Source of the DNA: Candidatus Gottesmanbacteria bacterium RIFCSPHIGHO2_01_FULL_40_15 | GTDB lineage: Bacteria; Patescibacteriota; Microgenomatia; 2-02-FULL-39-11 | DNA length: 64,000 bases | NCBI GenBank assembly: GCA_001779115.1 | Contig: MFJF01000015.1 | Span: 22,491-86,490, forward strand | Reading direction: 5' to 3' | Part shown: piece by piece, positions 1 to 64,000 of the stretch | Layout: each line of letters starts with the position of its first letter | How positions within the stretch are numbered: the first letter of the stretch is position 1 | The notes under the pieces: model-generated | Told to the model about the DNA's origin: nothing | Databases searched by the model: none | What the model saw: only the letters and a program-made list of their open reading frames with translations | Program-made: the position numbers and the translations under genes

Positions 1-1389
1 GAAGCAATATATATCCGATGGGCGCAGATAGGTTTGAATGACCCGGCTCACCGTTTTATTTCCCTGACCGACGGCAAACAGCCGCTTTTTACCTGGCTAA
101 TGTATCCGTTTCTTAGTATTTTTACTGATCCGCTTTTTGCCGGCCGGTTTGTTTCGGTTCTTTCCTCGATGCTCGCCGTTTCCGGAATTTACTTCCTGGC
201 CAAAGAATTATTTAACCGCAAAACAGCAGTATTTGCCTGTATTTTATATCTGATTTCACCCTTCGCCCTGCTCTATGACAGGCTGGCCCTAATGGACAGC
301 CTACTCTCGGCGCTTTTGGTTTGGTGCTTATATTTTACGGTTATGCTCACCAGATACAGCCGTCTCTATTTCAGTTTTATGCTGGGAATAACCGCCGGAT
401 TTGGACTCCTTACAAAATCATCAGCCGCTTTCGGTCTTTATCTTTTGCCATTCTCGCTTCTTCTTTTTAATTTTAGCGAAAAAAATAACTTAAATAAATT
501 ATTAAAATGGGCAGTTTTTTCTTTTTTGAGTATAATAATTGCTCAAATTATATATAATTTATTGAGATTATCGCCATATTTTTACATTATAGAACAAAAA
601 AATTATTCTTTCATCATGACGTTTGATGAATTTATAAAATCACCTTTGAGGATTTTTCTGCCTAATCTGAACGGTTTGACCGGATGGCTTTTTTCCTATT
701 TAACAATTCCTGTCGCTGTAATTACCATCATAAATCTGATTATTTCCATAATTAAAGTAAAAAGAATTATATTTTTACTATTTCTCTGGTTTATAATTCC
801 CTTTCTTGCTTTAGCGTTTTTGGGTAAAGTAATTTTCCCTCGTTTTATCCTGTTTATGACGATGCCCTTATTGATAATTGCGGCTGATTTTCTAAGCCGG
901 TTTTATTCATTCGCCAGGATTCGCATGAAATACGCTTATATAGTTATTTTGCTGATTTTAGCCCAATCGTTTTATATTTCACTTGTATTGATAGTAAAAC
1001 CGGTAAATGCCGATATACCGCTTAATGACAGAAACCAGTTCTTTGATGATTGGCCGTCGGGATTCGGAGTCAGGCAGGTAGTCGATTATATCGAAAACGA
1101 ATCCCGAAAAGGAAAAGTGGTATTGGGAACGGAGGGTACGTTCGGCCTGAATCCGGCCGCGTATGAAATATATCTCAAGTCCAATGACAACATCATTATA
1201 AAAGGATATTGGCCTGTAAAATCAGTGCCCGCTGAACTGAAAAACTATGCCCGCCTTTATCCTACATATCTTGTCTTTAAAGATACACAGGAATTTCCCG
1301 GTAACTGGCCTTTAAAACTGGTTGCCCGATACCGGCGCGGTTTAAAAAACACTTATTTGTATTTCTATCAGGTGATTCCTGAAGATTAA
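1..1389 (+). CDS. PMT_2/ArnT-like GT-C membrane glycosyltransferase, 5'-truncated (sixth B-family paralog). The frame is open to the window start; the ORF track begins at TTG 34.
   Basis: No stop in frame from nt 1. Polytopic hydrophobic protein whose TM-core and C-terminal region are collinear with the paralogs at 25085, 27551, 29205, 32797 and 34404. The N-terminal DE-loop is presumably upstream. Confidence 0.55.
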   Translation, partial: EAIYIRWAQIGLNDPAHRFISLTDGKQPLFTWLMYPFLSIFTDPLFAGRFVSVLSSMLAVSGIYFLAKELFNRKTAVFACILYLISPFALLYDRLALMDSLLSALLVWCLYFTVMLTRYSRLYFSFMLGITAGFGLLTKSSAAFGLYLLPFSLLLFNFSEKNNLNKLLKWAVFSFLSIIIAQIIYNLLRLSPYFYIIEQKNYSFIMTFDEFIKSPLRIFLPNLNGLTGWLFSYLTIPVAVITIINLIISIIKVKRIIFLLFLWFIIPFLALAFLGKVIFPRFILFMTMPLLIIAADFLSRFYSFARIRMKYAYIVILLILAQSFYISLVLIVKPVNADIPLNDRNQFFDDWPSGFGVRQVVDYIENESRKGKVVLGTEGTFGLNPAAYEIYLKSNDNIIIKGYWPVKSVPAELKNYARLYPTYLVFKDTQEFPGNWPLKLVARYRRGLKNTYLYFYQVIPED

Positions 1390-3038
1390 TGCGAAAATTA
1401 CCAGGTTTATATTTTTTTTTAACTCTGATTTTCCTGCTGATTATTTCTTTAGTTTATTCATGGCCTTTTTTCAAGCCGGGTCTGATTGTAACGGACGATG
1501 GTATTTGGTCGGTTGTGCGTCTTGCGGAAATGGTCAGAGAGTTAAAAGATTTCCAGATTCCTCCGCGCTGGGCCGGATACCTTAACCATGGATACGGTTA
1601 TCCTCTTTTTTCCTTTGCTTATCCCTTGCCTTATTATTTGGGTGCGTTTTTGAAATTTACGGGATTGTCCTATGTTTCTGCCGTAAAATTTTTATTTATC
1701 GGCAGCACGTTCCTTTCAGTGTTTTTCATGTATCTGTTGGGATCGACCTTAACCGGTCCCGGCGGAGGATTAACGGCAGCTCTTTTTTATTTGATAGCTC
1801 CTTACCGGTTAACCGATCTTTATGTCCGGGGTTCTTTAGGAGAATCAATCAGTTTCCTTTTTTTTCCGCTGATTTTTTACCTGACGGTTAAAATATTTAA
1901 AGAAAGTCCCGGTTTTAAGCCTATTTTTCTCAGTCTGTCCCTTTCCGCTTTGATGCTTTGCCATAATGTCATGGCTGTCCTTTTCATCCCTGTTTGGCTT
2001 TTTTTTGTATTTTTTCTTAATTTTTCCCGCTTCGGAAGGAAAGAAAATGATAAAAAGACATCACCGGTCATTAAATTTCTACCGGTGCAGTTTTTAAAGA
2101 TTTTATTTCTGTCACTCTCTTTGGCGGCATTTTTTATTCTTCCGGCTCTGATGGAAAAAAAATTCCTTGTACTGGATAAAATTCAGCTGGCCGCCAAAAG
2201 CCTCAATTTCATTTCACTCATCAATTTAGTCACCCGGCCGCAAAATACGGTCTATCCCTTTTTCAATTTGGGAATTCCGCAACTGACGGTTGCCGGTCTT
2301 TCTGTATTAGCGCTTTTCAGGATGAAAAAGGATCTTGATCACCGGAGCTTTATGATCTCTGTCCTGATAATTTTAGCCGCCCTTATTTTTCTCACCAATA
2401 ATATAAGTTCATTTTTCTGGCAGCTTCCGATTCTCAATTCAATTGATTTTCCCTGGCGGGTTATGGGTTTGGTCATTTTCATGTTGGCTTTATTAACCTC
2501 ATTTATCGGTTCAAACAGGAATTTATTGGCATTTGGTCTCCTTCTTGCCGGTATCGGCTTTTTCCGGAATCTTTCCCTTATTAATCCTGCCGGATACACT
2601 AAACAAAATGATGAATATTACCTGACTAACGATGCCACCACAACATCCAAAGACGAATTTATGCCTATTTGGGTGACTGATCCCCCAGGAAAAAGATTTT
2701 CGGAAAAAGTCTCATTACCGGAAAACGCTCTCATTTCCGATCTCGTCTACAATTCCAAAACAGTAAAATTTAACCTGCTGTCCCGACAGCCGGGTCGCCT
2801 GATAATAAATACAATTTACTTTCCCGGGTGGCAGGCCACTTTAAACGGAAAAAATACCGCAATTATATACAATAATCCCCAGGGACTGATCTCCCTGGAT
2901 TATCCTTCCGGGGCTTCACGGATTGAAGCGTTTTTTAAGGAAACCCCGTTAAGAAAGACAGCCGACGTCATAAGTTTGCTGGCCCTTATTTATATAATTT
3001 TCTCAATTATGAAAAGAGTTTTTAAATATGTCAGGTAA
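1389..3038 (+). CDS. YfhO-like GT-C family polytopic membrane protein (A-family paralog A1)
   Basis: N-terminal periplasmic-loop motif TDDGIW...RLAE...PPRWAGYLNHGYGYPLFSFAYPLPYYLG. More than 10 predicted TM segments. C-terminal soluble domain with YFPGWQATLNGK, as seen at the C-termini of YfhO-family proteins. The TAATG junction overlaps the previous gene. Confidence 0.6.
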   Translation: MRKLPGLYFFLTLIFLLIISLVYSWPFFKPGLIVTDDGIWSVVRLAEMVRELKDFQIPPRWAGYLNHGYGYPLFSFAYPLPYYLGAFLKFTGLSYVSAVKFLFIGSTFLSVFFMYLLGSTLTGPGGGLTAALFYLIAPYRLTDLYVRGSLGESISFLFFPLIFYLTVKIFKESPGFKPIFLSLSLSALMLCHNVMAVLFIPVWLFFVFFLNFSRFGRKENDKKTSPVIKFLPVQFLKILFLSLSLAAFFILPALMEKKFLVLDKIQLAAKSLNFISLINLVTRPQNTVYPFFNLGIPQLTVAGLSVLALFRMKKDLDHRSFMISVLIILAALIFLTNNISSFFWQLPILNSIDFPWRVMGLVIFMLALLTSFIGSNRNLLAFGLLLAGIGFFRNLSLINPAGYTKQNDEYYLTNDATTTSKDEFMPIWVTDPPGKRFSEKVSLPENALISDLVYNSKTVKFNLLSRQPGRLIINTIYFPGWQATLNGKNTAIIYNNPQGLISLDYPSGASRIEAFFKETPLRKTADVISLLALIYIIFSIMKRVFKYVR

Positions 3039-4749
3039 ACCGGTATCCATTCTGATGCTGATTACGGTATTGGTACTATCCTATTTTTCCGTCCGTCCGG
3101 TATTTATTAAAGGTTACTTTCCCGTGCATGACGATACTCAGCCGGCCAGGGTTTTAGTCATGTCGGAGCAGTTAAGAAAAGGCATCTTTCCTGTGAGGTT
3201 GGTTGACCGCCTCGGCTATGGATACGGTTATCCCTTATTTAATTTTTACGCACCGCTCCCGTATTATTTGGGCTCTTTATTTCATCTGGCCGGATTCTCT
3301 CTTATTTTTTCCGTAAAACTGATGTTTGCTTTTGGAGTGATATTGGCGGCAGTATTTATGTATCTTTTGGCGGTTGAAATCGCCGGGTCCTTCTTTGCTG
3401 CCGCAGCTGCCGTCTTTTATTTGTACGCTCCATACCATGCCGTCAATGTCTATGTCAGAGGTGCGGTCGGAGAGTACTATGCTTATGCATTCCTGCCGTT
3501 ATTGGGACTTGGAATATTGCGCGTAATAAAATCATCTGCCGGAAAATCCGACCACCGTATCCGTCCGGTGTTGCCACTGATACTTGGACTGGCCGGAATA
3601 CTGTTAAGTCATAATATTTTTGGTCTGGTTACTCTATATCTTTTGATCATTTTGATTCTGTATGGACTGTATCGCCAATTAAGAAAAAAAGGAGGCTGTC
3701 ATCTGATGCAAATTCTCATGAATATGGCTTTAGGAATCGGACTGTCCGCTTTTTTTATCCTGCCTGCTTTTTTGGAAAGCCACTTTACCCGTGTTGCCGG
3801 TCTTTCGGCGGGATCAAACAGTTACGATCTGCATTTTATCTCCTTGTTTCAGTTATGGGATTCTCCCTGGGGTTTCGGCGGTTCTGTTCCGGGCTTAAAC
3901 GACGGCATGTCTTTTAAGATCGGAAAACTGCACCTTTTAATAGCGGTTTTAGGGCTCATCCGTTTTATCTTTCTTGGTCCAAAAAACCCAAAATCAGCTG
4001 CTAAAAAATTTCTGGTTCCGGCTTCACTTTTTCTTTTTCTCCTTTCTGTCTTTTTTATGCTTCCCGTATCCTCTTTTTTGTATCGTTTGTTGCCGTATAT
4101 GAACTTTATCCAGTATCCGTGGCGTTTTTTGAATATCTCTCTTTTTGCCCTCAGCCTGGGTATAGCTCCGCTGTTTTATAATATGAAAAATAAATTTCAG
4201 GCAATATCTGCCTTTTTAATCATCTTCTCTATACAAGGCGTAAACCTGAAATATTTTAATCCGAGAACAGTTCATCCGTTTGATGAAGCCGATTATAAAA
4301 ATCCTGTTAATCTGAAGTTTACAATTTCCAGAATTTCTGACGAGTATTTGCCTCCCGGTATAAACATTCCCCAAACTGCCCGTGATCTTCCCGGTTCATC
4401 TCTGCCGGCAACTCCGGAAATGCCCGTTTATGAATTGACCGGTACGACCGTTTTTAAAAAATTCATGGTTGATAAAAAGGAAACGGGTCCGGTTGTCACC
4501 AAAATGGCATATTTCCCCGGTTGGCAGGCAAAAATTGACTCAAGTGCGGTAAGGGTTGTAAATAGAGAGGGTTTGATTGCTCTTCATGTTCCCGCCGGAA
4601 AGCATATTCTTGAATTGGAATTCAAAAATACGCCGGTAAGATTTACCGGTAACGCGATTTCCATTTCAAGTATTGTTCTGTTACTATATTTACTGTTGGT
4701 GCTGCCGATTAAATATATTTTATGCAAAGAGCCAGATCCGTCGAGGTAG
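3028..4749 (+). CDS. YfhO-like GT-C family polytopic membrane protein (A-family paralog A2)
   Basis: HDDTQP...RLGYGYGYPLFNFYAPLPYYLG motif, many TM segments, C-terminal YFPGWQAKIDSS domain. Paralogous to 1389..3038 and 39192..40847. Confidence 0.6.
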   Translation: MSGKPVSILMLITVLVLSYFSVRPVFIKGYFPVHDDTQPARVLVMSEQLRKGIFPVRLVDRLGYGYGYPLFNFYAPLPYYLGSLFHLAGFSLIFSVKLMFAFGVILAAVFMYLLAVEIAGSFFAAAAAVFYLYAPYHAVNVYVRGAVGEYYAYAFLPLLGLGILRVIKSSAGKSDHRIRPVLPLILGLAGILLSHNIFGLVTLYLLIILILYGLYRQLRKKGGCHLMQILMNMALGIGLSAFFILPAFLESHFTRVAGLSAGSNSYDLHFISLFQLWDSPWGFGGSVPGLNDGMSFKIGKLHLLIAVLGLIRFIFLGPKNPKSAAKKFLVPASLFLFLLSVFFMLPVSSFLYRLLPYMNFIQYPWRFLNISLFALSLGIAPLFYNMKNKFQAISAFLIIFSIQGVNLKYFNPRTVHPFDEADYKNPVNLKFTISRISDEYLPPGINIPQTARDLPGSSLPATPEMPVYELTGTTVFKKFMVDKKETGPVVTKMAYFPGWQAKIDSSAVRVVNREGLIALHVPAGKHILELEFKNTPVRFTGNAISISSIVLLLYLLLVLPIKYILCKEPDPSR

Positions 4750-5459
4750 TTATTCCTATCTATAATGAACAGGAGGAGCTTGCTGACAGTATTATCAAGC
4801 TCCGTTCGTTTTTAAAAAAGAATTTGAAAGACTTCAATTGGCATATTACCATTGCCGATAACGCTTCAACTGACGAAAGCCTTAATATTGCCAGAAAACT
4901 AAAATCCCGTTATACCGGTGTCGGTTTTATTCATCTGGATGAAAAAGGCCGGGGCCGGGCTGTTAAAAAAGCCTGGCAAACAAGCAGGGCTGATTTCTTA
5001 TCTTATATGGACGTAGATCTGTCTTCAGACCTCAGGTATTTCCGGACATTAATTACTGCACTGGTTGACGGATATGATATATCGATAGGCAACCGGCTTA
5101 TGAAAGGATCAATCGTTAAAAAACGCCCTTTGAAAAGGGAAGTTCTTTCAAGGGGATATAATATTCTGATAAAATTACTGTTTTTGGTTCATTTCAGTGA
5201 TGCACAATGCGGTTTTAAAGCTGTCAACCGGAAAGTAGCCGACCGCTTATTGCCGAATATTAAGGATAATGCCTGGTTTTTTGACAGTGAGCTCCTGATT
5301 ACCGGTGAAAAGGTCGGCTATAAAATATTCCAGGTACCGGTTTCCTGGACCGATAATCCCGGATCAACCGTCCGGGTTTTAAAAACAGTTTCGGGTGATT
5401 TGGCCGGTCTTTTACGGTTATTCCTGGATCGGCCTTGGCGCAAAATAAATAAAGTTTAA
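4722..5459 (+). CDS. GT2 polyprenyl-phosphate sugar synthase (Dpm1/GtrB/ArnC-like)
   Basis: VVIPIYNEQEEL...ADNASTDES...YMDVDLSSDL (GT-A DxD region). Size about 245 aa. Overlaps the end of A2. Confidence 0.7.
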   Translation: MQRARSVEVVIPIYNEQEELADSIIKLRSFLKKNLKDFNWHITIADNASTDESLNIARKLKSRYTGVGFIHLDEKGRGRAVKKAWQTSRADFLSYMDVDLSSDLRYFRTLITALVDGYDISIGNRLMKGSIVKKRPLKREVLSRGYNILIKLLFLVHFSDAQCGFKAVNRKVADRLLPNIKDNAWFFDSELLITGEKVGYKIFQVPVSWTDNPGSTVRVLKTVSGDLAGLLRLFLDRPWRKINKV

Positions 5460-5461
5460 AC

Positions 5462-6481
5462 ATGAAAAATATTTTCATTACGGGAGGAGCCGGTTTCATC
5501 GGGTCAAACCTGGCTGCCCATTTTATTAAAAAAGGAAAAAAAGTAACTGTTTTTGATAACCTTTCAAGGCAGGGAGGAAAAGCCAATTTGGACTGGCTGT
5601 CTTCTTTGGGTCCTTTCAAATTCACAAGAGGAGATATCAGGAATAAATCTGAACTTGAAAAGGCGGTTAGGGGGGCTGATGCAATACTCCATCTGGCTGG
5701 TCAGGTTGCCGTAACCACATCAGTTGACGATCCTGCCACAGACTTTGACATTAATGCTTTGGGTACCTTTAATCTCCTTGAAGCTGTCAGAACTTCCGGA
5801 AAAAAAATTCCAGTCATATTTTCATCAACTAATAAAGTTTACGGCGGAATGGAGAATATCAAAGTCATAGAAAAAAATGGCCAGTATATATATAAAGACT
5901 ATAAGTTCGGAATCGCCGAAACTAAAAACCTTGATTTCCATTCACCCTACGGCTGTTCTAAGGGGGCGGCCGATCAGTATATGCGGGATTATTACCGCAT
6001 CTATGATATTCCGACAGTTGTTTTCCGTCAATCCTGCATTTACGGTCCGCGTCAATTCGGTATTGAAGACCAGGGTTGGGTAGCCTGGTTTATTATCGCT
6101 GCTTTTTCCGGAAAAAAAATAACTGTTTACGGCGATGGTAAACAGGTCAGGGATGTGCTTTTTATTGATGATCTGGTTGGGCTTTTTGATATTACACTCG
6201 CAAACATAAATAAATCCGCCGGTAAAATATATAACGTCGGAGGCGGATTTACTAATATACTTTCAGTTTGGACAAAGTTCGGACCTATTTTGGAGGATCT
6301 TTTCGGGCATAAAATAAGAGTGAGTTTCAGCCGGTGGCGGCCCGGTGATCAGAAAGTTTATATTAGTGATATTAGACAGGTTAAAAAAGAGCTCGGTTGG
6401 CAACCCAAAGTCGGAGTTAAAGAGGGTATATCAAAATTATTTAAGTGGGTGGGCAGTAATCAGAATCTGTTCAAATCTTGA
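5462..6481 (+). CDS. CDP-paratose/tyvelose 2-epimerase-like SDR (NAD-dependent sugar-nucleotide epimerase)
   Basis: TGGAGFIGSNL Rossmann motif. VFDNLSRQGGKANLDWL, STNKVYGG and HSPYGCSKGAADQYMRDY (YxxxK) closely resemble the RfbE/Tyv family. Confidence 0.7.
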   Translation: MKNIFITGGAGFIGSNLAAHFIKKGKKVTVFDNLSRQGGKANLDWLSSLGPFKFTRGDIRNKSELEKAVRGADAILHLAGQVAVTTSVDDPATDFDINALGTFNLLEAVRTSGKKIPVIFSSTNKVYGGMENIKVIEKNGQYIYKDYKFGIAETKNLDFHSPYGCSKGAADQYMRDYYRIYDIPTVVFRQSCIYGPRQFGIEDQGWVAWFIIAAFSGKKITVYGDGKQVRDVLFIDDLVGLFDITLANINKSAGKIYNVGGGFTNILSVWTKFGPILEDLFGHKIRVSFSRWRPGDQKVYISDIRQVKKELGWQPKVGVKEGISKLFKWVGSNQNLFKS

Positions 6482-6485
6482 AGAT

Positions 6486-7610
6486 ATGCCAAAATACAAC
6501 AACATTTTAGTCACCGGCGGAGCCGGTTTTATCGGTTCGCATTTGGTCGACGCTTTAATTACTAAAGGTTTTAAAGTCCGGGTTCTTGATAATCTCGATA
6601 AACAGATACACCCCTCTGGCAAGCTTCCTGCATACTTTAACAGGAAAGCTCAATTCATTAAAGGCGATGTAGTTAAAACTGAAGATTGGCGTAAAGCGTT
6701 AAACAAAATTGATTGTGTTTTTCATTTTGCTTCAGCTGTCGGCGTCGGCCAGAGTATGTATGAGATTGAAAAATACGTGCGCGTCAACTGTCTTGGGACG
6801 GCGCTTTTTCTTGACATGTTGGCCAATAAGAGTCACGGCGTTAGAAAAATTATTGTGGCCGCTTCCATGAGTTCTTACGGTGAAGGAAGCTACATTTGCA
6901 GTAAATGCGGTATTGTCAGACCGGATCTTCGTCCCCAATCTCAGCTGAAAAAAAGAGACTGGCAGGTATATTGTCCTGAATGTGGCATTTGGGTAACGCC
7001 TGTTCCGACAAAAGAAGAAGCCAAGCAGAATTCCAATTCTATTTATGCGATTACCAAAAAAAACCAGGAAGACATGATTCTGACAACCGGTAAAACTTAC
7101 GGTATTCCCTCTGTTGCCCTCCGTTTTTTTAATGTTTACGGTCCCAGACAATCACTTTCCAATCCCTATAACGGTGTGGCTGCCATATTCCTCAGCCGCA
7201 TCAAAAATAATAAACCGCCTGTAATAAATGAAGACGGTTTTCAGACCAGGGATTTTATCCATATTACTGATGTTGTTTCAGCCTGTATTGCCGCCATGGA
7301 AAAATCCTCAGGGGATTACGAAGTATTTAATGTAGGCAGCGGTAAACCTGTTACTATATTGGAAGTAGCCGGGGTTATAAGCAGATTATTAAAAAGTTCT
7401 ATTAAACCTGACATAACGGGTAAAGCAAGAAAACTTGATGTCCGTCATTGCTATGCCGATCTGAAAAAAATTAAAAAACTGCTCGGTTGGTCTCCCAAAA
7501 TTAAACTCTTGGAAGGATTTGCCGGACTGATTGAATGGGGTAAATATGAGAAAGCGCGGGATAAGGTGGATTATGCTCTTGGTGAATTGGAAAAAAGAGG
7601 ATTAAGATGA
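6486..7610 (+). CDS. NAD-dependent epimerase/dehydratase (SDR) with a Zn-ribbon insertion
   Basis: ILVTGGAGFIGSHLVD, and a catalytic Ser region (ASMSSYGEG) followed by a CSKCG...CPECG insertion before YAITK. Start taken at ATG 6486; the ORF track's TTG 6345 would overlap the upstream gene by 137 nt. Confidence 0.7.
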   Translation: MPKYNNILVTGGAGFIGSHLVDALITKGFKVRVLDNLDKQIHPSGKLPAYFNRKAQFIKGDVVKTEDWRKALNKIDCVFHFASAVGVGQSMYEIEKYVRVNCLGTALFLDMLANKSHGVRKIIVAASMSSYGEGSYICSKCGIVRPDLRPQSQLKKRDWQVYCPECGIWVTPVPTKEEAKQNSNSIYAITKKNQEDMILTTGKTYGIPSVALRFFNVYGPRQSLSNPYNGVAAIFLSRIKNNKPPVINEDGFQTRDFIHITDVVSACIAAMEKSSGDYEVFNVGSGKPVTILEVAGVISRLLKSSIKPDITGKARKLDVRHCYADLKKIKKLLGWSPKIKLLEGFAGLIEWGKYEKARDKVDYALGELEKRGLR

Positions 7611-8350
7611 CAGTTTCATTCATAATTCCCTTCCATAATGAAGGAAAAAACTGCCAACCGATGGTAGAACGTGTAGCGGCTTTTGCTGAAAAAAATGATA
7701 TTGATTATGAAATAATTCCGGTGGATGACAGAAGTAATGATAAAACACGGCAAATCCTTAAGAATTTATGCGCGAAAAACAGGCGAATAAAACCCGTTAT
7801 ACGAAAAGAGGACAGCGTGGAAAAGGGAAATACTATGGGCAGTGCCCTTATGGAAGGAACGGTAAAATCAATCGGCCGTTTTATAATTTGGACTATGGGC
7901 GATATGGCCGACAATACTGCAACTTATAAAGATATACTGGATAAACTTAACGGCAATTATGATATGGTTTTTGGTTCCCGTTATATGCCCGGCGGTTCAC
8001 GGGGTAATCTTGATCCTTTGAAAGCGACTTTAAGCTCAACAGGCACTTTCCTGGCCCGGATTCTGTTTGGAATTCCCGTTCATGATATAACTAATGCCTT
8101 CCGGGGTTTTAAAAAAGAAGTATTTCAGAAAGTAAGCCTGGAAGAGACCGGATTCGGCATTTCACCTGAATTTGCCATTAAAGCCCATATGGCCGGATTT
8201 AAGCTCGGGGAAGTTCCGACAACATACGCCAACAGGGTTGAAGGAATCTCCAATTTTAAACTATATAAAATGACCAGGGGATACCTTTTATTATACTTCA
8301 AACTCCTTCTAAAATACCGGCTTCACAAAAAAAAGCTGGTCCTTCACTGA
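7607..8350 (+). CDS. GT2 polyprenyl-phosphate sugar synthase (Dpm1/GtrB-like)
   Basis: SFIIPFHNEG...IPVDDRSNDKT and a C-terminal RVEGISNFK motif typical of Dpm1/GtrB enzymes. ATGA overlap with the upstream gene. Confidence 0.7.
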   Translation: MTVSFIIPFHNEGKNCQPMVERVAAFAEKNDIDYEIIPVDDRSNDKTRQILKNLCAKNRRIKPVIRKEDSVEKGNTMGSALMEGTVKSIGRFIIWTMGDMADNTATYKDILDKLNGNYDMVFGSRYMPGGSRGNLDPLKATLSSTGTFLARILFGIPVHDITNAFRGFKKEVFQKVSLEETGFGISPEFAIKAHMAGFKLGEVPTTYANRVEGISNFKLYKMTRGYLLLYFKLLLKYRLHKKKLVLH

Positions 8351-8359
8351 GATATTTGA

Positions 8360-9526
8360 TTATCTCAACCAATTTTCAGTTAACCGTTTAAACCTGTTTT
8401 CGCTTATGGCTTCCCTTATTTCATTCATGAGTGAGCCGAAAAAAAACAGGTTGTGTATAGTAGCCAGCCTGTATGAAAGAAGCTCCCGGCTCCTGAATAA
8501 ATGGTTTAAGTAAGAGCGGGAAAAATTACTGCAGGTATAGCAGGAGCAATTTTTGACAGGGGGCCGCTTGTCACCGGTATAAATACTTTTGATAATGTCA
8601 TATCTGAATTTATTTTTAAGCCCTGCATTTTTGTCAAAAATCCATCCCATCCTTCCCAGTCTGGTCGGTGTTACACAATCCAAGCTGTCAATTCCTTTGC
8701 CGACAGATATGAAAATATCTTCAATTTCCCCGATCCCCAGAAAGTGGATAGGTTTTTCAGTCGGAAGCAAATAAGGCAGCGTCCAGTCCAAAACGGCAAA
8801 AACTTTCTCCCGCGGTTCACGGCTGTTGGCCACGCTGCCGATGGCCAATCCGTCAAAGGACAGGTGGCTCATAAATTCAGCTGATTCTTGCCGCAAATCC
8901 TTAAAAACTGATCCCTGAACTATCCCGTATAGAAATTGTTCAGTTACTCTTTTTTTTATAAGTAAATCAAGGCAAATACGGGCCCATCGGTGAGTCCTTT
9001 CCATGGCGGTAATTGCCTTTTCCCGAATAATTGGATAGAAAGTACATTCATCAAAGGCCATTAAAATATCCGCGCCCAACTCGAGTTGCGCCCGAATTGA
9101 TTCAACCGGACCCAAAAATTGCCTGCTTCCGTCCCATGCTGATTTGAATGTTATACCCGAATCGGATATTTTCACCAGCGTTTTTTCAATCCTGTTTTGC
9201 CGCGGACCGTGTTCCGACAGGGAAAAGGCCTGGAATCCTCCGGAGTCCGTCATGACAGGTCCGCTCCAGTTCATAAATTTATGAAGCCCCCCGGATTTTT
9301 TAACCGTTGCCACACCCGGGCGGAAAAGCATATGGTAAGTATTGACAAAAAAAACATCCAGATTTGCTGCCCGTATTTCCTCAGGGGTTACCGATTTTAC
9401 AACGGCGCCTGTTCCGACCGGAACAAATGCCGGTGTTCTTATAACGCCGTGTGAAGTATGTATTTCTCCCGCTCGGGCCGACGATTTATTATCCCTGAAT
9501 TTGATATTAAACTTTAAATTGGACAT
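8360..9526 (-). CDS. tgt: queuine tRNA-ribosyltransferase
   Basis: TPAFVPVGT, VNTYHMLFRPG, DSGGFQ and LAFDEC motifs. C-terminal zinc site CxCxxC...H (CSCYTCSNF...HL). Confidence 0.9.
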   Translation of the reverse strand: MSNLKFNIKFRDNKSSARAGEIHTSHGVIRTPAFVPVGTGAVVKSVTPEEIRAANLDVFFVNTYHMLFRPGVATVKKSGGLHKFMNWSGPVMTDSGGFQAFSLSEHGPRQNRIEKTLVKISDSGITFKSAWDGSRQFLGPVESIRAQLELGADILMAFDECTFYPIIREKAITAMERTHRWARICLDLLIKKRVTEQFLYGIVQGSVFKDLRQESAEFMSHLSFDGLAIGSVANSREPREKVFAVLDWTLPYLLPTEKPIHFLGIGEIEDIFISVGKGIDSLDCVTPTRLGRMGWIFDKNAGLKNKFRYDIIKSIYTGDKRPPVKNCSCYTCSNFSRSYLNHLFRSRELLSYRLATIHNLFFFGSLMNEIREAISENRFKRLTENWLR

Positions 9527-9586
9527 ACTTCTTATATTCGGTAATTTCTTTTATAATGCCGGTAATTAATCCGGCAAATTCCTTTA

Positions 9587-9988
9587 ATGATAATCAGATC
9601 AATCAACAAAATCAAAGAACAGCCGGCCGGCCATGAAAATAAGAAAAATCCCGGCTCCCTGAAAAAAATTATCTTTGACCGGAAAAATTTGCCGGGTCTT
9701 TATAAACCCCAAATGATTAATTGGGCCCGCATTCCCTCCGGAAGAAAATTTAGGCCGCATTACCATCAGGATATGACAGAAATCTTCATTATCCTAAAAG
9801 GCCGTGCCGGAATAACCGTAGACGGCAAATTTGCCCGCTTAAAAAAAGGTGATGCGGTTTTAATTGAGGAAATGAAAGAGCATGAAATGGAAAACACCGG
9901 AAAGCAGGATGTTGAATATCTCGTTATCGGTTTATCCCGCGGTGAAGGAGGGAAAACCGTCATCTCCGGGCAAAAAAATAATGAATAA
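9587..9988 (+). CDS. cupin-domain protein. Start uncertain; an internal ATG near 9713 is also possible.
   Basis: Two-His cupin motifs (HYHQDMTEIFIILKG...GDAVLIEE..EHEMEN), about 110-130 aa. Confidence 0.5.
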   Translation: MIIRSINKIKEQPAGHENKKNPGSLKKIIFDRKNLPGLYKPQMINWARIPSGRKFRPHYHQDMTEIFIILKGRAGITVDGKFARLKKGDAVLIEEMKEHEMENTGKQDVEYLVIGLSRGEGGKTVISGQKNNE

Positions 9989-11384
9989 AAAAAGCTTGGT
10001 CTTCTTTATCTTTCTGACATTTTCGGCTCTGACAGCTTTTTATTTATTCCGTAAGTCTTTAAACGGGTTCTTTTTCCAGGATGACTGGTTTTCACTTAAA
10101 ATCAGTTCGGTTAAAAACATTAGGGATGCCTTAAATATATTTGTTCCAAGGTCTGACGTGATTTATTACCGTCCTTTGGGAATGCAGTTGCCCTTTTATC
10201 TCTTAAGCTTGGGCGGTAAGATTAACCCCATCCCGTTTAAGGTACTTATAGCCGTGGTGCATTTTGCCAATATTTGTCTTCTAAGTCTTCTGATTCTGAA
10301 GTTAACCGGAAAAAAATTCAGTTCACTTTTGGTTTCATTTTTCTATTCCACTTCCCTGATTCATTTCACTATTTTTTGGTGGAGCGCCACTTTATCATTT
10401 ATTTTAACAACTTTCTTTTTGCTTATAGCCCTCATTTTATATTTAAAATATTTAACGGAAAAAAAATTTTGGTCTTATTTCTCAACCCTGTTATTTTTTA
10501 CCCTGGCTCTCTTAACCAATGAGATGGCGTTGATTTTTCCGGTGCTAACGCTGTTGCTGCTATGGCTGATTAAAAAAGGAAAGTTCTCATATTTGGGGGT
10601 TGTTCCCTTTATAATTTTACCGGTAATACTTTTTTCAGCCCGATTTCTGTATTTTCCGCCGCCGATATCCGGGGATTACCGGCTGGTTATCGACAGGGGA
10701 CTGATTATTAATCTGAGGGATTACTTCCTCTGGAGTTTTAATTGGCCAGAAGAAATGAAAGGACAATTCGTTAAATTTTTTGCAGTCAATCCTCTTTTTA
10801 TCAGCGGTTTTAAACCTTATTTTTTGGCATTTGTTGTAACACTTTTTATTAATTTGTCTTTCCTTTTTTTAATTCCCTTTCTTTATCTTCTGATTTCCGG
10901 GAATTTAATACCCTTCCGGATGATTATATTCGGAGCTGGTTTATTTCTGGCGGGTTTATTGCCGGTTATACTTTTCGGCCGGCACACTTTTTCCTATTAT
11001 CTGACTCTTTCCCTGATCGGACTGCTTCTTATAACCTCCTCTCTGATTGAAGAGTTTTTCGCAAGTTTCGAAGGCAAATACAGACTTTTGGTTTTCTTTT
11101 ATTTGCTGGTAATTCTAACCAATTGGCTCTATTCGTCATTTATGGGCTTCGAGTTCAACATGAAAGTCCATTGGGCTCCCCGCCGATCGGATATTTCGCA
11201 AAAACTTATTTCTCATGCCGGAGGATTAAAACCGGCTGCCGGGCAAACAGTAATTATTTCGGTAAATAATAATCCTGAAGTGAAACTGGCTTTAAACAAT
11301 CAGGACGCGTTCCAAGTTTTGTTCGGCAGAAACGATATCATTACTGTTTATTCAGATAAAATCGAGGCCGATTTCAGATTATGA
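9983..11384 (+). CDS. polytopic integral membrane protein of unknown function, possibly GT-C-like
   Basis: 467 aa and at least 11 hydrophobic segments. ATGAATAAA start overlaps the cupin stop. I recognised no family. The ORF track start of 9882 is rejected because of the overlap. Confidence 0.45.
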
Positions 11385-12529
11385 AGAAAACTATTGTAGT
11401 ACTAGCAATTGTTATTACTTCGCTGCATTTAATAAATTTCTGGCATATAAATCTGGAAAGGTTAAAAAGACCCTTTGATCCGGATTACTTTTCCGGACTT
11501 TATTCAACTTCCCAATATGTTTTGGGAGAAAAATCAAAAGGAGGTATCGGTGATGACGGACTTTATGCTTTTGCCGGCTATTATTACTTTTTCCAACAGG
11601 GAGATGTCAGTGCGGTAAACTTTGAACACCCGCCTTTGGGGAAATATCTAATTGGACTTTCAATTTTTCTTTTTAACAACGAAATTATAATCGGAATTAT
11701 ATATTTTATTTTTCTTCTTATCACGGTTTATAAATTAAGCGGTTTACTGATAAGTGATAAATATCTTTCCCTTCTTCCCCCGATTCTGATTTCATGGGAT
11801 CCGCTCTTTCTCGATCACACAATAAGATCCCAGCTTGACCTTCCCTTCTCGTTGTTTTTCGTCACGGCTGTTTATTTTTTTCTTCTGATTTTTAAAAATA
11901 ATACCGGTATATATCTTTCCCAATTATTTTGGGCCTTGGCGTTTAGCGTCCGTTTTTTCCCGTTTCTTATTATTTTGGAAATTTATATGGCAATTATTAC
12001 ATTTTTTGTCGGCCGCAGGTTTTTACTCCGGTTTCTTCTGTCGTCACTTTTAACTCCGGTTATATACCTTGTAACCCATACCGTTTTTTTTATTTACCAT
12101 CCGTCACTGGTGGAATTTCTCAGGCATAAAAAATGGATGCTCGCCTGGTTTACCGGAACTCCGGTTAAATTCGGCAATATCTTAAGAAACATTTTTACCG
12201 GAAGGCTTCTTGATACGCTTGATAATTCGGTTGTCAATAACCTGTGGACTCCGATGCAGCCGGTAATTTTAGTTTTGGCACTGCTTTGTCCGTGTCAATT
12301 TCATCGGCGGAATAATTCAATTAGCGTAAAATTTTCCCCGTATTTTGTTCTATTAGGTTTTGTAATCTTATATTTCCTTTATACCGTAATTTTAACCGGC
12401 GGCCAGGCGAAATTTATCATGCCTGTATTTCCGCTGATGGCGGTTCTGGCGGTAAAGAATGCGGCAGATCTCTATAGTATAATACTGCCATGGATCAGGG
12501 CGCGCTTGAGGCATTCAAAAACAAAGTAG
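11381..12529 (+). CDS. short PMT-like (GT39-type) GT-C mannosyltransferase homologue
   Basis: The loop after TM1 reads DDGLYAFAGYYYFFQQGDVSAVNFEHPPLGKYLIGL, which resembles the PMT loop-1 DE...HPPLGKLL signature. Many TM segments, 382 aa, no MIR domain. Confidence 0.55.
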   Translation: MKKTIVVLAIVITSLHLINFWHINLERLKRPFDPDYFSGLYSTSQYVLGEKSKGGIGDDGLYAFAGYYYFFQQGDVSAVNFEHPPLGKYLIGLSIFLFNNEIIIGIIYFIFLLITVYKLSGLLISDKYLSLLPPILISWDPLFLDHTIRSQLDLPFSLFFVTAVYFFLLIFKNNTGIYLSQLFWALAFSVRFFPFLIILEIYMAIITFFVGRRFLLRFLLSSLLTPVIYLVTHTVFFIYHPSLVEFLRHKKWMLAWFTGTPVKFGNILRNIFTGRLLDTLDNSVVNNLWTPMQPVILVLALLCPCQFHRRNNSISVKFSPYFVLLGFVILYFLYTVILTGGQAKFIMPVFPLMAVLAVKNAADLYSIILPWIRARLRHSKTK

Positions 12530-13935
12530 TCGGCGGCGTTTTGGCCTTAACTACACGGACTTTCATCCTCCAGATAATATCATTTACTGCTACTTTTATT
12601 CTGACCATATTGCTGTCTCCTGAAATATTCGGGATTTTTTTTGTTGTTTCAGCCGTAATTTCCTTTCTTACCTATTTTTCCGATATCGGACTGGCAGCGG
12701 CTCTTATACAGAAAAAGGATGAGCCTGTCAGAAGCGAACTGGTGTCCGTTTTTACTTTACAGCAGGTGATAGTAACCCTAGTAGTCGCAGTCTCTTTTTT
12801 AAATGTTTCGCTAATTTCCCGTTTTTATAAATTATCCGGGGATGGTACTTTTCTTTTCCAGGCTCTTTTAGTTTCTTTTTTTCTTTCTTCTTTAAAGACC
12901 ATACCCTCAATTCTTCTGGAACGTAAACTGGATTTTTCCCTTTTGGTAGTCCCTCAGATTCTTGAAAATCTGGCTTTTTACCTAACGGCCGTAATTCTGG
13001 CGCTTTTGAATTTGGGTATTGCCAGTTTCGCCTGGGCAGCTTTGATCAGAGGCATTGTCGGTTTGATTGCCATTTATTCAGTTTCTCCATGGGTTCCGGG
13101 TCTTGGTTTTTCCTATTCCTCGGTGAGACACCTGATTACTTTTGGAATTCCTTTCCAGGCTAATTCTCTTCTGGCACTCGTTAAGGATGATCTTCTTACA
13201 TTATATTTGGGCAAAATACTGCCTTTTTCCTTTATCGGCTATCTTGGCTGGGCAAAAAAATGGGCTGAAATTCCTCTCAGGCTTATTATGGACAGTGCCG
13301 TCAGGGTCACTTTCCCGGCCTTTTCAAGAATCCAAAAAGAAACCGCCTTATTGAAAAAAGCCATTGACAAAACCGTATTTTTTCTGGCGCTTTTGATTCT
13401 GCCGGTATCGGTTCTTTTGATTGTCTATATTAAACCGGCCATCGGAATAATTCCTAAATATCAGAAATGGGAGCCGGCTTTACCGGCTTTTTATCTTTTT
13501 TCACTTTCTGCTGTCCTGGCGTCCTTTTCCAGTCCGATTGTTAACGCGCTTAATGCTTTGGGGAAAATTAGAAAAACCTTAGGTCTGATGTTACTCTGGA
13601 CTGTAATGACCTGGATGCTGGTACCGGTTCTGACAAATCTTATCGGCTATAACGGTTGGCCGATTTCAGCCCTTCTTATTTCCTCCACTCTATTCCTGCC
13701 TGTGTCAATGTTAAAAAAGTATGTCAGTTTTGATTTTTGGAAAAATCTGAAAACCCCCCTGGTCTTAACTTTGGTAATGTTCCTGTTTTCGTTTATGACA
13801 ATGTCTTTTGTATATAATATTTATACTCTGGTTGCTTTAATTTCTGCCTCCCTCCTTTTATACTTGCTTTTATGTTTTTATTTTCTTAAAAAAGACATCT
13901 TGCCTTTTCTTCCGGAGTTTCTAAAACGTGTTTGA
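12490..13935 (+). CDS. Wzx-like polysaccharide/oligosaccharide flippase (MOP/PST family)
   Basis: 481 aa with about 12-14 TM segments. The N-terminus (KNKVVGGVLALTTRTFILQIISFTATFILTILLSPEIFGIFFVVSAV) is typical of PST-family flippases. Confidence 0.7.
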   Translation: MDQGALEAFKNKVVGGVLALTTRTFILQIISFTATFILTILLSPEIFGIFFVVSAVISFLTYFSDIGLAAALIQKKDEPVRSELVSVFTLQQVIVTLVVAVSFLNVSLISRFYKLSGDGTFLFQALLVSFFLSSLKTIPSILLERKLDFSLLVVPQILENLAFYLTAVILALLNLGIASFAWAALIRGIVGLIAIYSVSPWVPGLGFSYSSVRHLITFGIPFQANSLLALVKDDLLTLYLGKILPFSFIGYLGWAKKWAEIPLRLIMDSAVRVTFPAFSRIQKETALLKKAIDKTVFFLALLILPVSVLLIVYIKPAIGIIPKYQKWEPALPAFYLFSLSAVLASFSSPIVNALNALGKIRKTLGLMLLWTVMTWMLVPVLTNLIGYNGWPISALLISSTLFLPVSMLKKYVSFDFWKNLKTPLVLTLVMFLFSFMTMSFVYNIYTLVALISASLLLYLLLCFYFLKKDILPFLPEFLKRV

Positions 13936-15673
13936 TTTTAGTAAAACAGCCATAAACCGTGCTTTTTCTTTTCCGGCAACACTACTGATGCTGTTTTTGT
14001 GTTTGGGTATTTTCAGTTCATCCATGCCAAAGGCAGTGGCATCGCCCCGGTATATGCCATCTGCTTCTTATGTAAACATTGTAGTACCGTTAAGAAGCCG
14101 GGAATATTGGAAGGATTTCGGAAATGTTATTCCTCTGTTTGAATTCCTGAAAGAGGAAAAATTGCCCACAACTGTTCTTATCCAGTACTCCAATCTCCGT
14201 GATCCGCAGGTCCGAGATTATTTAAAAAGTCTTCCTGAAAATTTTGAATTGGGTTTGTTTTTGGAAGTAGATCAGGTTCTGGCAGATGATTCATTTGCTT
14301 CATATTATTTCGGCATGGATGACCGTTCCCACGCTAATCAGATATTCTTGTCAGGCTATAAAGTAAGTGAAAGGAAAAGAATGATTGATTCTGTTTTTAA
14401 CCGGTTTCGGGAAGTATTCGGATATTTCCCCGGATCTGCCGGAGCCTGGTATGTGGACGCTTTATCCCAAAATTACCTTAAGGATAAATACGGAGTTTCA
14501 GCGCTACTTGATGTTGCCGACCAGTTCCGGACGGATACTTACGGTCTTTGGGGTAAACCATGGGGAACTCCTTTTTTCCCGTCAAAAATAAATCCCCTGG
14601 TACCCTCAGCCGGTAAAAGTGATAATTCACAAATAGTTAAAATCCAGTGGGCAGCACGAGATCCTGTCAGGGGCTATGGCCTCAATGTCTTTGATTCAAC
14701 TTACAGCGTCCAGGCTAATGATTATATTAAAGGGCACCGGTTGGATACCGGTTATTTTACCCATTTAGCTGCCGCTTATCTTTTTTCAAAAAATTATGTT
14801 AACCAGTTAACCCTGGGACTTGAAGCAGGCCAGGAAGGGGCTTCATTTCTGGATGAATTCAGGCTCCAGATTGAAGCTATCCGGCAATTAAACAGTGTTA
14901 ACAGGATAACCTTTGTAACCATGAAGGAATTTGCCGGCATTTTCCGCCGGGCTTATTCAGTGCCTAAATGGAGTTGGGCTGTAGAATCTTCCGATTATTT
15001 TAACCGCCAAACTAAAGCTTACTGGATAAATTTCCCTTCCTATAGGGTTTTAATACTTTTTGAAAATAACGGTTTGATCCTAAAAGATCTCAGGGTTTAT
15101 GATAATGCCCGGTTTTGGGCTGATTTTTTCGATTCCGACCGAAATCGCGATTTAAAAAGAATTCTTCCTGCCTGTATTGACAGCCTTAATATGCACAATG
15201 AAATGCTTCTTGCTGCCGGAGTCGACAGTCCCGAATTGGTACGGATTGATAATTCAAATACATTCTATATTCAGTTTAGCACTGATAAAAAATCCGGACC
15301 GGAAAAATTGGTTTTTTCAAAAGACGGCATTTTTTCCGGTAATGAAAATATCTTCGACTCAGGCCGTTTGCTTGTTTCCGATAATTTTCTGACGGAATTT
15401 TTTATGGATTTGATGCACGTTTATCAGCTTAAAAAAAACCGATTTTATGGGAAAAATATCCGTTTATCCAAAATAAACGGTAACTTTTATTTCGGCTTGG
15501 AAATATCTCCCGGAAAATTATTGGCGTTGACAAGTTCTTATCCATTCGGAGGTATTTATGATTTCCCTTTTCAGATTCTTTCCAAATTTCATAGGCTTAA
15601 TATTATTGACAATCTTCAGCCGTATTTTCAAAGTTTTATTAATCCGCCCGTTAATTGTAAAATTAAACTGTGA
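13928..15673 (+). CDS. hypothetical exported or membrane-anchored protein, possibly carbohydrate-active
   Basis: N-terminal hydrophobic signal or anchor followed by a soluble domain of about 540 aa. I recognised no catalytic motif. Confidence 0.4.
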   Translation: MFDFSKTAINRAFSFPATLLMLFLCLGIFSSSMPKAVASPRYMPSASYVNIVVPLRSREYWKDFGNVIPLFEFLKEEKLPTTVLIQYSNLRDPQVRDYLKSLPENFELGLFLEVDQVLADDSFASYYFGMDDRSHANQIFLSGYKVSERKRMIDSVFNRFREVFGYFPGSAGAWYVDALSQNYLKDKYGVSALLDVADQFRTDTYGLWGKPWGTPFFPSKINPLVPSAGKSDNSQIVKIQWAARDPVRGYGLNVFDSTYSVQANDYIKGHRLDTGYFTHLAAAYLFSKNYVNQLTLGLEAGQEGASFLDEFRLQIEAIRQLNSVNRITFVTMKEFAGIFRRAYSVPKWSWAVESSDYFNRQTKAYWINFPSYRVLILFENNGLILKDLRVYDNARFWADFFDSDRNRDLKRILPACIDSLNMHNEMLLAAGVDSPELVRIDNSNTFYIQFSTDKKSGPEKLVFSKDGIFSGNENIFDSGRLLVSDNFLTEFFMDLMHVYQLKKNRFYGKNIRLSKINGNFYFGLEISPGKLLALTSSYPFGGIYDFPFQILSKFHRLNIIDNLQPYFQSFINPPVNCKIKL

Positions 15674-16575
15674 TCAGTGCTGTCATACATACCTATAACG
15701 AAGAAGAAAATATTGACCGAAACCTGTCCTCCTTAACATGGGTTGATGAAATTATTCTGGTTGATATGGGTTCCAGGGATAAAACTTTGGAAATTGCCGG
15801 CCGGTATAAAACCAGAATTTTTGCTCACGCTTATACCGGCTACGTCGAACCTGCCAGAAATTTCGGAATCGGAAAAGCGAAAGGCGACTGGATCCTTATC
15901 ATAGATGCCGATGAGGAACTGCCTTGGTCTCTTTCCAAAAAAATCAGGCAACTGGAAAACATTCCGGATCAGGATATAACTTTCTACAGAATACCCAGGA
16001 AAAATGTTGTTTTCGGAAAATGGCTCAAACACTCCGGTTGGTGGCCGGATCACCAGATAAGATTTTTCAGAAAAGGCAGTGTTACCTGGGGTGATGAAAT
16101 TCACCGGGTACCGGTAACCCGGGGTATAGGCCGCGAGCTGGAAGACAGGGAAGAATTAGCAATCATTCACTACCATTACTCAACAATAGGCATGTACCTG
16201 AACCGGATAAACCGTTATTCCTCAATTCAGGCAAAAGAACTTTTTCTTAATAATAAAAAATTTACACCGGATTTGCTCATTTTCCCCCCGGTTAATGAAT
16301 TCGTCAAAAGGTTTTTTTTCCTGGAAGGTTATAAGGATGGACTTCACGGCCTGGCAGTTTCCCTGCTTCAGGCCTTTTCCGAACTTATTGTTTATTTAAA
16401 ACTTTGGGAATTATCGAAATTTTTTCAAATGCCCGTTTTACTTGACCGGGTTTACCGGAATAATAAAACGGTCGGCAGAATCTTTAATTACTGGCTTTAT
16501 AATGAACTTTTAAAAAAGCCAACCGGTTCTTTAAAAAGCCTTAAATGGCGTATTCTCCGTAAACTCAATTCATGA
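15670..16575 (+). CDS. GT2 glycosyltransferase, KdtX/WaaE-like (paralog 1 of 3)
   Basis: MISAVIHTYNEEENI...VDEIILVDMGSRDKT...DADEE. C-terminal LHGLAVSLLQAFSELIVYLKLWE helix shared with 17481 and 40840. GTGA start/stop overlap. Confidence 0.7.
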   Translation: MISAVIHTYNEEENIDRNLSSLTWVDEIILVDMGSRDKTLEIAGRYKTRIFAHAYTGYVEPARNFGIGKAKGDWILIIDADEELPWSLSKKIRQLENIPDQDITFYRIPRKNVVFGKWLKHSGWWPDHQIRFFRKGSVTWGDEIHRVPVTRGIGRELEDREELAIIHYHYSTIGMYLNRINRYSSIQAKELFLNNKKFTPDLLIFPPVNEFVKRFFFLEGYKDGLHGLAVSLLQAFSELIVYLKLWELSKFFQMPVLLDRVYRNNKTVGRIFNYWLYNELLKKPTGSLKSLKWRILRKLNS

Positions 16576-17468
16576 ATAATATTTTCATTGTAATTGTCCA
16601 TTTCGGCAAACCCGAACTGACTCAGGATTGCCTCCGGTCAATTTATCAAAGCCCCCAAGCTACTTGGAGCACAATCATTATTAATAACAGTCCTGACTGC
16701 AATTTAAACGGCATCATTTCTCCGTTTCAAGGCGTTTCAACCGTTAATCCCGGGAAAAATCTCGGTTTTGCCGCCGCCAATAATTTGGGAATAAGAAGCG
16801 CTTTAAAAAAGGGCGCCCGGATATTAATCCTCCTTAATAACGATACAATTGCCGGTGAAAATCTTATCCCGATCCTGGCGGATTTTGCCGGTAAAAATCC
16901 TGACACCGGGATTGTTTCTCCGAAGATATATTTTGCCCCCGGGTACGAATACCACCCTGAAAGGTACGGAAAAAAAGATTTGGGTAAAGTTATTTGGTAT
17001 GCCGGAGGTGTGATTGACTGGAAAAACATGTACGCGTCCCATATCGGCGTGGATGAAGTGGACAACCCCGGTCTCAACCCTTCCCGGAAAACCGATTTTG
17101 CCACTGGCTGCTGCATGCTGATAAATAGGGAAGTTGTGGAAAAAACAGGATTGATCGATGAGAAGTATTTTCTGTATTATGAAGATGTTGCTTATTCGCA
17201 AAAAGCCATAAAATCAGGTTTTAAAGTTTCCTATTGCCCAAAAGCCCATCTTTGGCACAAAAATGCCCGGTCATCCGGCCCGGGTTCTTCAGTTCATATT
17301 TACTATCAGTCCAGAAACAGGCTTTATTTCGGTATGAAATATGCTCCCTGGAAAACAAAGATTGCTCTAGTCAGAGAAAGCCTCCGGAAATTGTCCGAAG
17401 GCGGTATTGAATCCGGGGCTGTTATTGACTTTTATATTGGCCGTATGGGAAAAGGCCGCCTGAAGTGA
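16572..17468 (+). CDS. GT2 glycosyltransferase (rhamnosyltransferase-like)
   Basis: IFIVIVHFGKPELT...NNSPD...LLNNDT, and YYEDVAYS (the ED motif of GT2). Confidence 0.65.
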   Translation: MNNIFIVIVHFGKPELTQDCLRSIYQSPQATWSTIIINNSPDCNLNGIISPFQGVSTVNPGKNLGFAAANNLGIRSALKKGARILILLNNDTIAGENLIPILADFAGKNPDTGIVSPKIYFAPGYEYHPERYGKKDLGKVIWYAGGVIDWKNMYASHIGVDEVDNPGLNPSRKTDFATGCCMLINREVVEKTGLIDEKYFLYYEDVAYSQKAIKSGFKVSYCPKAHLWHKNARSSGPGSSVHIYYQSRNRLYFGMKYAPWKTKIALVRESLRKLSEGGIESGAVIDFYIGRMGKGRLK

Positions 17469-17480
17469 TTGTTTGACTAA

Positions 17481-18248
17481 ATGAAAAAAACATTATCAGT
17501 AATTGTCATTGCCAAAAACGAAGAAAAAAACTTGCCGGAATGTCTTAAACGGCTCAAATTTGCCGGTGAAATAATACTTATTGACAACAATTCGACTGAC
17601 CGGACACATTGGGTTGCGAAAAAATTTAATGCCCGGATCTACAATTATGCCGGTATGGATTTTTCAAAAATGAGGATTTTGGGAGCCCGGTTAGGAAGCT
17701 TTAATTGGCTTTTATATATTGATGCCGATGAAAGAGTCACGGCTGAGCTCGCAAAGGAAATAAAAGAAAAACTTATAAGACCTCCTCAAAAAGCCGCTCC
17801 GGCAGCCTACAGTCTGATCCGCCGGAATTTCTATTTCAGACGGTCTTGGCCGGCAGGCGAAAATATTATCAGGCTTATAAAAAAAGACGCACTAATTGGA
17901 TGGTCCGGTCCGGTCCATGAAAGCCCGCGCATAAATGGTACGGTCAGCCGGTTGAAAAATCCGCTTCTCCATTACACGCACAATGATCTTTTTGACATGG
18001 TTGAAAAAACTAATCTCTGGTCGGAAACGGAAGCTGATTTGAGATATAAAAAAAATCACCCTGAGGTGGTCTGGTGGAGATTTTACCGGGTAATGCTGAC
18101 GGCGTTTTTTAATTATTTTATCAGGCAAAATGGATTTAGAGCCGGTGCCATCGGCTTGGTGGAGTCATTATTTCAGGCATTTAGTATTTTTATAACCTAT
18201 GCCAAGTTATGGGAACGCCAGATTTCCCCAAAAGCCAAAATTGCATGA
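17481..18248 (+). CDS. GT2 glycosyltransferase, KdtX/WaaE-like (paralog 2)
   Basis: LSVIVIAKNEEKNL...AGEIILIDNNSTDRT...DADER, and a C-terminal GLVESLFQAFSIFITYAKLWE. Confidence 0.7.
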   Translation: MKKTLSVIVIAKNEEKNLPECLKRLKFAGEIILIDNNSTDRTHWVAKKFNARIYNYAGMDFSKMRILGARLGSFNWLLYIDADERVTAELAKEIKEKLIRPPQKAAPAAYSLIRRNFYFRRSWPAGENIIRLIKKDALIGWSGPVHESPRINGTVSRLKNPLLHYTHNDLFDMVEKTNLWSETEADLRYKKNHPEVVWWRFYRVMLTAFFNYFIRQNGFRAGAIGLVESLFQAFSIFITYAKLWERQISPKAKIA

Positions 18249-19312
18249 AAAAAAAGAAGATTCTGCTTTATAGTCCTTATCTGTCCACTCTGGGAGGCGG
18301 GGAAAGATATTTGTTCCAAATAGCCGCAGCTTTACAGAATGATCACCGGGTTACTTTGGCGGCGGATCCGGACATTAAAAAAAAAGCCGATAAATTTTTT
18401 TCCATTGATCTTAATAAAACGGAGATTATCCCGGTTAAATTATTCGTCAGCCAAAAGTTTATCTCCCGTTATTTTTTTACCAAACTTTACGACCTGGTTT
18501 TTTATGTCACTGACGGCAGTCTGATTTTTCCTTCAGCCAAAAAAAATTATCTCATTATCCAGTCACCAAATCATATCCCCCCCGATACTTTTCCCGTTAA
18601 ACTGAAACTGCCCGGTTGGAAGATTGTCTGTTACTCGGCTTTCATGAAAAATATCATATCCGGAAGGATTAACCGGAAGGCATATGTCCTTCCTCCGGCA
18701 GTTGATACCGTTCTTTTCAGTCAGGGGAACCGGAAAAAAGAAAAAATCATTCTTACTGTGGGTCGGATTTTTACCTCAGCCCTCCATGAAAAAAGACAGG
18801 ATTTCCTTATAAGTTTTTTCAAAAAAAATTACCGGAAACATTTTTCCGGTTGGCGGTTTATTATTTGCGGAAATGTAACGGAAGAGAGCGGCCAGAAAAC
18901 TTTTGAAAAAATGCAAATAAACATGAAAGGCGCGCCTGTTGAACTGCATAAAAATCTGCCTTTTTCCCGGCTTCTGACATTCTACCGCAAAGCAGCTGTT
19001 TATTGGCATGCCGCCGGATACGGTTCAGATGAAGAAACCAATCCTGAAAAAATGGAGCATTTCGGCATAACGACAATTGAGGCGATGGCGGCCGGTGCCG
19101 TACCGGTGGTATATGGAGCCGGAGGCCAAACGGAAATAATTGAAAATGGAAAATCAGGTTTTCTTTTTAAAGACGAGAGAATTTTTTTAAAGAGAAATAT
19201 TGAAATAATCACCAATCAAAATCTTTTAGACAAATTAAAAACCGGCGCCGTTAAAAAAGCAGCTGTCTACTCATTTGCCAATTTCCGTAAAAAAGTAAAT
19301 GAACTTATATAA
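18245..19312 (+). CDS. GT4 (GT-B) glycosyltransferase
   Basis: C-terminal EAMAAGAVPVVYGAGGQTEIIENGKSGFLF is a GT4 donor-binding motif. ATG 18245 is preferred over the ORF-track start at 18209. Confidence 0.7.
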   Translation: MKKKKILLYSPYLSTLGGGERYLFQIAAALQNDHRVTLAADPDIKKKADKFFSIDLNKTEIIPVKLFVSQKFISRYFFTKLYDLVFYVTDGSLIFPSAKKNYLIIQSPNHIPPDTFPVKLKLPGWKIVCYSAFMKNIISGRINRKAYVLPPAVDTVLFSQGNRKKEKIILTVGRIFTSALHEKRQDFLISFFKKNYRKHFSGWRFIICGNVTEESGQKTFEKMQINMKGAPVELHKNLPFSRLLTFYRKAAVYWHAAGYGSDEETNPEKMEHFGITTIEAMAAGAVPVVYGAGGQTEIIENGKSGFLFKDERIFLKRNIEIITNQNLLDKLKTGAVKKAAVYSFANFRKKVNELI

Positions 19313-21590
19313 AAAACACTTTTTCTTAATTCTTTTCTGTACGGTTGTTACGTTTTTTTATTTCCCCTTTTTTCTGTACGGTAAATTACCGGTAGCCGCC
19401 GACACCATCGTCGGAATGTATCACCCTTTCAGGGACAATATTTGGGACGGATTCAGAGCCGGTGTTCCTTTTAAAAATTACCTGATTACCGATCCGGTCA
19501 GACAGCAATATGTTTGGAGGGAATTGGCTGTAGACCAGATGAAAAAAGGTCAGCTTCCGGTCTGGAATCCTTATTCCTTTTCGGGAACGCCTCTTCTTGC
19601 CAATATTCAGGCTTCGGCTTTTTACCCCCTGAATATTCTCTTTTTTTTCCTGCCGTTTTCATTAGCCTGGTCCTGGCAGATAATTATCTCTGCGTTTTTG
19701 GCCGGAATTTTTATGTATTTATATCTAAGAAACAAAAATATTAGTCCTCCGGCTTCATTTATCGGAGCAATATCTTTCAGTTTTTCAGGCTTTGCTGTTT
19801 CCTGGCTCACCTGGAATACCATACTGCATACGGCCGCATTTCTTCCTTTATCTCTTTTTACCGCTGATAATATTTTTCTTCGTACCCGCCCCTTAAAACT
19901 CCACTTGGCGGTGTTTATTCTATCGCTTGTTTTCGCGTTTCTAGCCGGCCATCTGCAGATATTTTTTTACTCAATGATTTTAATCATCGCCAATATCCTT
20001 TTCAATCTCCGGACTCTTAAAAAAAATAAATTTTCTTATTTATTGTTATTTGGATTGAGTTTTCTGATTTTTATTCTTATCACTCTGCCTCAATCAATCC
20101 CCTTATTCCGTCTGATTTTTGAAAGTGCCCGGGATATTGATCAGGGCGTTTGGAGAAAAGTTGGCTGGTTTATTCCTTGGCAGAATTTAGTCCAGTTTCT
20201 GGTGCCTGATTTCTTCGGAAATCCGGCAACCGGTAATTATTTCGGTATTTGGAATTATATGGAATTTGTGGGGTATATAGGCGTAATCCCGCTGTTATTA
20301 TCCCTTTTTTCACTGGTTTTTATCCGCTCGCAATTAACTCTTTTTTTCGGCTCGGTTCTTATCATTTCCCTGCTGTTTGCATTCCCGACGCCTGTCGCCA
20401 GGCTTGTGTATATCTTCAATATTCCTCTAATTTCAACCGCCCAACCGACCCGGTTATTGTTCCTGGTTGATTTTTCACTGTCGGTTCTTGCCGCATATGG
20501 CCTTAACAGCCTGAAAGACTTTAAAAAATTCCGGAAAATGACAATAATTGCATTAATAATCTTTTTTGTATTTATTATATTATGGCTGTTGGTGTCTCTT
20601 CCTTTTGCCGAACCGCTTTTTTTCGATGAAGGTTTACGCTCAATCAGCCGCAGAAATCTGATCCTGCCCGGATTTATTTTTACGGCCGGCGCTCTTTCCC
20701 TGATGGGCTTTATAAAAAAACAATACAAGGCATCCCGGAAAATATTTATATTTGTTATTTTACTTTTAACAGTTGCCGATCTTATGAGATTTGCCTGGAA
20801 ATTTACACCCTTCAGCAACAGGAATTGGCTTTATCCCCAAACAAAAATTACCGATATTTTAAAAAGAGATACGTCCAAATGGCGTTTTATGTCCCTTGAC
20901 AGAAGAATAATGCCCCCTAATTTTTCAATCGCTTACAGGTTTGAAGACGCCGGTGGATATGATCCCTTATATCTCAAGGATTATAATCTGCTGGTATCTT
21001 CATGGAATCAGGGAAAAAGTGCGGTAGAAGCTTCCCCCTTTAACCGTATTGTCACTCCGCAAATTTCTGACAGTATTATTACCGATATTTTAAACGTCAA
21101 ATACCTTCTTTCGTACGGACCCTTATCATCAACAAAATTGAACTTAACGGCCGCCGAAGGAATGACCTATCTGTATGAGAATAAAAATGTTTTTCCAAGA
21201 GCCTGGCTGACCCCGTTTCTTATAAAAGTAAGTAATCAGGCACAGGTATTGGAAAAAATTTTTGAACTTAAAGATTTCCTGAAAACAATAACCGTCACAT
21301 CAGAGGCTGTTGATTTTAAAAATACCATCAATGCGCTTCCGGCTGTTATTCCCCCGGGCAATTCACCAAAAGACCGGGCAGACCTGGTGCTATGGAGCGA
21401 AAACAGCATCACTGTCAGGACATTTAGCGAAAAAACTCAAATTCTGGTGCTGTCGGAAATATATCATCCCTCCTGGAAAGTTAAAATTAACGGGAAAAAG
21501 GGTAAAATTTATAAAGTAAATTATCTTCTCCGCGGTATCCCTTTGGAAGAGGGTGAAAACCTGGTAGAGATGTCAGCCACCGTTTTTTGA
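19299..21590 (+). CDS. YfhO-family GT-C membrane glycosyltransferase
   Basis: 763 aa. N-terminal loop QLPVWNPYSFSGTPLLANIQASAFYP matches the YfhO signature. Many TM segments. C-terminal domain ends KVNYLLRGIPLEEGENLVEM. Confidence 0.7.
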   Translation: MNLYKKHFFLILFCTVVTFFYFPFFLYGKLPVAADTIVGMYHPFRDNIWDGFRAGVPFKNYLITDPVRQQYVWRELAVDQMKKGQLPVWNPYSFSGTPLLANIQASAFYPLNILFFFLPFSLAWSWQIIISAFLAGIFMYLYLRNKNISPPASFIGAISFSFSGFAVSWLTWNTILHTAAFLPLSLFTADNIFLRTRPLKLHLAVFILSLVFAFLAGHLQIFFYSMILIIANILFNLRTLKKNKFSYLLLFGLSFLIFILITLPQSIPLFRLIFESARDIDQGVWRKVGWFIPWQNLVQFLVPDFFGNPATGNYFGIWNYMEFVGYIGVIPLLLSLFSLVFIRSQLTLFFGSVLIISLLFAFPTPVARLVYIFNIPLISTAQPTRLLFLVDFSLSVLAAYGLNSLKDFKKFRKMTIIALIIFFVFIILWLLVSLPFAEPLFFDEGLRSISRRNLILPGFIFTAGALSLMGFIKKQYKASRKIFIFVILLLTVADLMRFAWKFTPFSNRNWLYPQTKITDILKRDTSKWRFMSLDRRIMPPNFSIAYRFEDAGGYDPLYLKDYNLLVSSWNQGKSAVEASPFNRIVTPQISDSIITDILNVKYLLSYGPLSSTKLNLTAAEGMTYLYENKNVFPRAWLTPFLIKVSNQAQVLEKIFELKDFLKTITVTSEAVDFKNTINALPAVIPPGNSPKDRADLVLWSENSITVRTFSEKTQILVLSEIYHPSWKVKINGKKGKIYKVNYLLRGIPLEEGENLVEMSATVF

Positions 21591-21592
21591 AT

Positions 21593-22417
21593 ATGAAAAT
21601 TTCAATTATCATTCCCAATTATAACGGCCGCGTACTTTTAGAAAAAAATCTGCCTGAAGTAATTAAAAACAGTCCGGCCGCGGAAATTATTGTGGTTGAT
21701 GACGCTTCCGGCGACGATTCAGTTTTTTTCTTAAAAAAGAATTTTCCCGGTATAAAAATAATCGGAAAAAATAAAAATACCGGTTTTTCTTCAACGGTAA
21801 ATACCGGAGTTGAAAAAGCAAAGGGAGATTTAATAATACTTCTAAACACTGATGTCTATCCGAAAAAAGATTATGTTAAACCGCTCCTTTCGTATTTTAA
21901 CGATCCCCTGACTTTTGCCGTTGGTATGCTGCAGGAAAGTCATGAAGGAGGAAAGATTATAAAAAGGGGCAGGGGAGAAGGTGAATTCAAAAAAGGATTT
22001 TTGATTCACCGGCGGGGGCAGATAGATAAAAATGATACTCTTTGGGTTTCGGGAGGCGCCGGGATTTTCAGAAAAAGTATTTGGGAAAAATTGGGCGGTT
22101 TTGATGAAATATTCGATCCTTTTTATTGGGAAGATATAGACTTATCCTTCAGGGCGGTTAAAAAAGGATATAAAATTTGGTTTGAAAAAAATTCCGTTGT
22201 TGTCCACCGCCAATCGCAAGGATCGATCAGAAATGAATATAATCCTTCCCGGATAAAAACTATTGCCTATAGAAACCAGTTTTATTTTGTCCGTAAAAAC
22301 TTGACCGGAGCGGATGACAGAATTGCCCATTACATCTGGCTTCCTTATCATTTTATAAATGCGCTAAAATCCGGCGACTGGCCTTTTTTTATGGGATTTT
22401 TTCCGAAAAAACAATGA
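21593..22417 (+). CDS. GT2 glycosyltransferase
   Basis: KISIIIPNYNGRVLLEK...VVDDASGDDS...LNTDV and YWEDIDLSFR (GT2 ED motif). Confidence 0.7.
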   Translation: MKISIIIPNYNGRVLLEKNLPEVIKNSPAAEIIVVDDASGDDSVFFLKKNFPGIKIIGKNKNTGFSSTVNTGVEKAKGDLIILLNTDVYPKKDYVKPLLSYFNDPLTFAVGMLQESHEGGKIIKRGRGEGEFKKGFLIHRRGQIDKNDTLWVSGGAGIFRKSIWEKLGGFDEIFDPFYWEDIDLSFRAVKKGYKIWFEKNSVVVHRQSQGSIRNEYNPSRIKTIAYRNQFYFVRKNLTGADDRIAHYIWLPYHFINALKSGDWPFFMGFFPKKQ

Positions 22418-22611
22418 AGAATATTAGCCGGAGAAAGATTATCCTTACAGCTGTAATTTTTCTGATACTTCTTCTAGATTGGGCAGCCCTGGATGACATT
22501 ACCACCGGAAATGAGCCTGATTATTACGGTGAATACGCGGTTTTGATATTAAGCGCCGTTTTTTTTGTAATTTATTTTCTTTGGAAAAGTACCCGGAAAA
22601 AAGCCGTTTGA
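22414..22611 (+). CDS. small two-TM membrane protein
   Basis: 65 aa with two hydrophobic helices. ATGA overlap with the upstream GT2. Confidence 0.35.
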   Translation: MKNISRRKIILTAVIFLILLLDWAALDDITTGNEPDYYGEYAVLILSAVFFVIYFLWKSTRKKAV

Positions 22612-22638
22612 GGACGCATAATTCTAATCTGTTATAAT
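22609..22638 (+). promoter_or_regulatory. candidate sigma70-like promoter (TTGAGG-N18-TATAAT) upstream of the transaldolase-family gene
   Basis: TATAAT at 22633-22638 and TTGAGG at 22609-22614, in the 60-nt gap before ATG 22672. Confidence 0.35.
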
Positions 22639-22671
22639 GGCTTGAGAAATTATATCTTCCTGCCTGAGTTT

Positions 22672-23877
22672 ATGAAGGAAAGCGTATTGGAACGACTGGC
22701 CAGAGTCCATCCTGATCTTGAAATCTGGTGGGATTCTTCTCCTCTTGTTTTTACTTCCTGGGTTAAGAAAATGGTTGATGGTTCGGAAGTTTCCCGAAAA
22801 AACAGACTGGCGGAGCAGCTTAACAGGATATATTCCGTTGAAAATCCTGAAAAAAGTCTGATTCGCGGTTGCACTACCAATCCGCCGCTGTCATTGGCTG
22901 CCGTAAAAAACGATCTTCCTTATTGGAACAATTGGATAGATAATCTGATAAATAAAAACAGGGGGTTTAACCGATATGAATATTTTCTTTTAACTTATAA
23001 GGAAATAATCCGCAGAGGTGCCCTTATGATGCTGCCGATTTGGAAAGCCACAAAAGGCCGATACGGTTACATTTCCGGACAGCTTGATCCGAGGCTTCTG
23101 ACAGAGACGGACCAAATGATAAAACAGGCCCGTGAAATACGCTCAATTGCCCCCAATGTCATGATAAAGGTTCCTGCCAGTACCCAGGGTGTGGAAGTGG
23201 TAAAAGTATTAACTTCGCTGGCTATTCCGACCAATGTCACTACCTGTTTTACCTTACCGCAAATATGGGCGGTTGCCAAAGCAGCCAAATTAGGAGTTAA
23301 AATAGCCCTGAAAAATAAAGTGGATATGAGCCGGTGGCGGGCCGTCATTACCATGATGATTGGCCGGCTGACGGAAAATCCGGAATTGGAAACCCAGGCC
23401 AAAGCCCACAATATTTCACTGTCCTGGAAAGATAAGCATTGGTTAGGCATTTATATATTCCGAAAAGCTTACAATTTATTGCATGAAAATGACATGCCCA
23501 GCAAAATGCTTGCCTGTTCAATGCGCGACGGACCTCACCTGAACGGCAAATACCGTTTTTGGGATATTGAAAAAATTGCCGGTAATATCATCTATACCAT
23601 GCCGCCGTACGTTCTTGACCCGCTGTTTAACCTCTGCGGCGGTCTTACTTTCCGTGAAGAAATTCTTTATGAAGATGTGCCTACCGGGGTAATGCATAAA
23701 CTGGAAAAAATACCGTTCGCCCGCTCGGCTTGGGATAAAGACGGTATGGCTGTTGACCGGTTCAACACCCATCCGTCAACGGTCGCCACATCAAAAGCTT
23801 TCAGAGCCGCATCATCCGGTTTGGAAGAATATATCGGAGAACGGATGAAAATTATTAAAAAGACAATCCGGAAATGA
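22672..23877 (+). CDS. transaldolase-family protein
   Basis: The GCTTNPPL motif (TTNP) and IKVPASTQGVEV..NVTTCFTLPQ match the transaldolase fold. ATG 22672 is preferred over the ORF-track TTG start at 22642. Confidence 0.65.
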   Translation: MKESVLERLARVHPDLEIWWDSSPLVFTSWVKKMVDGSEVSRKNRLAEQLNRIYSVENPEKSLIRGCTTNPPLSLAAVKNDLPYWNNWIDNLINKNRGFNRYEYFLLTYKEIIRRGALMMLPIWKATKGRYGYISGQLDPRLLTETDQMIKQAREIRSIAPNVMIKVPASTQGVEVVKVLTSLAIPTNVTTCFTLPQIWAVAKAAKLGVKIALKNKVDMSRWRAVITMMIGRLTENPELETQAKAHNISLSWKDKHWLGIYIFRKAYNLLHENDMPSKMLACSMRDGPHLNGKYRFWDIEKIAGNIIYTMPPYVLDPLFNLCGGLTFREEILYEDVPTGVMHKLEKIPFARSAWDKDGMAVDRFNTHPSTVATSKAFRAASSGLEEYIGERMKIIKKTIRK

Positions 23878-25037
23878 CAGGCAAAACAACAAGACAAAAA
23901 ATGTTAAAAAAAACAATTGAGGATTATTTTGTTCCCTGGATTAAACCGCTGAAAATGTATGTTTCGGACCATATCGAACTGGCCTGGCAAAAGCCCGGTC
24001 TTCACCGGATGATGTCCAATGAAAACCCGGTCCCTCCGTCCCGGAAAATAATAAAAACCATATTAAAATATTCCGCTTTGGCCAACCGGTATCCTGACCA
24101 GGGCCTTTCCGTCAGGTCAAAAATTGCCGCAATAAACGGACTGAAAGGCCCTGAAAATGTTGTTCTCGGTAACGGATCGAGCGAAATATTTGATATGATT
24201 TTCAGGTCTTTTGTTACCAGGGGTGATCAGGTGATTCAAGAGATTCCGTGCTTTGGTATCTACAAATTAAGATGTGAATTGCTTGGAGGAAAAATAGTTT
24301 CCGTACCCATGATCTACCGTGACAATCAACTTTTATACAATACCGATGCCCTTTTAAAGTTGGTGTCTTCAAAAACTAAGATCATCACCATTGCCAATCC
24401 GAATAACCCTTCCGGAAATTTTATGGATAACAGGGATTTTGTAAAAATCGCCGGTACCGGTATTCCGTTTGTGATAGACGAAGCTTATATAGAGTATTCC
24501 GGTTTGGGAAAATCGCAGGTTAATCTGATTAAAAAATTCCAAAACGTGATTATCACCAGAACTTTATCCAAAGCATACGGATTAGCCGGTCTCCGCTTCG
24601 GCTACCTTCTGGCCGATGAAGGAATTGCCGGAAAAATTGCCGCGACTCTCATTCCCTGGAATGTGGGAACTATTTCAATGTGGACTGCCCTTACTGCTTT
24701 AGAGGATAACCGTGATCTGGAAAAAAAGGTCAAATACAATAACCGACAGGTTGCTTTCATAATAAAAATGCTGGAAAATATTCCCGGATTAATCAGTTTT
24801 CCTTCCCGGGCTAATTTCATTCTTTTTGACGCCGGGCCGGCCGGATATAAAGGCGCCGATATTATTGAATTTGCCACTAAAAGGGGAATAATTCTGCGCG
24901 GTGAAAAAACTCAATACGGCAGTGACGGCTGGTTCCGGGTTACGATCGGCACGGAAAAGGAGAATCAAAAGTTTGTGGGATTGATCAGGGATTTTTTCTC
25001 ATTTAATAATTCTAAAAAAAACAGATTAAAGCAGTGA
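23874..25037 (+). CDS. class I/II PLP-dependent aminotransferase (HisC-like)
   Basis: TRTLSKAYGLAGLRFGY (PLP-Lys region), NPNNPSGNF, 387 aa. Confidence 0.7.
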   Translation: MTGKTTRQKMLKKTIEDYFVPWIKPLKMYVSDHIELAWQKPGLHRMMSNENPVPPSRKIIKTILKYSALANRYPDQGLSVRSKIAAINGLKGPENVVLGNGSSEIFDMIFRSFVTRGDQVIQEIPCFGIYKLRCELLGGKIVSVPMIYRDNQLLYNTDALLKLVSSKTKIITIANPNNPSGNFMDNRDFVKIAGTGIPFVIDEAYIEYSGLGKSQVNLIKKFQNVIITRTLSKAYGLAGLRFGYLLADEGIAGKIAATLIPWNVGTISMWTALTALEDNRDLEKKVKYNNRQVAFIIKMLENIPGLISFPSRANFILFDAGPAGYKGADIIEFATKRGIILRGEKTQYGSDGWFRVTIGTEKENQKFVGLIRDFFSFNNSKKNRLKQ

Positions 25038-25084
25038 ATCCGGTTTTTAAATATTATAGGCTCCCGGTATGGTACAATAACTAA

Positions 25085-26758
25085 ATGAAAAAGACATTGG
25101 TGCTTTTGGGCGCCGTGACAATCCTGGCTGCTGTTTTAAGATTATACCGGCTGGGTTCAACGCCCATTTCCCTTGAGTGGGATGAAGTAGCCATCGGATA
25201 TGATGCTTATTCCCTAATAAAAACCGGCCGTGATCAGTTTGGGGATTTACTTCCTGTCACTTTCCGTTCACTGGATGATTACAAGCCTCCTATTTATGAA
25301 TATCTTACCGTTATTCCGGTTTCCGTTTTCGGATTAACCGGTTTTGCCGTCAGATTACCCTCTGCTTTGTCCGGTATCGGTATGGTTTTTCTTCTTTATT
25401 TTTTTGCCGGTATTTTATTTCAAAATATTTTTTTATTGAAAAATTACAAAAATAAAGCCGCTCTGCTGGCTTCTTTTTTATTGGCTGTTTCTCCCTGGCA
25501 TATTCAGTTTTCAAGGGCTGCCTTTGAAGTTAATGTGGCAGCTTTAATAACTGTTTCAGCGGTCTTTTTGTTCCTTAAAGGGCTCAAAAACCCCCGTTAT
25601 TTCATATATTCGGCAGGTCTTTTCGGGCTTGATTTATTTTCTTATCATTCTGCACGAGTTGTCGCGCCTCTTTTATTAATCTTCCTTTTTGTGATTTTTA
25701 ATAAATCCTTGCCCGGCAAAAAGCCGGTAATTTATTTTATGGTAATTTTTGGAGTTTTCCTTCTGGCTGTTCTGCCGGTCTTATTTTCCCAAAACGCCCA
25801 AATCAGATTTACGGCAACCAATATTTTCCGTCCGGCTGCCCGTTATCTGGATGAAAAAGACCTGGATAAGATTTTTCTTGAACAGAGATTGAACGATATA
25901 TTCAAGGGATATGAATTTAGCGGTAAAATTTTTCACAACCGCCGGTTAGTCTGGTTTGATTATGACACGCTTAAAAAAGCTTTTAATAATTATCTATCCA
26001 ATTACCGGTTTGAATATCTGTTTATCAAAGGAGATGCACCGCTCCATCATGCGCCCGGTTTTGGCTTATTTCATATGTGGGAGTTGCCGTATCTTGCCGC
26101 CGGGATAATCTTTTTACTGTTTAAAGGTTTAAACCGTTACAGCCTTTTTCTGCTTTTTTGGCTTTTAATTGCTCCTTTGCCCAATGCCGTCACCAGGGAA
26201 GCTCCTCACTCCGTCAGAACACTTCTGTTGCTTCCGGTCTATCAGCTGTTGGGGGCAGCCGGTCTGATTTATCTCTATAATTTGGCAAAAGAAAACTTTT
26301 GGGTTCTCTTTCTGCCGGTCACCATAATTACTTTTCTGTTTATAATAAATCACGGCTATTATCTGCATCAGTATTTCATCCATACCGATTTTGATGTTGC
26401 CGCAAACTGGAAATACGGCCGGAAACAGGCGGTAAATATTACTGAAAAAATAAAAATCAATTATGACCGGGTTCTGGTGTCTCTGTCTCTTGAGATGCCG
26501 CATGTTTTTTGGCTGTTTTACAGCCGGTTTCCTCCCGACCGGTATCTGGTAAACGGCGGGACAGTTTCGGGAGGTTATGCTGATGAGAGGAACTCTTTTG
26601 ATAAATATCAGTTTCGTAATTTTGATTATAAACTGTTAAAGGGTCAGGGAAACCTGCTGTTGGTCGGTACACCCGGTGATTTTCCGGCCGGAGCCGATAT
26701 TTTTGTAAACATTTATAACCCCGACGGTTCAGTTGCTCTGCAGATGGCCCGAAACTGA
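25085..26758 (+). CDS. PMT_2/ArnT-like GT-C membrane glycosyltransferase (B-family paralog B1)
   Basis: N-terminal signature LRLYRLGSTPISLEWDEVAIGYDAYSLIKTGRDQFGDLLPVTFRSLDDYKPP. Polytopic, with a C-terminal soluble domain. Confidence 0.65.
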   Translation: MKKTLVLLGAVTILAAVLRLYRLGSTPISLEWDEVAIGYDAYSLIKTGRDQFGDLLPVTFRSLDDYKPPIYEYLTVIPVSVFGLTGFAVRLPSALSGIGMVFLLYFFAGILFQNIFLLKNYKNKAALLASFLLAVSPWHIQFSRAAFEVNVAALITVSAVFLFLKGLKNPRYFIYSAGLFGLDLFSYHSARVVAPLLLIFLFVIFNKSLPGKKPVIYFMVIFGVFLLAVLPVLFSQNAQIRFTATNIFRPAARYLDEKDLDKIFLEQRLNDIFKGYEFSGKIFHNRRLVWFDYDTLKKAFNNYLSNYRFEYLFIKGDAPLHHAPGFGLFHMWELPYLAAGIIFLLFKGLNRYSLFLLFWLLIAPLPNAVTREAPHSVRTLLLLPVYQLLGAAGLIYLYNLAKENFWVLFLPVTIITFLFIINHGYYLHQYFIHTDFDVAANWKYGRKQAVNITEKIKINYDRVLVSLSLEMPHVFWLFYSRFPPDRYLVNGGTVSGGYADERNSFDKYQFRNFDYKLLKGQGNLLLVGTPGDFPAGADIFVNIYNPDGSVALQMARN

Positions 26759-26765
26759 TAATTTT

Positions 26766-27554
26766 ATGTCCGTCTTTCTGCTTTTAACTTTAATAAGCAT
26801 ATTTAATATCATTATCAGATTTTTTAACTCCTCCGCCCGGTTTAATTCTTCTCTTACCGCATTTGTCCCCGTTGTTTTATATTTTTATCTGGCTAATTAT
26901 TTTAAAAGAAAAAAAATTGCCCTTATCAGTTCATTTATTTTCAGCCTTTTACCGCAAACAGTGGCTTTAGGCCGGATCGCCTCTCCCGTAAATTTCCAGG
27001 TATTTCTGTTTTTGCTATTCCTGATATGTTTTTCCTATATCAGAAAAATATCTGTCCGGATCGGGCTTTTTTTTCTGTGGTTTTACATATCTTTTTTGAC
27101 CTTCAGGGGTTTTTGGTTTTATCACTCCTATCCCCAAAATTCTGTGTATAAATTGATGGAAAATATTTTCAATCTGACTTCTTTTAACCTTCTCTTTTTC
27201 AACAACGTGACATACTACTGGGGTGGCGTCAGGGAAAACGGTATATTGTATATTGCCCTGTTGCCTTTTTTTTTGATCGGGCTTTTTACCCTTATCCGGT
27301 CAAAAACTACAAACATCATAAGCGTCACGGCAGTCATATTCATTTTAACGGTCATGTCACCGTCATACCCTGAATCCAAGGAAATTTTCATGGCTTTTCC
27401 CATGCTGTCGGCCGTTACCGGCCGGGGTTTTTATGAATTATGGCACCGGAATAATTTGTTAAACCGGTTATTTACAGGGTTTTTGATTTTATTTCTTATT
27501 TATGAAACAGCCCAGTTTTTGCATTATTACTTTATTCATTTTCCCCTGGAATGA
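26766..27554 (+). CDS. polytopic membrane protein of unknown function. The ORF-track start is TTG 26733.
   Basis: About 260 aa and 6-8 hydrophobic segments, between paralogs B1 and B2. No recognisable motif. Confidence 0.4.
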   Translation: MSVFLLLTLISIFNIIIRFFNSSARFNSSLTAFVPVVLYFYLANYFKRKKIALISSFIFSLLPQTVALGRIASPVNFQVFLFLLFLICFSYIRKISVRIGLFFLWFYISFLTFRGFWFYHSYPQNSVYKLMENIFNLTSFNLLFFNNVTYYWGGVRENGILYIALLPFFLIGLFTLIRSKTTNIISVTAVIFILTVMSPSYPESKEIFMAFPMLSAVTGRGFYELWHRNNLLNRLFTGFLILFLIYETAQFLHYYFIHFPLE

Positions 27555-29200
27555 CGATGTTTAAAATAAATAAGGCGGTTTTTTTTCTGATCCTGATATT
27601 ATCACTGGCCACATGTCTTCGGCTTTGGAAATTGGATTCAATTCCTCCGTCATTATATTCGGATGAGGCAAATCTGGGTTATAATGCTTACTCAATTCTA
27701 AAGACCTTCCGGGACGAACACGGAATTTTTCTGCCCGTTTCATTGAGATCTTTCGGCGACTGGAAACCGCCCCTGCCGGCATATTTGATGATCCCTCCGA
27801 TTTACTTATTCGGCTTAAACGAATTTTCAGTCCGGCTGCCCTCAGCAATCCTTGGGGTAGGTTCTGTTTTCCTGATATACCGGTTGGTGAATTTAATCTT
27901 TTTGTCCGCTTCTTTCAGGGGAAAAGCCGCTCTTTTAAGTGCTTTTTTCCTGGCTCTTTCTCCCTGGCATCTGCTCCAGAGCCGTGCCTCCATGCTGGTA
28001 ATGGTTGCCCTTTATTTTCTCCAGCTCGGAGTTTATTTTTTTCTTAAAGGAAAAACTGACCGCCGTAATTTCTACTGGGGGTCCCTTTTTTTAACCGTGA
28101 CTTTTTATGCTTACTACGGAATGAGACTGATTTCACCGCTGCTTTTTTTAATTCTCATAATTTATAATTACCGGGAATTCTTCCGGAAAAAAATCTGGCT
28201 AAAATCTTTCCTGATAGTTTTGCTGATGATAACTCCGCTTATACTGGGTTTTATTAAAAATCCGGACGTAGTTTTCGGCCGGGCCAAAACAGTCAGTGTT
28301 TTTTATGACCGGGGAACAGATTTAAGATTGTGGGAACTGACAACTCAGGACGGTATTTCAGCCGATCCTCTTATAACGCGCTTTTTTCATAACCGCCCCT
28401 ATCAATTCGGTAAAAAAATCCTTTCCAATTTCTTTACCCATTTCCATGGAAAATTCCTTTTCCTGGAAGGGGATAAATCCCAGCCGTTTGAAACACCGGG
28501 AATGGGTATTTTATATCTTTTTGACGGCATTTTTATTCCGGCGGGCCTGTTTATCAGTTTAAAATTACGGTCTTCATTTGGTAAGTTTTTTGTAATTTGG
28601 CTCATAATATCAATTTTTCCGGCAGCCCTGACATTTATGGTCCCCTCTTCAAACCGGACTTTTAATGCTGTAATACCTCTGTCCGTGTATTTCTCACTGG
28701 GATTTTATTATTTTAGCAGGAAAATACATTCCCGGATTTTGGCGGCGCTATTTCTTACAGTTGTATATTTCTCGGCATTCACGTATTTTATGAAAATTTA
28801 TTTTATCAGCATACCCGAAAACTACAGCCATATATGGAATTACGGCTGGAAACAGGCAACCGGATTTGTCCAAAAACAGGCTGCTGATTATGACAATATA
28901 ATAGTATCGGATGTCGGAATGCCATATATATATTTCCTATTTTACAACAAATATGACCCGGCCAGGTTTCAAAAAGAAGCTGTCAGAAGTTATGCGGCCG
29001 ATCAGTTCGGATTTGAACATGTCCTCGGATTCAATAAATATCTTTTTATAAATGAAATGGACTGGCGGGAAACAAAAAATAGTCTGATGGATAATACTCT
29101 TTATCTTGTCCATAAAGACCGGATGGGGGAAGAAGTCGGGTCAGCTGAAGTTATAAAATACCAAAGCGGACTGCCTGCCGTTAATATCTTCAGGAATTAA
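27551..29200 (+). CDS. PMT_2/ArnT-like GT-C membrane glycosyltransferase (B2)
   Basis: LRLWKLDSIPPSLYSDEANLGYNAYSILKTFRDEHGIFLPVSLRSFGDWKPP. Confidence 0.65.
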   Translation: MTMFKINKAVFFLILILSLATCLRLWKLDSIPPSLYSDEANLGYNAYSILKTFRDEHGIFLPVSLRSFGDWKPPLPAYLMIPPIYLFGLNEFSVRLPSAILGVGSVFLIYRLVNLIFLSASFRGKAALLSAFFLALSPWHLLQSRASMLVMVALYFLQLGVYFFLKGKTDRRNFYWGSLFLTVTFYAYYGMRLISPLLFLILIIYNYREFFRKKIWLKSFLIVLLMITPLILGFIKNPDVVFGRAKTVSVFYDRGTDLRLWELTTQDGISADPLITRFFHNRPYQFGKKILSNFFTHFHGKFLFLEGDKSQPFETPGMGILYLFDGIFIPAGLFISLKLRSSFGKFFVIWLIISIFPAALTFMVPSSNRTFNAVIPLSVYFSLGFYYFSRKIHSRILAALFLTVVYFSAFTYFMKIYFISIPENYSHIWNYGWKQATGFVQKQAADYDNIIVSDVGMPYIYFLFYNKYDPARFQKEAVRSYAADQFGFEHVLGFNKYLFINEMDWRETKNSLMDNTLYLVHKDRMGEEVGSAEVIKYQSGLPAVNIFRN

Positions 29201-29204
29201 AAAA

Positions 29205-30830
29205 ATGTTTAAACGAAGGAGTTATCTGATTCTTATCCTTTTACTGGCGCTGTTCCTGCGTCTCTTCAAAATTAGCGATTTCCCCAAAACCCTTTACGGT
29301 GATGAGCAGGCTTTTGCCTGGAATGCTTATAATATTTTGAAAACCGGAACAGACGAATACGGTACCCCTTTCCCGCTCCAATTCCGTTCATTTAATGATT
29401 ACAAAGCGCCGGTTCCAGTCTATCTTTTGGTTCCGGTATTTAAACTTTTCGGGATGACTCCGGCATCAATCAGAATTCCAGTGTCTTTGGCTTCACTTTT
29501 AACTGTTTATGTTTTTTATTTATTAGTTTTTAAATTTCTTCCGGCAAAAATTTCACTTGTCTCCTCATTTCTGTTTACCGTTTCGCCTTGGCATATTCAT
29601 TTATCTCGGGGATATTTCGAGGCAACTCTTGCCCTGCTTTTTTTCCTGATTGCTTTATATTTCTTTTTTAAAGACAACTTTTCCCCCAAATCGCTACTAT
29701 TGAGCGGCTTATTTTTTGTCTCTGCTTTATACAGTTATTTTACTCCACGGATGCTGTTGCCTTTATTTATTCCGTTTATAATCTTTATTGGATTCCGCCT
29801 GCCTGTTACCGGGAAAAAAATAAATTACAAAAATGTTGCCCTTTTCCTAATTCTTATCTTTATCCTGTCGCTGCCCCTTATAAAGCTGACTTTCTTCGGG
29901 CAGGGTTTATCCCGTTTCAACAAATTAAATGAAACGGTCAGTCAGGCAATAATTCAGACGGTAAATAATGAACGGAAGGCTTCCAATCTGCCGCATTCCG
30001 TCCGGCCTTTTTTCCATAATAAGGCAACGGTTTGGCTGAGGTTCGTAAAAAACAATTATCTTGAACATTTCTCCCTTAACTTCTGGTATATATACGGGGA
30101 TAATTCCCTGAGGTATTTCCTGGGAAATATGGGCATGTTTTACCTTTTTGAAATGCCCTTTTTTATATTGGGGCTTGTTACGGTTTACGCTCGTCATAAG
30201 AACCTGTTTTATTTCCTGTCAGGCTGGCTCCTGTTGGCTCCGGTTCCTGCCTCCGTTGTCGGCCGGTCTTTTGCCGTCAGAAGCTTGAGCATGCTCCCGG
30301 TGCCGTTTATTTTTGTTGCCGCCGGAATTGATCAAATGACTTCATTTATAAAAAACCGGCCTTCCCGGAAAATATTCATCCTTACCCTGACAATGGTAAC
30401 TGTAACCTCGATCGGCGCCGTTTTAATCCGTTATTATTTGGAATATCCCGTATATGCGGCTACTTGGTGGGGGTGGGAAAATAAAGCCGCTATCGATTAT
30501 GCCAAAGCAAGGGAAAATAAATACCAGCAAATATTTATTTCCGACTTTTATACCGGTTCGACTTTGGCTTATGCTGTCTATAACAACTTTGACCCCCTTA
30601 AATACCGGCAGGCGGTAAATAATCCCGTTGTTATGGCCGACAACCGGCATTTTATTAAACTCGGCAAATATTATTTCGGTTCTCTTGATCTTGATGAAAA
30701 ACGACTATCAGAGGGAACAATTCCAAAAAAGTCGCTTTATATCGGAAGACCTGAAGAAGCCGCTTCGGATGAAACAATCAATGCTCCGGATGACGGCCGG
30801 ATAATTTTTATTATCCATAAAACAGAATAA
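29205..30830 (+). CDS. PMT_2/ArnT-like GT-C membrane glycosyltransferase (B3)
   Basis: LRLFKISDFPKTLYGDEQAFAWNAYNILKTGTDEYGTPFPLQFRSFNDYKAP. Confidence 0.65.
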   Translation: MFKRRSYLILILLLALFLRLFKISDFPKTLYGDEQAFAWNAYNILKTGTDEYGTPFPLQFRSFNDYKAPVPVYLLVPVFKLFGMTPASIRIPVSLASLLTVYVFYLLVFKFLPAKISLVSSFLFTVSPWHIHLSRGYFEATLALLFFLIALYFFFKDNFSPKSLLLSGLFFVSALYSYFTPRMLLPLFIPFIIFIGFRLPVTGKKINYKNVALFLILIFILSLPLIKLTFFGQGLSRFNKLNETVSQAIIQTVNNERKASNLPHSVRPFFHNKATVWLRFVKNNYLEHFSLNFWYIYGDNSLRYFLGNMGMFYLFEMPFFILGLVTVYARHKNLFYFLSGWLLLAPVPASVVGRSFAVRSLSMLPVPFIFVAAGIDQMTSFIKNRPSRKIFILTLTMVTVTSIGAVLIRYYLEYPVYAATWWGWENKAAIDYAKARENKYQQIFISDFYTGSTLAYAVYNNFDPLKYRQAVNNPVVMADNRHFIKLGKYYFGSLDLDEKRLSEGTIPKKSLYIGRPEEAASDETINAPDDGRIIFIIHKTE

Positions 30831-32800
30831 TGCTAGCCCCTCTGATTATTTTTTTGTTTTTCCTCCTCTTTTATGTCTTTATCCCCGGCATTTGTTTTCT
30901 CCACCTGGGAAAAATAAAAACGGATAATATTTTAATCGGTACCGGACTGGCAGGCTGCACCGGTTTGATTTTATTGATTTCACTTCTGATGCCTGCCAAG
31001 ATTATCAGGTTCCCTGATTTTATTATTTATTTATATCCTTTTATTTTTGCTTTTTCTTATCTGATTTTCCGGAAAAAATCTCAAAAAAAAGACGTTTTGA
31101 ATGTTGTGCGGATATTAAATTCAACCGGAGCAGTACTGTTATTGATTATGGTAAGCTCTTTAATCCAGTCATATACTCTTTTTTCAGGGGGAGTAAAGAC
31201 AGATGCGGGAATCCGTTTTCATTCGGTTCATGATAACCTGTGGAATATTTCCATAATCAATGAACTTAAAATTAAGGTCCCGCCCGATCATCCGGCTATT
31301 TCCGGGGAAGTTGTTAAAAACCATCATTATTTTTACCTGTATTTTCTCGCTTTGGCCAATAAAATAACAGCAATTTCCGTCTTTGATCTGTATTTCCGGT
31401 TCGGTCCGGTTTTTGTGTCTTTCTTATACGGTTTATCTTTGTATTCTGCGGCAGCCATATTTACCAAAAAAGTTCTTTTCCGTGCTGTTGCCGTATTCCT
31501 GGGTTATTTTTCCGGTAATCTGGCTTATCTGGCGCCTCTGTTTTTTTCCAATATAACTGATTGGCGGGCAAATCTTTTTTTTGCCGATCAGCCGTTTGAT
31601 CAGATATTTAATCCTTACACTGTTCTTGGGTTTGCCGTATTTTTATATGCTGCTTATTCATTGTCTTTTTTTCTAAGACAGAAAAAACCGGGTTACATTT
31701 GGCCTCTGATTATCTCCCTTTTTATCGCCGGTTCCTTCGGTATTAAATCATTCGGTTCAGTTATCCTTCTTGGTTCATTGCTTTTTACCGCTACGGTATC
31801 ATTTATTTTTTTCCGGGAAAAACGCCTGCTGTACCTGTCAATATTATCCATCTTACTTTTCCTGCCTGTTTTTTATCTGATAGCCGGTAAATCAAGCATT
31901 TCCCCGGTATTTATTCCCGGCTGGTTATTAAGGGAAATGATGACCGGCACCGATAAGCTCAATCAGCCGGTTTTTTCCGATATTGAAAATTACTATATTT
32001 CGGTTAATAACCTTGCCGGTTTATTAAAAATAAAATTGTTTGAACTTTTTATTTATATATTGGGAAATTTCGGTATGCGGTTATTGGGGTTTCTATTTCT
32101 CATGAGTATAATTCTTTCAAAAAAAGCGGTCCGGCTTAAAATCACTGCCCTGTTTATCCTCACTGCCGTCGTGCTTTCTATTTCGGTACCACTGTTATTT
32201 AATCTGTCAAATTCACCTTACAACATCATTCAGTTTACTCCGTATTCTCTGGTCCTTTTATCTGTCGCTTCGGCACTTTTTTTGGAGGATTTGAGGGATT
32301 TTTTAACTGCAAAAAAATTAGGGTTAATGGCTTATATTCTGATTTTATTCCTTATTATCAGCTCACTGCCGGTCAACATTAAAAATTTTTCCGGTAAGAT
32401 CAGGGAAGAGGGGGATATTATTGGAAGAGAAGATTTAGAAGGAGCCCAATTTCTGAAAGAGAAAGCCGGCCGCCAAAAAATTATACTAATTGATCCTGAT
32501 CAATTTCCCGGTTCAGCCATATATCTTCCGGCTTTAAGCGGGAAAAAATTTTACCTTGCCGATTCCGGCTATGCTCTTCAAACGGGAATAAGTCCGGAGA
32601 AAAAATTGGCATTGATCAGAAATTTTTTCGATACCGGAATGACTGACCGGAGTTTTCTTGATAAAAACAATATTGAATATATTTACCTGAAAAACGGCGG
32701 GCACCCGTTTGTGTTATTTGACCCCTCAACCGGCTTAACCGATAATATGTACCGAACTGTCTTTACCAACGGGAGTATCACTATCCTGCAGCTGAAATGA
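30830..32800 (+). CDS. large polytopic membrane protein with a C-terminal soluble domain. GT-C-like or polymerase-like, unclassified.
   Basis: 656 aa, at least 13 hydrophobic segments and a soluble tail of about 150 aa. TAATG overlap at the start, ATGA at the end. Confidence 0.45.
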   Translation: MLAPLIIFLFFLLFYVFIPGICFLHLGKIKTDNILIGTGLAGCTGLILLISLLMPAKIIRFPDFIIYLYPFIFAFSYLIFRKKSQKKDVLNVVRILNSTGAVLLLIMVSSLIQSYTLFSGGVKTDAGIRFHSVHDNLWNISIINELKIKVPPDHPAISGEVVKNHHYFYLYFLALANKITAISVFDLYFRFGPVFVSFLYGLSLYSAAAIFTKKVLFRAVAVFLGYFSGNLAYLAPLFFSNITDWRANLFFADQPFDQIFNPYTVLGFAVFLYAAYSLSFFLRQKKPGYIWPLIISLFIAGSFGIKSFGSVILLGSLLFTATVSFIFFREKRLLYLSILSILLFLPVFYLIAGKSSISPVFIPGWLLREMMTGTDKLNQPVFSDIENYYISVNNLAGLLKIKLFELFIYILGNFGMRLLGFLFLMSIILSKKAVRLKITALFILTAVVLSISVPLLFNLSNSPYNIIQFTPYSLVLLSVASALFLEDLRDFLTAKKLGLMAYILILFLIISSLPVNIKNFSGKIREEGDIIGREDLEGAQFLKEKAGRQKIILIDPDQFPGSAIYLPALSGKKFYLADSGYALQTGISPEKKLALIRNFFDTGMTDRSFLDKNNIEYIYLKNGGHPFVLFDPSTGLTDNMYRTVFTNGSITILQLK

Positions 32801-34407
32801 AGAAATTTCTTTTAATTCTTATTATTATAATCGCCATTTTTTTAAGGATTTGGCACCTGGATCTTAATCCGCCTTCACTTTATTGGGATGAAGCATCCCT
32901 GGGTTATAATGCTTATTCAATTCTATTATCGGGAGCTGACGAACACGGCGAAAAGTTACCTCTTGATCGGTTTATCGCTTTTGGCGATTACAAGCCGCCC
33001 GGTTACATATATTCAACTGTTTTTTCAATGGCGGTCTTTGGTCCGAATGAATTTGCCGTCCGGTTCCCTTCAGCAATGGGTGGAATCCTGATGGTTATAT
33101 TAACTTATTTTTTAACCAAAAAACTTTTAACTTCAGTAAAAGTTTCTTTATTGGCTTCATTTTTATTAGCTGTTTCTCCCTGGTCGATACATTTATCAAG
33201 GGCTGCTTTTGAAGCTAATTTGGCGGCTTTTTTCAATCTGGCTGCGGTTTTCTTTTTTCTTAAAGCCAAAAAAAAAGCCTCTTTTTTTATTCTGTCAGTT
33301 ATCTTTTTTGTCCTTTCTTTTTATACATTCAACGCCAACAGAATTATCGCCCCGGTTTTTCTTATTTCTTTGATTTTTATCCATTTTAAATTTATAAGGC
33401 AAAATCTTGTTTGGTACATTGCCGGTTTTATTTTGGCGGGATTTTTTATTTTGCCGTCGACCGGATTTTTACGAAGCCGGGAAAGCAGGCTCCGGTTCCA
33501 GGAAGTTTCCATATTCAACAGTATTGTCCCTGTTGAAATTGCCAATGCCAGAATTTCAAATGACGGTAATACGGCCATTGCCCGGCTTATCCATAACCGC
33601 CGGTTATTGTTCCTGGCGGATTATCTTAAACACTTAAGCGATAATTTTTCCGGCCGGTTTCTTTTTACCCACGGTGACGGCAATCCCAGATTATCAGTCC
33701 AGGGAATGGGACAGCTTTACTTCTGGGAACTTCCCTTTGCCGTTGCCGGATTATTTTTCCTGATACTTTATAAAAGATCAATTATTCCTCTTATTTTTGC
33801 CTGGATGGCAATAAGCGTTATTCCGGCCGGTGCTGCCCGAGAAACACCCCACGCTCTTAGAATTGTTTCCATACTGCCCTCATATCAGATTATTACGGCT
33901 TTCGGGCTTTACCGGTCAGCCCTTTGGTTGAAAGATATTTTTTCCCGGAAAAATTATATTGCGGCAATCTTTATTTCCGGCATTATATTTGTGTTTAATT
34001 TTTACTATTATATCCATCTTTATCATATCCACTTTCCTTCCGATTGGGCCGGGCAGTGGCAGTACGGCTATAAACAAATGGTAAATTATGTTTTAAATAT
34101 TAAGTCCCGCTATGACAGGATATTTATTACTTCAACGCTGGGCCGGCCCTATATTTTTTTCGCTTTTTATAAGCCGTATTTACCTTCCGAGTTTCAAAAA
34201 GAAAAAAAAGTCTCCCGGGATTGGTTTGGCTTCTATGAGGTTGAGGCTTTGGGAAAAATAAGTTTCGATACTTCAAATCTGTATAACGCTTCCGGCCGGA
34301 TTCTGTATGTCGGATCGGAAAATAAGCCGCCGGTCGGTTTCCGGTTCCTGGCGACAATAAACTCAAGTAGCCGGGAGCCGGTTTTCTATATTTGGGAAAA
34401 AACATGA
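32797..34407 (+). CDS. PMT_2/ArnT-like GT-C membrane glycosyltransferase (B4)
   Basis: LRIWHLDLNPPSLYWDEASLGYNAYSILLSGADEHGEKLPLDRFIAFGDYKPP. Confidence 0.65.
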   Translation: MKKFLLILIIIIAIFLRIWHLDLNPPSLYWDEASLGYNAYSILLSGADEHGEKLPLDRFIAFGDYKPPGYIYSTVFSMAVFGPNEFAVRFPSAMGGILMVILTYFLTKKLLTSVKVSLLASFLLAVSPWSIHLSRAAFEANLAAFFNLAAVFFFLKAKKKASFFILSVIFFVLSFYTFNANRIIAPVFLISLIFIHFKFIRQNLVWYIAGFILAGFFILPSTGFLRSRESRLRFQEVSIFNSIVPVEIANARISNDGNTAIARLIHNRRLLFLADYLKHLSDNFSGRFLFTHGDGNPRLSVQGMGQLYFWELPFAVAGLFFLILYKRSIIPLIFAWMAISVIPAGAARETPHALRIVSILPSYQIITAFGLYRSALWLKDIFSRKNYIAAIFISGIIFVFNFYYYIHLYHIHFPSDWAGQWQYGYKQMVNYVLNIKSRYDRIFITSTLGRPYIFFAFYKPYLPSEFQKEKKVSRDWFGFYEVEALGKISFDTSNLYNASGRILYVGSENKPPVGFRFLATINSSSREPVFYIWEKT

Positions 34408-35999
34408 CTAAAACTGCCAAAATTTTACTTTTACTGACATTGGTCTTAGCGTTTGTTCTCCGCGTTTGGAAACTGGGTGATAATCCTCCGTCTTTGGATT
34501 GGGATGAAGCATCTTTAGGCTATAATGCCTATTCCATTTTAAAAACCGGCCGGGATGAATATGGTAATTTTCTTCCCATGTCCATCCGCTCATTCAATGA
34601 TTACAAACCTCCTTTATATACTTATCTGGCCTTGCCCGCGGTTGCGGTTTTCGGACTGAATGAACTTTCGGTCCGCCTGCCTTCGGCGGTATTCGGATTT
34701 CTTGCCGTAATTTCCTGTTTTTATCTGGTCAGACTGATGAATCCCCAAAATATTAAATTAGCTTTGCTGACCGCCTTTTTCCTGTCAATTTCCCCGTGGC
34801 ATATCCAGTTCTCCAGGATCGCTTTTGAAGCCAATCTCGCCTTATCCTTATATATTTTGGCCATTACTCTTTTTCTCAAAAGCCTTAAAAGCGGTATTTT
34901 TTATCCGTTTTCCGCACTTGTATTTGCCTTGTCAATTTATTCTTACCACAGTCCCAGATTAATAATTCCGATAGTAGTTTTGGGTCTGGTTCTCCTTTAT
35001 TTTAAGAGAGTCACAGGCAAATTACCGTGGTTTTTGACCTTTGTTGTACTGCTGTTTGTCACAGCATTCCCGGTAATAAAAGAGATAAACCGGTCAACCG
35101 GAGCCCGTTTTTCCTCAGTCAGTGTTGTTAATCCTGATGAAAAATTAGGCGCTTCCATTGCCGCCATGGAATTTGACCGCCTGAGAGGGGAGCCTTTCGG
35201 AAAAATACTTCATAACCGGAGACTTGTTTTCGGCAGGGAAATTCTTGCAGGCTACCTGGATCATTTTAATTTTGATTTTCTTTTTCTGACCGGTGATCCT
35301 CCCGGCCGCCACCATGCTGCCGGCATGGGCATGCTTTATGTCACAGACCTGCCGTTAATTCTTCTCGGAATTGTTTTTCTTGCTCTTAATTTTAAAAAAA
35401 AGGCATTCCGCTTAATTCTCCTATTATTTTTTGCCGCCCCTCTTGCTTCATCATTGACTACCGGAACCCCGCACGCGGTTAGGGCAATTTTTTACCTTCC
35501 CGTCTATCAGATCATTGCCGCCCTGGGTTTGATTCGGGTCAGTAAAAAATCCTATTTCAAATATGTTTTCTGCCTTCTTTTAATTATTAATTTCCTTTAT
35601 TATCTCCATCAGTACTATGTCCATACCCCGGTGGAATATGCCTCGTCCTGGCAATACGGATATAAAGAAGCGGTTTATGAATCCGAAAAACACTATGGGT
35701 CCGTTGACAAAATTATAGTTACTTACCGGTATGATCAGCCTTATATTTATTTCCTTTTCTATAACCGGACTGATCCCGCTTGGTATCAATCATTATGGCG
35801 GGGTTATGCGATTAAAAGAGCAGAAAGGCAATATGACAAGTATGAATTCCGCAATATTAATTGGGAACAGGATAGCCAAATGAAAAATGCCTTGCTTATC
35901 GGAACGCCGGAAGAAATTCCTGATAATGCTCCGGGTATAACCAGAGAAATATTTTTTCCTGACGGCACTATCGCCTTCAGAATTGTTAAACGGATTTAG
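34404..35999 (+). CDS. PMT_2/ArnT-like GT-C membrane glycosyltransferase (B5)
   Basis: LRVWKLGDNPPSLDWDEASLGYNAYSILKTGRDEYGNFLPMSIRSFNDYKPP. ATGA overlap with B4. Confidence 0.65.
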   Translation: MTKTAKILLLLTLVLAFVLRVWKLGDNPPSLDWDEASLGYNAYSILKTGRDEYGNFLPMSIRSFNDYKPPLYTYLALPAVAVFGLNELSVRLPSAVFGFLAVISCFYLVRLMNPQNIKLALLTAFFLSISPWHIQFSRIAFEANLALSLYILAITLFLKSLKSGIFYPFSALVFALSIYSYHSPRLIIPIVVLGLVLLYFKRVTGKLPWFLTFVVLLFVTAFPVIKEINRSTGARFSSVSVVNPDEKLGASIAAMEFDRLRGEPFGKILHNRRLVFGREILAGYLDHFNFDFLFLTGDPPGRHHAAGMGMLYVTDLPLILLGIVFLALNFKKKAFRLILLLFFAAPLASSLTTGTPHAVRAIFYLPVYQIIAALGLIRVSKKSYFKYVFCLLLIINFLYYLHQYYVHTPVEYASSWQYGYKEAVYESEKHYGSVDKIIVTYRYDQPYIYFLFYNRTDPAWYQSLWRGYAIKRAERQYDKYEFRNINWEQDSQMKNALLIGTPEEIPDNAPGITREIFFPDGTIAFRIVKRI

Positions 36000-36024
36000 A
36001 ATAAAGCATGCTAAAATACCGGAT

Positions 36025-36951
36025 ATGAACATATTGGTAACCGGAGGAGCCGGTTTTATCGGTTCCCATATTGTTGATGAGTTTATATGCCTTGGACACC
36101 AAGTGGCCGTAATTGATGATCTTTCAACGGGAAAAAAAGAGTTTATAAACAAAAAAGCACATTTTTTTAAAGTCGATATCAGGGATAAAAGGGAAATCGC
36201 TTCAATTATTAAAAAAATACGTCCCGATATTATCAGTCACCATGCCGCTCAAATTAGCGTCAGGAATTCCGTTGAGAATCCCGGAGAAGATGCACAGGTG
36301 AACATTTTAGGTCTCTTGAATTTACTGGAAGCCGGCCGCCTCTATGGCTTGAAAAAAGTGCTGTTTGCTTCTTCCGGAGGTGTTGTTTACGGTGAGGCTG
36401 ACCGGATTCCCACGCCTGAAAGTTACGATCCCAAATTGCCGTTGTCTCCCTATGGAATAACAAAACTTGCCGGAGAATTTTATTTAAGCGTATATATGAG
36501 AAATTACAAAATTGATTATGTAGCTCTTAGATATTCCAATGTCTACGGTCCCAGGCAAAATCCTCACGGTGAAGCCGGAGTAGTCGCCATATTCTCAAAC
36601 AGTCTTCTGACCGGCCTGCCTCCCGTAATTAACGGTGACGGCAGGCAGACCAGGGATTATATTTTTGTCAAAGATGTGGTTAACGCCAATGTCCGGGCAA
36701 TAAGTGCAAAATATTCAGGTCCGGTCAATATCGGGACCGGTATTGAAACTGATGTTCTGGCTGTTTTTTCCGGAATAAAAAATCATGTCAGAACTGATAT
36801 TTCTCCCCGGTTCGGTCCGGCTAAAAAAGGAGAGCAGCGAAGAAGTTGTCTTAACGTGAATTTAGCCAAAAAAGCCATTAATTGGCAACCCGCGGTTACC
36901 CTTTCCCGGGGTTTGGAAAACACCGTTTTATATTTCCGCGCTGACAGATAA
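36025..36951 (+). CDS. NAD-dependent epimerase/dehydratase (GalE-like UDP-hexose 4-epimerase family)
   Basis: ILVTGGAGFIGSHIVD, SPYGITKLAGE (YxxxK), NVYGPRQ. ATG 36025 is preferred over the ORF-track start at 35983. Confidence 0.7.
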   Translation: MNILVTGGAGFIGSHIVDEFICLGHQVAVIDDLSTGKKEFINKKAHFFKVDIRDKREIASIIKKIRPDIISHHAAQISVRNSVENPGEDAQVNILGLLNLLEAGRLYGLKKVLFASSGGVVYGEADRIPTPESYDPKLPLSPYGITKLAGEFYLSVYMRNYKIDYVALRYSNVYGPRQNPHGEAGVVAIFSNSLLTGLPPVINGDGRQTRDYIFVKDVVNANVRAISAKYSGPVNIGTGIETDVLAVFSGIKNHVRTDISPRFGPAKKGEQRRSCLNVNLAKKAINWQPAVTLSRGLENTVLYFRADR

Positions 36952-36956
36952 TCGAA

Positions 36957-38432
36957 ATGGATAAAAATAAAAGCATAGTAGTTATGGGTGCCGGTTTGGC
37001 CGGTTTATCCTGTGCTTATGAACTGGCCAAAGCTGGCAAAAAAGTTACTGTTATTGAGAAATGGGAGGATGTCGGGGGATTGGCAAGAACAATAAAAGTA
37101 AACGGTTTTTCGTTTGATACCGGTCCCCACCGCTGGTATACCAAAAATGACATGGTTAACAATTGGATGCTTCAGCTGATGAAGAGCGAAATCACCAAAG
37201 TCCCCAGGTTAACCAGGATTTATTTCGATAATAAATTCTTCCATTATCCGATCCAAATAAAAAGTACCATAAAAGGCATGGGTCTGGTTAAAACTTTCTG
37301 GGCCGTTGTTGATTATCTTATGGTCAGGAGTTTGTCTTTCTTTCATAAGGCTGAACCGGTCACAATTGAAGAAGGCTATATCAGCCAATTCGGCCGGACG
37401 CTGTATGAAATGTTTTTCAAAAGATATACCGAAAAACTTTGGGGAAGATCCTGCCGGGAAATTTCCGCCGACTGGCTCGGACAGAGATCAAGGGGTTTCA
37501 ATATTTCAACCGTTATTAAAAATGCTCTTTTTTCAAAAGAGAAGGTCGTATCATTCGTGGATGAATTTTCATATCCACAAAAGGGTATAGGCCGCCTGGC
37601 CCAAAAATTGGCACAAGGAGTCAAAGAGGCAAAAGGCACTCTCTATTTAAACAGCGAAATCATCAAAATTAATCACCGGGCCGGAAAAATTAGTTCGGTT
37701 ACCGTCAAATCAGGTAAAAAATTATGGGAAATCAAAGGCGAAGAATTTGTTTCAACTATTGCTGTTTCGGACCTAATAAACGGCTTGATGCCGCCCGTTC
37801 CCGGAGCTGTAGCTAAATTCAATAACCGTCTTAAATACCGCGATGAAGTCCAGGTTGTTCTGTTTATAAATAAAACCCGTGTTACGCCGGACACCTGGGT
37901 TTATGTTCATGCTTTAGATATTCCTTTTGTCCGGTTCATGGAAATGGATAACTGGAGTAATAAACTCACGCCTAAAGGAAAAACAGCCATAGTTTTCGAA
38001 ATTGTCTGCAATTACGGTGATAAAGTATGGAATATGCCGGATAAGCGCCTGGCCGACCTCGTTTCTGAAAAATTCATCAGTAGTTTTAAATTAATCAAAA
38101 AGGAAAATATTATCGGCTGGCATATCCACCGTGTTCCCAAAGAATATCCTGTTTACCACATCGGCTACCGCAAAGACCTGGAGGTAATAAAATCATATCT
38201 TGGCAGGTTTTCCAATCTTCAGATTGCCGGAAGAAACGGGATTTTCCGTTATAACAATATGGACCATTCCATTGAAATGGGTCTTTATGCCGCCTGGAAC
38301 ATTCTTGAAGGAAGCCGGAATTTCAATATCGAATCGGTCAATATTGACAGGGAATATCTTGAGGAAAAGAAGGTTGTTTTAAGAGCACCTGAACTGCCGG
38401 AAGATCAGTATGTCCAAGAATATAAAAATTAA
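36957..38432 (+). CDS. FAD/NAD(P)-binding oxidoreductase with an amine-oxidase or UDP-galactopyranose-mutase-like fold
   Basis: The N-terminus VVMGAGLAGLSCAYELAKAGKKVTVIEKWEDVGGLARTIKVNGFSFDTGPHRW is a dinucleotide-binding signature. 491 aa. Confidence 0.5.
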   Translation: MDKNKSIVVMGAGLAGLSCAYELAKAGKKVTVIEKWEDVGGLARTIKVNGFSFDTGPHRWYTKNDMVNNWMLQLMKSEITKVPRLTRIYFDNKFFHYPIQIKSTIKGMGLVKTFWAVVDYLMVRSLSFFHKAEPVTIEEGYISQFGRTLYEMFFKRYTEKLWGRSCREISADWLGQRSRGFNISTVIKNALFSKEKVVSFVDEFSYPQKGIGRLAQKLAQGVKEAKGTLYLNSEIIKINHRAGKISSVTVKSGKKLWEIKGEEFVSTIAVSDLINGLMPPVPGAVAKFNNRLKYRDEVQVVLFINKTRVTPDTWVYVHALDIPFVRFMEMDNWSNKLTPKGKTAIVFEIVCNYGDKVWNMPDKRLADLVSEKFISSFKLIKKENIIGWHIHRVPKEYPVYHIGYRKDLEVIKSYLGRFSNLQIAGRNGIFRYNNMDHSIEMGLYAAWNILEGSRNFNIESVNIDREYLEEKKVVLRAPELPEDQYVQEYKN

Positions 38433-39183
38433 GGGAAACCCTAAAAAAAAAGTCATAGTGGTCATGCCGGCTTACAATGCCGCAAAGACCCTGGAGAAAA
38501 CTTACCGGGATATTCCCAATAAAAATGTTACGGAAATTCTGGTAGTCGATGATGACAGCTCGGACGAAACCGTCAGGATTGCAGGTAAGTTAAATCTGCC
38601 GACATTCCTTCACAAAAAAAATCTGGGATATGGGGGCAACCAAAAAACCTGTTATAAAAAGGCACTGCAAAGGGGAGCCGAAATTGTGGTCATGATACAT
38701 CCGGACTACCAGTATGATGCCACTCTCACGGATGAACTTGTTGCTCCTGTTGCCGCTTCTCGGTTTGATATAATGCTTGGCAGCAGGATCAGAAGCCGCC
38801 GGGAAGCTTTATCCGGAGGAATGCCCTATTACAAATATATAAGCAACCGTTTGCTGACACTATTGGAAAATCTGGTACTCGGGTTGAATTTGTCCGAATA
38901 TCATACCGGCTTCAGGGCGTTTAAAAGAAGTGTACTGAAAACTTTACCTTTGGACAGTTTTTCCGATGATTTCGTTTTTGATCAGGAAATTCTTATTTGC
39001 GCCCATGCGGCCGGATTTACGATAGGCGAAATACCGGTACCGGTCCGCTATTTTCCTGAAGCTTCGTCAATTAATTTCACCAGGTCGGTGGTTTACGGAC
39101 TGATGATAATTAGAACTCTTTTTTTATATCTTCTGCACAGAATGAAATTAAACATTAAGATATTCAGATTTAATAGGGCATAA
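38410..39183 (+). CDS. GT2 polyprenyl-phosphate sugar synthase (Dpm1/GtrB-like)
   Basis: KVIVVMPAYNAAKTLEKT...ILVVDDDSSDETVRIA. Lies immediately upstream of YfhO-like paralog A3. Confidence 0.7.
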   Translation: MSKNIKIKGNPKKKVIVVMPAYNAAKTLEKTYRDIPNKNVTEILVVDDDSSDETVRIAGKLNLPTFLHKKNLGYGGNQKTCYKKALQRGAEIVVMIHPDYQYDATLTDELVAPVAASRFDIMLGSRIRSRREALSGGMPYYKYISNRLLTLLENLVLGLNLSEYHTGFRAFKRSVLKTLPLDSFSDDFVFDQEILICAHAAGFTIGEIPVPVRYFPEASSINFTRSVVYGLMIIRTLFLYLLHRMKLNIKIFRFNRA

Positions 39184-39191
39184 AAAGGAAA

Positions 39192-40847
39192 ATGAAAAGG
39201 ATTGACTGGCTGGTAATTTTATTTATTATCCTCGCTTCGGTATTTACTCTGAAAGATCTTTTTCGGCCGGATTTCTACACCAGCCATGACGGACCGCATC
39301 AGGTTGTCAGACTCTATCATTATGATCAATTGTTGCGGCAAGGCCAAATACCTCCCCGGTGGGTCAATGACCTTAATCACGGTTTCGGCTACCCGCTTTT
39401 TATTTTTTCCTACCATATGCCCTGGCTGATATCCGCTCCCTTCATGTTTTTCGGATTATCAGTATTCATATCCATAAAAATGACTTATTTAACGGGTTTT
39501 ATACTTTCGGGAATTCTTATGTACTTTTATCAGAAAAAACTTTTTGGTGTTTTACCCGCATTTATAGGAGCTTTCCTGTATTTGTTTGCCCCTTACCGGT
39601 TCTCCAATATCTTTGTCAGGAGTTCAATAGGTGATGCTACCGCCTTTATTTTTCCGCCGCTTATTTTCTGGTCATTTGACGTTGTGCGTTCAAAAGGGAA
39701 ATTAAATTATTTTTGGCTTTTCCTCTATGCGGCCTCTCTATCGGCCCTTCTTTTGACCCATGCCATGCTATTTTTCCTGTATGTTTTAATCCTGTCGGTT
39801 TATATCCTTTACTGGTTCGTATTCTCCTCCAACAGGAAAAAAATTATTTCAGTTAATGTACTGGGATTCTTAATGGCTGTTTCCCTGTCAGCTTTTTATC
39901 TTTTTCCCTCCTTATTAGAAAGAAATTTTACTGTTTTTAATTCGGTAATGAAAAACGCGTTTTCTTCGCAGTCTTTTATCCCCATATCGCGCCTTTTTTA
40001 TTCACCCTGGGGGTATGGTGTTGTTGACGCGTATGAGGGCGCTATGTCGCTTCAGCTGGGTTTTGCCCAATGGTTGTCATTTCTACTTGGATTACTTCTA
40101 TTTATTTATTTACTGACAAGAAAATCAATGCGGAATATAAATTACGGCTTCATATATATTCTGATATTTATCCTGTCTGTATTTTTAATGCTGAAATCTT
40201 CAGCTCCGATTTGGCAGTTTATTACCCGCTTTGTCTTAATTGATTTTAAATGGCGGATTCTTCACGTGACGGTTTTTGCCGCTGCCATTATTTCGGGTTG
40301 GTTTATTTATAACCTAAAAATACTTAAGCGCCGCTTGTGGACGGCGTTTGCTGGATTTTTTCTTATTAGTCTTTCAATTTATGCCAACCGGAACCACCTG
40401 AAAATAAACCAGGTCCTTGATTGGCCGGTTGACTTTTACCTGAAATTGGAAAAAACCACCAATTCATTTGATGAGTATACGCCCATTTGGGCTCACGCGG
40501 GTATAATCAGGGAAAACGCGTCGCCGGCCGAATTTTCCGCTCCGGCCGGTATCAGGATTATCAGTTCCACATCGGTAAAAAAAGATCTGGAGCTGGAAAC
40601 AGAAAGTGAAGGAGTTTTAACCCTCAACACTCTTTATTATCCCGGTTGGCAGGTATTTATAAACGGTAAACCGGTTGATATTGATTACCAAAACCGCGGT
40701 CTGCTGGAATTTCCCGTTGCCAAAGGAAAAAATATTATTTCAGCCCGCTTTGAAAAAACACCTATGCGCCTGATATCGGATACCATCACCCTATCGGCTA
40801 TAATATTATTACCCGGATTCCTGATATACAAAAAAATCTATGGTTAG
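39192..40847 (+). CDS. YfhO-like GT-C family polytopic membrane protein (A-family paralog A3)
   Basis: HDGPHQVVRLYHYDQ...PPRWVNDLNHGFGYPLFIFSYHMPW and a C-terminal YYPGWQVFINGKPVD domain. Confidence 0.6.
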   Translation: MKRIDWLVILFIILASVFTLKDLFRPDFYTSHDGPHQVVRLYHYDQLLRQGQIPPRWVNDLNHGFGYPLFIFSYHMPWLISAPFMFFGLSVFISIKMTYLTGFILSGILMYFYQKKLFGVLPAFIGAFLYLFAPYRFSNIFVRSSIGDATAFIFPPLIFWSFDVVRSKGKLNYFWLFLYAASLSALLLTHAMLFFLYVLILSVYILYWFVFSSNRKKIISVNVLGFLMAVSLSAFYLFPSLLERNFTVFNSVMKNAFSSQSFIPISRLFYSPWGYGVVDAYEGAMSLQLGFAQWLSFLLGLLLFIYLLTRKSMRNINYGFIYILIFILSVFLMLKSSAPIWQFITRFVLIDFKWRILHVTVFAAAIISGWFIYNLKILKRRLWTAFAGFFLISLSIYANRNHLKINQVLDWPVDFYLKLEKTTNSFDEYTPIWAHAGIIRENASPAEFSAPAGIRIISSTSVKKDLELETESEGVLTLNTLYYPGWQVFINGKPVDIDYQNRGLLEFPVAKGKNIISARFEKTPMRLISDTITLSAIILLPGFLIYKKIYG

Positions 40848-41619
40848 ACTGTCTATCGCCATAGCCGTTTATAACGAAGAACAGAACATCAAGCGCTGCC
40901 TTGACAGCTGTGCCGGTCTGGCTGATGAAATTGTGGCGGTTGACGGTTCTTCAACTGATAACTCAGTCGCAATTCTTAAAAGTTATAACGCCAGGATTTT
41001 TATCCGTAAGAATCCGGTCAATTTCCATATCAATAAAAATCTTGCCATCGACTCCTGCCGCGGCCGCTGGATTCTGCAATTGGATGCCGATGAAGTAGTA
41101 AGTCCGGGGTTAAAAAAAGAGATTCTCCAGATTATTGCTTTACCCTTGACCCATAACCGCCAACCTGCAAATGGTTATTGGATTCCCAGGAAAAATTTTA
41201 TTTTAGGCAGGTTTTTGGAAAAAGGAGGCCAATATCCGGATTACACTTTAAGGCTATACCGGAAGGGTTTTGGCCGGCTACCGGGAAAAAGCGTTCATGA
41301 ACAGGCTCAGGTAAAAGGTCCGGTCGGGAATTTAATAAATCCAATACTTCATTATCCTTATCCTGATTTTTCCCATTACCTTGATCACTTTAATCGTTAT
41401 ACGTCAATTATGGCTATTGATTTAAAAAAAGAAAACATTAAGCTTACTCCTGTTGTTTTTGCTGATTATATCCTGGTAAAACCCCTCACCTGGTTTTTCA
41501 GAACCTATTTTCTAAATAAAGGTTTTTACGACGGTTTTGCCGGTTTTGCCTTTTCTCTTTTTTCTTCATTAAGATTTACGGTAGCTTATATCAAATACAG
41601 GGAACTTTTTAAAAATTGA
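40840..41619 (+). CDS. GT2 glycosyltransferase, KdtX/WaaE-like (paralog 3)
   Basis: LSIAIAVYNEEQNI...ADEIVAVDGSSTDNS...DADEV and a C-terminal GFAFSLFSSLRFTVAYIKYRE. Confidence 0.7.
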   Translation: MVRLSIAIAVYNEEQNIKRCLDSCAGLADEIVAVDGSSTDNSVAILKSYNARIFIRKNPVNFHINKNLAIDSCRGRWILQLDADEVVSPGLKKEILQIIALPLTHNRQPANGYWIPRKNFILGRFLEKGGQYPDYTLRLYRKGFGRLPGKSVHEQAQVKGPVGNLINPILHYPYPDFSHYLDHFNRYTSIMAIDLKKENIKLTPVVFADYILVKPLTWFFRTYFLNKGFYDGFAGFAFSLFSSLRFTVAYIKYRELFKN

Positions 41620-42686
41620 TGAAATATGACCCGTTGATAAAAGTCGCCTTTGTCCGTCCCCCGCTTTCGGAACATGCGTTTAGGGGAACCGGCTCCTATT
41701 ACAGAAATCTTCTGATAAGTTTAAAAAAAGAGGACGGGCTTGAAGTAACGGCCATAGAAAACGGCGCTCCCGTGGGTAATTTTGACATAATTCATTATCC
41801 GTACTTTGACCCTTTTTTTCTGACGATGCCATTAATTTCTAAGAAAAATACGGTAGTCACCGTTCATGACCTTATTCCCCTGAAATATCCTGATAAATTC
41901 AAAAGCGGCATTAAGGGGTTATTTAAGTGGTTTATTCAGAAAGGCACCCTTTGCCGTTCCCGGCATATTATAACCGATTCCCATTCTTCCAAAAAAGATA
42001 TTGCCGCGATTACCGGGTTTCCCCAAAAAGACATCCGGGTCATTTATTTGGGAATTGAAAATGTTTTCAGAAAAATTAGCGACAACCGGATACTAATGCC
42101 TGTTCTTACCAGGTATCAGCTTAATACTCCGTTTATTCTTTATGTCGGTGATATCAACTGGAATAAAAATATTCCCGGTTTAATTAAAGCTTTAAGCTTT
42201 CTTGAGAAGGAAAACGGGGCACCCCAATTGGCGCTTGTTGGACGGGGTTTTGTAAATAACAGCGGCAATCTCACGGAAATTAACAAATTGATCTCGGATT
42301 TAAATCTTGACGGCAAAATAAAAAGAATAGCCGATGTTCCGCCGGATGATCTGGTTGCCCTTTATAATCTGGCGGAAATGTTTATCCTGCCCTCATTTGA
42401 TGAGGGTTTCGGATTGCCGCTTCTTGAAGCGATGGCCTGCCAGACTCCGGTTATTTCTTCTGACCGGGGGAGCTTGGCTGAAATATCAGGAAGGGCAGTT
42501 TTTTCTGTTGATCCCAACGATTCCGGCCAAATGGGAAAAGCCATAAAAAAACTCCTGAAAAATAAGGAATTAAGGGACCGTTTGGTAGCCGAAGGCATAT
42601 TGCAGTCCCAAAAATTCACCTGGGAAAAGACAAGTCGGGCAACAGTCAATGTCTATAAAAAAATTCTGGGAATAAAAGAATATTAA
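41619..42686 (+). CDS. GT4 (GT-B) glycosyltransferase
   Basis: PSFDEGFGLPLLEAMACQTPVISSDRGSLAEI is a GT4 signature. Confidence 0.7.
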   Translation: MKYDPLIKVAFVRPPLSEHAFRGTGSYYRNLLISLKKEDGLEVTAIENGAPVGNFDIIHYPYFDPFFLTMPLISKKNTVVTVHDLIPLKYPDKFKSGIKGLFKWFIQKGTLCRSRHIITDSHSSKKDIAAITGFPQKDIRVIYLGIENVFRKISDNRILMPVLTRYQLNTPFILYVGDINWNKNIPGLIKALSFLEKENGAPQLALVGRGFVNNSGNLTEINKLISDLNLDGKIKRIADVPPDDLVALYNLAEMFILPSFDEGFGLPLLEAMACQTPVISSDRGSLAEISGRAVFSVDPNDSGQMGKAIKKLLKNKELRDRLVAEGILQSQKFTWEKTSRATVNVYKKILGIKEY

Positions 42687-42689
42687 ATA

Positions 42690-43829
42690 ATGATATTTTT
42701 CATCTTTCATTTTTTTATTGTTTGGCGGATATTTTTATTCCTTGCCGCATATACCGGTTCTTTTATTCTTCCGTTTCAACCCCGTTTTCCTTATGCTGAT
42801 ACTCTTCTTATTCCTTCGGGTCTTCCGGCCTGGCTCTGGTCTTTTGCCAATTTTGACGGAGTTCATTATCTGACAATAAGCCGATATGGATACAGCGCCC
42901 AGTTTACCCAGGTTTTTTTCCCACTTTATCCGCTTCTTTTGGGACTTGTCAATAAAATTCTTTTTTTTCTTCCGCGGCTTTTTTCAGGACTTATGGTTAC
43001 CAACCTGTTTTTTTTATCAGCGCTTTTTGTTTTTTACCGGCTCATGAGAATGGATTTTAATGTCCGCCAAATCAGATGGATGATTGTATTTCTTCTCTTT
43101 TTTCCGCTTTCTTTATACTTTGGCAGCCTTTATACCGAAAGCCTGTTCCTGTTACTTTTGCTAAGCGCCTTTTATTTTGCCCGCCGACGTCACTGGCTGG
43201 CTGCCTCGGTAGTAGCTGCACTCGCCGGATCAACGCGGCTGGTGGGTGTTTTTCTTCTGCCGGCCCTGCTATGGGAATGGTATCTGCAGTCAAATAATAA
43301 AAAAGTAAGTTTATTGCTGTCCGTGACCCGTTCTCCGGTTACCTATGTAGTTCCTCTTGGACTTTTGGTTTACATGGTTTATCTGCAGATTAATTTCGGT
43401 GATCCTCTTTATTTTTGGCATGCCCAACCCGTATTCGGCGCAGAGCGTTCAGGCAGTTCTATCGTACTGCTTCCCCAAGTTCTCTGGCGTTACCTGAAAA
43501 TCTTTAAGACCGTTCCCAAAAACAGTCTTACGTTTTGGATTCCTTTTACGGAGCTTGTCTCTTTTTTTCTGGCCGCCGTTTTTCTGATTATTGCCCACCT
43601 GAAAAAAATCCGTTTTTCTTATCTTCTTTTTTCCTGGCCGGCTCTAATTGTTCCGTCTTTAACCGGAACGCTTTCCAGTATGCCCCGTTATGTGCTTATT
43701 CTTTTTCCCATATTTCCGATTTTAGGCCTTATCGCTTCTTCTAAAATAAAATTGACTATTCTGGCTTTTTTTGTCATTTTATTGGCCTGTTATACAATTC
43801 TTTTTACCCGGGGATTATGGGTTTCCTGA
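42690..43829 (+). CDS. PIG-V-like (GT76-type) GT-C mannosyltransferase homologue
   Basis: NFDGVHYLTISRYGYSAQFTQVFFPLYPLLLG resembles the PIG-V WDGxxYLxIAxxGY...AFFPL signature. 379 aa, polytopic. Confidence 0.5.
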   Translation: MIFFIFHFFIVWRIFLFLAAYTGSFILPFQPRFPYADTLLIPSGLPAWLWSFANFDGVHYLTISRYGYSAQFTQVFFPLYPLLLGLVNKILFFLPRLFSGLMVTNLFFLSALFVFYRLMRMDFNVRQIRWMIVFLLFFPLSLYFGSLYTESLFLLLLLSAFYFARRRHWLAASVVAALAGSTRLVGVFLLPALLWEWYLQSNNKKVSLLLSVTRSPVTYVVPLGLLVYMVYLQINFGDPLYFWHAQPVFGAERSGSSIVLLPQVLWRYLKIFKTVPKNSLTFWIPFTELVSFFLAAVFLIIAHLKKIRFSYLLFSWPALIVPSLTGTLSSMPRYVLILFPIFPILGLIASSKIKLTILAFFVILLACYTILFTRGLWVS

Positions 43830-43850
43830 AATTATTTCATTAGAAAAATA

Positions 43851-44535
43851 TATGGATTTATTGATCGGTATTCCGGCATTCAACGAGGAAACAATGATCG
43901 GTAAAGTATTAAAATCACTGCCGAAAAGAATACCCGGTATTGACCGCATTGATATATTGGTTGTTGATGACGGTTCATCCGACAGAACTGCTGCGGTGGC
44001 AAAAAATTCAGGCGCTTTAGTCTTAAGGCATATTATTAACCGCGGTCTTGGTGGCGCCCTGAAAACAATATTTGCATATGCCGGTAAATACCGGTATGAT
44101 CTCCTGGTGACAATTGATGCGGACGGACAGCACCATCCGGCTGATATAGTGAAAATCCTCCGGCCGGTAATTGATAACGGTAAAGACGTGGTTATCGGTA
44201 CAAGATGGAAAAATTCCTTAAAGAAAAAATTTATTCTCCGTTATCTGATAAATCAGCTGGCCAATTTTTATACTTTTTTACTCTACGGGATAGAAACCGG
44301 TGATTCGCAATCCGGTTTCCGTTCTTTTTCAGGAAAAGCGGTCAAAAAAATTAATTTGAGTTCGGACGGAATGGAAGTATCCAGTGAATTTTTCAGGGAA
44401 ATTTACCGACATGGTCTTATCTATGATGAAGTGCCGGTTAAGCTTATTTATACCGACTATTCCCAGGGTAAGGGTCAGCGTCTGTCAAACGCGCCCAATG
44501 TTTTTTTCAGGCAGTTTTTAAGACTGTTAAGGTAA
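43851..44535 (+). CDS. GT2 polyprenyl-phosphate sugar synthase (Dpm1-like)
   Basis: LIGIPAFNEETMIGKVL...ILVVDDGSSDRT...TIDADGQH. ATG 43851 is preferred over the ORF-track start at 43771. Confidence 0.7.
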
Positions 44536-44536
44536 T

Positions 44537-44893
44537 ATGCCGTTCACATTTACCCAAATTTTTTTAAGCCTGTTTTTATTATTCGCCATCAGCCGGGTAG
44601 TTATCCGTTTCCGGGAAGGCATACTGCCTTTGTTGGGATTTGCTTTTTGGCTGGCGGTTTTCGGCTTTGCCATTGTTATCGTTCTGTTTCCCGGATTAAC
44701 CAGCGTATTGGCCACTGTTGTGGGGATCGGCAGGGGAGCCGATTTTGTGATATATGTATCAGTCAGTCTTATTTTTTTCCTTATTTTCAGACTGTATATC
44801 TATTTGGAGGATATCAGGCATGATATTACCGAAATTATCACGCATTTGGCTCTAGAGAATAAAAAACGGAAAAATGCCCGGAAAACTTCCTAA
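44537..44893 (+). CDS. small 3-4-TM membrane protein (DUF2304-like partner of Dpm1-type GT2)
   Basis: 118 aa and hydrophobic, immediately after the GT2. GT2 plus a small membrane protein is a common arrangement. Confidence 0.4.
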   Translation: MPFTFTQIFLSLFLLFAISRVVIRFREGILPLLGFAFWLAVFGFAIVIVLFPGLTSVLATVVGIGRGADFVIYVSVSLIFFLIFRLYIYLEDIRHDITEIITHLALENKKRKNARKTS

Positions 44894-45662
44894 AATCAGT
44901 ATAATTACTCCCTCGTTAAATCAGGGAAAATTCATTGAGCGTACGATTAAGTCCGTTCTTGACCAGAAATATCCTCAGCTGGAGTATATCGTCATGGACG
45001 GCGGATCAACTGATCAAACACTCCGGATTCTCAAAAAATACAAAAGCAGGTTAACTTATTTTACCGGACCGGATAAAGGCCAGTCTGACGCTATCAATAG
45101 GGGATTAACCATGGCAACCGGTGACATCGTCGCCTACATTAATTCCGATGATTATTATTTACCGGGTACATTCGATTACATTACCCGTGCTTTTTCCGAA
45201 AAAAATGCCAAGTGGATAATAGGTATGTGCCGGAATGTTGATACTAATGGGAAAAAAACCAGAAATTATGTTTCACTATGGAAAGGATTATGGTATCGGT
45301 TTCCCTTTCCGGTGAAATTTAAAAGCAATATTTTATATATTCTTAACTTTATACCTCAACCGGCAGTTTTTTGGAAGAGATCGGCAATGAAAAAAATTGG
45401 CTTTTTTGATGTTTCTCTGAATTTTGCCATGGATTATGATTTCTTTATCCGTTTATTTAAATATTCATCACCTGTAATAACAAAAAGGGAATTAGCTTCC
45501 TATACCATTCAAAAGCAAGCTAAAAGTTTCAGATTCAGTAAAGAATCATTTAATGAGAGTTTAAAAGTTGCCAAAAGATATACTTCTTCACCTGTTTTTT
45601 TAACTCTCCATTATTTGCATGACCTTTTGGCATACAGAATTTATATAAATTCATCACAGTAA
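44874..45662 (+). CDS. GT2 glycosyltransferase
   Basis: KISIITPSLNQGKFIERTIKSVLDQKYPQLEYIVMDGGSTDQT...NSDD. Confidence 0.7.
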   Translation: MPGKLPKISIITPSLNQGKFIERTIKSVLDQKYPQLEYIVMDGGSTDQTLRILKKYKSRLTYFTGPDKGQSDAINRGLTMATGDIVAYINSDDYYLPGTFDYITRAFSEKNAKWIIGMCRNVDTNGKKTRNYVSLWKGLWYRFPFPVKFKSNILYILNFIPQPAVFWKRSAMKKIGFFDVSLNFAMDYDFFIRLFKYSSPVITKRELASYTIQKQAKSFRFSKESFNESLKVAKRYTSSPVFLTLHYLHDLLAYRIYINSSQ

Positions 45663-45666
45663 TAAT

Positions 45667-45674
45667 TATATAAT
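45667..45674 (+). promoter_or_regulatory. candidate -10 element (TATATAAT) upstream of the fcl-like gene
   Basis: TATAAT at 45669-45674, 20 nt before ATG 45694, in a 31-nt intergenic gap. Confidence 0.25.
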
Positions 45675-45693
45675 TTACTTTTAAACCAAATTT

Positions 45694-46629
45694 ATGAACG
45701 GGGTGTTTTGGAAAAATAAAAAAGTCCTGGTTACCGGCGGAAACGGATTTCTCGGCGGCGTTCTGGTCAAACAGCTTAAAAAAATTAACGCCCAGGTATT
45801 TTCCCCAGCATCAAAAGAACTCGACCTGCGGATAAATAAAAATTGCCGAAAAGCGGTTTCAGGGCAGGAGATAGTCATACACTTGGCTGCAAAAGTCGGC
45901 GGTATCGGCTATAACCTTAATCATGCCGGAGAAATGTTTTATGACAATATAATAATGGGAGCGCAATTGATGGAGGAGGCCAGAATTGCCGGTGTTAAAA
46001 AGTTTGTCGCGTTGGGAACAATTTGTGCATATCCAAAATTTACCAGGGTGCCTTTTAAGGAAAAGGATCTTTGGAACGGTTATCCTGAAGAAACTAATGC
46101 TCCGTATGGCCTTGCTAAAAAAATGCTTCTGGTACAATCTCAGGCATATCGCCAGCAATACGGTTTCAACTCCATTTTTCTTTTACCGGTTAATCTCTTT
46201 GGTCCCGGTGATAATTTTGACCCGCTTTCTTCCCATGTTATTCCGGCTTTAATAAGAAAAATTTCAATTGCAAAAAAGAATCATTCAGCCAGTGTAACGG
46301 TGTGGGGAACCGGCAATCCGACCCGCGAATTTTTATATGTTGACGATGCTGCGGAAGGAATTATTTTAGCCGGTGAAAAATATAATAAATCCGAACCTGT
46401 AAATTTGGGGGCCGGCTTTGAAATAACAATTAAAAAATTAGTTTACGAGATTTGTAATCTTATGGAATATCATGGCAGTATAATTTGGGATAAATCCAAA
46501 CCTGACGGGCAGCCCAGAAGAATGTTAAACACGAAAAAAGCGTTCATGGAATTCGGTTTTAAAGCGAAAACCGACTTCATAACCGGATTGGAAAAAACAG
46601 TGAATTGGTACAAGAAAAACCGATTTTAA
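45694..46629 (+). CDS. GDP-L-fucose synthase-like (Fcl/ColC family) NAD(P)-dependent epimerase/reductase
   Basis: [33 protein letters not shown] and [10 protein letters not shown] (the Fcl signature). Confidence 0.75.
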
Positions 46630-46640
46630 TTCGGGGATAA

Positions 46641-47822
46641 TTATTTTGAAAAAATTTTTATCAGGGTATTTATTTCTTTTCCTGTTAATTCCGGATTGTT
46701 TCCGAAATAGAGACCCTGCTCATGAATCAGCCGGGCTTGGCTTTGGGAATAATTAAAAGAAATTTTACCCATGTATTTGCGGAAAAAAGGTTGGGTTGTA
46801 ATGTCTCCCCCGACAATCGGTCTTATTTCCACTTTTTTTTCGCATTTGGCTACCAGCTTATCGCGTATTTCTCTTGATTTACAAATAAGGGGAAAAGCAA
46901 AATTGGAGATAAAATCCAAATGGTTGTATTTAACCGGATAATAAAGTTTAGGGTTAGTGTAAAGATATTCAGCCAGCCTTTTGAAATTATCCCTTCTCTT
47001 TTGGTTAATTTCATCAAGATATTTCAGTTGGATATTTCCCAAAAACCCCGCTATCTCGGTCGGTCTCAAATTGAATCCCAAATCATAAAATGTATAACGG
47101 GAATAAAAAGTTGAGTTGACTTTAAAGCGGTTCCGTATGCTGTTTTGTCTCGCCAAAGACAAATTCCTGTCCCAACCGTGGGCTCTGACAATCCGCAGCA
47201 TCGAAGCCAGGTTGTAATTGTCCGTCAGAACGGCTCCTCCCTCAACAGTTGAGAGATGATGCCCGACATAAAAGGAAAAAGTTGAGGCCAATCCGAAATT
47301 GCCGAGCTTCTTTCCCTTATAAATGCTCCCCAAAGCTTCACAGTTATCCTCAATAAGAATGATCTTGTTGTCACGGCAAATTTCAGCGATTTTATCCGGA
47401 TCGGAGCAAAATCCCAGTAGATTTGTCAAAAACAGCATTTTTAACGGATATCTTTTTAAAGTTTTATGAACCGTTTCAGAGTGTACATTCAGAGTTTGCA
47501 AAGAAACATCAACCGGAACGGCAGTCAGACCAAGCTGAATAAGCGGCATGACGTTAGTTGACCAGGTTAGGGCGGAAAAACCGACCATATCGCCCCGTTT
47601 AAGAATCCCCAGATTAATAAGAGCCATGATGATTGCCAGGTTGGCGGAACTGCCGGAATTTACCAATACGCACTGTTTCCGTTCCTGATATCCTGAAAAA
47701 TTTTTCTCAAACAGTACGCATTCCCGCCCAAAACTCAGCTGCTTGGTTCTGTTTATAAACTCTGTCAGATTTTTCTTGGTTTCAGATTCTTTGAAAAAAG
47801 TTGATTTGATCAGCTTAATCAT
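46641..47822 (-). CDS. DegT/AHBA-fold PMP-dependent sugar-nucleotide 3-dehydratase (ColD/E1 DdhC-like). The PLP-binding Lys is replaced by His.
   Basis: Type I aminotransferase fold (VLVNSGSSANLAI...). At the Schiff-base position the sequence reads FSFYVGHHLSTVEGG, with His where aminotransferases have Lys, as in ColD and CDP-6-deoxy-D-xylo-4-hexulose 3-dehydrase. Confidence 0.6.
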   Translation of the reverse strand: MIKLIKSTFFKESETKKNLTEFINRTKQLSFGRECVLFEKNFSGYQERKQCVLVNSGSSANLAIIMALINLGILKRGDMVGFSALTWSTNVMPLIQLGLTAVPVDVSLQTLNVHSETVHKTLKRYPLKMLFLTNLLGFCSDPDKIAEICRDNKIILIEDNCEALGSIYKGKKLGNFGLASTFSFYVGHHLSTVEGGAVLTDNYNLASMLRIVRAHGWDRNLSLARQNSIRNRFKVNSTFYSRYTFYDLGFNLRPTEIAGFLGNIQLKYLDEINQKRRDNFKRLAEYLYTNPKLYYPVKYNHLDFISNFAFPLICKSREIRDKLVAKCEKKVEIRPIVGGDITTQPFFRKYMGKISFNYSQSQARLIHEQGLYFGNNPELTGKEINTLIKIFSK

Positions 47823-47837
47823 AATTTTTTTAATTTT

Positions 47838-48527
47838 TCAATTAAAATTATTCCCTTTAATGATTTCCCTTAAAAAGTAATAAATGAATTTAATTCCCGT
47901 GGGAATTGCTGCCGAACCACTTTTTCCGCCGACCCTTTTGCCTTCCCGGGTTGGAATTTCAACGATTTTCATCTTTAATTTTAAAGCTCTAATGGTCATC
48001 TGAAATTCAACCGCGTATCCTTTTGCATCAAGTTTAAGTTTCCGAAAAGAAGTTTTCCTTATCGCCCTGTATCCGTTAATACTGTCTGTGATTTTACTTT
48101 TCCAGATGACATTTACAAGCAGTGTGAATCCGCGGTTAGCCCATGCCCTGAATTTTAAGATATTATCATCTTCTTCATTTCTTGATTTTTTCGTAAACCG
48201 GGAGGCGATTGCCATATCCGCGCCTTTTATCAGCTGTTTGACTAACTTTGGAATATCGGCCGGATCTTCATTTCCGTCAGGACTGAAAAATATAAGGTAT
48301 TTTCCCTTGGCTTTTTTGAAAGCCAGATAAAATGCCTCCGCCCGTCCCGGATTTTTCTGCTTCAAAACCGGAATTTTATTTTTAAGGAAATATTCGACTG
48401 TTCCGTCGGAAGACTTGTAGTCAACGGCAAAATACTCGTCAACCTTTTTAAAAGGTATTTTTTTAAAAAGATTTTTAACACCGTCGATTTCATTCCGTGT
48501 CAGGATGATAAGTGTTGTCTGTACCAT
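47838..48527 (-). CDS. GT2 polyprenyl-phosphate sugar synthase (Dpm1-like)
   Basis: TLIILTRNEIDGV...AVDYKSSDGT...FFSPDGNEDP. Confidence 0.65.
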   Translation of the reverse strand: MVQTTLIILTRNEIDGVKNLFKKIPFKKVDEYFAVDYKSSDGTVEYFLKNKIPVLKQKNPGRAEAFYLAFKKAKGKYLIFFSPDGNEDPADIPKLVKQLIKGADMAIASRFTKKSRNEEDDNILKFRAWANRGFTLLVNVIWKSKITDSINGYRAIRKTSFRKLKLDAKGYAVEFQMTIRALKLKMKIVEIPTREGKRVGGKSGSAAIPTGIKFIYYFLREIIKGNNFN

Positions 48528-49471
48528 TCAATTGTTTCCTTCAGTCCCTCTTTAAGCGGTGTTTCGGCGGTAAAACCGATTTTAGCTGTTGCTTTTTTTG
48601 TATCACAGCTCCTTCTCGGTTGTCCATCGGGTTTAGAAGTATCAAATTTAATTTTGATCTTCGAACCCGTAAGTTTAAGAATTAATTTTACCAGGTCACC
48701 GATAGGGATTTCTTCATCCGAACCGATATTAACCGGATCGGCCACGGGATATTTTTCGGCGGTCAAAAGTAATCCCCTGGCAAAATCCCGGGAATATAAA
48801 AAAGACCTTGTCTGTTTGCCGCTTCCCCATACAACTAAAGGATTTTCCCCGTCAAACACCCGTTTGATTATACCCGGAATGACATGCGAAATTTCCGGGT
48901 TAAAGTTATCCCTGGGTCCGTATGCGTTATAAGGTCTGGCGATAGCTACTTTCATTCCGAATTCGCTGTTATAAAAACGGCCCAGAAGTTCCGCCGTCCT
49001 TTTGGCCCAGCCGTACCCCAGGTTGCTCGGTTCGGGATCACCGATAAACCCTTCCGATTCCGGAGTCGGGATCGAGGTATTTCTCGGATAAATGCAGGCG
49101 GAAGAAACAATAAGGAATCTATCCGTTCCGTTCTCATACGCCGCTTTAATCATATTCTGGGCAATTCTGACGTTATCTTCAAACATTATGGCCGGATGAA
49201 CTATGTTATATTGGATTCCGGCGACTTTAGAGGCCAGATTAAGAATAATATCCTGATTTCTTGATGCACGTTTGGCCTGAATATAATCCGTCAGATCAGC
49301 TTTATAAATTCTTATTCTTTTTTTATGATGACTGATTTTCTCGATGTTTCCGGTTTTAGTTATTACCGACACTTCAGCTTTTTTTTGGAGAAGCAAATCA
49401 ACAACATGGGATCCGATAAATCCGGCACCGCCCGTAACCAGAACTTTTTTATTCTTCCAGTAATCATTCAT
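48500..49471 (-). CDS. Fcl-like NAD(P)-dependent sugar-nucleotide epimerase/reductase (second copy). Start taken at [15 protein letters not shown].
   Basis: VLVTGGAGFIGSH, SHVIPGIIKR, NLGYGWAKR and a [12 protein letters not shown]-terminus place it in the Fcl family. Confidence 0.7.
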   Translation of the reverse strand: MNDYWKNKKVLVTGGAGFIGSHVVDLLLQKKAEVSVITKTGNIEKISHHKKRIRIYKADLTDYIQAKRASRNQDIILNLASKVAGIQYNIVHPAIMFEDNVRIAQNMIKAAYENGTDRFLIVSSACIYPRNTSIPTPESEGFIGDPEPSNLGYGWAKRTAELLGRFYNSEFGMKVAIARPYNAYGPRDNFNPEISHVIPGIIKRVFDGENPLVVWGSGKQTRSFLYSRDFARGLLLTAEKYPVADPVNIGSDEEIPIGDLVKLILKLTGSKIKIKFDTSKPDGQPRRSCDTKKATAKIGFTAETPLKEGLKETIEWYRQHLSS

Positions 49472-49548
49472 GGTAAACAATAGTATATAATAAGACAGCA
49501 ATCATCATTAAGAATAAGTTTATCTGCATTACAAATTAAATTAACAAA
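49472..49548. promoter_or_regulatory. divergent intergenic region with a TATATAAT box (49484-49491)
   Basis: 77-nt AT-rich gap between minus-strand gene start 49471 and plus-strand gene start 49549. Confidence 0.3.
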
Positions 49549-51453
49549 ATGAGACGAAATTATCTTCTGCTCATTTTTTTTATTCTTTTTTTTCAAATAT
49601 TTTTTATTCTGATTGACCGTCACAGCTATTATTTCGATATGAAATATTATTTAAATACCTCATCTGTTCTGCATGAGGCTTTTAGAAATATATTCACATA
49701 TCCATTATCATTCGGGAAAATACATTATTTCTTCACAATGCTTTTAACAGGTTACCGGCCGTCTTTATATTATATTCCCGGTATTATTTTAGGTAGCCTT
49801 TGGAAATTTAATGCCAAGATATTTGTAATTATTACTTACCTTTTTTATTTCACGCTGGCTTCACTGACAATTTATTCAGTTGCTCCAAGGAATTCTCTGG
49901 AAAACATTTATAAAACTGCTTTTTTACTGTTTATTATCAGTCCGCAAATTTTAGTTTATGGAAGATACCCTATGGTTGAATTTCCGTTATTTTTAATAGT
50001 CGCTGTAACTATTATTCTTTATTTATATTCTGACAGTCTTACCCGTTCTCCTTATTGGCAATTATTCATAATATTTTCGGTTGCCGGGATGCTAATTAAA
50101 TTCAGCTATGTTTCTTTTGTAATCTATCCGGTTTTGTTTATCGCGGTTCTTGACAGTCTTTTAATAATTAGGTCAATGGGTTGGCAGGGCTATTTATCAA
50201 GGTTTGAAAAAGAAAAAAATTTCCGAATCTTACAGGCAGCTTTTTTTCTGTCTTTATTTTTAATCGGTCTGAGTATTTTTAGCGGATTCAAAGGTTATTT
50301 TCTCGGCAATTTACACCACTTTTTAAGAACAGAGGTTGCCGGTTACTGGTCATACCCTTATCAAACCTTTCCGGAAAAATTATGGTGGATTTTAATAGCG
50401 CCCACGCAAATAACAACCGTTCCGGTACTTTTATTATTTATTTTGGGAATAATTTTTTACGGCCGGAAATTGAATAAATTGTATATTTTTATTTTATTGC
50501 CCCTGATTCAATTCGGTTTTTTCATGCAATCAAAAGGTGCCAGACTGTTTGCTCCGGTTGTCTTTCCCATTTGTCTCGTCGCGGCTTACGGATTGAATCA
50601 TTTACTCAGTAGAATGCCGACTGTTTTTAAAAAGAGATATTTTTCTATAATTTCCTTATTTATTATTATTAATATGTTCAGCAGCGTTTTTATTTCCCTA
50701 GATCACGCTCCGGCATACGAATATCCGGAAGGAGGCAGCATTGATATTTTTAACGGTTTAACCGTTCAGGCAGTTACCCGGGGAGGTTGGGGGGAAGACA
50801 AAAATATTTGGGATGAAAAAGTTAAGGATATCACCGGGATTATTCTGGACAGACAGGTGCAAAAAGCCACTGTTGTCCATCTATACTATACTGTTAAATT
50901 ACCGCCTTACAATCAGGAATTGGAAAAAAAAGGATATAAGCAGGTAATCGATGAACTCTTATGGCCGGAGGCTCAACGGTTTCCTATTGAAGTATTTACT
51001 GCAAAAAATGTATTTATCATCAGAAAAACCGGAAACTTTACCCATTGGGGGGAGAAAGGTACGGGGTTGGAACTTGAAAGGAATTTACGGTTTTTAAACG
51101 GACGGTTTGCCGATAATACTTCAATTTGGCGGAAAAAAACAATTAAACTGAATGATGTAATATTACCTGATAAATCAATAGTTGAAATATTTTACAGATA
51201 TGATGATTTGACTGATGAAGAAACAGTCCGGCTTTATGAAGAATTCTTAAATTATGATTATCCTAATGCAATAAATATAAAAATCGCGGAAAGTCTGATT
51301 GAATATTTTACAAATTCAAAGGAGCCGGAAAAAATATATTACTGGCGAAGTTGGGTTAAAAATGCCGAAATTCATCCGAAAGTTATCCGTCTGCTTTCAG
51401 TTAAAGACATTAAAAAAGTTAACGAAATTCGGGAGAAGCTTCTAAATAATTAA
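49549..51453 (+). CDS. polytopic membrane protein (about 380 aa) fused to a C-terminal soluble domain of about 250 aa; unknown function
   Basis: 634 aa. At least 10 hydrophobic segments, then a hydrophilic domain. No recognised motif. Confidence 0.45.
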   Translation: MRRNYLLLIFFILFFQIFFILIDRHSYYFDMKYYLNTSSVLHEAFRNIFTYPLSFGKIHYFFTMLLTGYRPSLYYIPGIILGSLWKFNAKIFVIITYLFYFTLASLTIYSVAPRNSLENIYKTAFLLFIISPQILVYGRYPMVEFPLFLIVAVTIILYLYSDSLTRSPYWQLFIIFSVAGMLIKFSYVSFVIYPVLFIAVLDSLLIIRSMGWQGYLSRFEKEKNFRILQAAFFLSLFLIGLSIFSGFKGYFLGNLHHFLRTEVAGYWSYPYQTFPEKLWWILIAPTQITTVPVLLLFILGIIFYGRKLNKLYIFILLPLIQFGFFMQSKGARLFAPVVFPICLVAAYGLNHLLSRMPTVFKKRYFSIISLFIIINMFSSVFISLDHAPAYEYPEGGSIDIFNGLTVQAVTRGGWGEDKNIWDEKVKDITGIILDRQVQKATVVHLYYTVKLPPYNQELEKKGYKQVIDELLWPEAQRFPIEVFTAKNVFIIRKTGNFTHWGEKGTGLELERNLRFLNGRFADNTSIWRKKTIKLNDVILPDKSIVEIFYRYDDLTDEETVRLYEEFLNYDYPNAINIKIAESLIEYFTNSKEPEKIYYWRSWVKNAEIHPKVIRLLSVKDIKKVNEIREKLLNN

Positions 51454-51471
51454 CAGGAGTAATTAACTAAA

Positions 51472-52398
51472 TTGAAAAAAATTTTGGTTACGGGACTGTC
51501 CGGGTTTATCGGAACCCGGTTGTCAGAATTATTTCACCGATATTCATTAATCGGAGTAAGCCGGTCAGTTTCCCGAAATGGAAGGATTCCGGCCAGGAAT
51601 ATGATTAAAGCTGATATTACCGATGAAAAAGAGTTAAGTAAAAAAATAAACAATATTGAGTTTGACGGGATAATTCATTTGGCAGGGATAACTCATATAG
51701 ACAGGTGTGAAGAGGATAAAATTAACGGAAAAAACGGCCTTGCTTGGAAAGTTAATGTCACCGGGACGGAAAACATTATCAGGGCATGCAGCCAAAGCGG
51801 CAAATTCCTTCTATTTCTGTCAACAGAATGTGTCTTTGACGGAAAAAAAGGTTTTTATAAGGAGTCAGACACGCCCTCTCCGGTTAACTGGTACGGCCGG
51901 ACAAAATATGAAGCTGAAAAGAAGATTTTGAGCAGTAAAATTAATGCCTGCATATTAAGATCGGTATTGGTTTACGGTCATTCAAAGGGTTATAAAGTTG
52001 ATTTGGCTAAAAAATTTTTCGAATTGCTAAAATCAGGCAAAAAAATATCAGCAGTCAATGATCAATTTGTGACTTTTACTTTTATTGATGACCTGATTGG
52101 TGCAATTAATCTGGCTTGGGACAAGAAACTTACCGGCATATATCATTTTGCGGCAGAGACCTCTTTATCACCTTTTGAATTTGCCCGGACTATTTCTTCG
52201 GGATTTGGTTTAAATAATAAAATGATAAAACAAACAACTCTTGAGAAATTTTTCGGTAAATCACACCGCTTGCGGTTGGTCAATTCCAGTTTGAATTCGG
52301 ATAAATTCAGGGAATTTTCCCGTACCAGGGCTAAAAATTTGGAAGATGTTGTACCCATACTTGTCAAAAGATGGGGTAAACCGGGAAATATAAAGTAA
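51472..52398 (+). CDS. RmlD-like dTDP-4-dehydrorhamnose reductase family SDR
   Basis: ILVTGLSGFIGTRL, STECVFDGKKGFYKESDTPSPVNWYGRTKYEAE (the RmlD substrate-binding-domain signature). TTG start. Confidence 0.6.
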   Translation: MKKILVTGLSGFIGTRLSELFHRYSLIGVSRSVSRNGRIPARNMIKADITDEKELSKKINNIEFDGIIHLAGITHIDRCEEDKINGKNGLAWKVNVTGTENIIRACSQSGKFLLFLSTECVFDGKKGFYKESDTPSPVNWYGRTKYEAEKKILSSKINACILRSVLVYGHSKGYKVDLAKKFFELLKSGKKISAVNDQFVTFTFIDDLIGAINLAWDKKLTGIYHFAAETSLSPFEFARTISSGFGLNNKMIKQTTLEKFFGKSHRLRLVNSSLNSDKFREFSRTRAKNLEDVVPILVKRWGKPGNIK

Positions 52399-53573
52399 TG
52401 GAAATTCTTTTTGTCATATCATATTTTTTTCCTGCCTGGGCTTATGGCGGACCCGGAAAACTGGTCAGGGAATTAGCCCGGACATTATCAGATCGGGGTT
52501 TCCGGCTGGCGATTTATTCGACTGATGCTTTCGATCTGAAAAGGAGAAGGAAAGAGATTGACAATAAACTTTTAAAAAAGGAAAAATATAAGATTTATTT
52601 TTTCAGAACAATAAATAACCGCTTCAGCTATTACAGTAAATTTTTCCTGTCTCCCGGCCTTGTTTTGACTGCCGCAGCTGAAATCGGAAAATTTGATCTG
52701 GTACACCTGCATGAATTTTTTACCGGAAATGTTGCTATTATTACTTTCCTGGCGGTATTATTTAAAATTCCTTATATAATTTCCGCTCACGGAACTCTTG
52801 ATAGTTACCGCATCAAACACCGCAATTTCGGCAAAAAAATTTTTATGATTTTTTTCGGAAAAAGAATCATTAAAAATTCAGCCGGATTTGTCGCTGCAAC
52901 AGTTGAAGAAACGGAAGAATATAAGCTTTTGGGTGTTCCGGCTGCTAAAATTCATCACATTCCCAACGGAATTGATCTTAAAGAATTCGATAATATGCCC
53001 GGAAAAAACATATTTAAAAAGAAGCACAATATATCCGCCGGGGAAAAAGTGCTTTTATATTTGGGGAGAATACATAAATTAAAAGGTTTAAGACATTTAG
53101 TTGAGGCAATGCCGCTAATCAGCAGTCAAATAGACTGCCGCTTAGTGGTTGCCGGCAGCGATGACGGCTACCAGGAGGAACTTATAAAACTTGTAAAAAA
53201 AAATAAAATCAGTAATGTGGTATTCCCCGGGTTAATCCAGGGGAAGGAAAAATTACAGTTATACAGGGACAGTGATGTTTTTGTTTATCCTTCCTTATCC
53301 GAGGGATTTTCTTTGGCAGTCCTGGAAGCTGCTGCCGCCGGTTTACCGCTGGTGATTACATACGGCTGCAAATTTCCCCAAGTGGCAGAGTATAATGCCG
53401 GTTATATTGTCAGTGCCAAAGCCGAATCTTTAGCCTCGGCAGTGATTAAGATATTAAAAGATGAAAAAAAAAGAAAATCTATGGGTCGCTCGGCCGGAAA
53501 AATGATTAAAAATGATTATTCGATAACAGTAATGGCAAAAAGGCTGGCCGGACTGTATAAAAATATTTCCTGA
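52398..53573 (+). CDS. GT4 (GT-B) glycosyltransferase
   Basis: PSLSEGFSLAVLEAAAAGLPLVIT is a GT4 motif. Confidence 0.7.
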   Translation: MEILFVISYFFPAWAYGGPGKLVRELARTLSDRGFRLAIYSTDAFDLKRRRKEIDNKLLKKEKYKIYFFRTINNRFSYYSKFFLSPGLVLTAAAEIGKFDLVHLHEFFTGNVAIITFLAVLFKIPYIISAHGTLDSYRIKHRNFGKKIFMIFFGKRIIKNSAGFVAATVEETEEYKLLGVPAAKIHHIPNGIDLKEFDNMPGKNIFKKKHNISAGEKVLLYLGRIHKLKGLRHLVEAMPLISSQIDCRLVVAGSDDGYQEELIKLVKKNKISNVVFPGLIQGKEKLQLYRDSDVFVYPSLSEGFSLAVLEAAAAGLPLVITYGCKFPQVAEYNAGYIVSAKAESLASAVIKILKDEKKRKSMGRSAGKMIKNDYSITVMAKRLAGLYKNIS

Positions 53574-53575
53574 AA

Positions 53576-54292
53576 ATGGTTAAATTATCCAAATTATTTT
53601 ACGAAAGTACATATAAAACCGGCTATACATTTAAACAACCTAAGGGAATCAGTGGATTAATATTCAAATTATTCCGGAGATTTGAGGAATACCGTGAGGA
53701 TGCAGTCTGTAATATGCTGCCCGGCGGTGGGCGGTTATTGGATATAGGCTGCGGTGACGGTAATCTGGTATTTAAATCACTAGATTATTACTCGGAAATT
53801 TATGGAATGGACATCGCCGGAACAAGATTGAAAGTCGCCAGAAAGAAAAGGAACGGACTTAAACCAAGAGACCGGAAAAAAATAAAGTTCGTTTTAGCAG
53901 ATGCCGATCAGCCTTTTCCCTTTAAAAATTCATTTTTTAACGCGGTAACACTGGTGGCCACCCTTGAGCATTTTTTTGATCCGTACTTTATTTTAGGGGA
54001 AACTAAAAGAGTATTAAAAACAGGCGGCCGGATAATAATTGAAGTTCCCAATTTGGGATATCTGCCCAGACGTCTTTGTGTATTAACCGGAAATTTACCG
54101 GTAACCAGCGAGGATGAAGCCGGTTGGGACGGAGGTCATTTGCATTATTTCACTTTTAAGACTTTAAAAGAATTATTGAAAGTTGTAGGATTTACTGCCG
54201 AAGAGGAAACTTGCTCTGGGATATTTGCCGGGTTAAGGAGATGGTGGCTGCCTCTTTTGGCAGCGGATATAATCATAAGTGCTAAAAAATAA
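53576..54292 (+). CDS. class I SAM-dependent methyltransferase
   Basis: LLDIGCGDGNLV (motif I), 238 aa. Confidence 0.7.
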   Translation: MVKLSKLFYESTYKTGYTFKQPKGISGLIFKLFRRFEEYREDAVCNMLPGGGRLLDIGCGDGNLVFKSLDYYSEIYGMDIAGTRLKVARKKRNGLKPRDRKKIKFVLADADQPFPFKNSFFNAVTLVATLEHFFDPYFILGETKRVLKTGGRIIIEVPNLGYLPRRLCVLTGNLPVTSEDEAGWDGGHLHYFTFKTLKELLKVVGFTAEEETCSGIFAGLRRWWLPLLAADIIISAKK

Positions 54293-54301
54293 AATAAATA
54301 T

Positions 54302-56254
54302 ATGTGCGGAATAGCCGGAATATATTATTTTAACGGGAAAAAAGCGGATAAAAAAATCTTAGACCGGATGATTCAGGCTTTAATTCACCGGGGACCAGAC
54401 GATCAGGGTAACAAATTGCACGGCAATGTCGGTATTGCCAATTGCAGACTGGCGATTATTGACCTATCCAAACGCGGCCGGCAGCCGATGACTGACTCTA
54501 CCGGAAATGTCAGCATTACTTATAACGGTGAAATTTTCAATTATCAGAAGTTAAGGGAAAAACTTCTCAGGTCAGGCTACCGCTTTAAATCGGAAACAGA
54601 TACGGAGGTTATCTTAAACGGTTATCTTAAATGGGGAGAGGGGATTGTTTCCAAATTAATCGGTCAATTCGCTTTTTGTATTTGGGATAAAAATACAAAC
54701 AGTTTACTGTTAGCCAGGGATCAACTGGGTATAAATCCGCTGTATTATATTCAAAAGGGAAATTTTTTTTTATTCGCTTCCGAAATTAAAGCTTTAATTG
54801 CCTCAGGTCTTATAAATCGGGAAATTAATCCCCAGGCAATTCATCATTTCCTGTCTGTATTTCATATACCGCAACCCATGACAATTTTTCAGGATATAAA
54901 ATCACTTTTGCCGGGCCATTATCTTAAGGTTTCCGGAAACGGACTGAAATCAACCTGTTTTTGGCAAATACCTCTGGGCGGTTGGAAAAATAACCGGCTG
55001 TCAAAAAATGAAATAAAAGAAAAACTTAGATATCAGCTTATTTCTGCGGTTGATGCTGCCAGCGTATCAGATGTACCGGTATCCGCATTTTTATCAGGAG
55101 GAATTGATTCATCAGCCGTAGTTTCTTTATTAGCTCAAAAAAGTTCATATCCGATAAAAACGTTCTGCCTTTACTATCAGGGTGACAGCTATTTTGATGA
55201 AAGACATTTTGCCAGGATTGTATCCCGGATGTATTCAACCGAACATAATGAAATAACTGTCAGTAATACGGAAATTAAAAATGAGTTACCCAAAATAATT
55301 TATTTTTATGACCAGCCTACCGGCGGATCTTTTGAAACATACTTTATTACGAAAGCTGCCGGTAAATCGACAAAAGTTGCCTTATCTGGACTGGGAGGGG
55401 ATGAACTTTTTGCCGGATATCACTCGCTGATTTATAAATGGAAATTTTTGTCTTCTCTGTACCGTAAAATACCCGGTCCATGGCTCAATTTCATTCATCA
55501 TTCTTTGGAAAGGTTACCCCTTAAAGCTGATCTGAAGCATACAATCACAACCGCCGATAAATTTTTAAGGCTTAGTAATCCGGTAAAACAGCGCTTATTT
55601 TATTATTTTGTATTTAATGAGGCTGAAAAAAAGAAAATGTATTCGGCTGAATATCTTTCAAATAAGGACAATTATGAAACTGAAAAGTATTTCACTGATC
55701 TTGCGGATTATGTCAAGGAGTATTCCGCTGTCAGCCAGCTTTATTATATGGATTTGACAAGTTATACGCGTGACGACCTTCTATTAGGCATGAACATGAT
55801 GAGCATGTGTAATTCTCTCGAAGTCAGAGTCCCCCTTTTAAATCCGGAACTGGTTTCTTTTGCCGACAGTATTCCGCCGCATTTAAAATACCAAAACGGT
55901 ATCTCAAAATACATATTTAAAGAAGTAGTCCGGGAATGGCTGCCGGAGGAAGTAATATACAGGAAGAAAAAAGGATTCGGTTTACCGAGGTCCAAAATAA
56001 TGAAACAAGGTTTAAAAAAATACATTTATAATTGTTTGAATTCTGGCATTTTTATTAAGAGAGGATATTTTAATCCTTCCTATATCCGTTCTCTTACTGA
56101 TACGTTTTTCCGTGATAATTCAAAAAGACACCTCTGGAGCCAGGATCTGCAGATTTGGATTCTCTTTATTTTTGAATTATGGTGCCGTCTCTATCTGGAC
56201 CGGAAAGAAGTTACAGTTCCTTCAATAACACTCTCAGATTTAGTAGATCTATGA
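54302..56254 (+). CDS. asnB: asparagine synthetase (glutamine-hydrolysing)-like amidotransferase
   Basis: MCGIAGIY N-terminal nucleophile, and a SGGIDSS PP-loop. 650 aa. Confidence 0.85.
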   Translation: MCGIAGIYYFNGKKADKKILDRMIQALIHRGPDDQGNKLHGNVGIANCRLAIIDLSKRGRQPMTDSTGNVSITYNGEIFNYQKLREKLLRSGYRFKSETDTEVILNGYLKWGEGIVSKLIGQFAFCIWDKNTNSLLLARDQLGINPLYYIQKGNFFLFASEIKALIASGLINREINPQAIHHFLSVFHIPQPMTIFQDIKSLLPGHYLKVSGNGLKSTCFWQIPLGGWKNNRLSKNEIKEKLRYQLISAVDAASVSDVPVSAFLSGGIDSSAVVSLLAQKSSYPIKTFCLYYQGDSYFDERHFARIVSRMYSTEHNEITVSNTEIKNELPKIIYFYDQPTGGSFETYFITKAAGKSTKVALSGLGGDELFAGYHSLIYKWKFLSSLYRKIPGPWLNFIHHSLERLPLKADLKHTITTADKFLRLSNPVKQRLFYYFVFNEAEKKKMYSAEYLSNKDNYETEKYFTDLADYVKEYSAVSQLYYMDLTSYTRDDLLLGMNMMSMCNSLEVRVPLLNPELVSFADSIPPHLKYQNGISKYIFKEVVREWLPEEVIYRKKKGFGLPRSKIMKQGLKKYIYNCLNSGIFIKRGYFNPSYIRSLTDTFFRDNSKRHLWSQDLQIWILFIFELWCRLYLDRKEVTVPSITLSDLVDL

Positions 56255-57411
56255 GAATAATTCATCTGATAGATTATTTCCAGCCGAAACTGGGCTACCA
56301 GGAAACTTACCTTGCCTTAGCGCATTTAAGATTGGGACACCATGTTACCGTAATAACATCTGATCGCCACTATCCGTTTTCCGATTATGCTTCAGCTTTC
56401 CAGAAGATATTGGGAGAAAGAAAGAAAAAACCGGGCAAATTTAAAGAATATGGCCTGGATACATTAAGACTTGCGGCAATTGAAATGCCTTTCACTCCGG
56501 TGATATTTCTTCGTAATTTAAAGACTGCCTTAGCGCATTTAAATCCTGATATGGTTTTTTGTCATGGGATATTTTCAGTTGTGTCATTTCAGGCAGCCCT
56601 TTATAAGGAACAATTTTCATACAAATTGTTTTATGACAGTCACGCCGCTGATTTTAATACGGATTTTGAAAATTCATTATTAAAAAAATTCTATTATTTA
56701 CTGTACATCAAACTGATGGCACCCGTTATCAAAAAAGCCGCCGATAGATTATTCGCAGTAGGGGAGGCGGAAAAGAAGTTTCTTCTGCGTTTTCTTAAAA
56801 TTCCCAATTATCGGGTTGAAATATTAAGAGTTGGCATTGATCCTGTTTTTTTGAAAGCTAAAAAAGAGAAGCGGATGGAAATACGCAGAAAATTGGGCAT
56901 TTCGCCTGATGAATTTGCCATTATTTACACCGGCAAAATCGCTCCGGGGAAAGATTTGCCTGTATTACTCCGGGCGGTTAAATTGCTTGAAGGATTGCCC
57001 GTAAAAATTCTGATTATTGGCGGAGGTAACGTACATTATATCGAAAAATTAAAAAAGCAATATCCTTTTCGGGAAAAAGTTATTTGGACCGGTTTTATTA
57101 CCAATAAAATGTTAACAAAGTATTATAGTGCTGCTGACACGGCAATCTGGCCCGGTAATCCGTCAGTAGCTGTTCTTGAAGCTATGGCCGCCGGATTACC
57201 GGTCATTATTTCCCGTTGGTTTGGTACCCGGTATTTGAATAAAAACAAAACAGTTTTGTCATTTCCCCGGGGAAATCATATAAAATTAGCTAATTTAATT
57301 AAAATATTATCAATTAATAGCCAATTTAGACAAAAATTGGGAATAAAAGCCCAATTATTCATAAAAAATGAATTATCTTGGGATAAAATCGCAAAACAAG
57401 CTATAATTTAG
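56251..57411 (+). CDS. GT4 (GT-B) glycosyltransferase
   Basis: VAVLEAMAAGLPVIISR is a GT4 motif. ATGA overlap with asnB. The ORF-track start at 56179 is rejected. Confidence 0.7.
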   Translation: MRIIHLIDYFQPKLGYQETYLALAHLRLGHHVTVITSDRHYPFSDYASAFQKILGERKKKPGKFKEYGLDTLRLAAIEMPFTPVIFLRNLKTALAHLNPDMVFCHGIFSVVSFQAALYKEQFSYKLFYDSHAADFNTDFENSLLKKFYYLLYIKLMAPVIKKAADRLFAVGEAEKKFLLRFLKIPNYRVEILRVGIDPVFLKAKKEKRMEIRRKLGISPDEFAIIYTGKIAPGKDLPVLLRAVKLLEGLPVKILIIGGGNVHYIEKLKKQYPFREKVIWTGFITNKMLTKYYSAADTAIWPGNPSVAVLEAMAAGLPVIISRWFGTRYLNKNKTVLSFPRGNHIKLANLIKILSINSQFRQKLGIKAQLFIKNELSWDKIAKQAII

Positions 57412-57428
57412 TATATTTACCATTAAAA

Positions 57429-57457
57429 TTGACTTCATATGAAATTTTTATTATCAT
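57429..57457 (+). promoter_or_regulatory. candidate sigma70-like promoter TTGACT-N17-TATCAT
   Basis: TTGACT at 57429-57434 and TATCAT at 57452-57457, in the 96-nt AT-rich gap before ATG 57508. Confidence 0.35.
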
Positions 57458-57507
57458 TTTCTGCAATTATTTGTATATTTTTCTTCTTTTAATACTTTTA
57501 TGTCTTT

Positions 57508-58524
57508 ATGATTAAGATTGGTGTCATCGGCAGCGGTTATTGGGGTAAACATCACTTGAGAATATTTTCACAATTACCTTGTGAGCTTATCGGAGTAGCT
57601 GATATCAATCCGGAACATGCAAAATTGGCAGAATATTTTAAAATTCCTTTTTATAAAGATTACAGAAAATTACTTAAAAAGGCGGACGCGGTAACTGTTG
57701 TCACACCTCCGGCTACCCATTACGAAATCGCCAAAACCGCACTTTTAAGGAAAAAACATGTATTGCTGGAAAAACCTTTTGTCTTAAAACTTTCTCAAGC
57801 TCAAAGACTGTACAAATTAGCGGAAAAAAATAAAGTTCATCTCATGGCCGGTCATACTTTTCTTTATAATCCGGCAGTCAGATTAATCAGGCGGATGTTA
57901 ACTGAAAATAAATTAGGTAGGATTTATTACCTGACAATGGAATGGATGAATCTGGGAATAATCAGAAGTGATGTAAACGCCTTATGGAATTTCGCTCCTC
58001 ACCCTTTTTCCATCCTGAATTATCTTTTTGAAAAATTACCGGTAAAAGTTTCTTTCAGCGGACTGTCATTTATTCAGAATGGTATTGAAGATTTTGTATC
58101 AGGCAGTCTCTTTTATGAAAATGGAATTGTTGCGCACCTGGTTTTGTCCTGGCTTCATCCGGTAAAAATCAGGCAGATTACTTTGGTTGGCAGTAAAAAA
58201 CTAGTCAGATTTGACGATGTTAATAATGAGTCACCGGTTGAAATTTTTGATAAAGGCATCACCCCTGAAGAATTCTTAAAATACCAATCCTGGGATAATT
58301 TTGCCGAGTTTAAGGCCAAAAAACGATACGGCCTGCTGGAAATTCCGGAGGTGGATAAAATTGAGCCTCTCAAAGAAGAACTGAGGGAATTTATCAATGT
58401 TTCTGAAGGAAAAGTTAAATTGCTTTCAGATCAATTCACTGCAGTTAGTACAATTGCTTTGTTGGAAGCTGCCCAAAAATCAATGATGAAGAAAGGAAAA
58501 ATAATAAGTGTCTCCGGACATTAA
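57508..58524 (+). CDS. Gfo/Idh/MocA-family NAD(P)-dependent oxidoreductase (sugar dehydrogenase, WbpB-like)
   Basis: IKIGVIGSGYWGKHHL...LLEKPF is the Gfo/Idh/MocA N-terminal signature. Confidence 0.7.
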   Translation: MIKIGVIGSGYWGKHHLRIFSQLPCELIGVADINPEHAKLAEYFKIPFYKDYRKLLKKADAVTVVTPPATHYEIAKTALLRKKHVLLEKPFVLKLSQAQRLYKLAEKNKVHLMAGHTFLYNPAVRLIRRMLTENKLGRIYYLTMEWMNLGIIRSDVNALWNFAPHPFSILNYLFEKLPVKVSFSGLSFIQNGIEDFVSGSLFYENGIVAHLVLSWLHPVKIRQITLVGSKKLVRFDDVNNESPVEIFDKGITPEEFLKYQSWDNFAEFKAKKRYGLLEIPEVDKIEPLKEELREFINVSEGKVKLLSDQFTAVSTIALLEAAQKSMMKKGKIISVSGH

Positions 58525-59482
58525 TATTCTTTTAACCGGTGCCGGTACCCAGACTTTTGCCAATGTAATTAATCCGTTAAAGGATTATTATCGCAATAGA
58601 GTCAAATTGGTTGCCTGTGACATGGATCCGATGGCTTACGGATTATATTTAGCCGATAAATCTTATATTATTCCTCCGGCAGTAAATAGTAATTTTATCA
58701 AAAGAATTGTTGAAATTTGCCGGTTGGAATCGGTTAAAATTATTCTGCCGTTATTGTCGCTGGATATGCTTCCCATATCAAAACACAAAAAAGAGTTTGC
58801 CGATATGGGAGTATCTGCGCCAATTTCCGATTATAAATCGATTAAGATCTGTTCGGATAAAAAATTAACTTATGATTTTTTCCGCCATCACAATATACCG
58901 ACTCCGGCAACTTACCTTCCCGATGAGTTACCCGGGAAATTAGATTTTCCGGTAATTGTTAAACCTCGTCATCTAAGCGGAAGCAAATTTTTTCAAAAAG
59001 TAAACTCCAGAGATGAACTTCCGAAAATAACCGGTTGTGTACCCGATCCGATTATCCAATCTTTTTTGAACGGCCAGGAATATACCGTTGATATTTTGGC
59101 TGATCTGGAAAGCCGTCCTGTCGGAATAGTACCGAGAAGCCGATTGAAAATATCGGCTGGAAAATCAGTGGTGGGTAAAACTGAAGATTTGCCGGTTTTA
59201 AGAAAATTAATTGAATATGTAATTAAAAAAATTCCCCTTATCGGACCCGCCAATATTCAATGCTTTAAAATTAACGGCAATTTTTTGTTCACCGAAGTGA
59301 ATCCCAGATTTTCGGCAGGCGGACTGCCGTTATCTGTTTCCGCCGGAATGAATTCACCGGTACAGCTGGTAAAAATAGCATTGGGCCAAACCGTTCCAAA
59401 ATTAACAAAAAATTACAATAATCTATATCTGTTCAGATATTATACCGAAGTGATTGTTACGGAGAAAAAAATAATCAAATGA
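58508..59482 (+). CDS. ATP-grasp domain protein
   Basis: VIVKPRHLSGSKFFQKV...QEYTVDIL...FTEVNPRF is an ATP-grasp fold signature. GTG start. Confidence 0.65.
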   Translation: MSPDINILLTGAGTQTFANVINPLKDYYRNRVKLVACDMDPMAYGLYLADKSYIIPPAVNSNFIKRIVEICRLESVKIILPLLSLDMLPISKHKKEFADMGVSAPISDYKSIKICSDKKLTYDFFRHHNIPTPATYLPDELPGKLDFPVIVKPRHLSGSKFFQKVNSRDELPKITGCVPDPIIQSFLNGQEYTVDILADLESRPVGIVPRSRLKISAGKSVVGKTEDLPVLRKLIEYVIKKIPLIGPANIQCFKINGNFLFTEVNPRFSAGGLPLSVSAGMNSPVQLVKIALGQTVPKLTKNYNNLYLFRYYTEVIVTEKKIIK

Positions 59483-60489
59483 CCAGACCGTTTTCCGGAT
59501 TGAAAATACTTGTTACCGGCGGAGCCGGTTTTATCGGTTCGCATATTGTTGATTCTTTGGTTTCCCAAGGAGCAAAAGTAACGGTTTTGGATAATTTTTC
59601 ATTCGGACGCATCGATAATTTAAGCACAGTCAGAAGTAAAATTAAAATTATTAAAGCCGATATCAGGGATTATGGCAAACTGGTAAAAGCCATGGAGGGG
59701 ATCGATATGGTTTCACATCATGCCGCACAATTGGAAATAATCAGGGCAAATAATGATCCCTGGATCGATCTTCAAATCAATTTGCTCGGTACCATAAATG
59801 TTTTAAAAGCAAGCCGCATCAAGCGCGTTAAAAAAATTATTAACGCTTCTTCAGCTTGTGTCTATGGTCAGCCTAAATATAAAAAGCAGGATGAAAATCA
59901 CCCTGTAGAGCCGAATTGGGAATATGGGATATCAAAACTCGCTGCTGAAAAGTATTGCCGCATATTTACAACGTCGTTTGGCATTCCCTCGGTCTCTCTC
60001 CGATACTCAATCGTATATGGCCCACGGGAATGGTACCGGCGTGTTCTGACGATTTTTATCAAAAGAACCATACAGGGAAAGCCTCTTGTTGTGTTTGGCG
60101 ACGGTAAATTATACCGTGATTATGTATACGTGGCAGATGTGGTCAAGGCCCACAACTTATGCCTGATTAAAAAAGCGGCAGACGGAGAAGTTATTAATAT
60201 CGGATCAGGAAATTTAATTACCATTTTGAAATTAGCAAGACTGGTAAATATTGTATCAGGAAAACAATTGCCGATTATCCATGAGCAGGTTTCTGAAGGA
60301 GGGGAAAGCCGGCAAGTTCCCGGTAAGAAAAGAAATCCTCAGGATTTAAAAGGAATGTGCCTGGACAACAAAAAAGCTAAAAAATTATTGGATTGGCAAT
60401 CGGAAGTCACTTTGCCGGACGGAATTCATTTTGAATTGGATTGGGCAATGAAAAATCTCGACCAGTGGCGTAAAATTAAATACTCTTAA
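59479..60489 (+). CDS. NAD-dependent epimerase/dehydratase (SDR)
   Basis: ILVTGGAGFIGSHIVD, YGISKLAAE (YxxxK). Confidence 0.7.
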   Translation: MTRPFSGLKILVTGGAGFIGSHIVDSLVSQGAKVTVLDNFSFGRIDNLSTVRSKIKIIKADIRDYGKLVKAMEGIDMVSHHAAQLEIIRANNDPWIDLQINLLGTINVLKASRIKRVKKIINASSACVYGQPKYKKQDENHPVEPNWEYGISKLAAEKYCRIFTTSFGIPSVSLRYSIVYGPREWYRRVLTIFIKRTIQGKPLVVFGDGKLYRDYVYVADVVKAHNLCLIKKAADGEVINIGSGNLITILKLARLVNIVSGKQLPIIHEQVSEGGESRQVPGKKRNPQDLKGMCLDNKKAKKLLDWQSEVTLPDGIHFELDWAMKNLDQWRKIKYS

Positions 60490-61193
60490 TGATTTTGAAA
60501 CTTGACCGGATTGCCGGAAAATATTCCGAAGAAAAAGGATTTGAAAAGGTTATAACTTCATACAAAATCCGGGAAATTATTAAGTTTATCAAAGGCCCTG
60601 ATGTGCTTGATTTGGGATGCGGTGAAGGCATAATCACCCGGGCAATCGCTTCGCTGAATTTTCATGTGGTTGCCGTAGACGGTTCGAAACTCAAACTTCA
60701 AAAAGCCAAAAAGAATATTTCAAATAATAATGTAAAATTTATCCATTCTTTTTTTGAAAATTTTGATCCGCCGGTAAAATTCAATTCCATTGTTATGAGC
60801 AACATTCTGGAACATGTCAATAAGCCCGATAAATTACTGACCCGGGCTAAGTCGTGGCTCAAGCATGACGGCAGAATCATTGCCACAGTCCCTAATGCCG
60901 ATAGTTTAAACAGGTTGTTGGGTTTAAAAATGGGAGTAATTTCCGGTAAAAAGGAATTGACTGCTGAAGATAAACATAAAGGTCATCGGCGGGTTTATGA
61001 TATGAAATCATTGAAAACTGATTTTAAAAGCGCCGGTTTTAAGGTCAAATTTATGGGAGGTATTTTTCTTAAACCGTTACCCCATAAATATATGGAAAAA
61101 ATAGGCGATGAAAATATTTATGAAGGACTTTATAAACTTCGTCTGGAATACCCGAACTTATGTTCTTCGTTAATCGCGGTTGCTTTAAAATGA
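60489..61193 (+). CDS. class I SAM-dependent methyltransferase
   Basis: VLDLGCGEGIIT motif I. TAATG overlap. Confidence 0.7.
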   Translation: MILKLDRIAGKYSEEKGFEKVITSYKIREIIKFIKGPDVLDLGCGEGIITRAIASLNFHVVAVDGSKLKLQKAKKNISNNNVKFIHSFFENFDPPVKFNSIVMSNILEHVNKPDKLLTRAKSWLKHDGRIIATVPNADSLNRLLGLKMGVISGKKELTAEDKHKGHRRVYDMKSLKTDFKSAGFKVKFMGGIFLKPLPHKYMEKIGDENIYEGLYKLRLEYPNLCSSLIAVALK

Positions 61194-61753
61194 ACCGGGT
61201 AAAAGCTGTTTTTTTTGATTTTGACGGTACTATTTTTACATTGAAAATGGATTGGTTAAATCTGAAAAACAATATTATTTCCGAATTCGGCCTTAAAATT
61301 TCTGCAGAATCAAATTTTATGAATAATATATACGATCTGAAAAATGACAAAAAAAAGTCGCAGATTTTAGCCAGGATCACCTTTGAAGAATTGAAAGGAG
61401 TTGAAAACGGGAAACCTGATCACGGTTCTATAGATTTTATAAATTTCTGCCGTAAAAAAAAATATAAATTAGGTGTTGTTTCCAGAAACAGCCGTAAAGC
61501 CATATTATCCGGCTTGGGTAAAATGCGGCTGTCTGAAATACCGGTAATTGGCAGGGAAGATGTTCGAAAACTGAAACCTCATCCGGAAGGATTAATTAAA
61601 ATGATGAGTATGCTTTCAGTATATCGGAATGAGTGTATTTATATCGGTAATGATGCGGTTTCGGACAGGCGGTTTGCTGAAAATGCGAAAGTTAAATTCA
61701 TCCACCTGAAGAGCTGGAATGAAATTAAAATCAACTGCAGATCGTGGAACTGA
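61190..61753 (+). CDS. HAD-superfamily hydrolase or phosphatase
   Basis: VFFDFDGTIF (DxDGT motif I), 187 aa. ATGA overlap. Confidence 0.65.
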   Translation: MNRVKAVFFDFDGTIFTLKMDWLNLKNNIISEFGLKISAESNFMNNIYDLKNDKKKSQILARITFEELKGVENGKPDHGSIDFINFCRKKKYKLGVVSRNSRKAILSGLGKMRLSEIPVIGREDVRKLKPHPEGLIKMMSMLSVYRNECIYIGNDAVSDRRFAENAKVKFIHLKSWNEIKINCRSWN

Positions 61754-64000
61754 TCCTGACTATATTAATACCGGTTGTTTTATCGCTTTCAGGTTTACCG
61801 TTCCTTTTGAAAAACAGGTATTTCCGGGAATTCCCGGGTATTCTTCTGTTGGCAATTTCCGTCCAATTAGGCCTATCCCTTGTGATATTTCCGATGGTAA
61901 TTTGGGGTTTAATTTTTGCATCGGGATTTGTTGTGATTGCCAGAATAATTTTCATATTATCTATCCTTCTTTCCGCAATTGGTCTTTATACATTCCTGCG
62001 GAATAAAAAATTTTCCATAAATCTAAAAGAAACGATTAAACTTGTTAAAAATCCTGTTATTGCCGTAACTTTTATATTCTTATTTATCTACTTCTTATTG
62101 TTTGCGTTAAAACCCGTAATTGACTCGGATATAATCAGCAGTTATCTGCCGCTGGGCAGAAGTATCATCAGATCTGACAGTATTCCCCGGCTTAATTATT
62201 ATGATAATAAACCGTTTGTTATACCCCCCGTTGCCGGTCCTGTTTTATTCTCATTTTATTATGCACTTTCAAAAAATATAACCGGTGAAATTTTCCGGTA
62301 TATAAACCTGCCGTTTTTCTTTTCATTCCTGATTTTTTCTTATTATATATTCAGAAAATTTCTGAACAAATCATATTCTTTATTGGCTCTGGTAGTACTT
62401 TTAACAACACCCCTGTTGGAAGATCTTATTTTCAGTGCCGGTCTGTACCCGGATTTCATTTTTGCCTCACTGTGCCTTTTTTCCTTTTGGCTCATGTACT
62501 CTCTGGCAAATACTCCAAAAGCGACAGGACAAAATAGAATATCATTTTTTATCTGTATGTTGATGGGAATTTCAATTGCGCTGGCTATGCTTTTTAAATA
62601 TCAGGCAATTGTACTTTACGTCATTGCTGCCGCTTTTATATTGTCTCAGAATTTAACCGGTTTGTTGAGAAGTCTGGTTTACCTTCTGGATTTATCACCC
62701 CTCTTTTTAATGGAGTATTTCTCAATTAATCCTTATAATAAATTCCCGTTATTTGTTGAATTGGTATTTATCCTGCTGATTACAGTCGCCCTTTTTTTAC
62801 TTCATAAAAACATTAAACCTTTTAAAAAAAGTAATTTATTGAACTTGTACATTTTTTTTATTTTCAGCCTTCCGGGTTTTATTTTTATTGTCAGAAATTT
62901 TTTGGTATTTAATGGTCTTAATGAAACCTCATTAATCTATAACTGGGCTGTAAGTATGGAAAAAACAGTCGGAGAAGAAATTGAACAGGGAAATCTGTAT
63001 TCAATTTTTTCAATCTTTTTAGCGCCCGCTTTATCGGCCTACTGGTTAATTCCGAAAATAACCGGATTATTCATTATGATAAAAAAGAACCGGAAGCATT
63101 TTCTCAATTTGTTTATTATATTTACCTGGACAGGCTATTGGGTTATTGGAATGAGTGCGGTTACTGTCAGATGGTTAATGCCGATTCTGCCTTTTCTGGT
63201 CTTAAGTATAATGGTTGGACTTAAACATTTTTTTAAAAAAATAAATTATTTTACTCAAATAATTTTTACGGGCATTCTTTTTATGATACTTTCATCCAAA
63301 TTCATATTTATTAATTTGGGATCATTGCTTTCAGGGACTGAGAATTTGCGTCAAATAGCCGGGCAGCAGCAAAGCGGCAGCTCCGTTATAAGAAACGGTA
63401 TTGATGGATTTTTAAAAACAATTATTTTTACCCTGACCGCCCGTACTGAATCGGAAAAAGATATATTACAGTTGTTAATCTTGTCTGTTATTTTTTTTAT
63501 TCTGATAAAAAAAATTGCAGATCTATTTGGTTCTGCCAAATCATTAAAAGTCATTTTATTAACAGTTTTTATCATTTACGGCAGTGTGTTTATGTGGGTG
63601 TCAAACGGCAATTTACTGAATTTTACAGAACGTGAAGCTGATCTTGTATTTGACTATTGGGGTCAACAGAGGTATTTGATTCCATATTTGAAAAATCATT
63701 CGGAAAAAGATGATATAGTCTTATCCTACAATATACAAACCGGACTTTCATATTATACCAACATGCGGGTTTTTAATTTGCAGTATGGTGCCGGATTACA
63801 AATCTTTTATCCGATTTTCAATGAAACCGATCCGGAAAAAATCCACCTGTTTTATAAAAAAAACGGATTTAGGTATTTTGTTCTCCTGGATTATCAGGAA
63901 TCGAAAAAACATTGGACCAACTTAAGAAAAAAAACAAAAATTTTTGATATTCTCGATGATAAGCGTTACAGTACTCTTGTACTTAGTCCCAATAATAAAT
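61744..64000 (+). CDS. polytopic membrane protein of more than 750 aa, possibly another GT-C-like enzyme. 3' end is beyond the window. Not in the ORF track.
   Basis: I hand-translated frame 1 from the TAA at 61726-61728 to nt 64000 and found no stop. The product is a hydrophobic multi-TM protein. The likely start is GTG 61744, overlapping the HAD stop. Confidence 0.6.
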   Translation, partial: MELILTILIPVVLSLSGLPFLLKNRYFREFPGILLLAISVQLGLSLVIFPMVIWGLIFASGFVVIARIIFILSILLSAIGLYTFLRNKKFSINLKETIKLVKNPVIAVTFIFLFIYFLLFALKPVIDSDIISSYLPLGRSIIRSDSIPRLNYYDNKPFVIPPVAGPVLFSFYYALSKNITGEIFRYINLPFFFSFLIFSYYIFRKFLNKSYSLLALVVLLTTPLLEDLIFSAGLYPDFIFASLCLFSFWLMYSLANTPKATGQNRISFFICMLMGISIALAMLFKYQAIVLYVIAAAFILSQNLTGLLRSLVYLLDLSPLFLMEYFSINPYNKFPLFVELVFILLITVALFLLHKNIKPFKKSNLLNLYIFFIFSLPGFIFIVRNFLVFNGLNETSLIYNWAVSMEKTVGEEIEQGNLYSIFSIFLAPALSAYWLIPKITGLFIMIKKNRKHFLNLFIIFTWTGYWVIGMSAVTVRWLMPILPFLVLSIMVGLKHFFKKINYFTQIIFTGILFMILSSKFIFINLGSLLSGTENLRQIAGQQQSGSSVIRNGIDGFLKTIIFTLTARTESEKDILQLLILSVIFFILIKKIADLFGSAKSLKVILLTVFIIYGSVFMWVSNGNLLNFTEREADLVFDYWGQQRYLIPYLKNHSEKDDIVLSYNIQTGLSYYTNMRVFNLQYGAGLQIFYPIFNETDPEKIHLFYKKNGFRYFVLLDYQESKKHWTNLRKKTKIFDILDDKRYSTLVLSPNNK

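Follow-up and report, generated by a model that had tools for sequence, protein, structure and literature searches.

The DNA analyzed here derives from Candidatus Gottesmanbacteria and belongs to the MAGs recovered from the Rifle aquifer. The host is a groundwater member of the Microgenomates within the CPR and has a tiny genome. The window, meaning the whole stretch of 64,000 nucleotides under analysis, holds 54 genes (52 long ORFs, one ORF of 118 aa, and one ORF that leaves the 3′ end) and is approximately 99% coding. The original prediction of a single orientation with overlapping stops and starts is confirmed: 50 of the 54 genes lie on the plus strand (two-sided binomial p ~4e-11) and four on the minus strand, and 30 of 49 same-strand junctions overlap, with 8 more spaced by 10 nt or less. 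Coordinates below are window positions, on the plus strand unless stated otherwise. Polytopic proteins of the GT-C type number 17, where at least 15 had been anticipated, and account for 43% of the window bases. The evidence for these assignments is graded and comes from Pfam, paralogy, hhalign, and AlphaFold2; HMM and structure searches place the polytopic proteins with GT-C enzymes instead of with transporters or non-GT families. Alongside them are five soluble GT2s of the Dol-P-Man-synthase/ArnC/GtrB type, six other GT2s, four GT4s, a single Wzx, and about 16 sugar-tailoring enzymes. The one Wzx and the many sugar-nucleotide tailoring enzymes had been foreseen; for the Dpm1-like synthases (about six expected) and the further GT2/GT4 enzymes (about eight expected), the types were right and the counts came out at five and ten. 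The cluster extends beyond both window ends. With the flanks that were read (8.6 kb upstream and 6.5 kb downstream), it spans at least 79 kb, a lower bound, and totals 21 GT-C-like genes, seven synthases, and two flippases. By family assignment, all component parts belong to known families; what is new is the scale, density, and lineage-wide conservation of the cluster.

Seven GT-C genes (g01, g22, g24, g25, g27, g28, and g53) score above the Pfam cut-off for PMT_2 or PMT. A tandem array of family A paralogs opens with g22 (25085..26758; Pfam PMT_2) and continues with the PMT/PMT_2 members g24 (27551-29200), g25 (29205-30830), g27 (32797-34407), and g28 (34404-35999). These paralogs share 27-38% identity and an invariant WDE motif. 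Among 287 homologs from 80 other species, the Asp-Glu motif is retained in approximately 98% (D33 in 283 and E34 in 282) and R144 is conserved in 285, and the family A paralogs are therefore very likely to be active enzymes. Within the array sits g23 (26733..27554), a short family-A-like membrane protein of 273 aa that has neither TM1 nor the catalytic first loop. It resembles the C-terminal part of g27, matches positions 87-157 of the family A profile A5 at 95.6% (hhalign), and in other species its orthologs occupy the corresponding position. At the window start, g01 (1..1389; PMT_2 E=2.4e-17) has its N-terminus beyond the edge; the complete protein, found at full length in L007, has 491 aa. 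In hhalign comparisons, the profile of g01 homologs scores 100% against family A and 98.6% against the g42 family (profile A7). At the other end, g53 (61744..64000; PMT_2 27.9 bits against a cut-off of 26.1) has 752 codons open inside the window; in L009 the gene is called at 763 aa. Two more genes join the PMT_2 paralogs, like g23, at 94-96% by hhalign. The first, g11 (11381..12529; 382 aa), is a short PMT_2-like GT-C with the UniProt name 'RgtA/B/C/D-like' that matches family A at 95.5% and the g42 family at 95.7%. The second, g42 (49549..51453; 634 aa), combines 10 TM segments with a soluble C-terminal domain of ~250 aa and is rare, with only five strong relatives among 1.84 billion representatives. 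Its weaker relatives are PMT_2, PMT, and GT22 proteins, and its profile A7 matches A5 at 94.2% with 'YYFDM' aligned to 'WDE'.

Family B comprises YfhO/PTPS_related-like GT-Cs: g02 (1389-3038) and g03 (3028-4749), each with about nine TM segments, and their paralog g32, all at 28-31% pairwise identity and with an invariant Asp in the 'HDG' of the first loop. The PTPS_related matches of g02 and g03 are weak and become stronger in the orthologs from L092, g32 reaches 28.0 bits for Pfam YfhO, slightly under the 28.5 cut-off, and the family matches the g18/YfhO profile at 96.8% (hhalign). The latter gene, g18 (19299..21590; 763 aa), is a clear YfhO-family member (59.7 bits against 28.5), and most related loci have an ORF like it. 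Assignment of g10 (9981..11384; 467 aa) to the GT-C_A fold draws on an AlphaFold2 model (pLDDT 92.4) with Foldseek probability 1.0 to PglB, STT3, ArnT, Pmt4, AftB, and DPY19, and on hhalign (95.9% to family A). Its first loop carries an invariant 'FFQDDWF' with D34 and D35 invariant, and several of its 103 homologs contain PF13231. The PIG-V/GT76-like g35 (42690..43829; 379 aa) can be assigned to GT-C only weakly from its Mannosyl_trans2 match (E=1.1e-4; 22.1 bits, slightly under the 22.4 cut-off), for which the L095 ortholog is equally weak; 'NFDGVHYLTISRYGY' follows its TM2. The weakest of the 17 assignments is g26 (30830..32800; 656 aa), a 12-TM protein that is a probable GT-C given its 77% hhalign match to the g10 family across 365 columns and its UniProt name 'RgtA/B/C/D-like'. 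It has no match in Pfam or NCBIfam, and its position is kept in relatives.

The five synthases were examined through a joint profile, A1, of g04, g07, g31, g36, and g40. Searched against the PDB, A1 matches the Pyrococcus furiosus Dol-P-Man synthase (5mlz) with E=6.5e-41 in an alignment that spans the entire catalytic domain, followed by ArnC (1e-19) and GtrB (7e-15). All five are without TM segments, and membrane association is therefore assumed. A GT-C lies near four of them. The start of g04 (4722..5459; NCBIfam AglJ, Dol-P hexose transferase, and ArnC, all under cut-off) overlaps the end of g03, g31 is directly followed by g32 (38464..40847 for the pair), g36 is adjacent to g35, and g40 (within 46641..49501, minus strand; also supported by NCBIfam) is separated from the divergent g42 by one gene. 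The fifth, g07 (7607..8350; Pfam, A1, and NCBIfam), follows two SDR genes, and its nearest GT-C is g03, four genes upstream. PpgS-like g36 (43852..44535) is a putative polyprenyl-phosphate (amino)sugar synthase that matches NCBIfam PpgS over its full length (E=5.7e-41, under the equivalog cut-off). Next to it is g36b (44537..44893), a small DUF2304 membrane protein (E=3.9e-19) found at the same position in L095. The original prediction did not include g36b. This arrangement of synthase and partner is like that of GacI-GacJ and PpgS-Rv3632, in which a GacJ/Rv3632-type DUF2304 partner stimulates its synthase (Rush et al., 10.1101/180810). By its composition, the g36 and g36b pair completes a GacI/J/K/L-like module. 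The synthase type, GT-C adjacency, DUF2304 partner, and Asp-Glu motif together lend direct support to the earlier proposal that lipid-P-monosaccharide donors feed extracytoplasmic GT-Cs.

Only one Wzx/MOP-family flippase, g12 (12490..13935; 14 TM; Polysacc_synt_3 E=2.3e-46), serves as a counterpart to the five synthases in the window. No GtrA/SMR-type flippase is present in the window, and a GtrA domain is encoded upstream of it. The neighboring g13 (13928..15673), which other species likewise keep next to their Wzx gene, is a membrane-anchored extracytoplasmic protein with no Pfam match. Its AlphaFold2 model (pLDDT 86.6) combines a glycoside-hydrolase/deacetylase barrel with a beta-sandwich, and Foldseek returns 3lm3 'glycoside hydrolase/deacetylase' (E=1.4e-16), with PG deacetylases, the GH38 N-domain, ArnD, and GH57 ranking next. 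Such secreted hydrolase/deacetylase folds are typical of polysaccharide processing. Cytoplasmic glycosyltransferases follow: the GT2s g14, g15 (rhamnosyltransferase-like by NCBIfam), and g16 with the GT4 g17 (15670..19312), the GT2 g19 (21587..22417; Glycos_transf_2 E=7e-24), the GT2 g33 with the GT4 g34 (40840..42686), and the GT2 g37, which precedes the Fcl-like SDR g38 (44874..46629). A Wzx beside 10 cytoplasmic GT2/GT4 genes could suggest an ordinary Wzx/Wzy locus whose PGT gene lies at another genomic site and whose Wzy or ligase is a diverged protein among the unassigned polytopic ones. For this role g26 would be the candidate, as it has no family match, even though 77% hhalign ties it to a GT-C profile; moreover, the searches for PGT, Wzy, and Wzz covered 79 kb of the genome. 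Within that span, however, the earlier reported absences stand: neither the window ORFs nor the flanks read contain a Pfam match for a PGT (Glycos_transf_4 for WecA/MraY; Bac_transf for WbaP), a polymerase or chain-length protein (Wzy_C/O-ag_pol_Wzy; Wzz), or an ABC exporter (ABC_tran/ABC2_membrane). In addition, g10, the polytopic protein nearest Wzx apart from g11, has the GT-C_A fold, and the 50 Foldseek matches listed for it include neither Wzy nor WaaL; the canonical pathway offers no role for 17 GT-C genes and five lipid-P-sugar synthases. We consider a Wzx/Wzy locus very improbable.

Sugar-tailoring genes are spread across the window. They include the SDR dehydratase/epimerases g05 and g06 (5462..7610; Pfam Epimerase/GDP_Man_Dehyd; RmlB/GalE-like in NCBIfam, under equivalog cut-offs; g06 with an inserted segment), the cupin g09 (9587..9988; Cupin_2 E=1.4e-16), possibly a sugar isomerase or epimerase and retained at the same position in L092, and the SDR epimerase g29 with the UDP-galactopyranose-mutase-like FAD flavoprotein g30 (36025..38432; g30 at 439.8 bits for PRK07208.1-4, cut-off 389). 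The minus-strand operon g39-g41 (46641..49501), which diverges from g42, pairs a DegT/RfbH-like PLP enzyme (g39) and an Fcl-like SDR (g41) with the synthase g40. Within 51484..61753 lie an RmlD-like reductase, a GT4, a methyltransferase, and an AsnB-type amidotransferase (g43-g46), followed by a GT4, GFO/IDH/MocA oxidoreductase, ATP-grasp protein, SDR, methyltransferase, and HAD phosphatase (g47-g52). None of the window's SDR and PLP enzymes reaches an NCBIfam equivalog cut-off.

Our main reading, with a probability of roughly 0.55, takes the 64-kb window as the central part of a conserved supercluster of glycosylation genes that spans 79 kb or more. Many polyprenyl-phosphate-sugar/GT-C modules within it would build up or decorate an envelope glycan on the outer side of the membrane, with a glycopolymer or lipoglycan as the favored acceptor. 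The analysis shows which families and folds the proteins belong to, which genes are neighbors, and how far synteny and motifs are conserved; we infer the donors, the flipping step, the reaction order, and the acceptor. In the cytoplasm, SDR, PLP, flavin, amidotransferase, and methyltransferase enzymes would tailor nucleotide sugars, and GT2/GT4 enzymes would put together a primer or core oligosaccharide on a lipid carrier, which the Wzx-type flippase would export. In parallel, seven soluble Dol-P-Man-synthase/ArnC/GtrB/PpgS-type GT2s, one with a GacJ-like DUF2304 partner, would each attach a single sugar to polyprenyl monophosphate. These donors would be flipped across the membrane by a MOP flippase, the upstream GtrA domain, or another protein. 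Outside, approximately 21 GT-C enzymes from at least five subfamilies (the PMT_2 tandem array, YfhO/PTPS-like, g10 type, PIG-V-like, and MptA/B- and DUF2142-like) would transfer the sugars, probably one linkage per enzyme, and jointly either build a surface glycan or add many branches to it.

Whether proteins are instead the main acceptors must be weighed. In that case PMT-like GT-Cs would attach O-linked sugars to secreted proteins such as S-layer proteins or pilins and other GT-Cs would lengthen the attached chains, resembling the PMT pathways of actinobacteria or fungi or the AglS-type additions of archaea. Both g24 and g27 pass PF02366 PMT, at E 6e-10 and 1e-12, respectively, and have the 'DE' loop motif of PMTs, g22 weakly matches archaeal Agl23, the top fold matches of g10 are the oligosaccharyltransferases PglB and STT3, and the synthases' top NCBIfam model is usually AglJ, an S-layer N-glycosylation enzyme. 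The profile of g14, g16, and g33 is nearest to GmaR (1.9e-31) and also resembles SunS; GmaR and SunS are protein- or peptide-glycosylating GT2s. Taken with the PF02366 matches, this likeness makes protein targets possible. A further point in favor is that pilin O-glycosylation has been predicted in Saccharibacteria, in a paper that terms glycosylation there 'unexplored'. Nevertheless, all the protein-type matches above are under equivalog cut-offs or generic to GT-C_A, and in the PDB family A matches a single sequence, that of ArnT, a lipid A enzyme. The YfhO, MptA/B, PIG-V, and DUF2142 relatives act on lipid or glycan acceptors, no window ORF has a reported Pfam MIR domain, and the 79 kb encode no candidate target protein. 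We regard proteins as doubtful main acceptors.

Comparison with relatives supports a glycan-building supercluster. Gene order proved syntenic in Gottesmanbacteria, with g01-g19 and g22-g29 kept in several species at 27-68% protein identity, and L095 keeps g29-g38 followed by g42. Tandem GT-C arrays, each with several GT-C-like ORFs, occur in 80 of 80 related Microgenomates-type loci, and 6-11 such ORFs occur in 52 of the 54 loci that have full 10-kb flanks. By these comparisons, the locus is no singular oddity and is lineage-wide in Gottesmanbacteria and other Microgenomates-type CPR. The conserved core of the glycan machinery would be g01-g29, with a more variable distal part, g39-g53. This mosaic also invites the idea that there is no single pathway, only three-component modification systems and small glycan loci that work independently on separate targets in the envelope (peptidoglycan, a teichoic-acid-like polymer, lipids, and proteins) and are held together by nothing more than co-regulation or genome streamlining. 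The cluster may indeed serve several products instead of one: both flippases within the 79 kb are of the MOP type, the embedded housekeeping genes (TGT g08, transaldolase-like g20, and aminotransferase g21) are missing from syntenic relatives, g39-g41 are absent from L095, family A copy number differs between the species examined, g42 is very rare, and GC drops from ~0.40-0.42 to 0.35-0.385 past ~49.5 kb. Strict gene order in g01-g19 and g22-g29 and frequent translational coupling nonetheless fit an integrated core better than a chance aggregate, leaving wholly independent systems a possible but somewhat unlikely explanation. The low-GC stretch at 61.8-64 kb had looked ORF-free only because of how ORFs were listed; a single open frame, that of the 763-aa GT-C g53, fills it and continues past the window end.

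ORF listing and translation, with Pfam and NCBIfam scans of all ORFs, gave 54 genes in the window (g01 to g53 in order, plus the small gene g36b) that cover ~99% of it. Fifty of them lie on the + strand, and the minus strand carries a tRNA-guanine transglycosylase gene (g08, 8360-9526) and the three-gene operon g39-g41. Going by gene-caller starts, 30 of the 49 same-strand junctions overlap and the genes at 8 more are at most 10 nt apart. The largest same-strand gap, between g19 and g20, holds a putative gene, a 65-aa ORF (22414-22611, +) with two hydrophobic segments and no Pfam match. Scans of the window for tRNAs and Rfam families returned no matches. No ORF is listed for the stretch from 61.8 to 64 kb (GC content 0.33), yet it contains a 752-codon open frame belonging to a 763-aa membrane protein that leaves the window (g53); a repeat search of this stretch found AT-rich repeats at chance level only. 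The idea that it is non-coding DNA was rejected, as a single ORF runs past the window end. Exact protein matches locate the window in Rifle-aquifer MAGs of Candidatus Gottesmanbacteria, for example at about 54.7-118.7 kb of ENA scaffold_138 (187 kb), and NCBI contigs almost identical to it, such as MFJP01000004.1, contain it too. Glycosylation-type genes continue on both sides. The upstream flank (8.6 kb) contains four SDR-type genes, a UDP-glucose dehydrogenase, a GT2-GtrA fusion, a PMT_2 GT-C, a GT2 of the Dol-P-Man synthase (DPMS) type and an MptA_B-family GT-C, and the downstream flank (6.5 kb) contains the remainder of g53, two DegT genes, GT-Cs of the DUF2142 and PMT_2 types and a second MOP flippase. 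Counted over window and flanks, the cluster spans at least 79 kb and has 21 GT-C-like genes, seven synthases of the DPMS type and two MOP flippases. Since single-contig Gottesmanbacteria assemblies measure 1.0-1.2 Mb, we infer that the cluster takes up ~7% of the genome.

Membrane enzymes dominate this locus. Seventeen polytopic proteins other than the Wzx flippase account for 43% of window bases, with 6-12 TM helices by a rough hydropathy count (7-13 are expected for GT-C enzymes). The original prediction of at least 15 GT-C-like proteins holds with these 17, among which g26 is a weak case and g23 is probably non-catalytic. Pfam PMT_2/PMT or YfhO is matched above cut-off by 8 proteins, g32 and g35 fall just below, and hhalign links g01, g10, g11, g23, g42 and family B to GT-C profiles at 94-100%. 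Acidic residues of the kind expected in the first GT-C loop are present except in g23, which is without that loop, and the invariant residues there are WDE in family A, DD in the g10 family and HDG in family B. Family A is a tandem array of five paralogs (g22, g24, g25, g27 and g28; 27-38% identity) with an invariant WDE and matches above cut-off to PMT (PF02366, cut-off 22.7 bits) for g24 and g27 (39.5 and 48.7 bits) and to PMT_2 only for g22, g25 and g28; g01 and g53 likewise lie above the PMT_2 cut-off. The sole match of the family A profile among PDB sequences is ArnT (E=0.012). No Pfam MIR match was found among the window ORFs, the PMT-like g24 and g27 included; eukaryotic PMTs have MIR domains in loop 5, and bacterial PMTs are also without them. 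Family B (g02, g03 and g32; 28-31% identity, HDG invariant) is linked by hhalign at 96.8% to the YfhO protein g18, which scores 59.7 bits against the PF09586 cut-off of 28.5, with g32 just under it at 28.0 bits. For g26, g35, g42 and g53, single-sequence hhalign against the window GT-C profiles was uninformative and homolog-built profiles were needed. Profile-profile matches of 94-99% placed g11 and g42 in the PMT_2 group, and g42 is rare, with only five strong relatives among 1.84 billion representative proteins. A 77% hhalign link ties g26 to a GT-C profile, and UniProt gives it the InterPro-derived name RgtA/B/C/D-like. The PIG-V-like g35 is 0.3 bits short of its Pfam cut-off and showed no hhalign link to the window GT-C profiles, homolog-built profiles included. 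The GT-Cs of the cluster fall into at least five sub-families.

The odd member of this set is g23 (26733-27554, +), a 273-aa protein with ~6 TM helices that shares with family A the middle and C-terminal membrane parts and is without TM1 and the catalytic WDE loop. In other Gottesmanbacteria its orthologs follow the g22 ortholog at 27-39% identity, a shared position that marks g23 as a conserved gene and not a recent pseudogene. It may act as a non-catalytic subunit.

The setting of g10 and g11 beside the Wzx gene made them candidates for a Wzy polymerase or a ligase, and both were rejected in that role. The g10 protein has no Pfam family match, and its 103 homologs share an invariant FFQDDWF motif. 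Its structural model (pLDDT 92) matches PglB, STT3, ArnT, Pmt4, AftB and DPY19 at probability 1.0 with TMq ~0.5, and Wzy and WaaL are both missing among the 50 matches listed; g11 falls in the PMT_2 group by profile. A PDB sequence search with the g10 and family B profiles gave no matches. The wider search bears on whether this is a canonical Wzy-dependent O-antigen or capsule locus. Such loci share with the cluster a Wzx flippase (here g12, Polysacc_synt_3, E=2.3e-46), cytoplasmic GT2 and GT4 enzymes and co-oriented nucleotide-sugar genes. In contrast to them, the cluster has no initiating phosphoglycosyltransferase (PF00953 WecA/MraY or PF02397 WbaP) among the 54 window ORFs and the flanks, no match in the 79 kb to Wzy_C, O-ag_pol_Wzy, O-antigen ligase or Wzz/PCP, and a GT-C share of 43% of window bases. 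ABC_tran and ABC2_membrane, the families of Wzm/Wzt-type exporters, are likewise unmatched in the 79 kb. The original prediction had noted the lack of WecA/WbaP, Wzy, Wzz and an ABC exporter, which the family searches across 79 kb bear out, and a canonical Wzy-dependent locus is unlikely.

Five short soluble GT2s (g04, g07, g31, g36 and g40) form one group, which is predicted to carry a GT-A domain related to DPMS, ArnC and GtrB. Positions 2-223 of the group's profile align to residues 23-247 of Pyrococcus furiosus Dol-P-Man synthase (5mlz, E=6.5e-41), an alignment that takes in both the catalytic and the juxtamembrane regions, followed by ArnC (1e-19) and GtrB (7e-15). Generic GT2s match this profile only over its first ~90-120 residues, and the paralogous GT2s g14, g16 and g33 reach DPMS at only 9e-8. 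The best NCBIfam model is AglJ for four of the five, whereas g36 matches PpgS first (E=5.7e-41) and AglJ second; the models for Dol-P-hexose transferase and ArnC were also matched. All scores stay under the NCBIfam equivalog cut-offs, the best being g36 against PpgS at 140 bits versus 370, so sugar specificity cannot be assigned. None of the five has TM segments, a DUF2304 partner was found only for g36, and the upstream paralog is fused to GtrA_DPMS_TM. Soluble synthases have precedents in human DPM1 and Ppm1 of M. smegmatis. Four of the five adjoin or lie close to a GT-C gene, giving four synthase-GT-C pairs in the window, and g03 and g04 overlap. The locus may also be a mosaic of independent modification systems. 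The flippases in the 79 kb are Wzx g12, the second MOP gene downstream and the GtrA domain upstream (the GT2-GtrA fusion being the only GtrA- or SMR-type gene, with none in the window), and no flippase is assignable to each synthase-GT-C module.

One of these synthases has a recognizable partner. The apparent 339-nt gap between g36 and g37 contains g36b (44537-44893, +), a 118-aa DUF2304 protein (E=3.9e-19) whose gene starts 2 nt past the g36 stop, is kept in a syntenic relative of the cluster (L095) and had been missed in the gene list of the original prediction. Rush et al. (10.1101/180810) reported that two lipid-P-sugar synthases, GacI and PpgS, each have a DUF2304 partner (GacJ and Rv3632, respectively) that binds to them and stimulates them, and that PpgS-Rv3632 of M. 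tuberculosis, with its GT-C, modifies arabinogalactan with GalN. With a DUF2304 gene directly beside it, g36 would form with g36b a synthase-activator pair of the GacI/GacJ (PpgS/Rv3632) kind, and g35, g36, g36b and the Wzx-family flippase match the GacL/GacI/GacJ/GacK scheme of Streptococcus pyogenes. The order is also shared, with the DUF2304 gene downstream and a GT-C upstream of the PpgS-like gene. The differences are that g35 is PIG-V-like instead of resembling GacL or Rv3779 and that g36 is under the PpgS equivalog cut-off.

The remaining cytoplasmic enzymes and one secreted protein bear on what the cluster glycosylates. The paralogous GT2s g14 (15670-16575), g16 (17481-18248) and g33 (40840-41619) have as their nearest solved relative GmaR, the flagellin O-GlcNAc transferase (E=1.9e-31), followed by the peptide S-glycosyltransferases SunS and ThuS, a likeness that may hint at protein or peptide substrates. 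Generic GT2s (g15, g19 and g37) and GT4s (g17, g34, g44 and g47) complete the set. Together with the PMT model matches and the AglJ/Agl23-like matches, the GmaR/SunS-like enzymes make protein O-glycosylation a serious rival for the role of the cluster. We favour a glycopolymer or lipoglycan as the acceptor, because relatives of YfhO, MptA/B, PIG-V and DUF2142 are known to act on lipid or glycan acceptors and because the locus encodes an enzyme of polysaccharide-processing type, g13 (13928-15673, +). For this secreted protein, which is anchored in the membrane, a glycoside-hydrolase/deacetylase barrel and a beta-sandwich are predicted; its model (pLDDT 86.6) matches 3lm3 at E=1.4e-16, with CE4 deacetylases, the N-domain of GH38, ArnD and GH57 following. 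The g13 family is confined to Microgenomates-type CPR (72 homologs, a few of them with DUF3863), some members reach ~1000 aa with extra domains, and g13 lies beside the Wzx gene in other species. Nucleotide-sugar tailoring would fall to seven SDRs, one DegT/RfbH-like enzyme, an AsnB-type amidotransferase, a GFO/IDH/MocA oxidoreductase, an ATP-grasp enzyme, two methyltransferases, a HAD phosphatase and a cupin. A PRK07208 flavoprotein above the NCBIfam cut-off is UDP-galactopyranose-mutase-like. No SDR, PLP enzyme or GT2 received an equivalog-level name from NCBIfam, so the tailoring enzymes cannot be tied to a specific sugar. As a separate observation, the SDR epimerase/dehydratase domain of g06 (6486-7610, +) is split by a ~40-residue insert with a weak zinc-ribbon-like match (Zn_Ribbon_TF, residues 178-203 of the long ORF), and the split pattern is recorded in orthologs too.

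When the family A alignment was scanned against a single genome for each GTDB species, over 540 relatives were detected, and the best 80 of these loci are all apparently from Microgenomates-type CPR (Gottesman-, Curtiss-, Levy- and Woesebacteria and "Patescibacteria group"). Each of these 80 has several GT-C-like ORFs. Where full 10-kb flanks were available, 52 of 54 loci have 6-11 GT-C-like ORFs, among them 2-8 copies of family A and, in most cases, one YfhO-like gene. Those loci encode 287 full-length family A paralogs, of which 283 retain the Asp of WDE, 282 its Glu and 285 R144, a conservation that argues for active enzymes and not decaying duplicates. The order g01-g07, g09-g19 and g22-g29 recurs in at least 8 other loci at 27-68% protein identity, with copy number varying only within the family A array. 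Missing from the syntenic loci of other species are the housekeeping-type genes g08, g20 (22672-23877, +; transaldolase-like, 401-411 aa) and g21 (23874-25037, +; a HisC/CobD-like class I/II aminotransferase), which are, by this comparison, local insertions. In L095, the order g29-g38, DUF2304 gene included, is followed by a g42 homolog. GC content after ~49.5 kb is 0.35-0.385 (0.33 in g53) versus 0.40-0.42 before, and this low-GC part (~49500-64000), which holds the rare GT-C g42, probably varies more than the rest of the locus and is specific to the strain or species; the g39-g41 module is missing from L095. We read the cluster as a conserved core with a more variable distal part.

From the family memberships, predicted folds, adjacency, synteny and motif conservation described here, we infer a route of five steps. 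Nucleotide sugars would be tailored in the cytoplasm, and a lipid-linked primer would be made by GT2 and GT4 enzymes and flipped by Wzx. Seven DPMS-type synthases would charge polyprenyl-P with single sugars, the charged donors would be flipped across the membrane, and ~21 GT-Cs would then add sugars outside it, several GT-Cs sharing a donor as in mycobacterial LM/LAM/arabinogalactan assembly. A wider claim is that in Gottesmanbacteria and other Microgenomates-type CPR a major, lineage-defining envelope glycan is built almost wholly outside the cytoplasmic membrane, with polyprenyl-monophosphate donors feeding at least 20 GT-Cs and initiation of the DPMS/AglJ type in place of WecA/WbaP. We hold this claim tentatively, at a probability of about 0.3. 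If it is true, a monoderm ultra-small bacterium combines features of mycobacterial LAM/arabinogalactan assembly with those of archaeal or ER-lumenal glycosylation, and such a glycan could be its main interface with hosts and phages.

Known systems resemble parts of this scheme. The three-component systems GtrA/GtrB/Gtr* of Shigella and Salmonella, CsbB/GtcA/YfhO of Bacillus and Listeria and PPPRS/MATE/GT136 of C. youngae (Kelly et al. 2024, PMC11127046) share a synthase beside a GT-C, lipid-P-monosaccharide donors used outside the membrane and a YfhO-family member (here g18). However, each of them consists of just three genes and modifies a polymer that is made separately, whereas at least 7 synthases and ~21 GT-Cs dominate the cluster, and GtrB and ArnC have C-terminal TM helices that the cluster synthases do not have. 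The mycobacterial and corynebacterial LM/LAM/arabinogalactan machinery (Ppm1, DPA, PimE, MptA/B/C, Emb and Aft) shares many GT-Cs with few polyprenyl-P-sugar donors, a branched polymer built outside the membrane (as we propose here), a soluble Ppm1-type synthase and an MptA_B-family gene, found here immediately upstream of the window. In mycobacteria the GT-C genes are dispersed across a 4.4-Mb genome, in contrast to one locus in a ~1.0-1.2 Mb lineage here; there is no sequence orthology beyond superfamily level, and no DPPR/DprE genes were seen in the cluster. Archaeal Agl systems (AglJ/AglD, AglR, AglS and Agl23) have in common with the cluster AglJ as the best model for four of five synthases, a weak match of g22 to Agl23 and monophosphate-linked carriers, and DPMS-type initiation as in these systems would explain the missing WecA/WbaP. 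The scores are far under cut-offs, though, the host is bacterial, and no ORF matches an AglB/STT3 model despite PglB and STT3 being the best fold matches of g10. The Arn pathway (ArnB/ArnC/ArnA/ArnT) shares the logic of tailoring a nucleotide sugar, loading a lipid carrier and using a GT-C, with the SDR g41, the ArnC-type g40, the DegT-family g39 and the GT-C g42 as counterparts. We rejected g39-g42 as an Arn-like Ara4N module: g39 scores 220 bits against RfbH and only 90 against ArnB, g41 is Fcl-like and not an ArnA decarboxylase, g39-g41 are absent from L095, and the cluster is without a formyltransferase, ArnD and ArnE/F. To our knowledge, CPR bacteria lack lipid A.

All components come from known families, and the logic of the cluster, whose function we propose here, is accounted for by the three-component, GacIJKL, Arn and mycobacterial paradigms. 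The mechanism class is established, and the feature is lineage-typical, not unique. Individual annotations are not new, since database records already name many of the proteins "glycosyltransferase family 39" or "RgtA/B/C/D-like". What is new is the density (GT-C coding sequence fills 43% of the 64 kb, and one locus has 21 GT-C-like genes), the setting in an ultra-small-genome CPR lineage, and the conservation, with strict synteny across species and arrays at all 80 related loci sampled (the best 80 of more than 540). A literature search found no description of GT-C clusters in CPR, and prior publication is still possible; a 2024 field review of Patescibacteria leaves glycans unmentioned, and a Saccharibacteria pilus study terms glycosylation there "unexplored." CPR/Patescibacteria make up a large share of bacterial diversity, and their surface glycans are essentially unstudied. 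If a ~1-Mb organism keeps ~7% of its genome in one syntenic GT-C cluster, the product is probably central to the envelope, host attachment or phage resistance. The cluster is also a compact natural library of divergent GT-Cs and lipid-P-sugar synthases, in which g35, g36 and g36b represent a complete GacI/J/L-like module open to heterologous testing now, and its lineage-wide conservation gives metatranscriptomics, glycomics and cryo-ET of enrichments well-defined targets.

Two further observations concern database records. Dozens of GTDB-representative MAG records (from binchicken and SRP co-assemblies; e.g., L015, L019, L021 and L025-L027 among the loci read here) are titled "uncultured Gammaproteobacteria bacterium" and one is titled Pacearchaeota, and all carry Microgenomates-type GT-C arrays syntenic with Gottesmanbacteria; these titles look wrong. 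At the downstream edge of the cluster, JGI contig Ga0075761_101 (L094, positions 1-2400 compared), from a closely related strain, matches the downstream stretch L009 (19671-21011) at 99.9% for 832 bp within the gene of the second flippase, beyond which the two share no similarity. L094 thus has a truncated 229-aa flippase ORF, with an unknown 327-aa ORF, rpsO, pnp and more housekeeping genes after it, and the break reflects either strain-level structural variation or an assembly chimera.

Follow-up and report, generated by a model that had tools for sequence, protein, structure and literature searches.

Patescibacteria have tiny genomes, and their envelope glycans, which probably mediate attachment to host cells, are to our knowledge essentially unknown. 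The stretch of DNA analysed here (64,000 nt of Candidatus Gottesmanbacteria bacterium RIFCSPHIGHO2_01_FULL_40_15, hereafter the window) devotes about 60 kb to glycosylation and encodes over a dozen membrane proteins that are GT-C-like. Three genes of this stretch, designated A1, A2 and A3, raise the question to which family their products belong, how this family is related to the YfhO glycosyltransferases and for which reaction two of the genes are kept side by side. We consider it probable that A1, A2 and A3 belong, as GT-C(A)-fold enzymes, to an uncharacterised and very large family located between PF10131 and YfhO. All coordinates given as ranges refer to the plus strand of the window.

Homology and conserved regions of A1, A2 and A3

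A1 (1389..3038, 549 aa) is the first gene of a conserved pair and a putative GT-C(A)-fold membrane glycosyltransferase, A2 (3028..4749, 573 aa) was identified as the second gene of the pair by its open reading frame, the junction sequence and its affiliation to the A2 clade, and A3 (39192..40847, 551 aa) is a third paralog with an orthologous group of its own. The presence of three paralogs at 1389, 3028 and 39192 was confirmed, as all three are encoded on the plus strand and their products aligned pairwise over the full length with 28-31% identity (BLASTP, E about 1e-48 to 1e-63). The motifs common to A1, A2 and A3 are therefore due to homology over the full length and not to chance. A3 shares 45-53% identity with its orthologs, was placed outside both the A1 and the A2 clade in the phylogeny and lies in a conserved gene context (loci L081 and L082). 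Each of the three clades comprises orthologs across Gottesman-, Levy- and Roizmanbacteria, and the whole family amounts to 6,764 clusters at 50% identity (E ≤ 1e-30).

An acidic residue in the first loop, which follows TM1 on the extracytoplasmic side, is one of the features by which GT-C enzymes were assessed here, and was found in the form of Asp37 of A1 (1497..1499). The first outer loop of A1 (EL1; 1464..1616, residues 26-76) also includes R44 and R60 as well as the beginning of the GYGYPLF block, and is matched by no Pfam model. The acidic N-terminal loop of the original prediction was recovered as TDDGIW in A1, HDDTQP in A2 and HDGPHQ in A3, with an invariant aspartate at position 37 (A1 numbering). 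The GYGYPLF-type block likewise proved to be real, with L65-x2-G68-x-G70-Y-P-L-F74-x-F76...P81 being invariant in A1, A2 and A3; in A1 the block extends from L65 to Y83 (1581..1637; LNHGYGYPLFSFAYPLPYY) and consists of invariant or nearly invariant columns. Conservation was analysed in 71 A1 and 71 A2 sequences (142 in total), in which Asp37, also present in A3, is 100% conserved in either clade and most of the motif block is at least 90% conserved in both. A1 and A2 carry one and the same residue, conserved to at least 90% in each clade, in 36 columns, among them those of D37, R44, R60, Y71, K100, R147, E152, H192, N193 and E256 (A1 numbering); A2 retains D35, R41, R57, GYP.F, K97, R144, E149, H195-N196 and E250. 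Moreover, both clades possess distinct conserved loops of their own, such as the A2-specific loop motif SPWGxGGSxPGxxDGMSFxxGK. According to the positive-inside rule applied to the 142 sequences, EL1, the C-terminal sandwich and all of the listed conserved residues are predicted to be located outside the cell, which is consistent with a putative catalytic role of Asp37. The lowest-confidence loop of the predicted A1 model comprises residues 72-75 (pLDDT < 50).

The C-terminal part of A1, which had been described as soluble, is not simply so: a beta-sandwich of seven strands (2727..2936, residues 447-516), a module common to YfhO which contains the YFPGWQ motif, is followed in the model by a terminal TM helix (2946..3032, residues 520-548) and a K/R-rich C-tail. 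This helix is predicted to anchor the sandwich and to bring the C-terminus back to the cytoplasm. The corresponding sandwich of A2 was delimited by alignment to A1 (4420..4623, approximately residues 465-532, with YFPGWQ at 495-500), and that of A3 comprises approximately residues 452-520 (40545..40751). The YxPGWQ part of the proposed motif YxPGWQ..NGK was found in all three proteins, but NGK is restricted to A1 and A3 and is replaced by IDSS in A2.

Relationship to YfhO, PF10131 and oligosaccharyltransferases

A bona fide YfhO-family GT-C protein is encoded in the same window (19299..21590; Pfam YfhO, 59.7 bits) and was used for comparison. The matching element seen in its C-terminal part at YHPSWKVKINGK was substantiated by a BLASTP match between A3 and this protein (E 4e-8) as well as by the match of the YfhO Pfam model to A3. 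For the C-terminal fragments of A1, A2 and A3, the YfhO model was the only Pfam match (15.5, 16.8 and 32.1 bits, respectively), always within profile positions 746-824 of 835 (A2, 769-824; A3, about 762-821). When PF09586 was searched with the complete proteins, as had been suggested for checking the YfhO relationship, the results were below threshold throughout, with no match for A1 and A2 and 28.0 bits against a cutoff of 28.5 for A3, whose match comprised only profile positions 762-820 and not the membrane domain. The three proteins are thus not members of the YfhO family, membership being rejected by architecture and score.

A divergent relationship to YfhO was nevertheless supported by profile-profile comparison. 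The A family was aligned with YfhO by hhalign with 97-98.6% probability over 332-334 columns of the membrane domain and with 95-98% over a C-terminal module of 68 columns (98.2% when isolated); the matches span residues 7-400 and 692-759 of the window YfhO, the latter being its C-terminal module (21372..21575), with none in between. In these profile alignments, Asp37 of A1 corresponds to the invariant Asp46 of YfhO and the A1 motif block to the YfhO block SFSGTPLLANFQ. The PMT_2 controls were aligned over 107-136 columns only and without the C-terminal module, and other multi-TM ORFs of the window, those without a Pfam match, stayed below 7% in single-sequence hhalign comparisons with the A, YfhO and PMT_2 profiles, which were mostly uninformative in themselves but of use as a negative control. 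Among 44 family members, only eight matched the YfhO Pfam model with E values of 0.01 or less; five of these were inspected singly and did so through the C-terminal ~80 positions. These findings suggest that the C-terminal sandwich of YfhO deserves a domain model of its own.

PF10131 (PTPS_related) is a member of the GT-C clan CL0111 with unknown function (PMC7801869) and was matched by 39 of the 44 family members (best E 1.9e-17). The A family straddles the gathering cutoff of this model (26.4 bits): the three window proteins gave scores of 13.1 and 14.7 and no hit, while out of ten orthologs scanned singly eight passed with 29-53 bits and two were just under the cutoff (24.5 and 25.7). The match never extended beyond profile positions ~4-310 of 621 in the ten orthologs inspected. 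In Pfam terms the A proteins are therefore composite, with residues ~72-390 corresponding to the first half of PF10131 and residues ~435-520 to the last ~80 positions of YfhO, and not to the second half of PF10131; TM1 and EL1 lie outside the model. An extension of PF10131 over TM1/EL1, the site of the likely catalytic Asp, thus appears worthwhile. The claim that the family is not well described holds as far as function is concerned, but the family is already labelled via PF10131, after which these proteins are named in UniProt. The literature search yielded no paper on the function of PF10131 or on patescibacterial GT-C enzymes, nor were biochemical data found for any member of the A family or PF10131. 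The NCBIfam scan of A1, A2 and A3 gave no meaningful match, and when the profile of the family was searched against PDB sequences, only noise was returned (E > 0.6; mannose-6-phosphate receptor, PI-PLC). Neither a characterised member nor a solved structure is known for the A family, and its Pfam coverage is partial and marginal.

At the level of structure, the multi-TM fold was superposable on solved GT-C enzymes, and the best Foldseek matches were oligosaccharyltransferases, which counts against lipid-monophosphate sugars as donors. Oligosaccharyltransferases use lipid-diphosphate oligosaccharides instead. An alternative reading is an oligosaccharyltransferase- or ligase-like activity, by which a Wzx-flipped polyprenyl-diphosphate oligosaccharide would be transferred en bloc to a protein or polymer according to the logic of PglB, AglB, PglL or WaaL. 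We regard this as unlikely. The STT3 model (PF02516) matched only one of 44 members (E 2e-4), and no WWD of the WWDYG motif was present in the consensus of the family or in any of the three window proteins. In difference to AglB, PglB and STT3, the A proteins end in a small sandwich that bears no relation to the periplasmic domain of these enzymes, and the neighbours of the A genes point to lipid-monophosphate donors.

The A1-A2 pair and its gene neighbourhood

In each of the 70 loci with two adjacent copies (70/70) the A1-type gene precedes the A2-type gene, the genes of these pairs mostly overlap by 4-13 nt (11 nt in the window), and the A1 and A2 clades are cleanly separated in the phylogeny. 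Moreover, a natural A1-A2 fusion protein of 1116 aa (P0361) was found on two contigs with the same context, its A1 half scoring 434 bits and its A2 half 569 bits. The gene order GT2 - PMT_2 - A1 - A2 - GT2 is conserved as a module. The designation as tandem paralogs is accordingly correct in that A1 and A2 are paralogous and adjacent, but they belong to two distinct orthologous groups which were fixed long ago. Judged from the genes, A1 and A2 appear to be non-redundant, anciently separated and translationally coupled partners which are occasionally fused.

The fixed pairing, the translational coupling and the fusion would also be compatible with only one catalytic protein, the other serving as a non-catalytic scaffold or as a subunit for acceptor recognition. 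A review from 2021 proposed such a subunit for small GT-C enzymes which need a partner for acceptor binding and speculated on two-protein systems (PMC8035078), and the YxPGW motif of the sandwich is less well conserved in A2 than in A1. However, the EL1 Asp is 100% conserved in both clades, and R44, R60, GYP.F, K100, R147, E152, H192-N193 and E256 are conserved to at least 96%. As loss of these residues would be expected in a pseudoenzyme, their retention in both clades argues against a scaffold, and we give little credence to this explanation; a dead partner was rejected on the grounds that both proteins keep the EL1 Asp.

It is very improbable that A1, A2 and A3 arose by recent duplication, tandem or dispersed, as functionally redundant copies of a generic protein O-mannosyltransferase of the PMT/GT39-like type, which is the name given by NCBI to some orthologs. 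With only 28-31% identity, separate clades that each extend over the three candidate groups named above and clade-specific conserved loops, such an origin is already contradicted by phylogeny; recent tandem duplication of A1 and A2 was rejected by phylogeny and fixed order. Furthermore, hhalign alignments to the two PMT_2 families of the window were limited to the short stretches given above, and PMT (PF02366) and PMT_2 (PF13231) did not match any of the three window proteins, even with E relaxed to 1, and gave weak matches for four of the 44 family members (best 3.4e-5). Use of the GT-C scaffold for something other than glycosyl transfer, for instance in a subunit resembling PIG-U or in a translocase of lipid or polymer, is likewise given a very low probability.

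Upstream of A1, a PMT_2-type GT-C gene (1..1389; Pfam PMT_2, 64 bits), which is cut by the window edge with its frame open from base 1 and is the conserved upstream partner of A1 in most loci, overlaps the A1 start with its stop codon as TAATG. A2 is directly followed by a Dpm1-like soluble GT2 (4722..5459; Pfam GT2), a candidate polyprenyl-phosphate-sugar synthase for donor supply, the best PDB matches of which were the Dol-P-Man synthase of P. furiosus (5mlz; E 1e-17) and ArnC. Then follow an SDR nucleotide-sugar 4,6-dehydratase/epimerase (5462..6481; Pfam, NCBIfam), whose position behind the GT2 is conserved in Gottesmanbacteria, a second SDR epimerase (6345..7610; Pfam Epimerase in two stretches, with a Cys4 insertion and a true start probably downstream of 6345) and the second Dpm1-like GT2 of the module (7607..8350; assigned by Pfam, NCBIfam and gene order). 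A Wzx-type flippase (Polysacc_synt_3 by Pfam; 12490..13935) belongs to the same gene array, and in loci of Levybacteria (L013-L080) its homolog is the second gene behind A2, in the order A1 - A2 - GT2 - flippase.

The A3 sub-cluster comprises an SDR epimerase (35983..36951), conserved in L081 and L082, and a Dpm1-like GT2 directly before A3 (38410..39183; NCBIfam), again with Dol-P-Man synthase 5mlz and ArnC as best matches. Upstream of it, in conserved context, lies a gene for a UDP-galactopyranose-mutase-like flavoenzyme (36957..38432; PDB UGM matches, E 3e-19), which matches eukaryote-type UGMs over the full length and whose counterpart directly precedes A1-A2 in L036 and L067. In 80 loci, 61 adjacencies of Dpm1-like GT2 genes to A genes were counted, so that only other A genes are more frequent as neighbours than this type. 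The flanking GT2s matched the NCBIfam models AglJ, PgfS, Dol-P-hexose transferase, ArnC and PpgS, from which the sugar and the lipid acceptor may be surmised; all matches were far under the equivalog cutoffs, and this was counted against lipid-phosphate donors. It was likewise counted against this reading that no GtrA homolog was found; the window encodes only the flippase of the Wzx type and, at 44537, a small membrane protein with DUF2304.

Promoter-like sites in 1..10000 occurred at chance level. Terminator-like sites in the same region numbered 26 against a shuffle mean of 12.1, none being located at a gene junction, and a tRNA search of the stretch found none.

Proposed function and comparison with known systems

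By analogy to CsbB/YfhO or PgfS/PgfM1/PgfM2, A1, A2 and A3 are most likely outward-facing transferases which use lipid-phosphate sugars. A small soluble GT2 resembling Dpm1, AglJ and PgfS would load polyprenyl phosphate at the inner membrane face with the sugar of a nucleotide sugar. The latter would have been modified by the SDR epimerases/dehydratases encoded nearby and in the A3 branch possibly by the UGM-like enzyme. After flipping across the membrane, the lipid-linked sugar would be moved by the GT-C enzyme to a cell-envelope acceptor at the outer face via Asp37 (A1), assisted by R44, R60, Y71, K100, R147, E152, H192/N193 and E256, while the sandwich, held outside by the terminal TM helix, probably helps to position the acceptor; a lectin-like character of this module, as suggested at first, is conjectural. 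The A1-A2 pair probably adds sugar to a cell-surface molecule, and its proteins could act either as a heterodimer, like Pmt1-Pmt2 and EmbA-EmbB, or in two consecutive additions to one acceptor, like PgfM1 and PgfM2. A more specific version, in which A1 and A2 would form an obligate heterodimeric GT-C enzyme, as a bacterial counterpart of those two pairs, with two sites for two different polyprenyl-phosphate sugars (one of them possibly a UGM-derived furanose), build or decorate a major surface glycoconjugate of Microgenomates/Patescibacteria and represent a new CAZy-level family with a YfhO-type acceptor-binding sandwich, is tentative and rather doubtful.

What appears to be new is that the A1-A2 tandem is not a recent duplication, to judge by its fixed order, conserved module and natural fusion. 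The combination of a YfhO-related GT-C protein, a fixed and sometimes fused gene pair and adjoining lipid-sugar synthase genes offers a testable entry to envelope glycosylation in these uncultivated bacteria as well as a candidate for a new heteromeric GT-C enzyme.

YfhO of B. subtilis and S. aureus is the LTA GlcNAc transferase acting with CsbB and GtcA, Listeria YfhO acts on WTA, and the streptococcal PgtC2 and PgfM1/PgfM2 of the YfhO family function in protein O-glycosylation. With this family the A proteins share the GT-C membrane domain, homologous at the profile level over ~334 columns, the EL1 Asp (D37 of A1, D46 of YfhO) and the EL1 block P-x-W...G-x-P-L, the C-terminal beta-sandwich with Y-x-P-x-W at the matching position and the location of the genes beside GT2 genes of the lipid-phosphate-sugar synthase type. 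They differ in length (549-573 aa versus 750-860 aa for YfhO), in lacking the long extracytoplasmic region (roughly residues 500-690 in the window YfhO), in the TM helix after the sandwich, which the window YfhO does not have, in the EL1 signature GYGYPLF.F.YP.PYY and in the fixed A1-A2 pair. The likeness to PF10131 consists in its match to most orthologs, neither having a known function. Multi-component systems of GT-A enzyme, flippase and GT-C enzyme are known (PMC8035078), and a GT2 of the polyprenyl-phosphate type adjoins the GT-C gene here as well (4722 and 38410). Precedents are pgfS-pgfM1-pgfE-pgfM2 and GtrB/PgtC2 (PMC12041528), the pgf operon also containing two GT-C genes and an epimerase. 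Yeast Pmt1-Pmt2 and mycobacterial EmbA-EmbB resemble A1-A2 as two paralogous GT-C subunits which keep the catalytic residues in both and act jointly, whereas A1-A2 is known from its genes, that is from the fixed pair, the overlap and the fusion.

Three paralogs and their relationship to YfhO

The three ORFs of the original prediction were found by ORF calling exactly where it had placed them, at 1389..3038 (A1, 549 aa), 3028..4749 (A2, 573 aa) and 39192..40847 (A3, 551 aa), all on the + strand. They are identical in sequence to the GenBank 'hypothetical proteins' A3D05_04500, A3D05_04505 and A3D05_04655 of a Candidatus Gottesmanbacteria MAG (Microgenomates, Patescibacteria). Since the proteins align end to end with 28-31% identity and with BLASTP E-values of 1e-49 (A1/A2), 1e-63 (A1/A3) and 1e-50 (A2/A3, all-against-all run), their common motifs reflect homology and not chance. 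The acidic N-terminal loop (TDDGIW, HDDTQP and HDGPHQ in A1, A2 and A3, respectively) and the block LxxGxGYPLFxF...P were present as predicted; YxPGWQ was found in all three copies, but the NGK expected after it in copies 1 and 3 only. A BLASTP E-value of 4e-8 makes the proposed C-terminal likeness to the YfhO-type ORF 19299..21590 (YHPSWKVKINGK) significant by itself.

The claim of a divergent YfhO-related family was upheld, but the family does not belong to YfhO itself. None of the window proteins reached the cutoff of the Pfam YfhO model (PF09586), A3 coming closest with a match to the C-terminal end of the model only (28.0 bits, cutoff 28.5), and the family stays below that cutoff. Its proteins are some 200 residues shorter than YfhO, and nothing in them corresponds to YfhO residues ~400 to ~690. 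For profile-profile comparison, a YfhO profile was made from homologs of ORF 19299. The A family aligned with the YfhO membrane domain over 332-334 columns (probability 98.6% / 97.3%), and the C-terminal module aligned separately over 68 columns (A1 447-515, YfhO 692-759) with a probability of 95.4% for full-length profiles and 98.2% for isolated domains. As controls, the window's two PMT_2-type families aligned with the A family over only 107-136 columns, gave no match with the YfhO profile (5-9%) and nothing with the C-terminal module (<1%); other multi-TM ORFs of the window did not reach 7% with either the A or the YfhO profile. In the profile alignment, Asp37 of A1 pairs with Asp46 of YfhO, which is invariant across the YfhO alignment, and the A-family block QIPPRW..LNHGYGYPLF pairs with G.LP.WNPYSFSGTPLL of YfhO. 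On the basis of these alignments, controls and residue pairings, the A family is considered a specific relative of YfhO, yet not a member.

Domain models, fold and predicted topology

PF10131 (PTPS_related), a GT-C clan member of unknown function (PMC7801869), scored 13.1 bits for A1 and 14.7 bits for A2 (cutoff 26.4); the Pfam matches of the window proteins are sub-threshold hints only, and an NCBIfam scan of A1, A2 and A3 gave no match. Among 44 aligned family members, PF10131 was matched in 39 (best 1.9e-17) and YfhO in 8. Of the 621 profile positions of PF10131 only ~4-310 are matched (by residues ~72-390), and of the 835 of YfhO only ~740-829 (by residues ~435-520). No Pfam model reaches TM1 or the first outer loop (EL1, the probable catalytic loop), the part of the protein that contains the invariant Asp and GYGYPLF.

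An AlphaFold2 model of A1 on the family alignment was confident (pLDDT 89.2, pTM 0.91). All 19 Foldseek matches at E ≤ 0.001 were GT-C enzymes (TM-score about 0.4-0.46), bearing out the GT-C relationship claimed for the family, whereas nothing was found with the family profile among PDB sequences. The modelled fold is therefore assigned to GT-C, class A, without a close solved relative. A non-GT role of the A proteins is less well supported.

The topology was predicted from the Lys/Arg versus Asp/Glu content of short loops in 71 A1 and 71 A2 sequences. K/R-rich, D/E-poor segments alternate regularly (N-terminus, 172-176, 217-227, 312-317, 376-377, C-tail), whereby EL1 (26-76), the conserved 138-152 segment, H192/N193, the long 247-295 loop, 337-354 and the C-terminal beta-sandwich were assigned to the outer face. 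The strongly conserved polar residues would all lie on this predicted outer face, as expected of a GT-C active site.

The A1-A2 pair across genomes

A motif-pattern scan of one genome per species yielded 128 relatives, and 80 loci, all of low GC content (28-44%), were kept. Homologs are plentiful and the named ones nearly all Patescibacteria; with regard to the taxonomic spread, loci that are specifically named belong to Gottesman-, Levy- and Roizmanbacteria and Microgenomates, with two labelled Saccharimonadales. 'Uncultured Gammaproteobacteria bacterium' is the title of dozens of genome records (L003, L005, L006 and many others) with this Patescibacteria-type operon and 28-44% GC; such titles look like generic labels of bulk MAG submissions and not real taxonomy.

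At least two copies were present in 75 of the 80 loci, the remaining five being on short or truncated contigs, and the A1-type gene preceded the A2-type gene in all 70 loci with two adjacent copies, mostly with a 4-13 nt overlap or a gap of <10 nt. In the window, the stop of the PMT_2 gene overlaps the A1 start (TAATG), and the overlap between A1 and A2 amounts to 11 nt. A1 and A2 formed clean separate clades in a neighbour-joining tree with A3, which has orthologs of its own (45-53% identity), outside both. The A1-A2 tandem is an ancient, fixed pair.

With an exhaustive profile search, the number of cluster representatives came to 6,764 at E ≤ 1e-30 and rose to 22,956 with the threshold relaxed to E ≤ 1e-3; some of the proteins retrieved were of double length. 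In P0361 (1116 aa), an A1-type half (434 bits, 380 with the A2 model) is fused to an A2-type half (569 versus 293). This fusion is topologically possible because the A1 end and the A2 beginning are both cytoplasmic, and it was seen on two contigs of an organism with 58% GC, each time with the same PMT_2 ... Wzx, GT2 surroundings. P0366 (3329 aa) and P0383 (1670 aa) contain several complete or partial A-type units, with up to six matched stretches, and could be either genuine fusions of several GT-Cs or artefacts of gene calling.

The EL1 Asp is conserved to 100% in both clades, and R44, R60, GYP.F, K100, R147, E152, H192-N193 and E256 are also kept, so that neither protein looks like a pseudoenzyme; a pair of one catalytic and one scaffold subunit is less well supported. 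A1-specific TNDATTTSxDE before the sandwich and A2-specific SPWGxGGSxPGxxDGMSFxxGK in the long outer loop argue for different substrates or roles, and the reading of the A genes as redundant GT39-like duplicates likewise finds less support. A1 and A2 may form a heterodimer or act in sequence.

Gene neighbourhood, donor supply and known systems

The conserved module order is GT2(Dpm1-like) - PMT_2 - A1 - A2 - GT2(Dpm1-like), followed in most Gottesmanbacteria-labelled loci by two SDR genes and a third GT2, and in Levybacteria-type loci by a Wzx-type flippase and GT2s. The small soluble GT2s adjoining A genes (4722, 7607, 38410) belong to one paralog group with those at 43771 and 47838. The best PDB matches of the A-adjacent GT2s were Pyrococcus Dol-P-Man synthase and ArnC; the best NCBIfam matches (AglJ, dolichyl-phosphate hexose transferase, PgfS, ArnC, PpgS) were all well under the equivalog cutoffs, yet all models belong to the polyprenyl-phosphate glycosyltransferase group, and such NCBIfam matches were absent from the window's other GT2 class. 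The strongest, PpgS (139.8 bits), was to the GT2 at 43771..44535, directly followed by a 118-aa DUF2304 small membrane protein (44537..44893, 69 bits), a possible partner or candidate flippase.

The A3 sub-cluster (SDR - UGM-like flavoenzyme - GT2 - A3 - GT2 - GT4) is kept in two other genomes, and a UGM-like gene directly precedes A1-A2 in two Levybacteria loci; these positions hint, speculatively, at a furanose donor. The 491-aa flavoenzyme (36957..38432) aligns over its full length to eukaryote-type UDP-galactopyranose mutases (PDB 4dsg) and in its N-terminal part to those of bacteria (1i8t, E 3e-19). Its conserved place beside an SDR epimerase and the GT2-A3 genes suggests that this envelope contains furanose sugars.

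The window (about 40% GC, no tRNA genes) is a glycosylation island of almost entirely co-directional genes. More than a dozen are GT-C-like: a PMT_2-type gene at 1..1389, five tandem PMT_2-type paralogs at 25085..35999 (557, 549, 541, 536 and 535 aa; 27-38% mutual identity; other membrane ORFs in between), one YfhO gene, one PIG-V-like gene and A1-A3. Also present are five Dpm1-like GT2 genes, other GT2 and GT4 genes, seven SDR epimerase/dehydratase-type genes, the UDP-galactopyranose-mutase-like gene, a Wzx-type flippase and aminotransferases. The 273-aa, 6-TM ORF 26733..27554, between the 25085 and 27551 genes, resembles a GT-C paralog that has been truncated or split, its last 108 residues matching positions 323-437 of the neighbouring PMT_2-type family (hhalign 98%). 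Five large ORFs gave no significant Pfam match even at E up to 1, namely 9882..11384 (500 aa, 10 predicted TM segments), 11381..12529 (382 aa, 6), 13928..15673 (581 aa, 1), 30830..32800 (656 aa, 12) and 49549..51453 (634 aa, 10); these could represent additional envelope-glycan enzymes that have gone unrecognised (polymerase/ligase/GT-C-like), and homologs of the first two recur near the A1-A2 module of other genomes. The SDR epimerase 6345..7610 has a zinc-ribbon-like insertion of ~45 residues with two CxxC pairs (CSKCG...CPECG), which divides its Epimerase domain in two; since the GTG start listed for this gene would give an overlap of 137 nt with the preceding one, the ATG near residue 48 is probably the real start. 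Minus-strand genes are few; one is a queuine tRNA-ribosyltransferase (TGT) gene inside the array (8360..9526), and in several loci of Gottesmanbacteria (L001, L002, L004, L009) the same tgt gene is found after the module. A transaldolase/FSA-family gene (22642..23877) and a glutamine-dependent asparagine-synthase-family gene (54302..56254) lie within the island; the latter type is in such clusters often an amidotransferase modifying a sugar or glycan.

It is proposed that the A proteins would move sugars from polyprenyl-phosphate carriers onto an outer-face acceptor; OST/ligase-like en bloc transfer is less well supported. This kind of system, a GT-C transferase within a lipid-sugar pathway, is already known. 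The view that the family is little described stands insofar as no earlier description was found in the literature of its specific YfhO link and common C-terminal sandwich, of a probable catalytic loop outside every Pfam model, of the almost universal pairing of A1 with A2 and its natural fusions or of the family's scale, but not for its UniProt name, which is already PF10131-derived. The nearest functional precedents are CsbB/YfhO, GtrB/PgtC2 and PgfS/PgfE/PgfM1/PgfM2. CsbB/YfhO decorates teichoic acids. The other two systems O-glycosylate Ser/Thr-rich protein regions, and the pgf operon combines two YfhO-type GT-Cs of distinct roles with an epimerase (PMC12041528).

Follow-up and report, generated by a model that had tools for sequence, protein, structure and literature searches.

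Gene content of the locus

The window, as the whole 64-kb stretch of DNA analysed is called here, comes from the genome of an uncultured Candidatus Gottesmanbacteria (CPR, Microgenomates) and is filled by a single glycan supercluster, in which five Dpm1-like GT2s and 16 GT-C-like genes lie (Table 1). The supercluster spans at least 70 kb, the window being part of it; the contig carries two further GT2s of the same class shortly before the window begins, and a GtrA-type TM domain is there fused to another GT2.

Table 1. Genes of the supercluster with their predicted family or class and the match on which each assignment is based
Position	Strand	Feature	Evidence
34..1389	+	GT-C (PMT_2 type)	PF13231 E 2.4e-17
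1389..3038	+	GT-C paralog A1 (PF10131/YfhO-like)	29-31% identity to A2, A3 over full length
3028..4749	+	GT-C paralog A2	573 aa, about 9-12 TM helices
4722..5459	+	TM-less polyprenyl-phosphate GT2, module 1	245 aa; PF00535 E 2.7e-22; 5MLZ E 1.2e-17
5462-6481, 6486-7610	+	Two SDR nucleotide-sugar dehydratase/epimerase genes, upstream of 7607	Pfam Epimerase, GDP_Man_Dehyd
7607..8350	+	TM-less polyprenyl-phosphate GT2, module with 9882 and 11381	58.8 bits, 4722-ortholog profile, positions 6-235
9882-11384	+	GT-C-like membrane protein, 12 TM	hhalign vs PMT_2 family B 96.6% (E 5e-10)
11381-12529	+	GT-C-like membrane protein, 8 TM	hhalign vs PMT_2 family B 97.0% (E 1e-10)
12490..13935	+	Wzx-type (MOP) flippase	PF13440 E 2.3e-46
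19299..21590	+	YfhO-family GT-C, end of conserved core	PF09586 E 2.5e-16; position conserved in loci
25085..35999	+	Five tandem PMT_2/PMT GT-C paralogs (25085, 27551, 29205, 32797, 34392)	Pfam; 27-38% pairwise identity
26733-27554	+	Truncated paralog within GT-C array	vs family B 98.0%
30830-32800	+	16-TM protein inside GT-C array, unrelated to paralogs	
35983..36951	+	GalE-like SDR epimerase, module 2	NCBIfam galE 169.9 bits, below cut-off 262
36957..38432	+	UDP-galactopyranose-mutase-like flavoenzyme, module 2	NCBIfam PRK07208.1-4 439.8 bits, above cut-off 389
38410..39183	+	TM-less polyprenyl-phosphate GT2, module 2	Best PDB match 5MLZ; 59.3 bits, 4722-ortholog profile
39192..40847	+	GT-C paralog A3 (PF10131/YfhO-like), module 2	hhalign 100% vs A1 and A2 families, 94.9% vs YfhO
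42690..43829	+	PIG-V-like (Mannosyl_trans2) GT-C candidate, module 3	PF04188 22.1 bits, just below gathering score 22.4
43852..44535	+	GacI/PpgS-like TM-less polyprenyl-phosphate GT2	Full DxDxQ; 5MLZ E 2.4e-10
44537..44893	+	DUF2304 small membrane protein (GacJ/WpsB/Rv3632 family)	PF10066 E 3.9e-19
46641..49501	-	Arn-like operon: SDR 48500-49501, TM-less GT2 47838-48527, DegT-type aminotransferase 46641-47822	Pfam, NCBIfam
49549..51453	+	Rare GT-C-like membrane protein, divergent from Arn-like operon	hhalign vs PMT_2 family of ORF 34 95.4% (E 2e-8, 385 columns)
61729..64000	+	PMT_2 GT-C, open at window 3' end, at least 757 aa	PF13231 27.9 bits, above gathering score 26.1

The first gene starts 86 nt before the window (5193-6668 in L001, 491 aa) and is followed by the tandem paralogs A1 and A2. 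In A2, an H34-D35 motif that is invariant follows TM1, and at the C-terminal end there are a beta-sandwich (467-532) and a final TM helix. Its AF2 model (pLDDT 88.8, pTM 0.92) retrieved only GT-C enzymes among the top 23 matches of a Foldseek search of the PDB, structural similarity to the solved GT-Cs being moderate (TM-score about 0.4). In its family, 35/43 members match PF10131, which sits in the Pfam GT-C clan (PMC7801869), and 11/43 match YfhO, the hhalign probability against the YfhO family being 98.6%. A2 is thus confidently modelled as a GT-C fold of an uncharacterised PF10131/YfhO-like family, which bears out the earlier assignment, made from the sequence alone, of the A paralogs to GT-C.

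The start of the GT2 at 4722, supported by the common N-terminus of its orthologs (MxKKxSVEIVIPIYNE), overlaps the end of A2 by 28 nt, and an 8-nt gap separates the GT2 at 38410 from A3, both as first read. In module 2, the GalE-like SDR is conserved upstream, and the top 20 PDB matches of the neighbouring flavoenzyme are all UGM, with a full-length alignment to 4dsg; this gene hints at a lipid-linked furanose donor. The GT2 at 7607 travels in other genomes with 5462, 6345 and 9882, and also with 11381 where visible. The best NCBIfam matches of its two SDRs are dTDP-glucose 4,6-dehydratase and GalE, below cut-off, and in the PMT_2 family B comparison of the two membrane proteins a Wzx negative control gave 0.2%. 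As regards module 3, PF04188 is an unmarked match (E <= 1e-5) of the counterparts of 42690 in L091-L093, and the order PIG-V-like, GT2, DUF2304 is kept in L091 and L092. A comparison with 1.84 billion representatives gave just 10 relatives of the membrane protein at 49549.

Class of the GT2 enzymes

The Dpm1-like GT2s of the window start at 4722, 7607, 38410, 43852 and, on the minus strand, 47838. With a profile built from the orthologs of 4722 only, the other four scored 39-59 bits (46.7 for 47838), with matches covering most of each protein, whereas the six other GT2s of the window (15670, 16572, 17481, 21587, 40840, 44874) reached at most 21 bits, matched at the N-terminus only or gave no match. 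The sequence-only reading had counted six such enzymes, a number now corrected to five, and had placed one at 43851, which is out of frame, the true ATG being 43852 (227 aa).

A profile of the five GT2s and the 4722 orthologs matched the Dol-P-Man synthase of Pyrococcus furiosus (PfDPMS, 5MLZ) at E 7e-42 over 236/245 positions, and ArnC and GtrB at E 1e-22 and 3e-20, respectively. In the alignment, the Dol-P phosphate ligands of PfDPMS, R117, R131 and S135 (PMC5526996), correspond in all five to an invariant R, R/K and S/N (R125, R139 and S143 in 4722), the metal-binding Asp is invariant, and amphipathic helices at the IFH1 and IFH2 positions show that both interface helices are present. The AF2 model of 4722 (pLDDT 93.8) superposes on PfDPMS with a TM-score of 0.79 (rmsd 2.6). 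All five proteins have 227-257 aa and no TM helices, a form which is plausible, since PfDPMS without its TM domain remains membrane-targeted and active (PMC5526996).

Of the five, 43852 alone has the whole DxDxQ hallmark, whose first Asp and Gln are both missing in 7607 (MGDMA) and 47838 (SPDGN). No NCBIfam match of the GT2s comes near its curated equivalog cut-off; for four of the five the best is AglJ, the enzyme that attaches the first sugar to Dol-P, followed by Dol-P-hexose transferase for 7607 and PpgS for 38410. By the fold and class computed from the model of 4722, and by profile and residue alignment for the other four, the five GT2s classify as putative monosaccharide polyprenyl-phosphate transferases, together with the Dpm1/ArnC/GtrB types, as the sequence-only reading had supposed.

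Conservation of the gene pairing

Adjacency within the window does not by itself exceed chance: of its roughly 55 genes, GT-C-like ones make up about 16, and only three of the five GT2s directly touch one. All seven Dpm1-like GT2s of the contig have a GT-C-like gene no more than two genes away. The significance of the pairing comes from its conservation across genomes. Directly 3' of the A2 ortholog, with an overlap or a gap of at most 2 nt, a Dpm1-like GT2 was found in 71/78 usable loci (species-level genomes), and a GT2 lies directly 5' of the A3 ortholog in 5/7 contexts. Upstream of A2, an A-family paralog adjoins in 78/80 loci (best match A1, once A3). Wzx comes next after the GT2 in 59 of the 71 genomes, the two ORFs overlapping in all 14 loci inspected, while the source genome carries a 7-kb insert between 4722 and Wzx. 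Three soluble GT2s follow in most genomes, usually with a YfhO gene further on, and in the window a GT4 stands between them and that gene.

The pairing of GT2 and GT-C in a three-component module, as originally proposed, is therefore conserved, the third component being likely the Wzx-type protein and not a GtrA-like one. In fact, a family search of the window ORFs gave no GtrA-family (PF04138) gene. Two small ORFs had been put forward as GtrA-like flippases and both were rejected, since 22414-22611 matches no family and 44537-44893 is a DUF2304 protein. Members of the GacJ/Rv3632 (DUF2304) family bind and stimulate the GT2 (10.1101/180810; for further family function, PMC10821137), and by analogy ORF 44537-44893 is predicted to be the partner and activator of 43852, the only one of the five GT2s with such a neighbour.

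Proposed role and alternatives

The explanation that we favour, and consider fairly probable as a whole, is that the TM-less GT2s make lipid-P-sugars which are flipped and used by GT-Cs outside the membrane; what we infer here is that the product is a lipid-P-sugar, that Wzx flips it and that the adjoining GT-C uses it, as well as the identity of the sugars and the acceptors. Each of the five peripheral enzymes (Dol-P-Man synthase/GacI/PpgS class) would, on the cytoplasmic side, load polyprenyl phosphate with one sugar taken from a nucleotide sugar, kept at the membrane by two amphipathic interface helices and helped in one case by the DUF2304 (GacJ-type) partner. The lipid-P-sugar would then cross the membrane, most likely via the Wzx-type flippase, the GtrA-type domain fused to the GT2 upstream of the window being an alternative device. 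Outside, the GT-Cs (A1, A2, A3, the PMT_2-type paralogs and the PIG-V-like protein) would use it as the donor of sugars added to a surface glycan or protein. With about three GT-C genes to each synthase, a single donor probably serves several transferases. Nevertheless, the order Wzx, soluble GT2s, YfhO suits an oligosaccharide as the flipped substrate no less well than a lipid-P-monosaccharide.

This order leads to a real rival of the monosaccharide-donor role, possible though rather doubtful, according to which, at least in the conserved core around 4722, the polyprenyl-monophosphate-sugar is a primer elongated by the soluble GT2/GT4 enzymes (15670, 16572, 17481, 18209), flipped by Wzx, and polymerised and/or transferred en bloc by A1, A2 and the YfhO protein at 19299. 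Haloarchaeal N-glycosylation initiated by AglJ is similar, and AglJ is the leading match noted above, although far below cut-off. An initiating phosphoglycosyltransferase (PF00953 or PF02397) was absent among the scanned ORFs of the window and the genes of the 5 kb upstream, but could be elsewhere in the genome. The precedent is the lactococcal pellicle (WpsA/WpsB, WpsC-F, WpsG, WpsH/J), where WpsA/WpsB, homologs of GacI/GacJ, make GlcNAc-P-C55, which is then elongated (PMC10821137). The order GT-C, GT-C, GT2, Wzx, GT2, GT2, GT2, kept in most of 80 Microgenomates loci, with the YfhO gene next in most of those long enough to show one, parallels the wps locus; a WpsB/GacJ partner is, however, missing for four of the five GT2s, and modules 2 and 3 and the Arn-like operon resemble single-sugar donor lines, running from sugar-nucleotide enzymes to GT2 to GT-C. 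Moreover, every feature tested is common to the primer role and the donor role, and the tests do not separate them.

It is improbable that the five GT2s are ordinary cytoplasmic transferases which extend a lipid-linked glycan or act on a soluble acceptor (e.g. GpgS-like) instead of polyprenyl phosphate, the GT-C neighbourhood reflecting one large glycan locus. GT-A folds of GT2 type are widespread, four of the five lack a complete DxDxQ motif, the chance level of in-window adjacency is compatible with this, and glucosyl-3-phosphoglycerate synthases and WrtF appear in Foldseek with TM-scores of 0.6-0.7. They do so, however, only from rank 22, ranks 1-21 being occupied by ArnC, PfDPMS and GtrB, three solved polyprenyl-P families; the PfDPMS profile match takes in the interface helices and the acceptor-phosphate ligands, the other GT2s of the window score far lower, and the tight GT-C/GT2/Wzx arrangement is kept across genomes. 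Processive membrane polymerases (cellulose, chitin or hyaluronan synthase-like), which the sequence-only reading had itself set against its claim, have practically no probability left. Nothing beyond the common GT2 family speaks for them, chondroitin and heparosan synthases matching the first ~100-120 residues only, while the proteins are short and TM-less, no cellulose, chitin or hyaluronan synthase occurs among their sequence or fold matches, and Pfam Glyco_trans_2_3 and Glyco_tranf_2_3 are not significant.

Comparison with known systems

The GT2/GT-C modules of the window are further members of an already known type of system. The logic of a lipid-P-sugar GT2 followed by a GT-C transferase is shared with GtrA/GtrB/GtrC, CsbB/YfhO and ArnC/ArnT (PMC11127046), the analogy drawn at the outset; the A family is related to YfhO, and the minus-strand SDR, GT2 and aminotransferase genes adjoining a GT-C recall the arn genes. 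This analogy holds for the logic but is inexact, since GtrB and ArnC have C-terminal TM helices and all five window GT2s have none, and a Wzx-type protein in a conserved adjacent position stands in the window instead of a GtrA-family gene. CsbB also has C-terminal TM helices. The TM-less GT2s resemble GacI, WpsA and PpgS more closely.

Among solved relatives, PfDPMS stands nearest in both sequence and fold, with the acceptor-phosphate ligands and both interface helices conserved, but it bears a 4-helix GtrA-like TM domain, whereas the window GT2s end after IFH2. Equivalents of K178 and R202 differ in them, and those of D89 and Q93 in most, so that their sugar or nucleotide is likely not that of GDP-Man. 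Human DPM1, like them, has no TM domain.

With the Lactococcus WpsA/WpsB pathway (WpsG as Wzx, WpsH/WpsJ as GT-C), in which a monophosphate lipid carries the glycan during its assembly (PMC10821137), the core shares its content (GT2 synthase, Wzx, several soluble GTs, GT-Cs) and a locus without phosphoglycosyltransferase, differing in gene order and in that 4722 has no adjoining WpsB-type partner. In Mycobacterium tuberculosis, PpgS/Rv3632/Rv3779 provide polyprenyl-P-GalNAc for arabinogalactan GalN. PpgS is the best NCBIfam match of 43852, at 139.8 bits far below the equivalog cut-off of 370, a DUF2304 protein follows as Rv3632 follows PpgS (10.1101/180810), and a GT-C gene adjoins, although this one is PIG-V-like and presumed not to be an Rv3779 homolog.

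The precedent system is that of GacI, GacJ, GacK (Wzx-like) and GacL (GT-C), where a TM-less GT2 makes the lipid-P-sugar, flipping is proposed for a Wzx-like protein and a GT-C transfers outside (10.1101/180810), and where the DUF2304 activator adjoins the GT2, as it does here at 43852/44537. The window differs in that four of its five GT2s are without this partner, its GT-Cs come from other families (PF10131/YfhO-like, PMT_2, PIG-V-like), each GT2 of its core comes with two GT-C paralogs in tandem, and its host is a CPR bacterium. Systems of this kind are familiar; here the system is expanded to an unusual degree and is conserved within this group of bacteria.

Organization and conservation of the glycan cluster

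On comparative evidence, the pairing of Dpm1-like GT2 genes with genes for GT-C proteins is real. The physical pairing had been noticed in the sequence-only reading and is borne out by the coordinates, GT2 4722 overlapping the 3' end of the GT-C paralog A2 by 28 nt and GT2 38410 ending 8 nt before the start of the paralog A3. The start at 4722 is supported because the orthologs have the same N-terminus, MxKKxSVEIVIPIYNE. Within the window, adjacency is unremarkable: 16 GT-C-like genes are present, and only three of the five Dpm1-like GT2s touch one directly. The comparison was made with the 80 best-matching species-level genomes (Gottesman-, Levy-, Roizman- and Shapirobacteria); relatives are encoded in at least 575 genomes. 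A Dpm1-like GT2 was found directly 3' of the A2 ortholog in 71 of the 78 loci with downstream room, always overlapping it or at a distance of at most 2 nt, and an A-family paralog (A1-like, once A3-like) lay upstream of the A2 ortholog in 78/80. In addition, 59 of these 71 genomes had a Wzx gene directly 3' of the GT2, and the two reading frames overlapped in all 14 loci inspected; in the window, GT2 4722 and Wzx 12490 are separated by an insert of 7 kb, which holds two SDR enzymes, GT2 7607, a tRNA-guanine transglycosylase (TGT), a cupin and GT-C-like 9882 and 11381. As regards A3, a GT2 was directly upstream in five of seven ortholog contexts, four of which kept the order epimerase, flavoenzyme, GT2, A3, while the order PIG-V-like protein, GT2, DUF2304 was kept in loci L091 and L092.

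Nearly all window genes are held by the plus strand and, according to ORF calls and Pfam, glycan synthesis is the role of almost all of them. The cluster reaches upstream of the window by at least 5 kb and runs past its 3' end. This single glycan locus of about 70 kb contains at least seven lipid-sugar synthases (assigned by class) and, with three counted just upstream and 16 inside the window, about 19 GT-C-like genes. Sequence identical to the window is carried by contigs of RIFCSPHIGHO2_02_FULL_40_24 (Candidatus Gottesmanbacteria; CPR, Microgenomates) and close relatives. Many relatives (L009, L012, L022 and others) were deposited as 'uncultured Gammaproteobacteria', which looks like a mislabel, since both gene order and sequences agree with Microgenomates.

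Several genes of the cluster deserve a separate mention. The TGT gene, placed mid-cluster on the minus strand, occupies the same position in other Gottesmanbacteria (L007, L008, L011, L013, L016, L017 and L021). The gene directly after Wzx, 13928, encodes a protein whose single TM segment is N-terminal and whose large domain matches no family; in the fetched loci that reach as far as the GT2 after Wzx, no homolog was found in the interval, and a similar-sized gene stands at its position in L001 (the same contig region) and L007. Judging from the tailoring genes, which occupy the 3' part of the cluster, the sugars may be amidated or methylated.

Features of the glycan cluster, named by start coordinate in the window
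Feature	Coordinates	Strand	Description
34			GT-C-like
A1	1389-3038		GT-C paralog
A2	3028-4749		GT-C paralog, 573 aa, polytopic
4722	4722-5459		Dpm1-like GT2
6486	6486-7610		SDR epimerase/dehydratase domain interrupted by ~40-residue insert, with weak zinc-ribbon match there (residues 178-203, long ORF)
7607			Dpm1-like GT2
8360	8360-9526	-	TGT
9882, 11381			GT-C-like
12490	12490-13935		Wzx-type
13928	13928-15673		581 aa
19299			YfhO, GT-C-like
22414	22414-22611		65 aa
25085, 27551, 29205, 32797, 34392			PMT_2/PMT paralog array (family B), GT-C-like
26733	26733-27554		truncated PMT_2 copy, 273 aa, GT-C-like
30830	30830-32800		656 aa, ~16 hydrophobic segments, inside PMT_2 tandem array
35983	35983-36951		GalE-like epimerase
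36957	36957-38432		mutase-like flavoenzyme
38410	38410-39183		Dpm1-like GT2
A3	39192-40847		GT-C paralog
42690			PIG-V-like, GT-C-like
43852			Dpm1-like GT2
44537	44537-44893		DUF2304
47838		-	Dpm1-like GT2
49549	49549-51453		GT-C-like
Tailoring genes	53576-61753		two methyltransferases, AsnB-type amidotransferase, ATP-grasp ligase, GFO/IDH oxidoreductase, HAD hydrolase
61729	61729-64000, past window end		PMT_2, GT-C-like, at least 757 aa
Low-GC tail	61754-64000

The Dpm1-like synthases

Six GT2s of this class had been counted previously; with a profile built from 4722 orthologs only, the window contains five. The other four scored 39-59 bits over most of their length, and the remaining window GT2s gave at most 21 bits, matched at the N-terminus only or did not match. 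A start at 43851, as once given, would not be in frame; the ATG lies at 43852. All five are matched by PF00535, the GT-A fold GT2 domain (E 1e-15 to 5e-26). In single-sequence searches of the PDB the best match was 5MLZ, the dolichol-phosphate mannose synthase of Pyrococcus furiosus (PfDPMS), for 4722 (E 1.2e-17), 38410 (6.4e-6) and 43852 (2.4e-10), and the GT2 family profile retrieved the same structure at 7e-42 (positions 4-239, 236/245), a match that reaches beyond the GT-A core, followed by ArnC (1e-22) and GtrB (3e-20). Furthermore, the AF2 model of 4722 (pLDDT 93.8) found only ArnC, PfDPMS or GtrB at Foldseek ranks 1-21 and superimposed on PfDPMS with a TM-score of 0.79 and an rmsd of 2.6 A. 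Neither cellulose nor chitin nor hyaluronan synthase appeared among the sequence or fold matches, so the assignment to the polyprenyl-phosphate transferases, and not to the processive polymerases, stands. In the sorting into subfamilies by HMM, AglJ, Dol-P-hexose transferase, PpgS, PgfS and ArnC were the best NCBIfam matches, but no equivalog could be assigned because all scores were far below the curated cut-offs.

The acceptor-phosphate ligands of the class are kept. In PfDPMS, the phosphate of Dol-P is bound by R117, R131 and S135 (Gandini et al., PMC5526996); in the corresponding columns of the five window GT2s, the first arginine is invariant, the second is R or K and the serine is S or N, with the change to N in three of the five. 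The metal-binding Asp (PfDPMS D91) is invariant. A DxDxQ metal/diphosphate motif has been proposed as the hallmark of polyprenyl-P GT2s (PMC10821137); its full form is present only in 43852 (DADGQ), the variants being HPDYQ in 38410, DVDLS in 4722, SPDGN in 47838 and MGDMA in 7607, with the second Asp invariant in all five. Judged from these sequences, the variation at the first Asp and the Gln may reflect different donors.

The sequence-only reading had likened the enzymes to the integral-membrane GtrB/ArnC/CsbB subtype, which does not agree with the predictions: GtrB, ArnC and PfDPMS have TM segments, whereas none is predicted in the five window GT2s (227-257 aa), and the 4722 model stops after IFH2. 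In this model, amphipathic helices 137-154 and 217-236 take the positions of IFH1 and IFH2, and the five proteins have best hydrophobic moments, over 11 residues, of 0.4-0.76. An enzyme of this size without TM segments is plausible, because PfDPMS deprived of its TM domain is still active and membrane-targeted (PMC5526996).

Two further Dpm1-like GT2s (113.5 and 64.6 bits with the 4722-ortholog profile) are encoded upstream on the same contig (L001 580-5173). One of them has a fused GtrA_DPMS_TM-type domain, and the next gene encodes a PMT_2 GT-C; after the TM-less one comes an MptA_B-family GT-C.

The A family and other GT-C-like proteins

That the A paralogs are GT-C proteins was upheld by fold comparison. 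A1, A2 and A3 are 28-31% identical in pairs over their full length, with about 9-12 predicted TM segments. The AF2 model of A2 (pLDDT 88.8, pTM 0.92) gave 23 top Foldseek matches, all GT-C (probability 0.77-1.00, TM-score ~0.3-0.45), including AglB, DPY19, STT3, PglB, AftA, ArnT, AftD, AftB, Pmt4 and ALG9. Fold comparison alone succeeded here, as neither A2 by itself nor the A-family profile found a solved relative by sequence in the PDB. Among 43 sequences including A1, A2 and A3, the motif FPMHDDTQPARV lies directly after TM1, with D35 invariant and H34 nearly so. GT-C enzymes carry a catalytic acid after TM1, in the first extracytoplasmic loop, and the FPMHDDTQPARV motif would lie on the extracytoplasmic side.

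Pfam gave no match for A2, 13 bits to PF10131 for A1 and, for A3, 28.0 bits to YfhO against a gathering score of 28.5; over the family, PF10131 (PTPS_related) matched 35 of 43 members and YfhO 11 of 43. The hhalign comparison of the A family with that of the YfhO gene 19299 reached 98.6%, against 0.1% for the Wzx negative control. PF10131 belongs to the GT-C clan CL0111 of Pfam, and its function is not known (PMC7801869).

Pfam at E up to 1 returned nothing for 22414, 9882, 11381, 13928, 26733 and 30830. Local profile-profile comparison placed 9882, 11381, 26733 and 49549 among GT-C families; 30830 and 13928 fitted no family compared, and for 30830 no kinship was detectable with any window GT-C or Wzx family. 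The alignment of the 26733 protein covers columns 87-437 of the 557-aa PMT_2 paralogs, and the protein has no N-terminal loop, the site of the catalytic acid in GT-C enzymes; this paralog may have decayed or may serve in regulation. The 49549 family is very rare, with 10 matches at E <=0.001 among 1.84 billion cluster representatives, five of them strong (E <=1e-30, the protein itself counted). The low-GC tail, considered as non-coding, yielded nothing in Rfam, tRNA and tandem-repeat scans and is covered by the long ORF 61729, which counts as the 16th GT-C-like gene because its PMT_2 match is above the gathering score.

The third component

Two small ORFs had been proposed as GtrA-like flippases, and neither qualifies: 44537 is a DUF2304 protein (PF10066, E 3.9e-19) directly after GT2 43852, and 22414 has only two TM helices and no family match. 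No scanned window ORF matched the GtrA family (PF04138), and the sole GtrA-type domain found is that fused to a GT2 some 3.6 kb upstream of the window. Proteins with DUF2304 (GacJ/WpsB/Rv3632) bind and stimulate GT2s and do not flip lipids (10.1101/180810; PMC10821137). A partner of this family accompanies the TM-less synthases of the GacI/WpsA/PpgS subtype. In the window only 43852 has such a neighbour, the other four GT2s having none, and tblastn of DUF2304 and of 22414 against loci L001-L090 found nothing. The conserved neighbourhood points instead to the Wzx-type 12490, and not to a GtrA protein, as the linked flippase. In the GacIJKL system, the Wzx-like GacK is likewise linked to the synthase, and here a Wzx-type protein takes the same role of conserved neighbour.

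Donor or primer

The most likely reading, which we hold with moderate confidence, is a three-step scheme based on lipid-P-sugar donors. On the inner side of the membrane, each GT2 would form a polyprenyl-P-sugar, Wzx would flip it (the GtrA domain of the fused upstream GT2 may flip its own product) and the GT-C enzymes would move the sugar onto an acceptor outside. Since GT-C genes outnumber synthases by about 3:1, the donors are probably shared. Alternatively, after the lactococcal WpsA/WpsB, the lipid-P-sugar would be a primer instead of a single-sugar donor, to be elongated by the enzymes encoded after Wzx, three soluble GT2s and a GT4; Wzx would then flip the product, and A1, A2 and YfhO would polymerise it or pass it on en bloc. 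Such a primer fits the order of the core genes, and neither a PF00953 nor a PF02397 initiator is present in the window. We give this alternative a lower probability but regard it as a serious rival, and the results agree with both schemes alike.

The sugars cannot be named from the SDR enzymes and aminotransferases, whose NCBIfam matches are all under the cut-offs, but two hints exist. The first is the minus-strand operon of SDR, GT2 and DegT aminotransferase beside GT-C-like 49549, which looks similar to the arn genes, and the second is 36957. The order GalE-like epimerase, 36957, GT2 38410, A3 (module 2) is conserved in other Gottesmanbacteria. All top 20 PDB matches of 36957 were UDP-galactopyranose mutase (UGM), with a full-length alignment to 4dsg (Trypanosoma cruzi UGM) and the shared motifs YTEKLWGRS and GRNGIFRYNNMDHS; its NCBIfam label, above cut-off, is 'hypothetical protein' (PRK07208.1-4). 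This resemblance suggests that the donor of module 2 may be a lipid-linked furanose. The further idea, that the module serves to produce a polyprenyl-phosphate-linked hexofuranose, e.g. Galf, is speculative, and we give it a low chance. The known lipid-pentofuranose routes, to decaprenyl-P-arabinose and Und-P-ribofuranose, are PRPP-based. If the idea is true, module 2 would make extracytoplasmic furanosylation possible by another route and with a new donor type, and a first function would be obtained for the PF10131 GT-C family. A literature search of incomplete coverage gave no precedent for a lipid-linked galactofuranose donor, a weak sign of novelty.

Significance and comparison with known systems

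The observation of paired synthases and GT-C proteins is thus confirmed, and its interpretation partly supported. The genomes of CPR bacteria measure only about 1 Mb and, to our knowledge, the cell surfaces of these bacteria are almost unstudied. In this context, most of the 80 best-matching species-level Microgenomates genomes retain the core of two GT-C genes, GT2 and Wzx, and this conservation gives the uncharacterised PF10131 a testable role as user of polyprenyl-P-linked sugar donors. Moreover, TM-less Dpm1-like synthases that have no DUF2304 partner are common, as the locus demonstrates. A broader idea, speculative and given a low chance like the furanose one, is that Microgenomates surface glycans may be built mainly on monophosphate-linked lipid carriers, as in archaea and eukaryotes. 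The literature searched on glycosyltransferases of CPR, Patescibacteria, Microgenomates and Gottesmanbacteria, with incomplete coverage, holds no description of the locus, again a weak sign of novelty. The furanose idea aside, the finding is an expected extension of the known three-component glycosylation logic: the locus adds further GacIJKL-like or Wps-like systems, notable for their expansion and for their conservation in the CPR.
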